From: Eledone cirrhosa
Lineage: Eukaryota
Length of the DNA stretch: 64,000 bases
Reading direction: 5' to 3'
NCBI GenBank assembly: GCA_964016885.1
Contig: OZ024741.1
Span: 360,282,001 to 360,346,000 of the forward strand
Notes under the pieces: model-generated
Told to the model about the DNA's origin: nothing
What the model saw: the letters and a program-made list of their open reading frames with translations, nothing else
The model's database searches: none
Translations under genes and position numbers: made by a program
In this document: positions 1 through 64,000 of the stretch, piece after piece
Numbering within the stretch: the stretch's first letter is position 1
Layout: every line of letters starts with the position of its first letter

Positions 1-2699
1 GCTAAGTTCAGAAATTATTTTAACTTATTAACCACATATATAATTAACTATATAGCCAGCAAATATTCAAGTGGCAGAAACAGTAGAGCACAGGAAAAAT
101 ACTTTGCAATATTTATTTTAGCTCTTTCCATTCAAATGGAGTTCAAATGCCATCAAGGTTAGCTTTACCTTTCATCATTTCGGGGTTGATAAAGTGCCAG
201 TCTAGAACAGTGGCTTGATTGGCAGAAATGCATCCTTGTTCTGCATCCTTGCATTCTGATTTCAAATCCTGCCGTGGTCTACCTGGGTGGCAGTAGACTT
301 CATCCATCACTCAGTTTAACACCACATCTGGTCCTTGGGTGACTTTAGTGGAGTCCACTCTATTGCAAGCATTCAAGTGAGGTCTACTTACAGGATACCT
401 TCCTCACTCCCACCTTTCTTGGACACTCTTAACCTATTTGATATAAAACTGCCTGAAAGCACCCTGGATTTATGATATAAAATTGTTCATTTTAAAATGT
501 TTATCCTTATATTAAAACCCTCCAACATAATTTTACTTTAAAAACTTGACTCTACATTCATTATTGTATTTTTGCAGTAAACACTTTATTTTACATAATA
601 TCGAATCTACAAGAATTTGATATTTATTTTGAGAACAATAGCTTAACATAAGTACGAGCAGTTGGTTATAGCCGGTTTGAACAGAAAGAAGTGAGAGAAT
701 TGTGGCTGTATATGGCCGGTTGGTTTAAATGTTAAAGGGTCAATGTTTTAAATATCAGCTTATTTTATTAAATTCCTCCAAACTTTTGCTTTATTGAAAC
801 CCATCGGTAGTGTATTCCATTAGAAATACAGTAATGTAAGAATTAAAAGGGTCATGAACACTGCCATTCCTTCCCTAACAGTAAAAATAAATAAAAAAAA
901 TCTTGTTGAAAGGAGTCTGACATAGTATGGTGCTACAATTTTAGATATTTGCCAGAGTTAGTAGATAAGGCATTTCTGTAGTTGGGTGCTTGTTCTTCAG
1001 AACTCTCAACATTCAAGCTTCTGTTTTCCATCTAAGTAGTCTGATACAAATAATGACTGAAGACAGCGTTTTTGAAATTACAAATATATAACCATAGATA
1101 TTTAAACATTAAACTTATGTCTGCCACAAAGTTTAGTTTAACTAAGCTCTCAAATAAAGAAATGTTATTTGTACAAACACATTACAAACATTTACATATA
1201 CACCACACACATGTACACATTACACCTACCCACACATACATATTACATTCACATACACATACATATACATAATACACTTCCACACACAAACACACATATA
1301 CAGCCACAAATAAACTCACACCACCCATATAACATAGGCACACGTACAAATGCATACTTATATCACACACACGCACACCAATGATGGTATGCAAGTTAGT
1401 CAAATGTCTAGTGTACTGATGGAGTAGAAACTCAGAGCTGTCATTTTAGCACTGTATATTTGCATGTAAAATATTTTTAAAGATCATTAAGAGTGCGGTT
1501 GAGCTGGGGCATTGAACAACTTTTCCTAAGCCAGTCTCTCTCCGCCATACACACAATTTTACGTACAATATTGTATAGGTGAGATCATCATCACATCAGC
1601 TTTTCCATGCTTGAATGGATTAGGCAGACTTTTTGCTGCCCTTACTGACAAATTCTCTTTTAATTATGTGGAAATATATATATAAATTATTGCAATAAAT
1701 CATTACTCTAGAATTAAACTGTATTAAATTCTTTCTACATATAGATAGTAGTACTAAGTAAAAATTACCCACTGTTATATATATATGTGTGTACACACAC
1801 ACACACACACACACACATATATTGTCTTCAAATTAAATTAAGTCCTGAAAGATGTTACCATCATTACACATATATATATATCATCATCATCATCATCGCT
1901 TAACGTCCATCTTCCACGCTTGCATGGGTTTGGATGGTTATATATAAATCATTAGGCTTTGCTGATAATTTCTTTTGAATGAAACAGTTCTAGTCTTGTA
2001 GAAGCCATTTCTATATTAAACAATGTTTACACTACTAATGTATTGTTACCCCGATATACACACACACACAGATATGCATATGTGCACACAGAGACATATA
2101 AACAGTTTGATTGACAAGACAAAGAATTAGTAATCAAGCCAGTGAATGAAGCATCAAATAAGTCTTCACCAGTTTCAAACACTTTATTATAAATATGTGT
2201 GTAGAGAAAGAGAGAAGGGGGAAGATTACTCTCATTACTGTTAAGTAGAGCAGAATAATATTCAAAGCTGAGTTTGCTTGACCTATATATATATATATAT
2301 TATATATATACACACACAGAGACATACACACGCATATATGCACACATATATAATAATGTAACAAGTAGCAAAAATGAAAATTAAATCATTTTATTCCTCT
2401 AACACATGAGTCAAAGATCAGATTATTTAAAAATATTAATTATATATATAACTAGCAGCCTCCAGGCTTTTGCCCCGATCTGTACTATGTTTAAATATTT
2501 TAAATGTACCTATTGGCATCTATCGTAATGCCCATTTTCGTTGAAATAAAAGATGTCAAAAGGTATATTGGATAACAATTTTAAAAAATTTATTTAGAAT
2601 ACAGAAATTAATAAAGAAAATAATAGACAAATGTATTCTCCCAAAATTATAAAACATTTAGAGAAGGAATCCTCAATCAACAGCAAATGTCTACCAAAG

Positions 2700-3450
2700 A
2701 ACCTGGTTCTGTTCATGCATGCTTTCTTAACGAGGAGAAATTTTCATATGCCACTCCTCCACTTTGCTATTTTGTCTCTGGGTTATACTCAAGCACCCAA
2801 GATTTATTTCCTATTATTACTTTATCCAAGAAATTTAGCTCCATTTTGAATCTTTCTAGCAAATCCTGACAAATTTCCAACAGGTTAACTTTTTTGGCCA
2901 CTAATTTGGCACAAATTTTTCGCATCTGCAAATGGTCTGTTAAAATTCTGTGAACTGCATTTTTATCCGAGACCATTTCTTCTGTAATCATCCTAACATT
3001 TAATTGGCGATGTTTAGCCATCACTGTTTGCACGACTTCCTCATTTTGATAGTTTGTTGATGAGATTGGCATTCAAGAACAAGGTTTATCTTCAACATTT
3101 TCTTGGCCCTCTTTGAAAGCTTTAGGCCACTTAAAAAAAGATTTCCTGATAGAGTGGCATCTACATAAGCTTGTGTTAAAGAATTAAATGTTTTGGTGGC
3201 AGATTTGTTGAGTCTCTCACAAAATTTGATTGTATACCATTGTTTGATATTTTCCTGTATCGCTAATGTAACAGAGGTTATAAACACATTTGTACATAAA
3301 CAGCAATAACTCATAACTGGCTCAATCGATCGTGTTAAAACATGTTCAGCCCAGGTTATAGCTAAGATGCCTATATACATCAACGAAGTGTTGTGTTATC
3401 ATGTCATGCATAGGAAAATCAGTACCCTTACTTTTGGGATAAACCTCATA
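2700..3450 (-). mobile_element. Mariner (DD34D) transposon, 5' portion, decayed
   Basis: ORFs 3021..3383 (IKFCERLNKSATKTFNSLTQAY, HTH) and 2767..3072 (RILTDHLQMRKICAKLV, WVLEYNPETK). The end cccttacttttgggataaacctcaTA (~3425-3450) is a TIR with TA. Confidence 0.85.
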
Positions 3451-3457
3451 TATCACC

Positions 3458-3842
3458 TCATCATCATCATCACCGTTTTATGTCCGTTCTTCCACGCTTG
3501 CATGGGTTAGACAGGTTGTCCTGCTGTGGGCAGTGTCCGGTCAGCTGACCTTGTTTTGCTCTACAGCTGGATGCCCTTCCAAACACCAACCTCATTTACA
3601 GTGAATGCTGGGTGCTTTTTTCCCGTGGCACCTACACGTCCACTTTACAGTGTGGACTGGGTGCTTTTTTGCCGTGGCACCTCCACGACCACTTTGTAGT
3701 GGAATGATAGGGACTCCATCTCATTTCTACAGCTGAGTAAAATAAAGTATCTTGCTCAAGGAAACAACACATCACCCGGTCCAAGAATTGAACTCACAAT
3801 CTTTCGATTGCAATGCTCTAACAACTAAGCCATGCGCCTTCA
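3458..3842 (-). mobile_element. tRNA-derived SINE with an alternative RTE tail
   Basis: Head and body as above (with small deletions); the terminal ~100 bp match the 3' end of the long RTE at 19681. Confidence 0.82.
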
Positions 3843-6060
3843 CTAGAAATATCATATAAATATCATTTTAAAGTATATTTTAAGAGTTAGAAAACATCAG
3901 TATCTGAATAAACATAATAATAGAGTATAGCTCTATTTTTCTTTTTAACTCTTAAAATCCTTTATCACATGAAACCACATTAGCAAGACATTTGTGTACA
4001 AAACAGCCAGCACTGTCTGCATCACATTGAAAATTAAAGTCTTTATTTCAGTTTACTGGAAATTGATATACCACTAATAAAAATACTATAAACATTTTTA
4101 GATATTTTCTGCTAAATCACAATAGAAGAGTTAATTATTGTTTCTACTTTCAACAGAGCACAAAATGTCTTGAACAAATTTCTTCCATTTATCGTTTGTT
4201 GTCAGAGTTCTACCCACTATAGACATTGAGACCATTTTAGAATCTATTTCCAATAGAAATAAGAAAAATATAAGGACATAGTTTTTTTTCATATTCATAG
4301 CACAATGCTTTACACCTGAAGCTATATAATTAGTAAGGTAAATACAAAGCAGACAGATATTTTCTGCTTGACAAAAAACACAAAAAATAAGCTCAATCTG
4401 TTACTTCATATGTTGGCAAATAAAAAAAAAAAAAAAAGAGAGAAAAAAAATTCAATTAATGTGAACAAACTTCAAAGATAATTGCTTAATGACTAAAATA
4501 ACACTGTTTATCCTTGATGCAATACATTTTCAATACAACTGAATAACAAAGGTACAAACAGCATGATATAATTAGTAGTTAAGATATAGAGTACGCCAAG
4601 GAAGTAGAGGGGTGATACTGCATCATTGAAATGGCAATGGCATTTTGAGATATGAATGTAAATAAACATAGGAAACATTAACCCTTTTGATACTACACCA
4701 CCTGAAATTACCCTTGGTTCTACAATACTAAGCTGTTTTATCATCATCACCATTTAATGTTTGTTTTCCCTGCTAGCAAGTGTTAGATATGTCATCACAG
4801 ATTGGTCAGTACTCATGTGGAGCCCCTGACGTCTGGGTAGGTTGGGGCCCAACATAATAACACACTCTACTGAATGCATCTTATTGTGGCAGCAACACTA
4901 GGGAAGTTGTCATTTACATAAAAACCTATCATAATTTTATGTAAGAACCTTTATTAAGTTCTAAATACCTGCTTAATAATGAGGAAATTAGATATATTAC
5001 TGTATTTATGTTTGGTCCTGTTACTCTTGTAGAGGTTCCATATTGACACATGGCGTTTCTAGGACATTTTTTAAAACCTGGTAGAGCCCATCTCCTCTCC
5101 ATGTTTTCTCCCAGAGAAGGATAGAAAGAGTGATAGAATAGAAGTAAGAAAAGGATACTGAGGAATAATCAACTTTAGTACTAGACTGGTACTTTTTTTA
5201 ATCAACCTTGAATGGATGAACAGCAAAGTTGGCCTCGGCAGGTTTTGAACTCAAAATACTGAAGCAAATACCAAAAGGCATTTTTTCTAATGTTCAAATG
5301 ACTGCTCATTTGCTGTGTTAATTATATTACTAAATCTTTCCAAATTCTTGATTATTTTTAAAACTGTTAAAAAATCATAGTTAATGTCTTTCATTAGAAA
5401 CATGGTTAATGCATAGTGTATATGGGGTAAGGAGATACAGCAACACTGGAATGGCAACAGCATGAGATGTGTAAATGTAAATAAACATAGGAAACAATTT
5501 GTGAATTAAATTTACAAACTTAGAAAGTGGAACCTAGTTCAGCATGTAAAATAAATGGTGTTAGAGAGTTGGTATTGTGTAAGCAAGCTGGCTAATGTTG
5601 TGATAAATGTTTAGATGCATGCCTGTATGTTTACAGCAATGCTACAGTTAATAGGTTCAAAAATGCCTTCACAGCAAGCAGTGCATTCGTTCAAGTAAAC
5701 CAAGAAAGCTGGAAGAAATAATAACCATTATTTTGCTATCCTGGTATGAAGTAATGCCAGATGACAAACTCTTTCCTAAATTGAACAAGACTGTCTCATT
5801 TCTTTCTTTTGCAGAACAGCATAAATATGCATTTTGCTACTCAGGAAATCTAACTGTAAATAAGCACTATCAGCCAGTATAGATTTCTACTTTAACCCTT
5901 TCATTATATTTCTAAGGAAATTCACTGCCTATTATTTTCAAATCATTTTAAGAATAATCAAGAATTTGGAGGGATTTAATAATATAAGTAACTTTTTGAT
6001 TAATTTAGTGTTTGAAATATAACATAAAATTATGATGGAAGGATTTTAGATAAATATAGA

Positions 6061-7705
6061 CATCATCATCATCATCGTTTAACGTCCATCTTCCACGCTT
6101 GCATGGGTTTGGACGGGAGGATTCCCACTTGAGGCAAGATTTGTTGTCCTGCTCGTATAGCACTGTCTGGCGGGTTTTCTACGGCTGGATGCCCTTCCTA
6201 ACACCAACCACGTTTACAGTGTGGACTGGGAGGTTTTTACCGTGTTACCTACACGGCCACATTACAGCGTGGACTGTGTATTTTTTTGTCGTGACACCTA
6301 CACGACCTCGTTTCGGACTGGATGTTGTGGTACCAACATAACTTCACATTTAAGGGGATGGTGTGGATGGTGTGGGGGTAGTGGGACGGGGGGGAGGGGG
6401 TATTTTGTTAGAGGTGCCTACTGACTGTAGGTTTCGCTTTGTACTTAGGCAAGGCGAGTCTTCTGTACGACTGTGTAGCGCCAAAGATCTCGGTTCAGTG
6501 ACATTGTCTTGGAGAGGTGTAAGTGTGTGAAGTCGGAATTTATCAAGTCATCCCAGGTTTTTCTGGGTCTGCCTACTCCATGGCTACCGTCTATTTTTAT
6601 CGCCCTGCACTTTTTTATACAGCTGTCGTCTTTCTTGCGCATCACGTGACCATACCAACGTAGTCTTCTTTCGAGTAAACAACATCTGATCCCTCTTATT
6701 TCTAATTTCTCCCTTAGTTCGTTTATGCTCTGCCGTTCATGTATATTACTATTACACATCCAGCGGAGCATGCAAGCTTCGTTTCTCTCCAGTCTGCATA
6801 TATCCTCTGCACACAATGCCCAGGTCTCACTGCCATGTAACATTGCTGTTCGTATGCAGGCATCATACAGCCTGCCTTTCATTTTTAGAGAGAACCCTTT
6901 AGCGGCCAATAGTGGTATAAGCTCTCTGAACTTTTTCCATCCCGTTCTGACTCTAGCTAATGTACTTTCAGAGCACCCTCCCCCACTGCTGATTTTGTCA
7001 CCCAGGTAACGGAAGGTGTCCACTATTTCTATAGTACCATCTGTGCAATGGAATGAGCTAGTATTCTGTGGGCACTTGCTGCTACTTATTGCACCAGAGC
7101 ACCGGCCACATATAAAATCTATATTCTTAGTTAGCTTACCTGTGATCCCACTACATCTTTTATGCACCCATACTTTGCATTTGGGACATAAAATGGAGTT
7201 TCTGCCTACTCCTTTCCTACACACTGAGCATGGCCATTTTCCAGATGGGACCGGTGCCCTATTTTCCTTCCTACAAACTAGAACTTTAGTCTTAGACAAG
7301 TTAACTTTAAGGCCTTTTGATTCTAGGCCATGCTTCCATGTTTGGAATTTCTTCTCTAGTTCAGCCATTGATTCAGCTATGAGCGTTAGATCATCTGCAT
7401 ATAGGAGTCTGTTATAGCCTGAAGGGCAATAATAAATAGTAGGGGGCTAAGAACGGAGCCCTGATAAACACCAACTTTTACGCTAAACTCTTCACTATAT
7501 TCGTTGTTAATTCTAACCTTGCTGACTGTTTCTTTATACATGGCTTGTATAGCTCTCACAAGCCATTCATCAACACCTAGTTTTCTAAGCGCCCACCAGA
7601 TAATGGAGCGGGGGACTCTGTCATAGGCTTTCTCCAAGTCAACAAAAGCTAAGTATAAGGGTTTACTTTTAGCTAGGTACTTCTCTTGTAGTAGTCGTAG
7701 AATGA
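6061..7705 (-). mobile_element. 5'-truncated RTE LINE (second subfamily), RT C-terminal half
   Basis: ORFs 7386..7637 (EKAYDRVPR, GVYQGSVLSPLLF) and 6445..7368 (PHD-like finger, FRYLG, RLRWYGHV, GRPRKTW). YADD at 7390-7401. A small deletion/frameshift near 7405. (CAT)n tail at 6061. Confidence 0.93.
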
Positions 7706-8057
7706 AAAGATCCCGCCGAGGTTAACTTTGCCTTACACATAATTCTCAGATTCAGCATGACAATGTATGTGACAAAGTTGGTTCATTGAACTTCAGGTAT
7801 AACTCAGCACTGGAGCAAATAAAGTTTCTTGCTGCCAGGAATCGAAATCCTGACCTAATGATCATGAGCCAAAAACCTTAACCACTAAGCCATGCACTAT
7901 CACCAAGACCTATATATATATGTATGTATGAGCAAGACAAGGTCAGCCGACTGGATACTGCTCACAACAGGACAACCCGTCTAATCCATGCTAGCATGGA
8001 AGAACGGATGTAAAATGGTGGTGATGATGATGATGATGATATATAATCCTCATATAG

Positions 8058-8102
<45 letters not shown>

Positions 8103-8393
8103 GGAGGCACATGGCTTAGTGGTTAGAGCATTGGCCTTGCAATCGAAAGGTTGTGAGTTCAATTCTCAGACCAGGTGATGTGTTGTTTCCTTGAGCAAGA
8201 CACTTTATTTCACATTGCTCCATCATTCCACTGTAAAGTGGTCGTGGAGGTGCCACGGAAAAAAAGTACCCAGCACTCACTATAAATGAGGCTGGTGTTA
8301 GGAAGGGCATCCAGCTGTAGAAATCAAGCCAGAATCAGTTCCCGTCCCACCCTTGCAAGCAGGGAAAAGCAGACGTAAAATGATGATGATGAT
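8103..8393 (+). mobile_element. tRNA-derived SINE (CORE/Meta-like body) with an RTE-derived 3' tail
   Basis: A-box TGGCTTAGTGG, B-box GAGTTCAATTC, body CCTTGAGCAAGACACTTT, and a tail matching the RTE 3' UTR ending in (GAT)n; flanked by (TA)n. Confidence 0.88.
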
Positions 8394-9254
8394 ATATATA
8401 TATATATATTCCTCATATAGTATATATATATATATATATATATATATTCCTTATATAGTATACGAAAGGTGTGAGCAAGATGTGGTTCCCCAACTCATCT
8501 GGTCTTAGATCATTACAATCTGTCCAGCATGGAAAAGAAATGTATGACGATGATGCTAAAAACTAAAAAAACTACTATCTGTATAATAGCACTTCTAAAG
8601 CTAAGTCTATCCCTGTCCTTATCTTCTCCCTAGTAGACTTGTGCCATATACTAACCTACCTTACCCTAACTCTCCTCCTCCATCTTTCACACATTTTATG
8701 TCTTACAGCCCACATATTCAACCAATGATCAGTGAAGTTAGATCTTCTTCAATGTTAATCTCATTAACTTCCCTACCTTACATCCTATCCTAAAGTAAAT
8801 ATCATAAAGAGACTTTCAAGACTCTTCTAGATTCTTCAAAGATTCTTCAACTTCTCCCTCCACTTGCTTCACTTACTCCAATGATGGCACTCTATAAAAG
8901 CTGACAAATATATCACAAGTTTGGAATTCTCTATTAAGACAAGGGAATGGGTTGAGAGAAAGGAAGAAAAAACAGTTCCATGTGTATGCAATTAGCTTGC
9001 TAGACACCTTTCATTTTGTATTTTCCACTCCTTTTATAGACACACCGATTCAAAAGTCACTGGCTTATTTCATACTATTTGAAATCTTTTAATTAAAAAC
9101 TTTCAAAAATAAATATGCAACAACAAAAACACAAAACAAAAAAACATAATCAGTGTGTGTGTGTGTGCGTGTGTGCATGTGAGAGAAGGGGGAGAGTATG
9201 GATATGTATATGTATGTACAGGATTGTGTAGAAACCTGGATTTTTTTTACCTAC

Positions 9255-9292
<38 letters not shown>

Positions 9293-9294
<2 letters not shown>

Positions 9295-9371
9295 AAGGCT
9301 GTCCCCCAAATATGTATACACTTCAAAAGCATCCTAATCAAAGTGTGCATACATTATTTTGGACACCCAGT

Positions 9372-9372
<1 letters not shown>
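9293..9372. mobile_element. ~80-bp Tc1/mariner-type mini-MITE (foldback)
   Basis: Imperfect inverted repeats ggctgtcccccaaatatgtatacactt ... aagtgtgcatacattattttggacaccc, flanked by TA and lying between (TG)n and (TA)n. Confidence 0.55.
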
Positions 9373-9403
<31 letters not shown>

Positions 9404-9778
9404 TATATATATATATATATATATAAATGAGAGAGAGAGTCTGTGTGTGTGCGTGCATGCACAAAAACATTTTACAAAATATTTGTGTAGATATACAAAA
9501 CAAATAATGAAAATGCACCTTGAGTACATGAGCACAAACACCGCCTATCCCTGCCCCCACAGAAATTTATCAATCAAATGAGTTCATTAAGAATACAAAT
9601 AATTAAGAGTATGTTTTTTTATGTACATATAAGTAGAGATGTGTCTTATGAATCAAGCCCTCATCATCATCATCAGAGAGATGAGATAAACAGGATATAT
9701 GATCACTTCCATACTATGATAATTACTAGTCTTCATAAACATCTTTTTAAAGATCAAAGGCAGAGTGTTGTTATTATT

Positions 9779-9977
9779 TTGGCAGTATCGGTAGAAGGTC
9801 GGACGCCATGTTTTGTAGCATACTTATGGCCCTTTATGGTCTGAGTTCAAATCCCGCCGAGGTTAACTTTGCCTTTCGTCCTTATGGGGTCGATAAAATA
9901 AAGTACCAGTCACGCACTGGGGTCGATTTAATCGACTTTCCCCTCCCCCTTGTGCCTATATAAGAAACCATTATTAG
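9779..9977 (+). mobile_element. Second SINE family with a Nin/Deu-like central domain
   Basis: B-box-like GAGTTCAAATCCC, followed by TTTGCCTTTCGTCCTTATGGGGTCGATAAAATAAAGTACCAG, and an (ATT)n tail. Other copies at ~65-215, 5165-5320, 15335-15430, 28670-28755, 32555-32740, 46600-46655 and 60765-60912. Confidence 0.8.
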
Positions 9978-10086
9978 TGCCGCTATTACTTTAACAAATG
10001 GAGTCTGGGAGTGAAATGTTAATGACAAGTTTTGCCTTTATTCTTTTACATTCCCAGACTCCATTTGTTAAAGTAGTAGCAGCACT

Positions 10087-10287
10087 AATAATAATAATTG
10101 TTTCTACTTTTGGCACAAGGCCAGCAATTACCCAGCAATTACCCAGTGTATTACTGGTACTTTATTTTATCGACCTCATAAGGATGAAAGGCAAAGTTAA
10201 CCTCGGCGGGATTTGAACTCAGAATGGAAAGGGCCGTAACTCAATGCGTCAAAGCATGGCGTCCGACCCTCTACCAATACTGCCAAT
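10087..10287 (-). mobile_element. Nin/Deu-like SINE, inverted relative to 9779-9977
   Basis: The reverse complement matches 9779-9925 closely; (AAT)n tail at 10087. Confidence 0.82.
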
Positions 10288-11036
10288 AATAATAATAATA
10301 ATAGACTGTGGCCAAGCTAGAGCAAAGTCTTTAAGGGATATAGTTGATCATATCAACCCCCAGTACCTATGTTTCTCAAGTATGGCAATTATTTTATCCA
10401 TCTCTCTTTGTCAAATCTTCACATTATGAGACAAACAACTACAAGCATAAACAGACATACACACTCATGAGGTATTGATCAACCTGAGACTATAGAAGAT
10501 ACTTTCCCTAGGTACCATGAAGTAGAACAGAACCTGAAACCATATATGGTTGCAAAGTAAACTGCCTAACCATACACGTGTGTGTGTGTGTGTGTGAGTG
10601 TGAGAGTGAGACTGAAAGTGTGAGAGTGAGTGAGTGAGTGAGAGAGAGAGAGAGAGAGTGAGTGAGTGAGAGTGTGCATGCAGATATATTCCGTTGCTGG
10701 CTCTTGGGTACCTTTAACAGGGTCCACATTGTTGCAAGTATTGACATCAGGTCTCTAAACATATGAGCCATTGTTTTGCTCTCTCTTCTCTTCACCAGTC
10801 TCAGAGAGCCAGCAGAAAAAGTCATGCGCACTGAACTTCTATCACTGACTACAAGTGTTTTAAGGCCATCTTCCCTGATAAAACCTTGCAGGCCTCATGA
10901 CAAGCTTCATGTCTGTATTCAATCACTAATCACTGTGTGATATCTAGAGTATCATTTACTATAACCTCTAGTTAACCCAAGCCTTGAGAGAGAAAGCAGG
11001 AAAACGGGGACTGTTCAGAAGCCCATTGAATGGACT

Positions 11037-11695
11037 CATCATCATCATCATCATCGTTTAACATCCATCTTCCACGCTTGCATGGGTTTGGACGGGAGTT
11101 TTCCCACTTGAGGCAAGATTGGTTGTCTTGCTCGTATAGGACTGTCTGGCGGGTTTTCTACGGCTGGATGCCCTTCCTAACACCAACCACATTTACAGTG
11201 TGGACTGGGAGGTTTTTAGCGTGTTACCTACACAGCCACATTACAGCGCGGATTGTGTTTTTTTTTCGTGACACCTACACGACCTCATTTATTTCGGACT
11301 GGATGTTGTGGTACCAACATAACTTTACATCGAAAGGGGTGGTGTGGATGGGATGGGGGTGATGAGACAGGGGTGTATTTTTGTTAGAAGTGCCTACTGA
11401 CTGTAGGTTTCGCTTTGTACTTAGGCAAGGCGGGTCTTCTTCTGTATTACTGTGTAGTGCCAAAGATCTCGGTCCAGTGACATTGTCTTGGAGAGGTGTA
11501 AATGTGTGAGGTCGGAATTTATCAAGTCGTCCCAGGTTTTTCTGGGTCTGCCTACTCTGTGGCTACCGTCTATTTTTATCGCCCTGCACTTTTTTATACA
11601 GCTGTCGTCTTTCATGCGCATCACGTGACCGTACCAACGTGGTCTTCTCTCGAGTAAACAACATCTGACCCCTCTTATTCCTAATTTCTCCCTTA
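11037..11695 (-). mobile_element. Short 5'-truncated RTE copy, same subfamily as 6061-7705
   Basis: Nearly colinear with 6061-6718 (3' UTR and C-terminal ...DSCIKKCRAIKIDGSH.VGRPRKTWDDLIN...TRLA); (CAT)n tail. Confidence 0.92.
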
Positions 11696-12169
11696 GGACT
11701 GTACCTGTAATTTCAAAAGGACAACCTTGTCACACAATGTCACCCTGCATTTCTCCGAGAATTAAGTCATGGAGTATATATGTCTTCATATATAGCTCTG
11801 AAAGCAAAAGATGGAATTTTGTCATGGCACCTACACAACCACTTGACTGTGTGGACAAGGCATTTTTTGTTGTGACATCTACCCAACCACTTTACAGTGT
11901 GGATTGAGGACTGAGGTGGGGGAAGTACGTAGGGATTGACAAGGGAGATCTAGGGTGGGGCACTTATCTGGTGATGGGTGGGGGTGGGGGGATAGGGTGG
12001 AGTTGTAGGGGCATGGATGGAAGGTGGGGTGTTAAGACATGGGAGGTGTATGGAAGAGGGAGGGGAAGGCAGTGTGTATAATATGTATGCTTCAACCCAT
12101 GTGCATGGGAAGGTGGGTCTTCTGTATTACTGCATAACACCAGAGATTCGATTTTGTGCCATTGCCTTC

Positions 12170-12549
12170 GAAAGGTGCAATTATGCAAGCAGAATACACC
12201 TGCTCACTTACAATTAGAGAATTTCTGGTGAAAAACACTCCCAGTCTTCCACATCCTTCCTACAGAACAGGTCTAGCCCCATGTGATTTCTACCTTTTCT
12301 CTCAGTTGAAATTGATGTTAAAAGGTCATTATTTTGGAACCGTCAAAAACATACAAAAAGTTCTAGCCGACGAGCTAAGGACACTCACAGAAAATGACTT
12401 CCTCTACTGCTACAATAAAAAAACATTAGAACCTCTGTGTGACTTCCCAAGGGTCATATTTTGAAGGAGATAACTTGTAATTTCATGTGCATCTAATATA
12501 CATTTAAATAAAACCTCAGTGCCCTTACTTTTGGGACAAACTTTGTATA
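12170..12549 (+). mobile_element. Mariner transposon, 3' portion with TIR
   Basis: LPHPSYRTGLAPCDFYLFSQLKLMLKG is a variant of the mariner YSPDLAP.D motif. The terminal cccttacttttgggacaaactttgTA (~12522-12547) matches the TIR of the 2700-3450 fragment. Confidence 0.85.
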
Positions 12550-13668
12550 ATATATATAAATATAAATATAATCCACAAACATGGCTTTGTTTAAGTTTGG
12601 TGTAAAAACTGAATATTACTGATTCCATCTATAGAACAATGGATTATCTACCAGTTGCTTGGGTAATCCTAACTGATTAGGAAGCTTGTCAACTCATATT
12701 ACATCTGAGAGACCCTATCATGAACATATTTTAATACACTTGTTTCTTAGCCAACATTCTAACAACAAAAAGTAAGGTTAAGGAAGGAGGCTGAATGAAA
12801 ATGGTTACTTAGCCGTAGATAAAACCTAAATATTCTGTTGTTAGAAGACAACAACTGGCTGACAGTAATTCTCGTTTCATACAGACACACTGCCTAAAGC
12901 ATTTTAATATAAATATACAAACAACAAAAACTAAGTTAATCCTTTCTAATTGTAGACTGCTGAGGTCTAAGAATCTATTCTATAGTACAGTTAAATATTG
13001 AAGGCTGTGTATTAATCAGGTCATGGTAGGTTAGTGTGGTTTCTAAGATGATGTGTTGTGGTTAGGATTATCTATTGATGTAAACTATCAGCTTTACTAA
13101 TAAAAGATCAATAAGAACTGGAGCAACAGTTTCAGTACTTCATCCAACTCACTGACATTGGATGTTAGTGATCACTATACATAATTGGCTAGACAGGTTC
13201 TGTTCATGATGCTGTGTGTGCACTGGATGGAGCAGGCTCAACTCATCCTTGGTGAACAGTGACACTTCATGACATCTGTAATCACCATGAATAGACAGCT
13301 TAGTGGCTTCTGTTCCCGATGCTGTGTAATTGGTTGGAGTAGGTTCAACTCATCCTAGGGTGAAAAGTGACATATGTACATCTCCAATCAATGTCTATTG
13401 TTCATTCTAACTTTCTATTGGCATGTTGTTTCACAGATTATAGTTCTCTCCATAAAAGCTGCATCAAACAATACATGCAGTCCTCCCTTTCCATCACCAT
13501 TTATATATAAACCTAACCATATTTTAAATGAAAGACACTACTTATCAAGTCTATTATTCATTTTACCTTTCTATTGGTATGTTTCACAGATTATTGTGTC
13601 TCCCTAAAACCTGCACCAAACACTATGCTGTCCTCCACCCACCCCATATCTGTATAGTGATCTATTAA

Positions 13669-13900
13669 CCTTTTCATTACCATATTTTAAATGAAAGATA
13701 CTGTCTATGATTTTCAATAATTTTGAAAATAATCAAGAATTTGGGGGGATTTAGTAATGTAACTAACATTCTCATTATCTTGTGTTTGAAACATAACACA
13801 GAATTATGATGGAAGGCTTTTAGATAAATACAAACACAAAGATAAACAGTTTTATATCATAGATTAAGGGACAATTTCAGGCAATTTGGTATAAAAAGTG
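13669..13900. mobile_element. piggyBac-type MITE family B (~230-280 bp), older and abundant
   Basis: TTAA|CCTTTTCATTACCATATT ... GGTATAAAAAGTG|TTAA. Related copies at ~430-545, 5895-6060, 25320-25540, 28565-28850, 30600-31020, 32862-33085, 43395-43825, 44380-44630, 49700-50130, 52000-52435, 53890-54090 and 61613-61860. Confidence 0.72.
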
Positions 13901-15954
13901 TTAAATTTTCAATTCAAACTGCTCTACATGAACAACACAAATCTTACCCAAATGTTGATCTAAGAGGATTTTTAGTCTTATAATAATCATTGCTGTTGTT
14001 GTTTAGCCCCACAATCCAGCAGGCTAATGATCAAAGGCAGAGTAGCCATGATTATCTCATCATATTTTCAGGCATAATGTGTCTAAGGTTACATTATCTA
14101 ATTCTAATATGATGAGAAACCAATACAAATAACAGGTGTTTGTTTTTACAACTTATACCTATGTAGATTTAGCTGACCTCCTACATGGCTGCATCCTACA
14201 GGTAGTTTTGGGGTGTATAAATGATAAAGGTCACAGTCCTATCATGAAAAGACTCCTTTACACAGGACACCTGTCTGGTGCAGGGGTTAACCCCATTTAC
14301 AGCTGGTAATAAGATACAGCATGCTAATTTAACCCTTTAGCATTTACATTACTCTATATTTACTATTATATTTTCAGGATAAAGGCTTTATCTTACATAA
14401 TTATCTCATATAATATTGAATCTGCGAGATTTTGATACAGTACAATACCGTAACATCAGTTACAGCCAGTTTGAACAGAAAGAGGCGAGAAAATTCTGGT
14501 TGGATATGGCCGGTTTAAATGTGTGCGTACTGGCTGTGTGGAAACTATCCAGTCGTCCATTTTGTCGGCTTGTCTGCAATAAGCTAACTTGTTCAGGTAC
14601 AAACAGAATAGTGAACAATATCAGATTTACATATAAGCTAAGTGGTCTGTAACCCATGCTCCATCCCATTCTAACACTTTGGAAACTAATATGGCCCAAA
14701 CCAGCTTTAGTTCTATGAAACAAAACCACACATTTTAAAGAATTTCTATTTAATCTAAAATTTTCCAATATTATAAGAATCATATGTTACGATACTAACT
14801 TAGTATACTTTTAGTAAATCCCTCAAAATATTTCATTAATTAATTGAAATAGAGTGTATTTCATTAGAAATACAGTCATGAAAAGGTTAAATATATATTA
14901 AAATATAGCTATGAAATACTTTTGTGAACATTTTGAATATTATGATTGTTTTAAAAACATTTTGTTTCACCTGTTTTAGATGTCAGTATAGATCAATTCT
15001 GGAACCCTAGTATCATTCCATGTGTAGGCCTACATTCATATACTTTTCATAAAATTTCTTGTGAACAAGTGATGGGGCACCAAATATTCTCAACCTCAAA
15101 ACTTCTAGTTGCTTTAATTCTTTCATTACTATATTTCTAATGAAATACACCAATTAATAAATTAATGAACATTTTTGAGGGATTTACTATAATTATTAAA
15201 CATTTCATTACTAAAATAGTAACATGACATATGGTTCTTATATAAAATTAAATTAGATTTTTAACTTAACTCTCTTAATGTCCTGTACCACATGAAACTG
15301 CATTAGCAAGTCATCCTTGAAAAGTATAAAGCAGACGTTGCCTTTCATTCTGACAGGGTCGATAAAATAAAGTACCAGTAATGCACTGATATAATTGCTA
15401 GCCTTGTGCCAATAGTAGAAACAATTATTACTGCATTATCTCAAAAATTGAAGTCATTCATCCAATATTGCAAATTATCACAAAGATCTGTCCACTAGTA
15501 AATATACTATAAACATTTGAATTAACAAACTAATTTTTAGATATTTTCTACTAAATCATTACAAAATGTTAATAGTTAACTGTAATTATTTTAAATGGCT
15601 GGTTATATTTCACAGAACCAGATCTGATTCTGGCCAGGCTGGTATAAAAAATTAAAAAAAGATCAATCCAGCTCTAACAGTGAAGGTAAAATGGATTTAA
15701 GACTGGCTTAGCTGGCATGATTTTTTTCTTGAGCTGAGGATAGATACATATTAGAAAAGACACCTGCTGCAACATTTTATTTGAAATACCCCTATCTCCC
15801 GGAGTCTAACACTTACCAACAAAGTATTCTTCTAAAATCCTTTTAAACATGAAGGGAACTATTACTTATCTAATGCTAAGCCACATACTTCTTAAGATAT
15901 AACTAAATAAATGCACCACACACATACATACACACCTTTATGCCCATTTTCTAT

Positions 15955-16052
15955 GGTGTGTGTGTGTGTGTTGGTTGGTGTGTTGGTTGGTGTGTTGGTT
16001 GGTGTGTTGGTTGGTGTGTTGGTTGGTGTGTTGGTGTGTGTGTGTGTGTGTG
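15955..16052. repeat. Compound microsatellite (GT)n-(GTGTTGGTTGGT)~5-(GT)n
   Basis: Directly visible 12-bp periodicity between (GT)n runs. Confidence 0.9.
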
Positions 16053-16959
16053 AACCTAATAAGAGTATTTTTTGCATCTATCTCTTGAAACACACACACA
16101 CACACACTTCTAAGAATACATCCTTTTTCAGGTGAGGAATGTTTAACTATTAGAACTTGTTATTTCCCAAACGCAAATACACACACGCAAGCATACAAAA
16201 TAACAACAAACAGAGATAGAGATGGAGAATTACACACAAATCAGAGACAAATAGAAAAAGAAGAAAACTGATCAGAGGGACTTGAAAGTAAAAAGAAGTT
16301 AGGGAAAAAAGAAAAACTTTCATTCCAAAAGGAAGTCATGCATAAAAAGAATCCAATGTGTCAACTCTATTCTTAGAGCAGCAACAACATTGGTGGTAGT
16401 AAGCATGTTGTATGTGTGTGTGTATGTATGTATGTAAGTGTGTAGTGTATGCATGTGTGTATGTTGAATGGTTGGCCGACATTGCTCACCAATCTTCTGG
16501 TAACAATAGTTACATACTGTAAACTGTAATATTAAAGTCTACATCACTGATTCTAAATTCTCTTTCAATGTTGCTACAATACAATACACTTTCTTTAAGA
16601 GTATATTCAACACCAGTTCTATTCTTAATCCTACATTTCTTTAAAAATAGTTTTATTATTTCTATGGTTCAAGGTCATGCTGGAGTAGTTTCAGCAATCG
16701 GTGTCATCTGATATATTTTTATTCAGCATTTTCTCTGACAGGTACAACTAGTGCACCTATAGAATCCTCAAGAGTACATTCAGAAATTCTGCTCAGATGA
16801 AGGGGCCCCACTATAGTGAAGAACCCCATATCTGAATATTAGATATTCCTTTTTTTTGTGGCACACCAACAACACAGCAACAACTAACATTTTCAGATCA
16901 AGATAAAGTATTTTTAACATTTAATATCCTATTTTAAGATCATTTTCCTTGCTAAAGCA

Positions 16960-17370
16960 GTAGTTGGCCTTGCAGGCCCTATGACAAGCTTTTCCATTTT
17001 CCCTATCTTCTGCATCCACTGCTTAACACCCTAACTTTCATTTCCTCCTCTATCATTTTTAACCATGTCTATCTGGGTCTTTCCTTTCCCCTACTTCCTT
17101 CCATGTTCATTTCCATCACCCAGTCGCCTTTATTTTTCCTCAACACATGACCCAGCCATGTCATTCCATTTCCCTTCACAACATTTATCAGTAACTCTAT
17201 TCACTCCATCCTCTGCAATTCATTACCTTTCCTTCTCTCTCTCAGCTATTCTCCACTCATCCACTGAATGTTCGCATTTCCTTTCTTTCAAGCTTTCTCT
17301 GCTGCTCCACATTCATCACCAATGTCTTGTTCCTAAAAACCATGACACTTAACATGCAGCATACATTTTA
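16960..17370 (-). mobile_element. Highly decayed LINE (RTE-like) C-terminal fragment
   Basis: Minus-strand WLGHVLRK...GSRGKGRPR-like remnants. Confidence 0.5.
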
Positions 17371-17924
17371 TGCTTCATAATGTTTTATTTTGTTTTGTTT
17401 TGTTTTCCACTAAATTAATTCTTGTTGATAGAAACAATTCCTCATCTCAAATTCTGATGATTATTTCTGTTGATCATCATCAAAACAGAATTTTACCATC
17501 TGCATCTATCATACCTGGTCTCATTTTGCTGAGAGATGGTTTCAGATTCAATCCCACTGCATGGCATCTACTATGACCTCAGATTAACCAATACCTTGTG
17601 ATGTACACATTTATCTAAGCTACATTAACATGATATAGGCAGAGTAATGGGTTGTGATGATGGATCTTCCACTAGTTTCAATGATGAACATTCAGTTGTT
17701 CAATCAATTGGTTGTACAGTTCAAGAATTAACATGTAAGAGGTTGAGTATTCTACAGACACTTAAAGGTAAAATCCAAGCTAAATCAGCATGACATTATG
17801 TGACAGAGACAGGCCTTTGAATTACAGGTACAATCCATCTAACAAGCTTCCACATAGTTTCTGTCTACCCAATTTCACTCATAAACTCAAGATTATGGTA
17901 AAAGCACTGGTCCAAAATATCACA

Positions 17925-18150
17925 TATGTAGATGCTTAACTACCTATCCCACACTAACATTATAGAGACACTTAACATGTAGATGCTTATCTATCTATCG
18001 AACACTAACATAATATAGACAATATAAATGCTCATCTGTCCCACACTAACATGGTATAGACAATTAAATCTATCCCACACTAATATTATACAGGCATTAT
18101 TAGCATGTAAATGCTTATCTGTCTCGCATTAACATGGCATAGACACAATA
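17925..18150. repeat. ~40-50-bp degenerate minisatellite (~5 units)
   Basis: Recurrent agatgcttatct(a/g)tcccacactaacat..tatagaca. Confidence 0.7.
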
Positions 18151-19020
18151 ATATGTTGTACACACTTACACAACTAATATGGAATACAAACAATTTTGTT
18201 AAAATGATTATGAAACTCTTGAGTTAAATCAAGCTAGAGGCAAAATAGAAAAACAAAATAAGTGTAAAAAGATTTGGAAAACTATCATCAAAATGAATAA
18301 AAGGTGAGTAATCTAAAGAAATTTTAAACATTCTTTAACAATAACTATATAACATACTTTTTTGTTTTTAGTCTGTCTGTTTTGTATTTTATTTTCCAAC
18401 TCAATAGGTAAGATTGTTGCTTGGAATTATATAATTAAGCAATCTAAATTTTTTATTTGTATATATAATGTATATACTTTAAATGTACAAACAGACTTGC
18501 TGCTGCTACAAAAATATATGTATGTTGATAGCAATCAAACCAGCATGTAAAGGTAAAAAAATACAAATGTACTACTGTTGAGTTATCCAGCAAATAAGAT
18601 ATTTCTACTTCAATAATAATAATAATGATGATGATGATGATGAGTCACCCTCCACTAATCATAAGAACTTAAAAAATATGACTACGAAAAATTGAAAAAA
18701 AACAAACAAACCCATAATAATAATCTAACAGTCTCTTCAATCTTACAGAACTGTTGTAAGTTCCTTGTTAAAATATACAGTGAAAGATTGATAGACATCA
18801 AGATTGGAATGATAAGATACTGCTGCATACGAGGAAATTGATGAAACTATCAAGAGCTGGGTAGGCATTAACAATGATACAAATACCTTTTCATAAGCAC
18901 AAAAGTCTGTCTCATGACACATTCTCTTTCTCTCTCACTATATATATATTATATATATATATATTATATATATATATATCATCGTTTAATGTCTATCTTC
19001 CACGCTAGCATATATATATA

Positions 19021-19662
19021 AAGTGACAATAAAAATTGCAGCTTTTTGTAAACTTTATTCCATATTACAATTGTTTCTATATCGATCAGCTCGGGTTTGA
19101 TCATGCAATCGGATCCCTACTCTTAATCGACACTTCTTCAGACAGGAGAGTTTACGTGGGTGGTCCCATCCAAACTGTTAACATACATCCAGTGTTCGTT
19201 TTATATACATGTTATTGGGTTATGGTGAGTTTGGGAGACAGGAGTGGGTAGATGAAGAATAGTGATTGATTTTCAATATCACAGAGGTGATGAATTGTAA
19301 AGAATTTATGTTTTGTCATTCACCAATCGATAGAACTGGTCATTCCATTTAATTAACCATGATGTAATAGTAAGAAAAGTACTCTACATTATGCAACTTA
19401 ACCATCGTTGATGTTGAGTCGCGTGGCTGGTGCAGGACTGGAGTTAAATATTTAGAGCAGAACTATCCCTTTAAATTGTTGATTTGGCAAAAACACTGTA
19501 TACATATATTTCAACAGCCTAGTTATGTAAGACCCTGACGACATCATTAGGTGAGGATTGTATACTTAGTTAATCAATAAAAGGAATTACAGCAAACACA
19601 GAGAGTAGAGAATATACTTGATTCAGAGATGGCCCGTGAATTTGGTGTTATTGTTGCAACAA
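19021..19662 (-). mobile_element. ORF-less hammerhead-bearing element (Penelope pLTR-like / retrozyme-like), bounded by (TA)n tracts
   Basis: A non-microsatellite block sandwiched between (TA)n runs. On the minus strand it has a TATA-like gtatataaaa (~19199-19208), then the hammerhead, then AATAAA (~19054-19059) before the TA run. No RT or GIY-YIG ORF seen. Confidence 0.5.
19059..19147 (-). ncRNA. Putative type I hammerhead ribozyme (minimal, palindromic stem III)
   Basis: The minus strand reads tcctgt-CTGAAGA-a-GTGTCGATT...GATCGATAT-a-GAAA-c-AATT-GTA^atatgga. It has the core CUGANGA/GAAA/NUH, a 9-bp stem II (with G-U pairs), stem III C-G closing a palindromic AATT loop, and an imperfect stem I (TCCTGT with ATA(T)GGA). 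Predicted cleavage between 19066 and 19065. Confidence 0.62.
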
Positions 19663-19969
19663 TATATATATATATATATATCATCATCGTTTTACGTCCG
19701 TTCTTCCACGCTAGCATGGGTTAGACGGGTTGTCCTGTTGTGGGCAGTGTCTGGTCGGCTGACCATGCCTTGCTCATACAGGAACTGATTTGGCTTGATT
19801 TCTACAGCTGGATGCCCTTCCTAACACCAACCTCATTTACAGTGAGTGCTGGGTGCTTTTTCGTGGCGCCTACACGTCCACTTTACAGTGTGGGCTGGGT
19901 GCTTTTTTGCCGTGGCACCTCCACGACCACCTTGCGGTGGGGGGTGTGGGGGCATATTGTCTATATGCT

Positions 19970-21867
19970 TCAGCTTGTACCCATGGGAGGTCGGGTACTC
20001 TGTATTACTGCGTGACGCCAGAAGTCACGGTCGTATGTCATCGCCTTTGAGAGATGTAATTGGGTAAGGTCGGCTTTTATCACCTCATCCCAGGTCATCT
20101 TGGGTCTCCCCACTCCGCGGTTCCCATCAACTTCTAGTGCTCTGCACCTTTTTATGCAGCTGTCATCCTTCATACGCATCATATGTCCATACCAGCGCAA
20201 CCGCCTCTCCTGCACACATCATTTGATTCCTCTTATGCTCAGTCTCTCTCTCAATTCATTTATGCTTTGTCGTTCACGTATATTACTGTTACACATCCAT
20301 CGGAGCATGCAGGCTTCGTTTCTCTCTAAACTACGTAAGTCTTCCACCTTCAGCGCCCAGGTCTCATTACCATGCAACATTGCTGTTCGGATACACGCAT
20401 CATACAGTCTGCCTTTCATTCTAAGGGAGAAGCCTTTTGCAGCTAGCAGTGGTAGTAGTTCCCTAAACTTCTTCCATCCCGTTCTTACCCTAGTTATTGT
20501 ACTTTCTGAACACTCACCTCCGCTGCTAATTCGGTCACCTAGGTAGCAGAAGCTGTCTACTGTTTCTACAGAGCCCTCCCAGAGATTGGTGGTACTTGTT
20601 TCCTGTGGCTGTTTGCTGCTTGCTGTCTCAGCACAGCTGCTGCATGTGAAGCCTACATTCTTAATTAAGCTTCCTGAGATCCCGCTACATCTCTTGTGTA
20701 CCCATTGTTTGCATTTGGGGAAGAGAATGGAGTTGCTACCTACACCTTTCCTACATACTGAGCAAGGCCATTTCCCTGAGGGGATTTGGGTTCTGTTTTC
20801 TCGTCTACTTACAAGGACCTTAGTCTTTGTCATATTGACTTTGAGACCCTTTCTTTCTAGTCCCTGCTTTCAAGTTTGGAATTTATTCTCTAGTTCTACC
20901 ATAGATTCAGCTATGAGTACGAGGTCATCAGCATACAGGAGTTCCCATGGGCATCCGGTCTTAAACTCCTCTGTTATTGCCTGCAGGACTATGATGAACA
21001 GGAGGGGCTAACAGAGCCCTGGTGGACCCCAACCTGTACGCTAAATTCCTTGCTATACTCATTGCTAATCCTAACTTTGCTGACTGCTCCCCTATACATG
21101 GCTTGTACCGCTTTCACAAGCCATTCATCTACTCCTAGTTTTCTAAGAGCCCACCAGATTACAGCACGTGGAACTCTGTCAAAGGCTTTCTCAAGGTCGA
21201 CAAATGCCAGGTAGAGTGGCTTACTTTTAGCTAGGTACTTTTCCTGTAACTGCCACACAAGGAAGAGGGCATCAGTGGTGCCTCTTCCTGGTACAAACCC
21301 AAATTGCATCTCGTCTAGTTTCACCCGGTCCCTAATCAACTGTGCTATAACTCTTTCTGTTACTTTCATGACCTGGTCCATCAGCTTTATACCTCTATAG
21401 TTTCCTCTATCTAGTGCATCACCTTTACCTTTGTAGCAGTTGACAATGATGCTACTGCACCAATCTTTTGGTATGACACCTTCTAGTATTACCTGGTTAA
21501 CAATACGTGTGGTTATAGTGTGACCTACAGACCCAGATGCCTTCAGCATCTCGGCAGCTATACCCGATGGACCGGTTGCCTTCCCCATCTTCATATCTTT
21601 GATTGCCTTACTTACTACGTTGCTGCTGACTTGTACTGCTGGCCCCTCTATAGGGTCTACTTGGGGTAGGGTCTCTTCTTCCCATGCATTCTCCTCATTT
21701 AGTAATCCATCATAATGACTCTTCCATGCATCTTTCTTCTCAGCACTTGTGAGGGCAAGCTCACCTTTATCATTCCGGATACACTTCTCTCCAATGACAT
21801 CACAACTATCTCTGACACACTGCCTCGCAATCTTGAATACCTCCTGTTTCTGGTCCTCACGTTGCAA
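19970..21867 (-). pseudogene. RTE ORF, reverse transcriptase, PHD-like finger and C-terminal segments (split)
   Basis: ORFs 20989..21867, 20219..20833 and 19970..20215 are colinear pieces of one RT ORF. Confidence 0.9.
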
Positions 21868-23017
21868 AACATGCTTGATTTTCTATCCTCTGCTTCCCTC
21901 CTAGCTTCCCTCTTGGTCTCTATGTAATGTACCCTGCTCCCCCCGTTTTTCCATTCTTTCCATGCCTGTCTCTTGGCCTTAACTGCTTCATCTACTTTAT
22001 TGTTCCACCACCAAGTCACTCTCCTCCTGCTTGAGGTCTTACTCCAGCCACAGACCTCATCCGTTGCCTCTAGTAAATTATTTTTTAGGAACTCCCAGTT
22101 CTCTTCTACATTAAATGTCTCTATCTGTTCTTCTTTACTGTCGTAGGCGTTGAGTAAAATATCTTTAAATCTGTTACTGGTTGAGGGGACTTTCAGCTTC
22201 CAGATCTTTCTTCTCCAGGTTGGCCTCTGTTTCCAGGTTCGTCTAGTTCTGACCGTGAGGTCGCTGACAACTAAGCTATGTTGGGATGTACATTCCTCAC
22301 TAGGGAAGGCTGTTGTGTTTACGACCGTCCATCTGTCACGTCCGCTGATGAGGATAAAATCTATCTGACTGGAGTGCTCCCCTGATCTATAGGTGATCAG
22401 GTGGTTGTCGGGTTTTTTAAAGTTTGTGTTACATATCGACATGTCATTAGCGTCGCAGAATTCTAGAAGTCTGAATCCTTCCTCATTTCTTGTGCCAACT
22501 CCATGGCCTCCATGTACTCTAATGAAGCCGTCGCAGTGTTTACCTACGTGTCCGTTAAAATCTCCTGCGATGATTAGGAAGTCATTGTCGTCTGTTAGAG
22601 CAGTAGTGTGCATTAGGGACTCATAAAACCTATCCTTAAGTTCGTCTGGCAGCCCCGATTGGGGTGCGTAAGCTGATATTATTGTGGTAATTGTTTTATT
22701 CAGGACTAGTCTGAGTTTAATGATTCTTGTATTTACCCTGTACACTGAGATTACTTTATCTACCCACTTGTCATCTAGTAGTATACCTACCCCACCCATC
22801 CCATCGTCATTTCCCACCCAGAAAAATTTGTAGCACCGACGTTTTCCTACCAGGACTCTGGCAGACTCTCCTCTCCATCTAGTCTCTTGCACACAGCATA
22901 CAACAATTTCCTTTCGCTCTAGCATTTCTACGATTTCTCCTGCTCTTCCTTTCATTGAGCCTACATTGATGGTACCAACTCGGAGTTTTGGGCATTTGTC
23001 GACACTCGTAGGGAAGA

Positions 23018-23020
<3 letters not shown>
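21699..23020 (-). pseudogene. RTE ORF, apurinic/apyrimidinic endonuclease segment
   Basis: ORF-track 21699..23120; the N-terminal ~33 aa is only read-through of flanking DNA and (TA)n. EEP-fold motifs are as listed above. Confidence 0.9.
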
Positions 23021-23067
<47 letters not shown>

Positions 23068-23885
23068 GGCCTCCAAGACTGGTAGGAGGGAGAGGAAAAT
23101 ATCCTCAGGACACATGTCACCAGGTCTGAGAATCAAATCTGCAACTTTATAATCATGAGTCTAACACCCTAACCACTAGGCCATGCATTCACTAAGGAAT
23201 TTATTCTGAGCCATTAAAAAGGATTAGAAATATTTAAAAGACAAAACAAACTTAAGTGATTCTTTATCTTCTTCCATCTGTCTAATGTAGACATAAGAAC
23301 CATTTATATCTAAACAGAGTGAGGTAGAAACAAAAATATAAATATTGGAATGAATAAGCAAGTCATTTTACATTGAACCTTTTCTTTTATATAAAAGTTT
23401 GCAGGTTTGATGTGAAGTGAGAATTAGAAACTAGACAAACATTTTAAGTTCTAGGTTTGAAAGGGTGCTAGAATACTTAAAATATAATCGTCATAATGAT
23501 GACGATGATAAATTCTCCTTATGATTCTTTTTTCTTTTTGTCTGGAAAGAAAGTGGTTGATTATCTGAAGAGATAAAGTTTTATCATAAGACAAAGCTTT
23601 AAGATGAAAATACGAGCAGCTCTGCTGAAATTTGGCAACACTAAGTAGGTGATTCTTTAGGAGTGAGACAAAAGATACAAGACACTAGATGAGATCACAT
23701 CAGGCTTTTTACTTTCAGTACTTGATAGAAAGGAAAAGGAAACAGATATAATAGTTACTTTTGAAAAAAAAAAAGATTATTTTTTAAGATAATCAGACTT
23801 TGTATGTAGCAGAGCTTATAGTTAAAATCACAGCAACTCATACATACCACAGAACTGATATGAGGGGATAGAAACAGTTACTCAC

Positions 23886-24006
23886 CTCTCCACTAACAAG
23901 ATGCTTGCCATCTCCAGAAAAAGCAACTGCAGTAATGGTTTTCTTGGAAGCATTGAAAATGTGAGTTTGCTTGTTGCGACGTGGATAAAAGATGGTGATA
24001 ACACAG
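23886..24006 (-). CDS. MAPKBP1: Next coding exon of the MAPKBP1/WDR62-family gene ([40 protein letters not shown])
   Basis: Acceptor ttctttcAG (24007-24008) and donor GTgag (23885-23881). It is 121 nt (1 nt + 40 codons) and completes the GG|C Gly codon from the 38403-38494 exon. The translation matches the family motif GCVVV.FNPR..KQ.HI.NSSRKTITALAFS.DGKYLVTGE. Confidence 0.93.
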
Positions 24007-26831
24007 CTGAAAGAACAAATGATAATGATAACAATATAGTTTCTTTGTTATTGCCACAAGAGCAATGGATGTGGTGACATTACAAGGACAACAAATTGAA
24101 TTAAATATACAATTACCTCAAAATACGTGTCCTGTGTGACCAGTACCAGAGCTAGAAATCATAATTAGTGATACTACAATACTGTTTTGGGTTGGATCAT
24201 CATCATTTAAGGTTTGATTCCCTGTTAGCAAGGGTTGGAGGGGTTATGATAGGCCAAGTCAGAACTCAAGCAGAGCCACTGACCTCTCAGACAGGTTAGG
24301 GGCCAGTATCTTGTAAGCATATATTCCTGCGCTCTACAGAGTGCATTTTATTGTGGCACCCATACTAAGAAGGTCGAAATATCTTTGACACAGTTGAAGA
24401 GTCCTCTCAACCCTTTGTTTGGCAGGCTTTCTATAACTGAATGCCCGTCCTATCATCAACTTATTTCCAGAAAATACAGTACTGGGTGTGTTTATCGTGA
24501 AGATTACTGTAGATCACCAATGCTGGATGGTTGGACAAATTGAGAAATAAGACATTTATGGAACAAATTCTATTATGTTATTTTTAAGTTAATGTTTCAT
24601 TGTTGTAAACTGAACAAATGTTATTGGTTTTTGTCTAGCCCAAGGAGAGCCCTGATCACGCAAAAATATGATCAAAAGTATTCTAATTGTGACTATCTTG
24701 CCTTGTATATCTAGGACTACATTGTCAAATGGGAGCTTCCCTTCAAGAGGGTATGGTATGATTTGAGGGGGAGATTTTGCAGCAATTTCTAGCAAGACAA
24801 GTGACTGTGTAGAGGTGACTGTAGAGGTTCCTTCATTAGCATTTTCTTTTTAATATTTAGTCAAGAATAAAAGGGCAATTCTCATGACTTTTTTCAGAGT
24901 TTCTGAGAGTGGTGGAAGGGAGGGCGATATCCTCAAACCAAAGACATGGTTCAAATGCTTGGAACAAAATGTACTCTGCTAAAGGCACCCAAGGGCCAGG
25001 TGGTGGTGTTAAACCAGTTGAGAGATTTGTGATCTATGGATTATTTGTATTCTATGGATTAGTTGTCCAGCACATTGACCTTTCAGCTACCAGACCATCT
25101 GAAATATTTCAATGTACAGTTATACTGAATATCTTTATACGAAGTCTTGATATAATTCCACTTAATTTCCAGTTAATTTTGTCAATGGTTATTTAACTCG
25201 TTCAATACCCACACACCCAAAACTGTCCTTTGCTTCTTAATCTAAAGCTTTTTGTTTTAAAGTTTTTATATTAAATTTCTATGTAAGAACATTTTAAGTT
25301 ACTATATTCTAAACACTAGCTTAATCTTTTCAGTACTTTTCAGTTCTAATGAAACAGACTATGATTTTCAATTAATTTTTTAAATAACCAAGAGTGTAGA
25401 GGGATCTAGTAAAGTACATTTTTATTATTAAATGCTTGAGGCATAAAATTTTGATGATGTTTTAAATTTAAATATAAACACTATAAAATAGTATCATAAA
25501 ACCAAGGCTGGTTTTAGGTAGTTTGTTATCAAAATGGTTAATAAAGGATAAGGCAGTTATTTCATTAATCTCTCCAAACTGATTATTTTCAAAACACAAA
25601 AGCAGAATATTTCATTAGAAATATGGTCACAATTGGTTAATAGAATATAAAAATTTAAACCTCCCTGTAAAGTCTATTATTAGGAAGTCTTGATAGGGAG
25701 ACAAGCATACAAGCAGCAGCCAAAGTGTATCTATTAGTATAGAGGTAACAAATGAAAATACAGTTTACATTGTCTGTTATCAAGTCTAGTCTGCTAACAG
25801 CTATTTAGATAACCTTTGACATTATCCAACAATCACTAACACTCACTATGAACAATAAAGACATTGCTGTTTATATCAGTATTATGTGAATTAAACCTTA
25901 GGAGGGAAACGTGCTTGAATTTTTTATATAATAAAATAAATACTAGCATAAAAATACTTCATGCAAGAATACATTGCTAAAAATGTCAAATAACGAAAAA
26001 ATATTTCTATTTTCACTTATTTTCAATGTATTTAGAGAGTAAAGCAACAAACACTATGTCTGTGTGTGACCCAATTTAGATAAATTGCCAGTTGAAAATT
26101 TCCTTTACATGTTCCTCCATTAATGCCATAATCACTGAGATAAAAATGAATGTCACATTTGCTTGTCACCTCACTCATACATTTGTAGCCTTGTGCTAGA
26201 GCAAAACAATATTCTTATGACCATAAGCCCCTCAGCCACACACAAAACAAAAGAGCATGGGTTGGTCTACACTGGTTCATTTGAGAAATCTAATTGAAAC
26301 TATCTTAGCTGGTTTACTTCATTTTTTATACCCTTCTCTCCTTCATGCTAACCCCATGTAATCCCAGCATGCATTTAAACTGCCACTGCAGTCTATTAGT
26401 TTTAAAGAGTAAGATATTCCCCAATACGCTTCTAAATGCCTGAAGAAATCTGTCTGCTCTGACCAAATCAAGGTAAAGTCAGCCACCTGCTTGAAGATAC
26501 CAAGGTGTGAAAGCATCAGGAAAATCCCCCATATTTCAAGATACAATCCTTTCTCAACAATACCTGAACCCCATCCCCACCTACAGTACATACACTTTGT
26601 TGACATTGAAATGGGTGTGAAGAATAATGGTGTGATTGCAGGGTTTGGCTATTGCTCTGGCAGCAGTAGTAGCCTCTGTGGAATATGGCTTGTTGACAGA
26701 CTTTCTGCTGCTCTGTCAAACCTGACTTTCCACTTAGAAAATAGGAGGGTCATTTTTTTCTTCTTTTTACCTCAACAAAAACCTCTTTAGATGGATTTTT
26801 CATTTTAACTGCATTGCACAAGCAGATTTAA

Positions 26832-27052
26832 CCCTTTAGCATTTATATTACTCTCTATATACTATTGTATTTTTGCAGTAAAGGCTTTACATCACATAAT
26901 TATCCCACATAATATTGAATCTATGAGATTTTGATATTATTTATTTTGAGAACAATACCTTAACATTAGTATGAGTGGCTAGTTATGGCTAGTTTGAACA
27001 GAAAGAGGTTAGAGAATTAAGCCCGGATACGGCCGTTTTAAATGTTAAAGGG
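26832..27052. mobile_element. piggyBac-type MITE family A (~220 bp), complete copy
   Basis: TTAA|CCCTTTAGCATTTA ... TAAATGTTAAAGGG|TTAA. Related copies at ~555-741, 14333-14521, 34643-34845, 43564-43771, 52165-52370, 59438-59654 and 60949-61511. Confidence 0.85.
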
Positions 27053-27954
27053 TTAATGTAGCAGGTAAAGGTAACTCTGCACCTGTGTGTGTGTTTGTGC
27101 TTTGCCAAGAAAGAAAGGCACTACTGGGGGGGGGGGGGGGGGGGGGGCATCTTTTCGTCTTAGTGATTGGTTGTTGGTGGAGGAAATTTCATTGCTCATC
27201 ATTGCTTGCTCTTGTCTGTTACCTTCTTTGAATCAATCATGATGGTTACTATTGTTGATTTTGCTATTTGACGTAGTTCATCATTTCTGCTTCAATCTCA
27301 GCAACAAGTTGTTGCTCTAAATACTCCCAAATACTCTCTTTTTCCCTCAATGAAGACTGGAATAGCCATGATGGTAGTAGCTGTATTGGTGACTAGCTGA
27401 TGAGGTAAGTTTTTAGTGATGAAAGTGGTGAGTGGGAGACTAATAGCAACATCCTCCCCACTGTGTGACCCCCTCCTCACACACACACACACACACACTT
27501 CGTAACTAACTGTCAAATGTTCATGCCACGATTAAAATTTTGAATGTTTTTATAAAAAAGAAAAGTGTTTCTATTGTTGTCCAATATATATAATCTTAAT
27601 GGGGTGATAAACAGGAACTAACTCACATCCCAACCCATGATAGGAGCTGGCTCCACAAGAAAAGGAAACAAAATTCAACAACAAAACCCTAAATGGGTAA
27701 ACTATCAATAAATATTCTATAATTCTTTCTTCACTTTCTTTTGTTCCTTACTAAGCATTGGGGGAGACACCATTTCTGTAGCAATTCTGTAGTGATTACT
27801 TGAAAGCAAAGTTGCTGACCTTGTGCTCCAACAACCTCCACCCTTCTCAGCATGGGGTGAAAATTAACCTGGAATTTCAAAGTTAAGGAGAGAAGAGAAA
27901 TTCCATAAACCTTAAAGGTGCTGTCAGATGTAGCCAGGGACTTGTTTAAGACAG

Positions 27955-28213
27955 GATTGTAATGCTCTGTAGTAATGACTGAAGTCCCCTACAACAATGA
28001 CTGAAGTCACTAGCAAGGGTTGTAACACCCTGTAGTAAAGACTGAGGTCAATATCGAGAGTCATGACATAGAAATGACTAGGATCACTACCCACGGTTGT
28101 GACAGCCTGTAGCAATGACAAGTCCCTACCCAGCATCGTGACACGCTGTAGTAATGACTAGGATCACTACCCAGAGTTGTGACAGCCTGTAGCAATGACC
28201 AAGGTCACTACCC
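27955..28213. repeat. ~40-bp minisatellite (~6 degenerate units)
   Basis: Unit approximately ttgtgacagcctgtagcaatgactaggatcactacccaga, repeated with variation. Confidence 0.8.
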
Positions 28214-29045
28214 TCTACTCTATTCATTAATTTAGGGGACAACAATAAAAATAATTTAAGAAACATAAAAAATGAGTGGCATAGTCTGGAAACAACTCTG
28301 CTAATGCCACCACCAACACCAACAATACTGATTTTTACTTTAGGCACAAGAACAATGATTTGTGGGGAGGGAAAAATTGATCATATTTACCAGGTACTTG
28401 ACTGGTACTATTTTATTTACCCAGCAAAGATAAAATGCAAACACAACTAAATACCACGAGGTATTTTGTATAACAGTTCTAATAATCATGACAACAGGAG
28501 TTTCTGTTACTATGGTTGACAGGCAGTGACTAACGTCATTCAGTAAACTGTGATATGGTAATATTAATCCTTTCATTACCATATTTGTAATGAATGACAT
28601 TGTCAAATAATTATGAAAATAATCAAGAACTTAGAAGGATTCAGTAATATAAATAGTTTTCTCATTATTTTCATCCTTACGGGGTCGATAAAATAAAGTA
28701 CCAGTAATGCACTGGGTAATTGCTGGCCTTGTGCCTAAAGTAGAAACAATTATTAAGCTGGTGTTTGGATCATAACTTATAGATTCTTCTATAAAATTAT
28801 GATGGAAGGTTTTTAGATAAATAGAGACACTTTAAAATAATAAGTTTTGTAAATAAGCATTGGAGCATTAAGTGAATTGAAATGCTTAGAAAATATAGAA
28901 AATCTCCAAGATAGCATTTCAACTCACTCAACACTCCAATGTTTATTTACAAAATGTTGTCGCAGTGAAAAGCTGATATTTAGCTATATTTAAGCCAGTA
29001 ACTGTCGTCAGGGTTCATTTAACTCAATGGTACACAACACTCAGC

Positions 29046-29285
29046 TTGAATTTGAGAGGTATAGAATTTGATTCCTTGTATGAGAAAAGACCTGACGGCC
29101 TTACCCTGTGCTCCTGGTCGAGAGACAGGTGCCTTGTCTGGGACGTCACAGTTAGTGACTCTTTTGCTTCTTCCCATATCCTGGATGCTGCAGTTAGGGT
29201 GAAAGCCACAGCTTCCGCAGCCAAACGGAACAAAATCTTAAAATACCGTGATCTGTCAGCCAACTACATTTTCCTCGCAATTCTG
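29046..29285 (+). mobile_element. Fragment of a restriction-like endonuclease (RLE) domain of a CRE-like non-LTR retrotransposon
   Basis: RPDGLTLCSWSRDRCLVWDVTVSDSFASSH...A.A...K..KYRDL matches the PD-x(12-14)-D RLE signature RPDG.T..PW..G..LVWD.T..DT.A.S. Confidence 0.75.
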
Positions 29286-32200
29286 TTATCTTTTACTCTG
29301 GTAGCAGCCCGGTTGTCCACCCCTTTTGACTACCTTTTGCTGCATGTGGTCCCAGATGTGTGTGCTAACTGCTTCTGTGTTTTTGTTTCTTTTGTTTCTT
29401 TTCCTTTCTCTTTTTTGCTGTTTTCCCTTCCTTTTTATTCTATTTGTTTGTGCTTTTGTTCTGTAAACATTGTATTATATTTCTTTTTGTTAATTTTTAA
29501 AATCCAAATGAATAAATTCTATGATGAAACTACATAACTTATTTCTGCACTTCTTGCTATAAATACATATATTGAAAATGTAGAGCTAAGTCCATAAGGA
29601 GAACAATTTATCAGGTAGTATAGTAGCAAAATTGTAATTGCTTTAACATGAACAAATGCAACGTTCACTTCAGAAAGCTTTAACTGTTTTGATACCAAAT
29701 CCACCCAAAACCTCTTCTGGGTTTAAGACACAAAACCACCCAATTTAAAGGGTTATTAATCTAAATTAAAATATTCCAACATAATTTTAATATAATCTCA
29801 TAATCTGAATGCCATGAGTTTATTGTTCACCCAAGGGCAGATTGGAAAATGTAAAATAATGATGAACCCTTTATTAAGTTATGCTACAAATACTATCTTA
29901 ATAATGAAATTCTTCCACTCAGAGGCTCTGATAAAAGACAGCTGCCCAAGATACCATGCAGTGAGAGTGAACCTGAAACCACATGGTAATGTCTGTGTAT
30001 ACACTTCATACACAATTTTAAAAATATGTTGAAGCAGACATTACATGGCAACAAACCAACATGACTGATAGCTATATCAATATTGATTCCACTTCAAATT
30101 GAGTATGTGTGCATTCATACACACAAACGGGGTAGAGAGAGAGAGAGGAGGAAGAGTTAAATACAGTAATTAAAGAGCTAACTATAATACTGGCTTTGCC
30201 TTACCAGGTGCTGCTCTTACAGTGGCACACATATGTATTAATATCAACATTTCTGGTGTTTATCAACAAACCCAAACAGTTGGAACACTGCACTAAATAT
30301 CATCAGTGTCGGTTACATAAAAATATGAAAAACTAGATCAGAACTAAACAAATGTAGTTGTTTTTAATAGTGGTGAATGTGGTGGTGATGAGGATATTAG
30401 AAGCAGTACAGTAGTAGGAGTGATAGAGATGGTGGTGGTAATAGTAGTAAGGTTTGTTTCTTCAAGGACAGGTCCTGCTTGAAACTTTAGATTTTTCCTG
30501 CACACCAGCAAAAATAATCTATTCCACTTTTCTATACTTATTGTCTGCCAATGTAGACCATGACTGATTTTGTTGGATATTATAAGTTAACAGTTTAACC
30601 CTTTTGATATCAAACAACTAAAAGAAAGACGCTGGTTCTATGATACAAAACTATTTTTTTGAAAATGTTTACCATCATCATCATCATTTAATGTCCATTT
30701 CCTCTGCTAGCAAGGGTTGGATGGATTTTCACAGACTGAGTCAGCACTGAAGCAGGACTACTGAACTCTCAGATTAGCTGGAGGTCTGCATCTCACATAT
30801 GATCTCATTTCATCATGACACTAGCACTAGGGAGGTTGTTATGTTTTTGACAAAGTTGAAAGGTCCTCGTGATTCAAAGTTTTCTATGGCTAAAAACCTT
30901 CCATCATAATTTTATGTAAGAACCTTTGTAAAATTATGCTTCAAACACCAGCTTAAAAATGAGAAAGTTAGTTATATTACTAAATCCCTCCAAGTGATTT
31001 GAAAAAAAATCATAGGTAGTTAATCAAGCAGATCAGTGACCAAGCTCTTGGTAATAGTCCCAGACCAGATGTATAATGTAGATGCTGTATCAAACTGCTC
31101 ATTAAGTATTTTAGTAACCAGTGCTAAATACATATGATTTATGAATTAAGGGCATCAAATTAAATACTTCAGTGTTTGTTCCAGCTTACTGGACTTCAAG
31201 TTTAAATCCTACTATAGGAATCATAAATTAAGTAGTCTGGGAGCAGTAGATGGGCAGAATTATTAAAGAATACTTTGTACTATTTGATCTGGTCCAGTGC
31301 ATTTTAAGTTCAAATCCTGTTTCCTACCAAGAGTTGTGACTGGCAAATAGTATCAGCAATGGAAAGGCCAATGGAAACATTGTTTTCTTGATCCAATCTT
31401 GCATGGGGTACAAGTAAATACATGTAATGAATATGATACACTGACAAGTAGCAGAGCAGAATAAAAGAATTAGAAGCTGAGGCAAGAAGGCCATAGGCCC
31501 ATACCAACTGGCTTGTCTGCTACAACCACTACTCCCCGTTTAGCCTATTTGTGTCACTGGTGTAATCGACCAGATGTTTGATTGATTAAAGCTTCTATGC
31601 CTGGGGACATGTCACAAAATCAACACTTCAAATACAACTAGATTAGTCTACAGAAACCATATTATAAGCACTATATTAAAAGTTGCTTCATCAAACAAAT
31701 AAAAATACAGCACGATTTGAACTAACAGAACCTTATTAAGACACCTAACTAGTAACATTTATATCCAGACGTGGATAATGATTACGATTTAACCCTTTCA
31801 TCACCATAGTTGTAATGAAAGACACTGCCTTTGATTCCTGGACCAAGCAGTATGTTGCGTTCTTGAGCAAGATGCCTTATTTCCCATAGCCTATGTATGT
31901 ATGAGTCACGATAAGACTTGAGTCCTTATCATTAAAATACCCGAAAACCCTCCTATGAAATGCAACCTAATAGGAGGCTTGCTAAACCTATATAGGTGTG
32001 AGCTGTATCATAAGACTAGAGCCCCTATCATAAGAACACTCAAGAAATCTATGTGATGCAACTTCAAAGGAGGCCAGCGAAATCTACATGGATGTGAGCT
32101 GTAACAACATTGTTTAATCCATGAGGATGAGAATATTGATGTGATTATAAGGAAATAAAACCTAAAAATCTGAAGCTGAAATGCTGATTTTTGCAGTATA

Positions 32201-35200
32201 GTTCCAAAAATATATTCCATCAGTTCTATATTGATGGAATGAACATCTATCAGTTTCAGTGATGAGTGTTCCAGTATGTTAAAATAAAGAGCAACTGGTT
32301 GAGGATTCCACAAATATGTGTACCCTTAATGTAAATTCTCTAGGAGATTCCACGAGATACATGTGATAAGGCTGGCCTTTTGAATTACAAAAGTAGCTCA
32401 TTTTATTTTAATATTAAGTTGTTGAACATTCTACACACAAGTACCTGCAACAATTCTCAGGAAGATTCAGCATAACTGTGTGTGACAATGCTAGCCTTTT
32501 GAATTACCAGCACAGTCCATCTTGTATTATGATATAAATAACATTTTACGGTGAATTGGCAGTATCGGTAGAGGGTCAGACGCCATGCTTTGCAAGCAAA
32601 GAGTTACGGCCCTTTATTGTCTGAGTTCAAATCCCGCCGAGGTTAACTTTGCCGTTCATCCTTATGAGGACGATAAAATAAAGTACCAGTAATACACTGG
32701 GAAAATTGCTGGCCTTGTGACAAAAGTAGAAACAATTATGATATAAATAACTAATATTCAATAGACATATTTACACTTAATATCATTTTCTGGGAGATTC
32801 AACATGACAGTGACAAGGCTAGTACTTTGAATTGCAAGCACAGTATATCTTGTATATTTAACCCATTTGATATCAAACAGCCTGAAACTGTCCCTGGTTC
32901 TACGATACAAAACTGTATGTTTTAAAGTGTTTATATTTATCTAAAAACCATTGTAATTTTTTTGAGAATTTTTGTTAAGTTATATTCCAATGAGAAAGTT
33001 ATATTACTGAAATTCTTGATTATTTTTTAAATGATTTCAAAATCATAGGTAGTGTTTATCATAAGAAATATGGTTAATAAAAGGCTATAGTATCTTTAGA
33101 AGTGGACAGGTCATTTTTGAAAAGTAAAAAATTGCACTGTGACTGTAATCACATGAAAAAGTCTCTACTTTAATGCTGCAAACCTTCGCTAGTCTGCTAG
33201 TAAAGATACTATAAACACGTACCCATAACATAATTCTTAAAGAAATTGTGCAACATGGTTGGCCTTTTATAACTAAAAACATTTTCTGTAATCTACCAGA
33301 CCCCTACCACTTGGGGGGGGGGGTGTTCTGCCAGTCATTTCACATTTAATGAAATATGCAAGCATGAGCTATGTTTAACCTTCTCAACTACATCCGACAG
33401 AGTGCTGATGATGTACAGCATCCTCCAGTGATGGCACTAAACTCCTCCCAGAAAAATGCAGCCCCAGCTTGCTGAAGTTCATTGAATCAGCCTCTTCTCC
33501 CACTCACACCCCTATGTCTCATCTACCATAACTCAATATTTTCTTATACATAGTATCTCACAAATAATGATTACACACTCACACACATCTATATGACTGT
33601 GTGGAGAGGGCTATATCTATATCCCCTAGACCCCACTTCCTTTAATAGTTATGCCTCAAGGAAATAGTTACCTCACCACACTTTTTTTAAAATCTTACAT
33701 AGCTTTCTTATACATCTTTACCTGCAATCTATCATTCTTATATGCTTTTGATCTGCAGACCAATGTTTCTTCTGACAGGATATATTGCTATTGTTGTAAT
33801 CAGTTATTGTTAATGTAGAAACAAGAGAGTTAAGACCCTCTACATTTTTTATTCAACCTCCAACCCATCCCACTGCTAAGGTCAATTTTCCCTTCCTCTT
33901 TCTTATTGATAAACAAAAAATAGCAGTCAATGAAGGGGTTGATTAAAACCAACTACACACCTATATTGTGCCAAAGTTAGTGATCTTTTATTGTTATTAT
34001 TTCCTATGTAAGAAGAATGTAAAAAAAAAACTATCAATATCATTGTTTATATTGCTAGAAAAAAAAAACAATAACATAGCATTGAAAAAGAAATGTTATG
34101 ATTAGCTAGGTTGTAACAACTATTTTGAAGTAACCAGAGATACACTTTTAAAATCTACAGCAGAGATTCTGAATGTGAAGCACACTGAATATGTGTGGTA
34201 CAACTTTTCTAAATTCTAGATTATATATTTTTAACACCAAACATGCTTTAAGAGACACATCAAATATTTTCAGGTGTTGCGGTGGGTCATGGAGTAAAAA
34301 AAGGTTAAGAACTAGAGACTGACAGCCTTTAACTGTATTGAATTAGCACTGAATAGATTAAATGAAGACCAAAGATAGTAGTATCCTTCCTCAATTGTAG
34401 ATACAGCATAACCAAATGGTTATGGGATTGGCATCGTAATCATTATGTCTCAGGTTAGATCCTATTGCATAGCATCTTGGGCAAGTGTCATTTACCAGAG
34501 TCTTAAATCAATCTATGCTTTGTGAATGAAATTGGATAGACAGAAACTGTTTGGAACTCTATCAGATGGACTGTACTTATAATTTAAAGAGCCAGCCTTG
34601 TAACACATTGTGTCATGCTAAATTTCTAGAGAATTACATTAACCCTTTAGCATTTAAACCGGCCATATCCGGTCAGAATTATCTCACCTCTTTCTGCCCA
34701 AACCAACCATAATCAGCTGCTCATACCAATGTTAAGGTATTGTTCTCAAAATAATAACATCAAAATCTCGTAGCTTTGATATTATGTGAGAATTATTTGA
34801 GATAAAGCCTTTACCATGAAAATACAATAGTAAATATAAAGTAGACATGCCTATCGAATGCACAGCCACTTACATGGAATTTCACAAGCCAGCCATTCCA
34901 TTGACTGAACAACTGGAACATGTATCATTGAAACTGATGTATGTCCCATTCAATCCATTCAATTTGTTAATTAGGCAAGAGATGAGATATGAACATTTGA
35001 CAGATAATATATTCACTTATTTATTTCATGGTGTCAAAATTTGTCACACTCTTAGTGAATTAGTTATTGACACAATTTTACTGCAGTGGAATTATGTCAA
35101 TGACAAAGTTGCAAATCCTTTGAAATACAGATTGTGCATATGCATGTATATGTGAAATGGACTGTATTTGCATGTGTGCACAAGCGTGTGGGAAATTTAA

Positions 35201-35462
35201 AAAATGTGTGTGTGTGTGTGTCTATATATATATATATGTGTGTTGAAAAAGAAGATAAGTAATTCCTATTGTCAGGTATAACCTATAAATTATGTTGACT
35301 GCTTTTATTTCTTATACTGAGGTTAAACCAGAACTTGGGTTTAAAACTTTCGAAATTTTATTCAGAGGTCGTGTTAACCATTTTTTCATCTCACACACAC
35401 ACACACACATACACATCTCATCCATCATTTTCCGTCCGCTTTTCCCTGCTTGCAAGGGTGGG

Positions 35463-35527
<65 letters not shown>

Positions 35528-35809
35528 CCACTAACTAAAACACGCAAATATACACAAAAGAGAAACACACCCAGAAGAAACACTCATACACAAACACATA
35601 TATACAAACAAATACAAACACACACACATGAATTAAAGTACACTATTGAGCCCATTCCTCTATTAAATATACACTCCTTTTGACACCTGTATATAGTCCA
35701 ACAGTATCAAATTCTATTAATATACAACACCCAATCTGCTTGTTGATACAATGTATAGAGAATGTCATAAGGAGCAAGTTGTCAGTAGGTGTGCACTGAA
35801 GGACTTTTG

Positions 35810-36545
35810 TTCATCATTATCATCGATTACCAGCTATCTTCCACACTAGCATGAGTTAGACAGGTTTGTCCTATTTAGAGGCAAATTGGGTCGGGTGACC
35901 CTGTCTCGCTCATATATAGGAGAGTTTCTGGCTGGTTTTCTACAGTTGGATGTCCTTCTTAATGCCAACCACATTGACAGTGTAGGCTGGGTACTTTTTG
36001 CTGTGTCTTTTACACACTTTACAGTGTAGGTTGGATGTTTTAGGGTTGATTTTCTACGGCTGGATGCCCTTCCTACTGCCAACCACATTTACAGTGTAGG
36101 CTGGGTGCTTTTTGTCGTGACACCTACACGATCACTTTACAGTGTGGGCTGGCTGTTTTGTGGTACCAGTATAATATACATATACATACATGCACATATC
36201 ATGATAATGCTATACACACATATATATATATATATTTGCGTGCATATACATATACCATATATGTAATATACATACTCATATCATACATATACATACACAC
36301 TTCATATATATATACACACAAATATATCATCAACCTCATCGATTAGCATCCATCATTCGTGGGTTGGATGGATTGGCTCTTGTTTAGCTCACCTGGATTG
36401 GTTTCTACAGCTGGGTGCCCTTTCTACTGCCAACTACATTACAGTGTGTGGTGGGTGCTTTTTGTCATGTCACCTACACGACCACATTACAGTGTGGACT
36501 GGACACTTTTTTCATGACACCTACACGACCACTTTACAGTGGAGC
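35810..36545 (-). repeat. Cluster of RTE-3'UTR-derived ~45-bp repeats
   Basis: Multiple ttacagtgtaggctgggtgctttttgtcgtgacacctacacga and ggatgcccttcct...ccaaccac modules. A similar array occurs at 47340-47545. Confidence 0.7.
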
Positions 36546-36879
36546 CTTGGCACTTTTGTCTTGGGACTGGGGGGGGGGGAGCTTGGGCGAAGATGTGAAC
36601 AGGGTAGTAGGGGAGTTATGGTTACCGCTAAGGGAGGTGAGTGAGAGGAGATAGAAGGTTGAAGAAGGTGTTGCCTACTACGTATAAGCCTCATCCTGAG
36701 AATAATAGTGGGCGGGTCTTCTGTAAAGCTGCATAGCGCCAGAGGTCACAGTGCTGTGTCGTTGCCTTTGAGAGGTGTAATTGTGCAAGGTCAGCTTTTA
36801 TTACATCATCCCAAGTCTTCCTAAGCCTGCCCACACCACCGCTACTATCGACTTTGAGTGCTCTGCACCTTATTGTTCA

Positions 36880-37320
36880 CATTTAAACAGGGATAAAAGA
36901 TTACACTACTGTGTGATTCAATGTGGTGCAGTGTGGAGGTGTATGGTTTGGTGTGGTTGCTGTTTCTAAAGCTCATAACTATATAGGTTTAGCTGGTTAG
37001 AAATTGGAGTGTGTTGGTGAGCAACTTCATACTAATTAATTAGGATCCATTTTTGTGTATGGGGCAATACAGTCTAGGATTTTTTTGTGTATAGCAGCAA
37101 CACCATCATAGATGTGACGACAGTACTCCATAGTGGGTCTCACCTGGGCTTTACAGAGGTTTAGTAGTTGTTTGCCTACATAGAGGCTCTCAAAGTCCTT
37201 GTTTATAGAAGAGGCTCTCTTTGAAAGTTAATGTTTAATGGAGCTCTGTGTCGTAACAGCACCATCTTAGGTGTGAGGGCAATAACTCCATTGTGGGTTT
37301 CACCTGAGCCTTTTAGAAGC
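36880..37320 (-). mobile_element. Decayed CR1/Jockey-group LINE fragment with an internal duplication
   Basis: The minus strand gives QLLNLCKAQVRPTMEYCRHIYDG...ILDCI (cf. L.LYKA.VRP.MEYCS.IW). The AQV(R/K)PTME segment occurs twice (~37090-37160 and ~37250-37315). Confidence 0.6.
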
Positions 37321-37899
37321 TCCTTTAAAAGTCTTTATGGGAATAGTTTAGGTCTATCAGAAGTTGATGATATTAGCTCTTGATTGAACACAGAGTTTAA
37401 AGATTGTAAAAGACTGGAGAGTTATGTCATCTGTATTATGTGATGTTAGTAATTATCAACTAACAGTTATTTTGTTATTACAGCTCACACTTATGTAGGT
37501 TTAGTTGGCGTCCTACAAGGTTACATCCTATAAGGTTTCTCACATGTTATAACCCTTCTCATAACCCCAGTGAAACATATTCAGATTTGACATTAGAAAT
37601 TGAACATATGATCTTATGATCACGAGTTCAACACCATAACCAGATCAATTCTGATCAAACAGACCTATGATCAAAAGCCACAACAATCCTCTTTTACTGG
37701 GAATATGAATATTGGAATATGAATATGTAAGACTAGATTATCTAATGTATCCTTCTATATTAAATATAAATATATAAAAATGAATATTAATCTCTCCATA
37801 TTCAACAATGAATTCTTTTTTCATAAAGGAATATAAATATGTATTACTAAATGAAGAAACCAGTATCATTATTAAATAATGAAATCAATATTATTGTTA

Positions 37900-38245
37900 T
37901 TACATTATCTAAAGTGTCCTGACCACATACAAAGGTGTGATTTGTAGGAGATTAGACTTCTATTTTAAGCAAGTTAGTTGTATGGTGTGATTTATCACAT
38001 TATCTAATGTGTCCTGCCGATATATACAAGATGGCATGGTGTAGTTTGAGGGTAATTATGCTGCTATTTCTAGCAGGGCAGACTGCAAGTTGGAGACTTC
38101 TTGTTGGCTTCTGTGGTGTGATTTAGCACATTATATATGTTTTGTCAATATAAATGACAGTAGGGTGTGATTTGAGGGAGGATAGCTATTTCTAGCAGTG
38201 GTGGCCACTACACAAAAGCCTCTTGTTAGTTTATGTTGTGTGGCT
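37900..38245. repeat. Three tandem ~100-130-bp degenerate units
   Basis: Recurrent acattatctaa.gtgtcctg...ggtgtgatttgaggg...ctatttctagcag. The same module occurs dispersed at ~24715-24800 and ~52885-52980. Confidence 0.6.
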
Positions 38246-38402
38246 CAGTGTATGTGTGTGTTTAATAAATGGCCTATACAAGTTCCAAATTGTAACAATA
38301 TATAGGTTACATTGATTAAATGGTATCATTGTTGATATGTTAGAAAGTAAATTTTGATAATAAACAAAAAATAATCTAGTCAAAGTGATGTGCCCTACTT
38401 AC

Positions 38403-38494
38403 CCTGCTGGGTAGGCTATAGCTCCTGTATTTGGGTCACATGTTAGTCCAGCCGTTGAGCTAATGGTTAATCCTAATACTTTCTCTAAAGTAAC
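38403..38494 (-). CDS. MAPKBP1: Coding exon of a MAPKBP1/WDR62-family WD40 protein (N-terminal region: [31 protein letters not shown])
   Basis: The reverse complement has a pyrimidine-rich acceptor ...ttcttAG (38495-38496) and a GTaag donor (38402-38398). It is 92 nt (30 codons + 2 nt). The translation matches my recollection of the MAPKBP1/WDR62 motif [10 protein letters not shown]...LACDP..G.VAYPAG. MAPKBP1 vs WDR62 cannot be separated; invertebrates typically have a single pro-orthologue. Confidence 0.92.
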
Positions 38495-38641
38495 CTAAGA
38501 AAGAAAACAAAAATAAATAAAATAAACATTTAAATATTAAACATAAATACTTAAAATAAATATTGATTTCTCTATATTTATCAATGCAGTTAATTTTTTC
38601 TTTTTTAATTAGGAGTATAAATATAAATATCCATTACAAAA

Positions 38642-38679
<38 letters not shown>

Positions 38680-39219
38680 ATATCATCATTATCAATTAAT
38701 GAAATTTAATATTGTATTTGTTTCACAAGATTCTTGATGGGAAATCATGTTTGCAACAGATATTGTTGTACTTTGGGAGGGTCATACTCACCAGTTGGAT
38801 TAATCAGGTAATTAATCAATCAATCAGTTGGTTAATTAATTAGTTCTTGCATCACAGCCTGTTACCTTCTTACAGACTATTGCCCTTTGTATCTCCTGTT
38901 TGTCTACACTTACTCCACATTTTCTGTGTCTTTCAGGGCCTCATGTCAGAGGTATAGTGTGCGCATGTACACACATGCACAAGTTTTGTTACTATTATTA
39001 AATACAAACATTGGGCAATGGATTGGCAGTATCGACAACATAAGGACATTTGAAAAATATTTTATATATTGCATATATTTTCATTTCTCATTTGATTTTT
39101 ATCTAAAGTGAACCCCACTCTCAACACTTTTGTATTCTGTGTATATATAGATGACAGAGAGAAGGAGAGGAGACACAGGCAACACTAGTGGCAGAGAATG
39201 CTTTTAGCACATTTGCCTT

Positions 39220-40740
39220 TTCCCTTTTTAACTTAAATTTGTGTTCCATGAATTTTTTCTTTGCCCATTTATTTCTCTGAGGGTTGTATGGGCAGAGTCC
39301 TCAACACTCCTTCCAGTGGGTCCTGTCAGAAACAGCCATCTTAAATTGATCCGGTTGGATCCAATCTTGCTTGGGGTCTACCCCTGGGTATCCTACGGAT
39401 TCGTTTTGCCTTTAATATCAGTCCAGTGTTAACCACATGCCCATAGATCGGAGCTATGATTTCTCAATTCGGAGAAGTAGCAGCTCTACCTGGAGTAACC
39501 AAGCTATGACCTATCAAGTAATATTACTCCAAAGACCATTTGGAGGAACTCCATTTCGGCTGCTAGTGTTTGCAATCATATTCTTTCAGTTATTACTCAA
39601 GATTCATGACCATAGGTAAGGGTTGGCACACATACCAAATTGAAGATAGTGGGTTTGGCTTTTACACCTACCTCACATCTGATTACCGAATGCTGAAGCT
39701 CCTGCAATTCTTACACTTAATTCAGCCTCCTGCCTTCTATCACTCTTGAACATGACCCTGAGATATTTGAACTTCTCTACCTGCTTTAGTGGAACTCCAT
39801 ATGTAGAATGCACTGTGTAGACCTTGAGAGGACAAGCCTCAGTTTTTGCAGCACTGATTTTCATTCCAGCCATGCAGCACTCATCATTTAAACCTAACAA
39901 GTGCATGTCAAAGATCACCGTCTGATTAGTTAAGTAATACCATATCGTCTGAAAATTTCAGCCAACTGATCCTACACCTGCCAGTCATGATACTAATTCC
40001 AACCTGCCTGCCCATGTCAATCCTGTTGATGAAGATTACGAATAGGAGAGGTGACAGAACGCACCCTTGGCAGAGTCTGACTCCCAAGTTGAATGGTTTT
40101 GATTTAGCACCATTGATCCAAACACAACTACTCAGGCATTTGTATAGAGATATCAGGGCAACAAGAAGCTGTTCCATACTCCTGCAGAACCTTCCAAAGC
40201 AATAATACACCTCTTGGCAGTACTCCCACAGACCTGCTGCAGTATGAATATTTGGTCTGCTGCGCTGTGTTTGTGATGAAAACCACACTGTTCATCAGCT
40301 AGCTTGGACTCAACAATCTCCCTTCATCTCTTTGCCAGACACTTAGCATAGACTTTACCAGGTAGGTTTAACAAGGAGATCCCTCTATAATTAGAGCAAT
40401 CTCTCTTTAATTGCTTTTGTGATCTCAGCAACCAAGAGATTAGTCATCACTCCCAGATGCACCCCGTATACATCAGAAGATGCTGTTGTGATCAGGTTTA
40501 GGAGATCAGCAAAGTAGTCTCTCCACTTCAAGAGGGTGCACCTCTCTGAAGAGAGAACCCCAGATGTGTTCCTGATAGCAGATATAGAGGAGGACTTATT
40601 ACATAGTTGGTTGATGGTCTGCCAAAACACTTTATTCGCTGATCTGAAGTTGTATTCCAGCTTAACCCTAAAGTCCTCCCATGTCTTAACTTCGGTCGTC
40701 TTTACTGTCTCTGTGACTTTTCACACCTGTTTGTAAGTGT
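39220..40740 (-). mobile_element. Old decayed RTE-like LINE (RT remnants)
   Basis: Fragments SSCVWINGAKSKPFNLGVRLCQGCVLSPLLFVIFI, FSDDMVLL, LKQVEKFKYLRVMF and LKWRDYFADLLN, with many stops. Confidence 0.8.
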
Positions 40741-41021
40741 AAGGAGAACTTATCTCCATTCTCAATAAAATGTTTTTGACAGATCATAGCATTCATGCAA
40801 CAGATGGACAATATGAATATCTAGGACCATGGGTGCTTCCCCACATACACTCCACCCTCAGATATCAAGGCTGGGAAATGGCCACATTAATTTCACCTGT
40901 GGGAGGAGGGTTTACTAAAGTCATTGTTACTGTTCCTTTTGCGTTAACATTTAAAAAAAAAAATCAATTAAAAATGAGAATTGTATATGCATCTGTGTAT
41001 ACAATGATAATTCAATGTATG

Positions 41022-41056
41022 TGAGAGAGGGAGGGAGGGAGGGAGGGATGGATGGG

Positions 41057-41102
<46 letters not shown>

Positions 41103-41160
41103 GCAAGAGAGAGAGAGCGAGAGAGAGAGAGCAAGAGAGAGAGAGCAAGAGAGAGATAAG
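41022..41160. repeat. Polypurine tract: (GGGA)n and (GA)n with a higher-order GAGCAA/GAGCGA pattern
   Basis: Directly visible. Confidence 0.9.
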
Positions 41161-41951
41161 TGAGATAAGGAAAATAATAGGGATAGAGTGAGAAAGCAAG
41201 AGAGATTAAATCATACATAATATAATACATAATCTGTGTAGAACTAGAAATAAGTTGAGGAAGCTTGCGTCACAGATCCTCTTTAGCTATTTATATTATA
41301 TAGTTGTAACACACTGACTAGAAATAGCAGTCAATGAAGGGGAAGTTGAAGTTGTTTACTCCCCAAGTATAACAATATTTGTTACGACACACGATTTCAT
41401 ACCAAAAAACCTCGCAAAACTAATTCATCGCCGTTATGTATATATATATATGTGTATATACATAAAGTATGTGGACAATCCAATTGAAAGAGAGAGAGTA
41501 GAGATTAGTTTGTGAGAATTAGATGCTCTCCTTGATACTGTTTCCACACTGTAAAGTGGACATGTAAAAGACGCAGCAAAAAGCCCCCAGCCCACACTGT
41601 AAATGTGGTTGGCATTGGGAAGGGCATCCAGCCATAGAAAACCAGCCAGAAACAACCCTATTTGAGCGAGCACGGTCACCCGACACAACTTGCCTCAAAA
41701 TAGGACCCGTCTAACCCATGCTAGCGTGGAAGATGGCCGATAATCAATGAGGATATATATATATATTTAAAAAAGGGAAAAGAATGACTAGTTCTAAACA
41801 ATTTAATTTAATTTTATAATATAATTTTACAAAATTAAATGAAATTGTTTAGAACTACAAGTGAAGTCATCCTTTTCCTTAAATATACCTAACTGTACCA
41901 AGGATTTCACACATTTTCCAACACACACACTCTCTCTCTTTCGAAGTAGTA

Positions 41952-42288
41952 TTCATCATCATTTCATTTTACGTCCACTTTTTCCCTGCTTGCAAGGGTG
42001 GGACGGGAACTGATTCTGGCTTGATTTCTACAGCTGGATGCCCTTCCTAACACCAACCTCATTTACAGTGAGTGCTGGGTGCTTTTTTGCCGTGGCACCT
42101 CCACGACCACTTTGCAGTGGAATGATAGGGACCCCAGTCCCTATCATCTCATTTCTACAGCTGAGTAAACTGGAGCAATGTGAAATAAAGTGTCTTGCTC
42201 AAGGAAACAACAGCACCCGGTCTGAGAATTGAACTCACAACCTTTCGATTGCAAGGCCAATGCTCTAACCACTAAGCCATGTGCCTCC
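41952..42288 (-). mobile_element. tRNA-derived SINE, full-length young copy
   Basis: Near-identical reverse complement of 60971-61317. Confidence 0.9.
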
Positions 42289-42721
42289 ATTATTTATTAA
42301 ATTCTTTTTTTTTCTTTTGAGAGTGAGGGTAACTTTTAAAATTTAGTTGCAGGCATTGCTGTGTGATTAAGGAGTTCGATTTGCAACCACATGAATTTAT
42401 TTTCCATCCCACTACATGGCCCCTTGGGTTAGTGTCTTCCTCAGGTCAACAAATGCTTTGTGATTGAAATTTGGTAGTCAGAAACTACCTGGAAGCTCAT
42501 TGTCATCATCATCACCATTTAATATCCATGTTTCCCTACTAGCAAAGGTTGGAGGGGTCTTCACAGACTGTGTCAGAATTGAAGCAGGTCTACTGAGCCG
42601 CCCCCCCCCCTCCACCAGACAAGCCAGGGGCCCACATCTCGCTTGCATACAGTCCCACACTATACCAAGTGCATTTTATGGTGGCACCAGCACTAGAGAT
42701 GTCTTTGACACAACTGAAGAG

Positions 42722-43255
42722 TCCTAATGAGTGCTGGGTGCTTTTTTGATATATAAGGGCTGACGGACCCATCATATATATCAATGCCAGTACCGGTGGT
42801 ATCTCAACACACTCAATGGGCAATGTAAGATACATTACCAGAGTATACACAGTTATTTGCCTCAACACAACACACGTAAAACGGGTGCCTATAAGGTTCC
42901 CGGACTCGAATTTCTGCCACACTAATGCAGCAGTAAGGTGCACTGCACCATCTGTCTGCATATATTATGCAACAATGCACAATCGGCTTATGCGGCTTCA
43001 TCAGCGGGTATTGCCTAATCAATAACCAATCGATCGACAGAATCCAAACACCAGCCCATGCCGGTCATGACTGTTTGTGACAACCGACACGGTAAAGCGA
43101 TTAGCAACTGGCAACCGATAGGACTATCTCTCAACTAGCCACCGATTTACAAATTTTACATGGGGACAGGAAGCTAAAAAGAATCCATCTTTTAGTTCCT
43201 GTCATAAGCTCTCAGCCAACGTGTCTCACACACAAATTATCAAGGGGTGAAAAGA
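42722..43255 (-). mobile_element. ORF-less, hairpin-rich, CpG-retaining hammerhead-bearing element (Penelope/retrozyme-like)
   Basis: A GC-richer block ending in (TA)n at ~43256. It contains the hammerhead at 42899-43008 plus hairpins ttgatatata...tatatatcaa (~42746-42784) and gacaggaa-g-ctaaaa...ttttag-ttcctgtc (~43165-43203). Boundaries are approximate. Confidence 0.5.
42899..43008 (-). ncRNA. Putative type I hammerhead ribozyme (minimal, palindromic stem III, large branched stem II)
   Basis: The minus strand reads cccg-CTGATGA-a-GCCGCAT...GTGTGGC-a-GAAA-t-TCGA-GTC^cggg. It has the core CUGAUGA/GAAA/GUC, stem I CCCG/CGGG, a 7-bp stem II, and stem III U-G closing a palindromic TCGA loop. 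Predicted cleavage between 42903 and 42902. Confidence 0.68.
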
Positions 43256-46200
43256 TATATATATATACACACATGTGTGTGTGTGTGCGTTCATTTGTGT
43301 TAACCTTTACTGTTAATGTCCCGTAACTTAAGAGTTCAACTAAAAGATAAAATATTTAAGAAAGTAATAGGGCACATTAAATTATCTTAAATGCCTTACC
43401 ATATTTCTAATGAAAGACACTATGATTTTCAAATCTTTCTGAAAATAAAGAATTTGGAGTGATCTAGTAATATAATTTTCTCATTATTAAGCATGTGATT
43501 GGAACATAACTTAAAATGTTTTAAAAATGATGGAAGATTTTTAGAAAAGTATAAACACTTTAACCCTTTAGCATTTACATTACACTATATATACTATTAT
43601 ATTTTCACAGTAGAGGTTTTTTCTGACATAATATCGAATTTATGAGATTTTGATATTATTTATTTTGAGAACAATACCTTAACATAAGTATGAGCACCCG
43701 GTTACAGCCAGTTTGAACAGAAAGAGGTGAGAGAATTCTGGCCGGATACGGCTGGTTTAAATGCTAAAGAGTTTTGTATCATAAAACGTGGAGCAGTTTC
43801 AGGCAATTTGATATCAAAAGGATTAAAGTGGTACCCAACATGGCCACAGTTCAATACACAAGTTTAAAGAATTCTTTTTAATACCAAATGAAACTTTTCC
43901 AGAGTTGTGATGAGACATGGAGTAAAAATGTTTAAGAACCATTGCTCTAGATAGAAAATGAAAATGCATAACAGTTGGACTGATGAATTACAGAAACAAA
44001 CTATTCTGGTCTAAGTATGAAGCTTTAAATTCTACCCAATGATAAAATTGTTAAATGTTTGGATCAATAGCATTGACCTATGTTTAATGGTCAGTTTCCT
44101 ACTGAGGAGTAGGTAATGATAATTGGTTCATGGAACAGAATAAAGAACTATCAATGAACAAAATTACTTATTTTAATTAGTTCCTATTTAAATTAAAATC
44201 TTCCAACATATTTTTATAAGAACCATATGTTAAGTTACTATCTGAGTAATGGATAATTTTAGTTAATCCTTCAAAATCTTTCATTAATTGAAATAGAAAC
44301 TTGAAATATTAGAATATATGGTCATGAGAAAGTTAAATATCATTTTGACAACAGTATTCCTTATTTATCCAATGGCCCATTCATGACCATATTTCTGAGA
44401 TAAATTATCTATGACTTAATCAATTTTGAAAATAACCAAGAATTTGGTGATATTTGGTAAAATAACTAACTTGGCTATTAATGATTTTATGTTTGGAACA
44501 TAGTTTAAAAAAAGGTTTTTACATAAAATTATGTTGGAATGTTTTAATTTAAATATAAAGATTATAAAAAAAAAAGGTTTTGTATCACAGAAGCAGAAGT
44601 GATTTCAAATAGGTTAGTACTGAAAGGTCAAATATGTACTACTTCTGTACTGTGATAGTAAGGTCCCAGAAAGCTGTTTTGTAGTGTGGTTTCAATTTCT
44701 GTCTGAGCTATTTCATTTAATTTGTTCCTTAAAATTTCTTTTACAATTTTTTTACAATCCTTTTTCTTGGAATATATAAATTGTGAAACTTCAAACTTAG
44801 TCTCCATTTTATTTTTACCTTTTATTTATCAAATAATATATAATATATAATATAAATGATGATGATAGGTATCCATTTTATTGTTTGTTATTGAATGGTG
44901 ATCCCCAAAAGATAATATATCGCCACAGTCAAAATTAAATCATAACTCATGGATATAGTAAAAAGGTAAAGACCCATTTTGGCCATAAATGACCATAGGT
45001 TTTGCACCTAGAAAGTTCCTCTCCAAGGCACAAGCCTGGACAAAGTGTTTTTATGGAAGACCATGCATACCAGTTTCCTCTCTCCATGCCAGACGTCGTC
45101 CAAGAGAAAGGCAAAGGGTGATACAGCAATAAACACCATTCTATTAAATAATAAAGTAGCAGATCGAATTGGATTTGCAGTGTCGTCATCATCATTTTAC
45201 ATTTGCATTTTATTGTGACACCAACACTGACAGGTTGTCAAATACTTGACGTAACTGAAGGGTACTTTTAACAGGATTTCTCTGACTGGATGCCCTTTCT
45301 AATGCCAATCACTTTGCACAGTGTACAAGATGCTTCAACATTTCTACTCGTCATTGTTACCATCAAAGTTTTTTGTTGTTGTAGAGTGGTAAAAATTAGC
45401 AAAATTTTACAAATCAGAAAAATAATTTTAACCAATCAGAATTCTGATATTATGAAGTTGATTGGCCAATTTGGCCCAGGATTTAAAACAAGTATATTTA
45501 GTATTATACTTTTAGCCATTTGGAAAGGAAACAGTTTATAACAGTGATGGCATTGAAAGAGTAGAAAAAAATATTTACATTTTAGTTGATAGATGAAAGG
45601 ATGATTATTTTCATTGTAACTTTTGATATTTAATCATCATCATCATCAGAATAATTATTAATGGCTGACAGAGTTTACTTATGCATGTTAATTCTAAACA
45701 ATACCAAACACTGAAACAGCCATTCCTAGTAAACTAAATGAGAAACAAAGTTAACATTTTTTCTTTTCTTTTTATTGAAGAGTTTATTGTGAAGAAACAG
45801 GACATATAGCAGATTGTAAAATATTTTATAGCTGACAGCTACACTGAACTAGTTTTACTAAATGAAACACATTAACTTAGTTTTTTTTTCTTCCTAGATA
45901 TATAGATGTAAATAGGAAGGAGTAAGAGTAACGATTAAAGCTTCTATCCAAAAAAGGTCCTAACTGAATGTTTGAGTCACCAACACAATGAAGTATTTTG
46001 ATAGCAAGCAGTCTAACAACTATGTTGGCATAAAAAAAAATCTCCAGCATTTAATGGGAGACTGAATCAGCATATAAGGAAAAAAAATAGATACATGCAT
46101 GTGTAAAAAATAAATTTTATATATATATATATTAAAAAGTAGACTAAATTGATGTTCTCTTGCATAAATGTTGATATTCGCCAAATGTAATTATAAAAAT

Positions 46201-49200
46201 ACAAGGAAAATATTTGAACTTGTGGAATCTACTGAATTCTTTTATAATCATCAAAGTTTTACAAAGAAATACAAAAAAGAAAATGTAAATCATCCAAATA
46301 AACCATAAACCCCACCACCAACTCCAACAACAAATTATAAAATTACATACTTCTGGAACTTATTTCCACCTGGAATGTTTCAAGCCTGACATTAACTACA
46401 TAAACCTCACCCATCATACTTTCACTAGAGCTTGGCCATTCCCTCTTCTTTTGGTTTGACTCAGAAACAAATATGATTAAAAAAAAAATCATCCTCTGTT
46501 AATTAATTTTGGCAATCCTCCCAGTGTAAACTAAAACTTCATATAATTTCTTTCTTTGACACAGGGGAGTGTGTACACAATTTTGTACAATTTATCACTC
46601 ACTCTTGAACAGATGAAAGGTAATGTTGACCTATGTGGGATTTGAACTCAAAGGAATAAACTAGAAAAAGTAATCCATCTACCTCTTTGTATAGCTACTC
46701 AGTTCCACAAAGTTTAATGACCTCATCTCATCTAGTGGGGAATAATTTTAGACATCAAACATTTTTCAAAGACAGTAGTCTATCAAATGATATTATCATA
46801 GATTTTATATCCATTTACTCATGTTAGCATGGGACAGGCAGTTAGTTGCCATTCTTGATACCAACCCTCAAGTTTGTTTGTTTTATTATTCTTTTTAAAT
46901 AAAAATCTGAGTTGCAGAACGTTTTTTGTGTGTGAGAAATAAACAAATGTCACCACCTATGTAAGTGATGTCAAATGCAAAGCAAAGATAGGTGTGTGTG
47001 CGTGTGCGCGCGTATACCAGAAACAGTCTTATACGAGCGAGACAATCACCTGACCGAACTTGCCTCAAATGGGACAAACCCATCTAACCCAAGCTAGTGT
47101 GGAAGATAGACGTTAAATGATGACACACACACACATATATACACATCTCTTTCAAACATCTTTTCTTGAAAACACAATTATACTCAAAATAATTTTTATT
47201 AAGGATTTTTTATATTTCCTTTTATTTATATATCATCATTGAACATCTATTTTCCATGCTGGCAAAGTTCCCTAGGTTGTCACATATTGATGCTAGACTA
47301 GTCAGATGACTGCTTGTACACTCCATTTCTGGTTTGGCTTTTAATGGCTAGATGTGCTTCCTAATGCCAACTACTGTATAGCATGTACTGGGAGCATTTT
47401 ATTGTGCCTCCAGCACTATCACCTTATAGGGTGGACTGAGTGCATTTGGTTGTATCACTAGCACTAATACCTTACAGCATGGACTGGTTGTTTTTTCATG
47501 GCACCAGCATTATCACATTACAGTGTAGACTGAATGCTTTTATTGTGGTACAATTTTCCATGCAGGCATGAGTTAGAATTCTGCTTCATAATCTCATCTA
47601 TGTTCAGATGCTTCACACTAACCCTCACTTTGAACTCTTGTATGACCATATTCCTAATGAAAAACACCACCTGTGACTTCCAAAGCAATCAAGAACCCAG
47701 AGAAATCCAGCAAAATAACTATTAAGCTAGTGTTTAGCCCTTTCATCACCATATTTCTAATGAAATACACTGTTTCAGTTAGTTAATGAAACATTGAGGA
47801 TTTACTAAAATTATCAAGAGTAACTTAATGTAAGGTTGAGAAGACAGCCTCCTCAAATTGCCAGCTAGGGATCGAAGAAGGACCTTCTTGATACTAACTA
47901 AACTGAAGCGAGTTCTGGTTCTATAATAAACCATTTGTTTTAAAGTGTTCACTCTAATTAGATATCTGATGAAGACAAAATAACACAGATGCCTGCCAAA
48001 GACAAATAAAGAATGAGTGACAAGTGTTCAGCCATGTTGATGTTTTCTTTCTACTTTGTCTTTCATTTCCTGAAAAAACTATTCTCTGAATCTGACTACT
48101 ACATTGGCAACACAGTAATTAAGAAGTACATAATACAGATTGTCAAGTCCAAAATAACAGAAAGAAAACAAATTAGTATTTTAATAAAATAGGCTTGTTT
48201 CAAATTTTATTTTCAACCTCAATCAACAAATTTACCACCACCCACTCAGTATACAGAATTTACTCCCCATGGTTATATTAACTCAAAATTTAGAACCCCT
48301 GTCCTAAGACAACTTAAAACAACAACAACAAAACCTTACTGTATTAACCTTTGGTAACCTAGCTGCAAATAGCTGCCAATACAACTGAGGCAATAATAAC
48401 AGTGTTAAAACACCTACTCTAATATTTTATAATGGAAATAAAAACAAATAAGCAGGATTATATATTACTTTTCATTCCATTTTTAAGATGGAGTCAAGTA
48501 TTATTTGTATAACATCCTATGGACTGGGGGTAGTTAAAAATAAAGGTAAAATAATATAAAATGCAAACTCACTAAATTGAAATTAAAAATAAAGTTTGCA
48601 AGTAAAGCCAGACAATACTAGTTTGCATATAGCTAAAGTTAAATTGTAGAGCTGATAAAAAAAATAAAAAGAGGTAATGAACCAAATGGAAAATTGAAAT
48701 ACAATCAACAGAACATAACCATTCTTTAACAGTAATCACACCATAAGAACCAACCATCCATATTGAGACAAGCAACAAGAAACAACTACAACCCAGGTAA
48801 CAGAGAGAGAGAGAGTTTTCTATACCAAAGAGATCTTTTTTCTTTTGAGGATAAACTAAAACTGTTTAGGTTTTTTTGTTTTGTTTTGTTTTTGTTGATT
48901 TAATGGGGTTTTTAAAATTATTTTAGGATTTTTTGTTGTTATTGTTCAAGAACTATTTAATAAATTAGTAGACAGTATCAACGTGAAAGATGAGGCTGGG
49001 GTAATGGTACTGCTTTGTATTTTGTTTTACTCGGTGATAATACCCCTCCCACACATACACACACATCTGTTGGAACTCTTCAAAAACTTTTGCAGATGAT
49101 GGATTCTTGTTGAGGCTTATAAAAGAATTTTTTTTTTGAGACAGAGTTAGCCTACATGGTTGTTGAAACAATGAATTATTCAATTAAATAGGAGGAGGAA

Positions 49201-50312
49201 AATATGTAGAAGTTTTGAAGAGTTCAGTAACTATTGTAGTTAGAAGAAATTCAAAGAACTTCAACAATGGCTAACAAAGATAGATTTCAAGACAATACAC
49301 TTGTCAAGAATGTTTATTTATATATGTGTGTGAAATGAATGTTGAAGGCCTTTTGTTTATTTGTTTCCTTGTTCACCTGGGATGAATGATAAAAGATGAT
49401 TGTATGAAGGATGTGAAAAGTGAGCCTAAAATCTAAGTTTAAGATGATTACAAAGACATTCAGAAAACTAAACACTATTAAAGGTTATCTCATCAGATAA
49501 GATTATACAAAAGATACTAACAATTTATTTAGCAACTCTTCTGAAGTCTGCATGAACATGGGGGCTTCCTGACAGGAGTTTAAATTTCTTTCTTTGCAAG
49601 TAAATAAACATTTGTTACCTGGCAACAATAGTCACAAAAACAAACTATCCACCCCTATCCAATCAATTCAATTTCTCTGAACCTAAGTTCTGCTGCAAAC
49701 CCTTTTGCTATCAACCTGCCTGAAACCACTCCTAGTTCTATGATATAAAGCTGCCTGGTTTAAAATATTCATATTTAAATTAAACCTTTTGTTACCATAG
49801 TTCTAATAAAAGACACAGCATATGATTTTCAAATAATTTTAAAAAATCAAGAAATGGAGGAATTTAGTAAAATAAATTTAGTGTTTGGAACATAAAGGTT
49901 CTTAGATAAAATTATGATAGGATTTTAAATAAATAAACAGGTTTTGTACCATAGAGCTAGGAGTAGTTTGGTATCAAAAGTGCTTAAAACTTCCATCATA
50001 ATTTTATGTAGGAACCGTTATCAAGTATTGTTCCAAACATCAGTTTAATAAAGAAGTTATTTATTTTACTAAAATTTCTTTTTTTTTCAAAATTGAAACA
50101 TTTCTTTAGAAATATGGTAACAAAAGAGTTAAATGTGTGTCATTACAATGGATGAGAATAGTTAAGAAGAAACTATTTAAAATTATTGGTAATATTATGC
50201 AATATGCTTTATAGTTCTATACATACATTAATGAGTGCTGCATAGAAATGGTGAGGACTAAGATTCTCCAAATATACATACACAAACTTATGCTTGTTTT
50301 ATTATAAAAATA

Positions 50313-51075
50313 TCATCATCTGGGCATGTTTATTGCCTGGATTACTATGACTCGTTTTCTCCAGTCTGTCTGGTCAGTCATTGCTCATGGTAGGTCTTCT
50401 TGAGTGTACTCTGAAATCCTTGCACAGTTGCTTTATGTAGGCTCGATGTAGTCTACCAATATTTGCATACACATGCTTCCATTCTCAAAAAAGAACGTTG
50501 CTGAAGATCTCATTCTTTGCTCTCCAGCAATGTCTAGTGAATCTTGTTCTTTCTCTGATGATGCGTGATATTGATGGTTAATTACCATGAAGTTTTTCAT
50601 AGGGTGTTTCCAGATGTCCAGAGCAGCTTGAAGCATTCTTGTATAAGTTCCATCAATTTTCTTTTCAAAATGCATTGTTAGAGTCCATGTTATACATCTA
50701 TGTAACAGAACTAATGGCACAACCATTTGAAAGAAATCACGTTTCAAATTTAATGAAGCTCAGATTTTCAGACCGCTAATGATTTATTTAAAGCAACCCA
50801 GGCTTTCTTGATTCAGACATGAACATCACTTACAGACAGATCTTTTACGATTTTACTTCCAAGGTATGTGAATTCGTAAACACTTTTCATACCGCTCTGG
50901 TCGTACATCATAAATTGTCTCGTCCGAGTACTCTTAGAGACCAACACCTTTAGCAGCACTTTCAAGGCTGTGTATTAGAGACTGCATCACAAACTTCATC
51001 TGCTAGTAGCACCAGGTTATCGGCATAGTCAACATCAGTTGGAAAACGTCTGCTTCTGGCAGGTTGAAGAGTTAT
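50313..51075 (-). mobile_element. Decayed RTE/RTEX-like LINE 3' fragment
   Basis: Minus-strand remnants RRFPTDVDYADNLVLL, EFTYLGSKI and TWTLTMHFEKKIDGTYTRMLQAAL; short (CAT)n at 50313. Confidence 0.72.
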
Positions 51076-51129
51076 GAAAATATACAAAACCATTTTTTTT
51101 TTTTTTTTAGTCCAAATAGAATATTAAGA

Positions 51130-51285
51130 ACCCAAAGTTATTAATGTAGGCACAAAGCAAGAATTTGTGGTTTTGGTATTTTATTTTATCAACACCAAAC
51201 TGATATCAGCAGGATTTAAATTCAGAATATAAAGAGCTAGAAATAATAAATTATAATTGTTTCTAATGGAGGCACAAGGGTAGCA

Positions 51286-51318
<33 letters not shown>

Positions 51319-51810
51319 TTGTATCAACCCCAGAAGGCTGAAAATAAAGTTAACCTTGAGGGAGGATTTGAACTCAGAAGGCCATAACAAAATACTGCAA
51401 GGCATTTCATCCGATGTGCTATATCAATTACCATATGGAAATAATAGTTTCTTATATAGGCACAAGGCCAGCAATTTTGGGGGAAGGGAAAGTCGATTAA
51501 ATCGACTCCAGTGCGTGACTAGTACTTTATTTTACCGACCCCGTAAGAATGAAAGGCAAAGTTAACCTCAGCGGGATTTGAACTCAGATCATAAAGGACC
51601 ATAAACCATATGGAAATAATAATAATAATTGTTTCTACTTTAAGCACAAGGCCAGCAATTTGAAGGGGAGGGGCAAGTCGATTAAATCGACATTACTGGT
51701 GTTTTATTTTATCGACCCCGTAACATATTATGACTTCTAATTTATGCATAAAAAAACCAGCAATTTGAAGCAAGGAGAAGCTGATTATATTGACCCCACT
51801 ATACAGTCTA
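51130..51810 (-). repeat. Head-to-tail cluster of ~5 partial Nin-like SINE copies
   Basis: Repeated aggcacaaggccagcaattt / gtcgattaaatcgac / ttttatcgaccc / ggatttgaactcaga blocks in one orientation. Confidence 0.7.
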
Positions 51811-54800
51811 CGTTTCTTGCTTTATATGGAATTTTTTTTAAAGCATAAATTGGAAGTGTACAATATTTTCCAGATGTTAGCTATTGTAAGCAAGGTCATG
51901 ATGGAGCACAGTACTATATAAAAATATGTAAATGAAAATTATAACTGGAAGAAAGTTAATAATATGTGAGCTCAAGATCCAAATAATAAAATATAAGACC
52001 TTTTTTTACCATATCGCCAATGAAATACATTGCCTTTAATTTTCAAATAACTTTTTAAAACCCTCAAAAATATGGAAGGATTTAATAATATAACTAACTT
52101 TTTGCATTATTAAGTTTGTGTTTAGAGCATAACTTAAATATTTTTTATATAACATTACGATGGACATTTAAACCGGCCGTATCTGGCCAGAATCCTCTCC
52201 CCTCTTTTTGTTCAAACTGGCTGCTCATACTTATGTTAAGGTACTGTTCTCAAAATAAATAATATCAAAATCTTGTAGATCCGATATTATGTGAGATAAT
52301 TATGTGAAATTATAGTGTTTACCATGAAAATGTAATAGTAAATATAGAATAATGTAAATGCTAAATGGTTTAAACAAACTTTTCTTTTTATCATATAACC
52401 ATGGGCTGTTTCAGGCAGGTTGGTATCAAAAGGGTTTTAAACAAGTTCGAACCAGACCTGGTAACATGTCCCTACCTACATGAGTCATTGATAGAAATCA
52501 ATAAATTTGAAAGCTAAAGAAGGATTAAATTAAGTAACTAACCAGTTGGATATTCAACATCAATGCCATTAATACCTACTCCCTGCCCCACCACCTCAGT
52601 AAATAGACTTTCTCCTCCTTCTTCATCCTGATTGTAACCAGATTAAATAATCCCCAAGAAAAACATTTAGTACTTTATTCCAAGTTGTCATCCAGGGACA
52701 GCTTTTATTCTCTATTCTGTTAATTCACCACCCTTTACTCAGACACACCATCCTCCACAAAGAAAAAGAAAAAAAAACTGAAAACTATATTTAATACCCT
52801 CCAAAACCAATTCTTAAGGATTTTTCCAAATAAGCCCTGATCAAACAAATCTATGATCGAAAGCATTCCAGGCATAATGTATCTAAGATTACATTATTCA
52901 ATGTGTCTTATCTTTTTTTTTTTTTTCAAATGGAATGGTGTGATTTGAGAAGGATTTGGCTGCTATTTCTTGCAGGTCGGATATATAATGGTTAGTGTCA
53001 GGGCGTTCGGATCAATCATATGGTTGTGAATTTGGTACTCAATGGCTCATTGTGTTCTGAGCAAGTCACTTTATTTCATTATTAATCCAGTTCACTCAGT
53101 CTGTAAAAATGAAAATTGTAACTGCAATTCTAAGCGCCAGCTAAGCTGAATCTCCCTAAAAACTATGTTAAGAGTTTACGACTAGAATGTTCAGCCACTT
53201 GCATGATGATTTCATGAGCCGGCTGTTTTGTCAATCGATTCAACTGGAACTTAATATCAGAACTGATGGTGGTCCAACACACACACACACACACACACAA
53301 TACATATATATATATATTATATATATATATAAGTATGCATCCATATTCTTTCTGCTATTCTCTCTTTCTCTGTTATACACTCATATGTATTTATCTGTAC
53401 AAATGAGAGAGAGAGAGAAAGTACACAACAATTGTAGTAGAGTTTATTCATTCATTCAAAGCTGATGATTCAAACTGTCATAACAGCAGTTTCGAATGAA
53501 TATATAAAAACACACACACACAGACATACAAAAATTTGTCTTCCTCCTAAGAATTTGAAGACCTAGTTGCCATACAAACCTACAGACAGCCAAGCACGAC
53601 TACTAAGAAAGTTCTGACAAGAGATGGATAATTCTGCCAAATAGCCAGTCAGCTTCTTTCTGTCTAACCTGCCTCCCTTTCGGAATTGTTTCTATACCAA
53701 AGAACACTTATGTCACATGACATCTCTGCAGCAACAGAAAACCAAAGTATTTATAGCGTACATTCTGACCTCAAGCAGGGAAACATGTGGGCTGATGACA
53801 CAGACAGTGTTTCAAGAGACAGAAAAACTGTCACAAGGAACCAGTTCACAGTGAACTAAAAAAGTCCTCACTCTCCAAACAAAGGTTCACCCTTTTGATA
53901 CCAAATCACCTGAAACCAACCTTGATTCTCTGAAACAAGGCTGTTTGTATTTATTATCTAAAAAAAACAAAACCTTTCATAATTTTATGTAAGAACCATT
54001 TATATGTTCTAGACACCAGATTAATAAGAAGGTTAACTATATTATTAAATCTCTTTTGTTTTTTAATAATGAGAAAATCATAGGCAATATAGACAGTGAA
54101 TTAACAGTCAGCAGAACATCAGTTCAAATGTTTTGTGGTATTCTTTTTGGCTCTCTATGCTCTGAGTCTAAAACACATATTCCCACAGTCTACAAGGTCC
54201 ACTTGGTGCATTTTATCATAGCCCCACCACTAGGAAGGTTGTCATGTCTTTGAAATAAATAAATACACACACACACAGACTGCAACATAAACTTCATACA
54301 GTTTCTTTATACCAAATCTACTCACAAGGTATTCATCGACCTGTTGCTACACTAGAAGTCATTCACCAAAATTCTGTCAATTTCTCCCCATTTGTTTTTA
54401 ACTGCAATTAGGTATTTAGAATTTTTCAAGTTTTATGAAGCTATGAAAATCTAACAAATAAGAGGTGACAACCATCCCACTAAATAAGTAAATAAAAATT
54501 AAACATTTCTGATCTACTTTTCAATCTACAAAAAATAAAATCTTGTCCAGATAAATATACGAAAATAGAGCTTTCAAGTTTTTCTAGCTCCCATTTTCCA
54601 TCTATTTTTATATCTTTGTATAGTATATCTTTGTGATGTCTGTGTGTGTGTTCATTTTAAAGAACATGTATAATCACCATATACAAATCCCAATGCCACA
54701 GCAAAATGTACTATCTTTAAGATAGTATGTTTGCACGAATACAACTATATTAGATATGATATCATCACTTATCTAATAAATAATTTGCCTGTTTCCAAGC

Positions 54801-55134
54801 AGCCTTAGGAATCATATCTGAAAAGTAAATAATTCAACAGATTCAATAATATACTCCATTACCCCACTATATATTTAGAACCTAAAATACTACCTTACAT
54901 TTCAAAAGTGTACAATTACAAAAGAAACAACGGAACATCTACACAATCACTCAATCTGCTAGAAATAGCGACCAAATCTATATAGTTTCAAAAATTATGG
55001 ACACTGGATAATGTCTTTAGATACACTATGAAATCTAAAGGGAGATTTTGCTGGTAGTTTTAGCAGATTGGAAGACAATGTAGCCGCATTGCATCCACAG
55101 TTAGATACCCTATTGTTTTCAAATCATGTGGATA

Positions 55135-55784
55135 TCTGTAAATATATAAAATTAAATATGTGTGTGCGTGTGTGTGTGTGCCTGTGTATTACCTATAGGG
55201 GCCTACATCTTACGACCGATTTTCATGAAACTTTACAGGCTCATAGATTAGTCATAGAGGAGTGTTTTCTATATATCAGCGTATGGTTTTTTTTATTCCG
55301 GGGTCATTCGGCAGATAAAAATGGATGGGGGGGGGGGGGGGGGTCACCTTTTTTTAGGTATCGAAAAATAAGATTTTTGGCTCTAGCTCCCACATTTTGC
55401 CACCGATTTCATTCAAATTTTAAAGCAAAATAGAATTTATCATTGCACATCCTATAATGGCTTTATATTTTGCATTTGTTGTTCAGGGATCGCGTGGCAG
55501 CTGCTTAAATATAAAAAAATACCACTTTTAGACTCAAATTTCCACTTTTTCGGCTCTAGCTCCCACATTTTTCAACCGATTTCGTTCAAATTCGAAACTC
55601 CCTCCCCCAGCATGCCCCTTCGTCAGTGACCCGCATTTCTCAGTGATAGAGATCATCACCACCCTCCCCCGCATGGCCTGTGTGTGGCCATAGATGAGTC
55701 ATCGAGAAGCAGTCGCTAAGATCAACACCTTTTCATCAAAGCAGATATTTTACCTACCCAGGCAATGCTGGGTACTGCTGCTAG
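55135..55784 (+). mobile_element. Non-autonomous Helitron
   Basis: 5' A|TC...atatataaaa followed by (TG)n. 3' hairpin TACCCAG-gcaatg-CTGGGTA (55755-55774), then CTAG|T (55781-55785). No TSD. Internal ~45-bp direct repeat. Confidence 0.78.
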
Positions 55785-57953
55785 TCATCTATAAATTTCT
55801 GCAATTCTGTTACATGTGTGTGTAAAAGGAAAGAGGGGATGAGGGTGGAAAAACTATAACAAAATAGCGGCTGGCATTCCATTTGTTATGCTGTGTGTGT
55901 ATGTGTTTGCGTGAATGTATGTGTGTGTGTTTGCGTGACCCATGCTCCCGTCCAGACCCATGCTAGCGTGGAAAAATGGACGTTAAACGATGATGATGTA
56001 TGTTTGTGTGTGTGTGTGTGTGTGTGCTTGCGTGAATGTATGTTTGTGTGTGTGCTTGCGTGAATGTATGTTTGTGTGGGTGTGTGTTTGCATGAATGTA
56101 TGTATGTCTGCGTTTGCGTGAATGTGTTTGCACATTTATATTTATATATACTCATACATATAAATGTATGCAAACACACAGACACACATATGCATGTTGA
56201 AAAAAGTCCTAGTACAATATAATTTTCAAAAAATAGACACATCAGATGGTCTGAGATACATTATGATTGAAAAAAAAGGATAGCTGGATCTTCTTTGATT
56301 AAAAATCTACTGGATTAAGGATAACTAAGGATCAAACAACAATAGTGTACAATTCAGAATTTTTATCATGCTCTCACAACTGCTCATAAGCAAATATTCA
56401 CATAAGACAAATAGAAATGTATATTTTCCTTGTTGGGCACCTCTTGGAATATGATTTCATGCATTTAAGGTGAGATCGCATTTCACTCTCAGTAAAATAT
56501 AGTGTATATATTCATGCATAAAAATTGCACCTTTCTCTATACAACATGAAAAACCAGCATGCACCTTACCTACTGTACCTACAAAACCGCAATTCAAAAT
56601 ATATGGTACACTGTAAATGTGGTTGGTGTTAGAAAGGGCATCCAGCTGCAGAAACTAAGCCAAAATCAGTTCTGTGCAAGAGAATCACGGTCCCTCAACC
56701 TGATCCCTCACAAAAGGACAGCCCGTCCTACCCATGCTAGTGTGGAAGATGGACATTAAATGATGATGATGATAATTGTAAATATTGTATGTAAAATGGA
56801 GATGTAACTTATTTACAAGCATATGGGGTGTCGTATGGACCATGGATACATCAGTAATCTAAATGTAAATAGATTATAGAAAAAGGAGACTCCCCCTTCT
56901 TTGATAATCAACTGATTCCTATCAAAAATACAAGATTCCTTATCAATGGTAGTCAACTGACTTACCAAGAGACAAGATGATATTTCTTATCTTTAGCGTC
57001 AAATCTATTTAAACCAATTAAAAGATGTGTCATGCTTTAAACTAAGATAATGAATAATAGATGAGGAAAGAAAAAAACATTAAAATCCTGTTTACTGTCA
57101 GTAATTTTATTGTAAATGGGGAACCAATGAGGGAGTCTATGTTGTCTTTCAACCTGCTTAAAATATGAAAATTCTCTCTCAAATGAGACACTTAGACTTT
57201 TAAAAAATTGTAAAGATACATTAAAGAATGTTGTTCTAGATATACTAGGTTTGAAAAAAGACAGGATCATGAGTGAAATACCCTAAGGTCCATCTAATCA
57301 AGGTTGACCTGGAACAAGCTAAGTAACAATATCTTGAACATTGCTGAATATATATATAATGTTTTGCTTACTTTACTTCATGCTATAGTTTTAATTGTTT
57401 TTTAAGAGGTTTTGTACATCATATATTTCTATACAAGTCTGTATTAGGCGACAGTAATAAGAACCTTCCACTTCTAATATTTATAAGAGAGGAAGGATTT
57501 AGTGTGTCAAATTTATCCTGTTATATCCTTACAAAAACAAATATTAAAAAAATAATGCCATGTGCATATGGTTATATTTATTATCTTATAAGTAATTTTA
57601 AGTACTTAGTATCTATAGAGACAAAGACAGAGTGATGACGGTAAGTATTGATGGTGATAAAAACTGTAAATGTAGTAAAGTGGAAAAAATAGAATCTGAG
57701 AAATTAACGGTTTGTGCCGAAAAAATAAAATAGACTCAAGTTTGTGAAGAGAAATTATTTCTGAGTTGATTTATTTTATAGATTTTTTTTTTTTTGTAAA
57801 TATAACACAGAGAGAGAGAGAGTAGAAAACAATCTAGCTCAGATTTGTCCCCTCTTCATAAAAGGTTCCCTAGGAACACATCAGCTGATTAATAAAACCT
57901 AGATGCCATCACATGAACAAATAATATAACAATAGAACACCTAGATTCTAATG

Positions 57954-58281
57954 CAGTGTTTCCCAACCTTTTATGTACCATGCCCCACCTCAACGTCTAA
58001 AAAGTTATTATATGCCTCCTCTCCCTATTTGATATGAAAACAGTAATGATCAACTGCAAAGTGTAAACAAACTGGTGTATAGATGGTGCCAGATACACAA
58101 TAAGATGTGGAAGAGGAGGTAAGGCAGGAGTTTCTGACAAAAATGTGTACAAAGTTGCCTTGGTGTAAAAGTAATAAAGTAAAACTTTAAGTTAGTTCTC
58201 ATCAACATCATTTTCAAATGGCCCACTTGAATATTCAAACTGTCCCCACGAGGGGTGTGTGCCCTGCGTTGGGAATCACTG
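57954..58281. mobile_element. Non-autonomous hAT (Charlie-like) element with an 8-bp TSD
   Basis: TIRs CAGTGTTTCCCAAC / GTTGGGAATCACTG, with a perfect direct repeat TTCTAATG at 57946-57953 and 58282-58289. Confidence 0.9.
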
Positions 58282-58739
58282 TTCTAATGCAAGACATCCT
58301 ACTAGATGTTAGGAAAAACAAAAATAAGACTTACATTCAACTAAAAACAAACAGAATATCACTATTTTTAACAAGGTACAAGATAGATATTTTCTTTATG
58401 GAAGAGTAGTAACAGTTGATATAATCCCAGTAACCCTAACAAAGATGCATGTAGCAGACTCAGAATTGAGGACATTATAATAAGGTAAATACTCAAAAAC
58501 ATCTAGTTCAGGAATCAGTCCACAAGTGAGCCTTTGGGGTACTCACTGTGGGCTTCAGACCTTTTCAAATTTGTATGTCTCATTGTTTTTTATGTGCAAT
58601 GGCTGGAAAGAAACAGCTTTTAGACTCATTCTCTCATATACACCAGGTTTGAATGCTAAAGAACCAAATTCCCAGTCACTGCTTCCGTCTCTCCACATCT
58701 CTCATTGTTGTGAGCAAATGGGGGCCCACGACCCTGGCG

Positions 58740-59010
58740 AACAGAATAAAGAAAGTGGTTTTTTTCCAGAAGATGGTGAGGGATACGCACTGGAAGAGCC
58801 TTTTCAGCTCGTGAGGCCCACACCTGCGGGTAGCCAACCCTGTGCCAATGGTGGTGAGCAGGGAGGTGGCCCTAGGGCCAAGGACGCCGGAAGTCTCCAC
58901 TGCCACAGACTTGACTGCAAACCTGTCAGAGAGCAACTGATATTTGGAGAATTTGCTCTCCTCGGCCCGAAGTGCAGCAGAACCTGGGTTAGTTGCAGAC
59001 TGCACCAGGT
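58740..59010 (-). mobile_element. CRE-like RLE C-terminal fragment
   Basis: PGSAALRAEESKFSKYQLLSDRFAVKSVAVETSGVLGP...LFQCVSLTI matches the consensus G.AA..AE..K..KY..L...F.P.A.ET.G..G...LFQR.S..I. Confidence 0.75.
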
Positions 59011-59340
59011 AGCCACCAGATGTATAACAGTGTGCACAAACAACAAAGCATAGATGAGTTGAGAGAAAAACTAGGTATAAGAGGAATGAGATGTAATGTG
59101 TAAGAGAGAAGACTATTCTGATACAAATATGATGACAGTTGGGTTAAGCAAGAAATACCAGAAATTCCAAAAAAATGAAGACCAAGGAAGACATAGCAGA
59201 AGTGGTAAAAGCTGATCTCAGGAGGCTGAACCTCACATAGGACATGACAAAGTAATACAAGTGGCAAGATGCAGTTTTTGGTTGAGGATCTGTCCAACCC
59301 AAGGAAGCATAGAAAAAATATAAAATGACGATGATGATAT
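59010..59340 (+). mobile_element. Decayed RTE 3' end
   Basis: ELREKLGIRGMRCNV..RRL-like remnant, GRPR-like segment, and a tail ending in gatgatgat. Confidence 0.6.
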
Positions 59341-59437
59341 AATATCCATGTTAGCTAAGGGCAAAACAAAAATTAAAAAAAACACCAAAAGTGGCTCATT
59401 ACAAAATAAAAAATTGCTCATCACTGATCTAGTTTAA

Positions 59438-59654
59438 CCCTTTAGCATTTAAACCGGCCATGTCTGGCCAAAATTGTATCACCTCATTCTGTTTAAACCG
59501 GCTGTAACCGGCCACTCATACAATGTTAAGGTATTGTTCTCAGCATAAATAATATCAAAATCTCATAGATTCGATATTATGTGAGATAATTATGGGAGGT
59601 AGTGTTTACTGTGAAAATATATAGTAAATATAGAGTAATGTAAATGCTAGAGAG
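59438..59654. mobile_element. piggyBac-type MITE family A, complete copy in the opposite orientation
   Basis: TTAA|CCCTTTAGCATTTA ... TAAATGCTAGAGAG|TTAA; the internal sequence is the reverse complement of 26832-27052. Confidence 0.82.
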
Positions 59655-60970
59655 TTAATTTTCTACAATTTGAAGTAACTTCCCTCAATGACAATCAGAT
59701 ATTTGCCATCATTCATAAACATATACACCTGTCATGGCTATTAGTATAGCCTTATGAGCAAAGAACCCCCCCCCCCCCCCCCACCAAAAAAAAAAAAAAG
59801 AGATTAGCCATGTGTTAGATTTACAAACTGTTGTCTTGAAGATAAGAATTCTGTGACACCTCACTAAACAGTATTTACCCTGTAACCTTTTCCTGTGGTA
59901 GTTATCAATGACCTTTCTTTATACTGCACCCATTAAACTATTATCTCTCACTACTCCTGCAGTTTATCTCACACAAACGCATCTAATCTCTCTCTTCCAA
60001 CACAATACATTACTATCAAACACTTATAAATGAGACAGAACCATCAAAGGAGCCTCTATATATTCGCTCGATCCGCTAGAAATAACAGCAATATCTCCCT
60101 AAAATCATAACCTACTATGACACACTGGAAAATATAGTTCCAAATATAATATGGCTAAAAATAAAAAAAAAGCTATGGTCATAACTGAAATGTTTTTAAT
60201 CCTAAACAGGTCTCCTGAAACACAGCAGACCAAGTCTAAACACCACTACCACACCTCTGATTTGTATTTTTCCTTTATCTTGATCCAAAAGGTCAAAAGT
60301 TCAAATCACATCAGCGACATTGAATTATCCCAGAGATATATATAATCTCCATAAATACAAATTGGTTTCAGAACAGAAATAGGACACTACTTATTTGTGC
60401 ACTTTATAATGAAAGCAGTAACAAGCAAGTATTTTAAGACCTTTTTCCTTTGCTAAAGCAAAGATTAACCTTGCAGGGCCCAGAGACTCATTATAGGGTC
60501 CTTTTGAAGCAATGTTTTACAGCTGGATGCCCTTCTTTGCACCAACCCTTTAAGTCACCACTTACTATATGTACCTATTCTAAACTGGGTGCATACAGCT
60601 GCCATTTTATAATGAAAGTCTCAGTGAAAATATCAATCAGGAAAATTTTTGCCACAATTCATAGAAATATCTAAATTAGCAGAACCCTTCAACTTATGCT
60701 TATTTATGAAGACCTGATGTAAATATATCTGCCTCATCTCATTTATTTTTATCAACATCTGATAATGATTGTTTCTACTTTTGGCAAGAAGCCAGAATTT
60801 TTGGGGAAGGGGAAAGTCAATTAAATCGACCTCAGTGCATTACTGGTACTTTCTTTTATCGACTCCATATGGACGAAAGGCGAAGCTAACTTCAGCAGGA
60901 TTTAGAACTCACCTGATAATGATAAAACCTGTTATACATCAGATTTAACCCTTTAGCATTTACATTGAAT

Positions 60971-61317
60971 GGAGGCACATGGCTTAGTGGTTAGAGCATT
61001 GGCCTTGCAATTGAAAGGTTGTGAGTTCAATTCTCAGACCGGGTGATGTGTTGTTTCCTTGAGCAAGACACTTTATTTCACATTGCTCCAGTTTACTCAG
61101 CTGTAGAAATGAGATGATAGGGACTGGGGTCCCTATCATTCCACTGCAAAGTGGTCGTGGAGGTGCCACGGCAAAAAAGCACCCAGCACTCACTGTAAAA
61201 TGAGGTTGGTGTTAGGAAGGGCATCCAGCTGTAGAAATCAAGCCAGAATCAGTTCCCGTCCCACCCTTGCAAGCAGGGAAAAAGCGGACGTAAAATGAAA
61301 TGATGATGATGATGATT
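60971..61317 (+). mobile_element. tRNA-derived SINE, full-length young copy nested in MITE A
   Basis: Same head, body and tail as 8103-8393, plus the internal ATGATAGGGAC-TGGG-GTCCCTATCAT hairpin; it splits the MITE A sequence. Confidence 0.9.
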
Positions 61318-62699
61318 ACTCTATATTTACTATTGTATTTTTGCAGAAACGGCTTTACCTCACAATTATCTCGCATAATATTGAATCTATGAGATTTTGA
61401 TATTGTTTATTTTGAGAACAATATCTTAACATCAGTATGAGTGACAAGTTACGGCAGGTTTGAACAGAAAGAGGTGAGAGAATTCTGGCCAGATATGGCC
61501 GGTTTAAATGCATTCTCACATAATTTCCACTGGTTGATCACCAAATTGGACTGAATAACTGAGTAGTAGTACAGTCTTACAGTACTGAGATCAAATCCTA
61601 CTACAAGAGATAACCCTTTTGTTACCAAATTTTTCATGAAGGATACTGCCAATGATTTTCAAATAACTTTTGAAAATTTCAAGAATTTTAAGGGATATTA
61701 TAAAATAATTTTCTTAATATTAAGCTGATGTTTGAAATATAACAAGGGCTCTTACATAAAATTGTGATGGAAGGTTTTTTAGATAAATATAACACTTTAA
61801 ATGAAAGAATTTTGTATCAAAGTACCAGGGGCAGTTTCAGAAGATTTGCTATCAAGAGTTAATTGCAACCTGAATTCTGAATTGATGTCATTTTTTAAAA
61901 AACAGTTTTGTATTACAGGACCAGGCATAGCTTTAGATGGTTTGGTATCAAAAGAGTTAACCTTTTATCTACTTGTATGAACCAATATAGAAGCATCAAT
62001 GTGGTAGCTTACTGTGTGGTTGCTAGAATTAACAGCAAAACCACCTTCAAATCATGCTAAAGGGCACATTGGACAATGAAGTACCAGATAAATTATGTCA
62101 GGATAAAAAAAAAATTAACAGGATCGTCACAGTTGGATCATGGGTGTGTAGTAGTAATGACCTTTAACTAAACAGCAAAAAAAAAAAAAAACTTTATTCC
62201 TCTGACAACATACTGGAATCATTTAACATCCACTTTCCATACTGACATAGATTGGATAGATCATTATAGAGAAAGTCAGTTGTTATTCAGAGTTACTGCC
62301 TTCCTATATGAACCTGTGAACCACATCTCACTCATACATTTCATTTTGTGCATGGTTTCTATGGATGGATGTGCTTCCTAATAGCAACCATTATACAGAG
62401 TGCACTGGGTGCATTTTATCATGGCACAAAAACCAATCTACAACTCAAACTGTCACAAAAGAAAAAAAACCTCATGTAGCAGACACTATACAGATTCAAT
62501 GACTTCCTTGTTCCTGATGACTTGCACTCAGGACATAATTGTTTTGTTTTTTTAATATACATTAGAGTCCAACCTTTATTAGCAGGGAAACTGGATGTTA
62601 AATGATGATGATGAAAGAGGGTAGTTTAATTCAATGTCCCTTCACCACATGAAACTGCATTAGCAAGGCCTTGAAAAGTGTATCCCCCCTCCCCCACTG

Positions 62700-63125
62700 T
62701 CATGCCGTTACAGTGCTGGCTGCCTCCCATGCCATGCTGCTCTTGAGATTATAAAGCATGGTCTGGACGGCACAGACTTCCCTTCCCAGTTCAAGTCAGT
62801 GGGTTCCGTCGGGGTAGACTCATCTGGGATGCTACTTGCTGTAACACCTTATGGCAACCTGATGCATTCAGCTATCAGCCCAGGCTCTGCTGCCTGCCAG
62901 GCTGAATAAAGCAAACTGTCCAGTTATCGGCCGCTCTCTGATAGGTTTGTGGTAGCACCTGTAGTAGTGGAGACTTCTGGATTTCTTGGCCCCTCCAGAC
63001 CACATCCCTACACACTACTATCAAAGTTAAGCTGGCTGCCCGCAGGTGCATGCCCTGCAAGGTAGAGTGGCTGTTCTAGTGCGTCTCCCTCACTGTCCTC
63101 CCAGGCAATCTATTCTCCATCCTGT
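62700..63125 (+). mobile_element. CRE-like RLE fragment, same family as 58740-59010, with stops
   Basis: Manual translation gives GRLIWDATCCNT...HSAISPGSAACQAE*SKLSSYRPLSDRFVVAPVVVETSGFLGP...EWLF*CVSLTVL. Confidence 0.72.
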
Positions 63126-63459
63126 TGGCCGAAACCAAAAGGCAAAGGGTAAAGTTAGTTGGAGGTCGAGGTTACTCATTTGGACATTACACATTTCCTC
63201 TTTTCACCCTACTTTCACTCACCAGGATACTTATAACTGTATATACATCGACTTATTCCACACCAACATCCTTGGACTTCCTTTCAATATCTGCTAATGT
63301 TATACTAAAAAAGAAAACACTGACTGCATCACATTAAAAATTACTCTAAAAATGTAAATTTTCACAACCATCTTTCAACTAGTAAAGATACCAGTTTTTA
63401 GATATTTTCTGCTAGATCATTGCAGGTTAAGAGTTAACTAAACATGCTGATTATGGTAT

Positions 63460-63875
63460 GACCATCTCTTTTTCCATGTTTACATGAGTTTTCACAAGCA
63501 CATTACTTCACTATTTGCTACACAATCCTTTGTCATCTCCTTTGTAAAGTCCAGCCTCTTCAGATCAGCTTGTTCTTTCTCTTCTCTAGGTCCTTCCATT
63601 TAGATTGCATGACACTGTTATATCCATCTGTCATTCACTACATACATCACATGTCAATACCAGTACAGATTTTTCTCTTGCATGCTACCCTGCCTTTTGC
63701 TCAGCTTATTTGTGCTCTGCCATTTATGCTCTCTAACATTATACATCCAGCAGAGTATGTTCACTTCATTTCTTTCTAGCCTCCAAACATTTTCAACAGT
63801 CAATGCCCATGTTTACACTACCATGCAACATTTCTCTTCATACATGAGCATTATATAATCTGCCCATCACTCAGA
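63460..63875 (-). mobile_element. Decayed RTE 3' fragment
   Basis: Aligns by eye to the C-terminal coding region of the RTE (LHGS.TWAL...LERNE..LCWM..WY.HVM). Confidence 0.6.
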
Positions 63876-64000
63876 ACTATTTTTAGAATTCTAAACCACA
63901 CGAGTTAATCAATTGGTATTATTGTTAAAACTTTCTAAATATTTGATTATTATCTGGTATTGTTTGATACCCAACATTTCTCACTTCCAGTTTATGACTA

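What the first reader, a model, noticed from the sequence alone, without database searches (positions are those of the whole stretch)
19059..43008. Both hammerheads share a non-canonical A-A at positions 10.1/11.1 and an oversized stem II: a possible lineage-specific hammerhead variant
Seen: two elements with no other sequence similarity both read CUGANGA-A-[helix]-A-GAAA, whereas the canonical core has a paired R10.1-Y11.1 (usually G-C). Both also have long (55-80 nt) structured stem II inserts and palindromic loop III, and both are sense to the host gene. Inference: two independent chance mutations to the same mismatch are less likely than a shared variant architecture. Standard hammerhead searches requiring the 10.1-11.1 pair would miss such a variant, so it could mark an under-annotated ribozyme/retrozyme system in this lineage. 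This rests on only two examples.
Basis: inference. Interest (0 to 1): 0.75.

Follow-up and report, generated by a model that had tools for sequence, protein, structure and literature searches.

The report
Mismatched hammerheads in Penelope-like retroelements
Both motifs are hammerhead-shaped RNAs at the tail ends of two unrelated, high-copy jumping elements; the A-A mismatch is real, but close relatives carry G-C, A-C, U-A or C-A at the same spot, so it likely arose twice in a loosely constrained position of a known, probably slow self-cutting RNA, and cutting is untested.

Summary
Both cores read as described (minus strand, starting 19141 and 43004), and Rfam finds neither. Motif A ends a Hydra-clade Penelope-like retrotransposon. 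Motif B lies in an 845-nt non-coding unit inserted as 5'-truncated partial tandems into (TA)n.

A-A is a subfamily trait, not decay: 68 of 70 B copies chosen without regard to the junction have it. It is not one shared architecture. A's sister family has canonical G-C in the same register, B's sisters have A-C, and a short-stem family alternates U-A, C-A and A-A. Published Hydra-clade hammerheads already show mismatches here (15 of 26 rows, mostly U-U). A-A and 55-81-nt stem II inserts are not in that table.

B's core is conserved above background (p about 0.02), yet none of 86 B matches has its 5' end at the cut site, and an A subfamily spread with a broken palindrome. Likely a slow, dimer-dependent ribozyme that transposition does not strictly need. 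No RNA data. The scan noted similar mismatched Hydra-clade hammerheads before on other DNA. New variant of a known kind.

The parts
19059..19147 (-). Hammerhead motif A (type I): core 19141-19135, A10.1 at 19134, A11.1 at 19078, GAAA 19077-19074, palindromic loop III, predicted cut between 19066 and 19065 (GUA triplet); stem I weakened in this copy
19010..19306 (-). 5'-truncated 3' end (3' UTR/pseudo-LTR) of a Hydra-clade Penelope-like element, ending in (TA)n about 45 nt after the predicted cut
   Evidence: contiguous with a GIY-YIG ORF in other copies
42899..43008 (-). Hammerhead motif B (type I): core 43004-42998, A10.1 at 42997, A11.1 at 42915, GAAA 42914-42911, near-palindromic loop III, predicted cut between 42903 and 42902 (GUC triplet); branched stem II
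42749..43256 (-). 5'-truncated copy (about 510 of 845 nt) of a non-coding, Penelope-like tandem unit, flanked by TA repeats; fixed 3' end 155 nt after the predicted cut
38403..38494 (-). Exon of the host gene (MAPKBP1/WDR62-like), profile positions 2-16 of PF24780
   Evidence: E 0.053 alone; continuous with the next two exons
23886..24006 (-). Exon of the host gene, profile positions 18-56 of PF24780; the next exon lies 521 bases left of the window

Best explanation
The two motifs are type I hammerheads at the 3' ends of two unrelated Penelope-type retroelements, and their A-A likely arose separately by substitution at a 10.1-11.1 position that this transposon group leaves loosely constrained, giving ribozymes predicted to cut slowly and only as dimers. 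Shown: both are high-copy, 5'-truncated, with fixed 3' ends in (TA)n; A follows a Hydra-type GIY-YIG ORF; B is an ORF-less 845-nt unit in partial tandems; sister subfamilies differ at the junction. Inferred: two motifs pair through the palindromic loop III to build helix III; the 7-9 bp basal stem II holds the junction in place without a closing Watson-Crick pair; cutting, perhaps helped by the element's protein, trims long read-through or tandem transcripts; a Hydra-clade protein nicks (TA)n and reverse-transcribes from the fixed 3' end, mostly on RNA that is uncut at that site.
For: High copy number: 2360 and 1105 first-look candidates. A's flank runs back to a GIY-YIG ORF on the same strand in L062, L328, L330, L141, L142 and L143. 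The CxCX5C linker defining the Hydra clade (PMC8557442 section 11) was found in 40 of 40 loci fetched with that ORF. B: 30 of 30 loci chosen for the unit's start carry the unit's 3' end directly upstream, reaching 1.7 units; 3' ends cluster at one site. Junction states: A-type pattern, first 100 of 395 matches, 11.1 = C 42, U 26, A 26, G 6 (hand count), the C and U ones being the G10.1 sister. B-type pattern, first 100 of 751, A 60, C 35, U 3, G 2 (hand count). Short-stem CAAUUG class: U-A 11, C-A 5, A-A 1, U-U 1 of 18 stem-forming motifs among 30 loci. Homologous A-clade stems change in pairs (10.2/11.2 G-U, A-U, C-G; 10.5/11.5 U-A, G-C). In B, the 11 core positions deviate 1.2% against 3.0% at non-CpG background sites, with no shared variants; site-level permutation for core plus junction p about 0.02. 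Loop III self-duplex -10.7 kcal/mol in typical B copies, and no helix III forms in the constrained B monomer. Precedent: an axolotl hammerhead with U-U at the base of stem II cleaves 22% as monomer and much better as dimer (PMC7229834 section 15); a PLE hammerhead is protein-assisted and dispensable for insertion in vitro (PMC11167929 passages).
Against: No cleavage data. None of 86 B matches has a 5' end at the predicted cut, so nothing in the copies shows cutting. An A subfamily spread with A-G and a broken palindrome (7 of 8 A-G copies non-palindromic against 1 of 14 A-A; about half of the readable copies among 30 loci), so spreading does not need an intact motif. The conservation signal in B is modest and one of six regions tested; stem I was more variable than background (7.3%) and loop III not less. 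Direction of change (G-C to A-A) was not rooted on a tree. No autonomous partner of B was found. Published mismatches are mostly U-U, which is reported as the best-tolerated mispair (PMC3088659 passage); A-A may be worse.
Confidence: 0.55

Rival explanations
1. The A-A motifs are catalytically dead relics. The mismatch is a step in decay from G-C, and the fold is kept only by inheritance or as a binding mark for the element's protein.
For: Graded series of amplified states: G-C, A-A, then A-G with a broken palindrome in clade A; G-C, A-C, A-A in clade B. No 5' ends at the cut site. Hammerhead mutants did not impair insertion by a PLE protein in vitro. G10.1-C11.1 is described as highly conserved in PLE minimal hammerheads (PMC4209133).
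Against: B's core is conserved above background. Palindromic loop III persists across unrelated mismatch families, each with its own palindrome. Paired changes in stems I and II. A U-U junction ribozyme cleaves.
Confidence: 0.22
2. Element B is a large non-LTR retrozyme: tandem transcripts are cut efficiently by dimeric A-A hammerheads, ligated into an 845-nt circle, and copied round the circle by a Hydra-clade reverse transcriptase.
For: Head-to-tail partial tandems of up to 1.7 units with one hammerhead per unit. 11 of 86 matches extend past one unit, three passing both cut sites. No PLE protein similarity in the unit; circular fold z -3.6 against 25 shuffles. Circles would also leave no 5' ends at the cut site. 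PLEs were proposed as mobilisers of retrozymes.
Against: Partial tandems are ordinary for PLEs and arise from linear tandem templates. Known metazoan retrozyme RNAs are about 170-400 nt. No two-full-unit array among the 30 loci. The fixed 3' end is 155 nt away from the cut site.
Confidence: 0.18
3. One reading: one lineage-specific hammerhead architecture defined by A-A plus an oversized stem II, shared by descent or by a specific structural need.
For: A at 11.1 recurs in 9 of 19 clusters; A-A is the commonest junction among long-stem CAAUUG motifs (11 of 27); a third abundant long-stem A-A family exists.
Against: Sisters of both elements lack A-A. Junction state and stem length are uncoupled. 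A11.1 also occurs as a plain U-A pair in the same families. The elements share no sequence.
Confidence: 0.05

Closest known systems
Hammerheads of Hydra-clade Penelope-like elements (Craig et al. 2021, PMC8557442; section 11, passages, Files S1 Hydra sheet and S2 read)
   Same: Type I motif near the 3' end, (TA)n insertion, CxCX5C linker before the GIY-YIG domain; unpaired bases at the foot of stem II in 15 of 26 rows (14 U-U, 1 U-C); a C-A case in Chara PLE-X1; an Octopus family is listed.
   Different: No A-A or C-A among the Hydra rows; their stem II plus loop is under about 26 nt, against 55 and 81 nt here; most have a paired stem III with a 1-3 nt loop rather than an 8-nt palindrome. B has no ORF.
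Minimal and palindromic PLE hammerheads (Cervera and de la Pena 2014, PMC4209133; main text parts 1-2 of 4, supplement parts 1-2 of 3)
   Same: In pseudo-LTRs, palindromic loop III, short stem I, low activity and dimer requirement. Hydra and D. willistoni rows read as U-U at the junction; one of 56 GAAA cells reads AGAAA, which would make the Cotesia row A-A if the extracted order is kept (uncertain).
   Different: Their consensus has one extra base after A9 and a G10.1-C11.1 pair; here homology with the G-C sister shows a substitution of the pair. Stem II is far longer here.
Non-LTR retrozymes, axolotl HHR_Amex2 (PMC7229834; section 15 and passages)
   Same: Non-coding tandem unit with one type I hammerhead; mismatch at the base of helix II; weak monomer, better dimer.
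   Different: U-U rather than A-A; units 170-400 nt and shown to be circular RNAs. B is 845 nt, 5'-truncated with a fixed 3' end in (TA)n; expression unknown.
Natural U10.1-U11.1 core variant (Perreault et al. 2011, PMC3088659; passages)
   Same: Mismatch at the first pair of stem II in natural hammerheads.
   Different: U-U only; described as the best-tolerated mispair.

Membership tests
Hammerhead ribozyme, type I | CUGANGA, GAAA and UH core in order | tested here: met
   core intact in 58 of 70 B copies, 4 of 13 A copies
Hammerhead ribozyme, type I | Stems I and II | tested here: met
   stem I weak (3 contiguous pairs) in the window's A copy
Hammerhead ribozyme, type I | Paired R10.1-Y11.1 | tested here: not met
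   A-A in both; published exceptions exist, so the feature is typical rather than absolute
Hammerhead ribozyme, type I | Helix III (monomer) or palindrome allowing a dimer | tested here: met
   8-nt self-duplexes -6.4 (A), -6.1 (window B), -10.7 kcal/mol (typical B)
Hammerhead ribozyme, type I | Rfam hammerhead model match | tested here: not met
   no hammerhead family among 39 matches at E<=1
Hammerhead ribozyme, type I | Site-specific self-cleavage | not testable with these tools
   no RNA runs listed; 5' ends of copies give no sign of it
Hydra-clade Penelope-like element (element A) | C-terminal GIY-YIG domain with CxCX5C linker, no CCHH | tested here: met
   read in the L062 ORF; linker in 40 of 40 related loci; six loci link the ORF to the A flank; Pfam gave no hit for the domain
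Hydra-clade Penelope-like element (element A) | RT with DKT motif in the same element | tested here: inconclusive
   DKT seen in a related element in L130; no family-A copy long enough to include the RT was found
Hydra-clade Penelope-like element (element A) | (TA)n insertion, 5' truncation, hammerhead near the 3' end | tested here: met
Hydra-clade Penelope-like element (element A) | Placement in the clade on an RT tree | not tested
   assigned by motifs only
Non-autonomous Penelope-like element (element B) | Partial tandems, fixed 3' end, (TA)n target, no RT or EN | tested here: met
Non-autonomous Penelope-like element (element B) | Shared 3' end with an autonomous partner | tested here: inconclusive
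   PLE ORFs next to B copies were separate nested insertions
Non-LTR retrozyme (element B) | Tandem non-coding unit with one type I hammerhead | tested here: met
   partial tandems only
Non-LTR retrozyme (element B) | Unit of about 170-400 nt | tested here: not met
   845 nt
Non-LTR retrozyme (element B) | Expressed circular RNA | not testable with these tools
   no RNA run listed

The most novel reading that the evidence does not exclude
A-A and C-A junction hammerheads with 55-110-nt branched stem II are active dimeric ribozymes, widening the hammerhead core consensus to an unpaired N10.1-A11.1. Element B is then an 845-nt circular-RNA retrozyme, twice the known size, that uses Hydra-clade Penelope machinery: a direct link between retrozymes and their proposed mobiliser.
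Probability: 0.2. Interest if true: 0.68.

Novelty: new variant of a known kind. Interest (0 to 1): 0.38.

Why it matters
The genome holds natural series of amplified sister elements that differ at one catalytic-core pair (G-C, A-C, A-A, A-G; U-A, C-A, A-A). These make an open question testable: whether hammerheads in Penelope-like elements must cut for the element to spread, or merely ride along. If A-A versions cut, search descriptors need an unpaired 10.1-11.1 and a stem II of 100 nt or more; one loop class alone gave 1,832 long-stem matches here against 4 control matches. The surprise is limited, because junction mismatches are already tabulated for this clade.

Tried and rejected
Renumbering the first A as the known extra base after A9: rejected for A, since the G-C sister aligns without an indel.

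CpG decay as the source of A11.1: it would give U11.1 or destroy G12, and explains the U copies of the G-C sister only.

Linking A to the Neptune-type ORFs downstream in L061 and L062: rejected, they carry their own minimal hammerheads. Linking the G-C sister to the RT in L203: rejected, that element has its own hammerhead. Autonomous partner for B: ORFs beside 7 B-type loci among 171 oriented records; two followed up were nested insertions.

Cleavage footprint: no 5' end at unit positions 691-697; 4 independent ends at 683-690 inside the palindrome (about 1.1 expected from the local rate, post hoc) retain C17 and are not cut products.

A-B heterodimer in the host pre-mRNA: duplex +0.4 kcal/mol, not favoured.

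Expression: no RNA holder listed. Contigs of two runs of unknown kind, one sample, cover B but say nothing on expression.

Strand bias: no annotation available.

Papers not held: Lunse 2017, Thomson 1996 (35), Long and Uhlenbeck 1994 (40), Nelson and Uhlenbeck 2008 (90), Mir 2015 (99); kinetic data on 10.1-11.1 mispairs could therefore not be checked. PMC9901934 passages gave no value for this pair. One search crashed at one locus and after four of six copies.
Full report
OBSERVATION. B reads CCCG-CUGAUGA-A-[81 nt]-A-GAAA-UUCGAG-U-C-CGGG from 43008. A reads CUGAAGA-A-[55 nt]-A-GAAA-CAAUUG-U-A-AUAUGG from 19141. The inserts fold with a 7-9 bp basal helix and leave the two A's unpaired. Rfam gave 39 matches at E<=1 and no hammerhead. 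The two elements share no significant sequence. The host is a MAPKBP1/WDR62-like gene on the minus strand: three exons match PF24780 positions 2-16, 18-56 and 58-85. A is intronic and sense; B is sense if the unlocated first exon lies further upstream. The genome is 3.0 Gb; its repeats look octopus-like to me (recalled, from no call).

ELEMENT A. The search gave 1105 candidates; the best 40 are 82-89% identical. Copies are 5'-truncated and end in (TA)n. In L062, L328, L330, L141, L142 and L143 the flank runs back on the same strand to a GIY-YIG ORF; of six close relatives of that ORF fetched, three reached the hammerhead region. The ORF has a CxCX5C linker and no CCHH, the marks of the Hydra clade of Penelope-like elements (PMC8557442 section 11). 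The linker was in 40 of 40 loci fetched with it, and the first look found 54,520 candidates. No family-A copy with an RT was found.

ELEMENT B. 2360 candidates, best 40 at 97-98%. The full unit is 845 nt. In 30 of 30 loci chosen for the unit's start, the unit's own 3' end sits directly upstream, giving partial tandems up to 1.7 units. 3' ends are fixed and followed by TA repeats. The unit has no similarity to PLE proteins, and its one ORF over 40 codons (84) runs through the hammerhead. No autonomous partner was found.

IS A-A A FAMILY TRAIT? For B, yes: among 86 matches to a pattern downstream of the ribozyme, from 90 loci of 412 genome matches, 70 span the motif and 68 are A-A. A junction-blind pattern gave 751 matches; the first 100 had A 60, C 35, U 3, G 2 at 11.1 (hand count). 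Twenty non-A loci were fetched: where readable, 10.1 was A in all but one (G-C in L176), in sister subfamilies 75-90% identical to B. For A, 395 matches; first 100: C 42, U 26, A 26, G 6 (hand count). Within family A, 30 loci from a downstream pattern had A at 11.1 in 13 (three are one triplicated segment), G in 12, C in 1, and 4 unreadable (by eye). The A-G copies mostly also lack the palindrome.

THE WIDER SPECTRUM. A relaxed descriptor on 0.9 Mb of loci, a sample biased to A, B and PLE ORFs, gave 132 distinct motifs in 19 clusters: A-A 4, C-A 5, U-U 1, mixed A-U/G-U/A-C/G-C 2, G-U 3, G-C 2, extra-base minimal type 2 (shuffle control). Genome-wide patterns with loop CAAUUG gave 1,832 long-insert matches (control 4) and 373 short-insert matches (control 2). 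In the first 30 loci of each: long, 27 stem-forming, A-A 11, A-G 5, G-C 4, G-U 3, other 4; short, 18 stem-forming, U-A 11, C-A 5, A-A 1, U-U 1. Most long A-A hits are a third family related to A. Junction state and stem length are thus uncoupled, and A11.1 often sits in a plain U-A pair in sister copies.

LITERATURE. File S2 of PMC8557442 lists 26 Hydra-clade rows; by my reading 14 have U-U and 1 U-C at the junction, none A-A; Chara PLE-X1 has C-A. PMC4209133 describes palindromic, dimer-type, weakly active PLE hammerheads with a conserved G10.1-C11.1; its Fig. S3 text holds one AGAAA cell among 56, possibly an A-A case (order uncertain). Axolotl Amex2 has U-U and cleaves. Perreault et al. note natural U10.1-U11.1. 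A Poseidon hammerhead is protein-assisted and not needed for insertion in vitro. Searches found no paper describing A-A at this position or long-stem cephalopod hammerheads. Five relevant papers were not held, figures were not visible, and only parts of two supplements were read.

FUNCTION. For activity: B's 11 core positions deviate in 10 of 811 cells against 3.0% at non-CpG background sites, with no shared variants (site-level p about 0.02 with the junction); stem I and loop III show no such constraint. A-clade stems show paired changes. Loop III self-pairs, and the constrained B monomer forms no helix III. Against: no 5' end at the cut site among 86 matches, 11 extend past one unit and three pass both sites; the A-G, non-palindromic subfamily spread anyway. 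Re-ligated circles would also leave no such ends, so this does not separate slow cutting, no cutting and circularisation. No RNA run was listed.

VERDICT. Earlier notes of this scan reached a similar reading for other families; they are unchecked and not counted as support. Interest 0.38; new variant of a known kind.

Noticed in passing
element B, unit positions 543-550 (about window 43043-43050, minus strand): 5' ends of B copies pile up here (8 of 74, uniform expectation 0.85), at the foot of a 6-bp GC-rich hairpin just upstream of stem I; a reverse-transcriptase stop or a transcription start.
   Followed up: partly
L237, L240, L248, L260, L263, L264 and others: An amplified subfamily of element A carries A-G at the junction together with a 7-nt, non-palindromic loop III: a likely dead hammerhead that still spread.
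   Followed up: partly
L331-L412 (for example L331, L333, L395): A short-stem family with loop CAAUUG alternates U-A, C-A and A-A at 10.1/11.1 with paired changes in the stem; a compact natural test series.
   Followed up: partly
L364-L389: A third, abundant long-stem (62-nt) A-A family related to element A, with an unpaired pyrimidine step at stem II position 4.
   Followed up: partly
L128:8010-9874: A 466-bp tandem repeat, five copies, each with a canonical G-C hammerhead and short stem II; looks like a classical non-LTR retrozyme.
   Followed up: no
L063:9514-9850 (about 10 kb right of the window): An inverted pair of another PLE hammerhead family with G-U at the junction and a C-C step in stem II.
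   Followed up: no
L061 and L062: Neptune-type PLEs with minimal hammerheads nest in the TA run next to family-A copies; several PLE families pile into the same microsatellites.
   Followed up: partly
L061:2333: A C-A junction hammerhead with a 114-nt stem II insert, the longest seen.
   Followed up: no
window 19973-23132 and 6448-7721, minus strand: Two broken LINE copies with reverse-transcriptase-like and (in the longer one) endonuclease-like frames in introns of the host gene, also sense to it.
   Followed up: no
window 8112-8169, 42222-42279, 60980-61037: tRNA-like heads of a SINE family, Rfam tRNA matches just under the gathering score.
   Followed up: no
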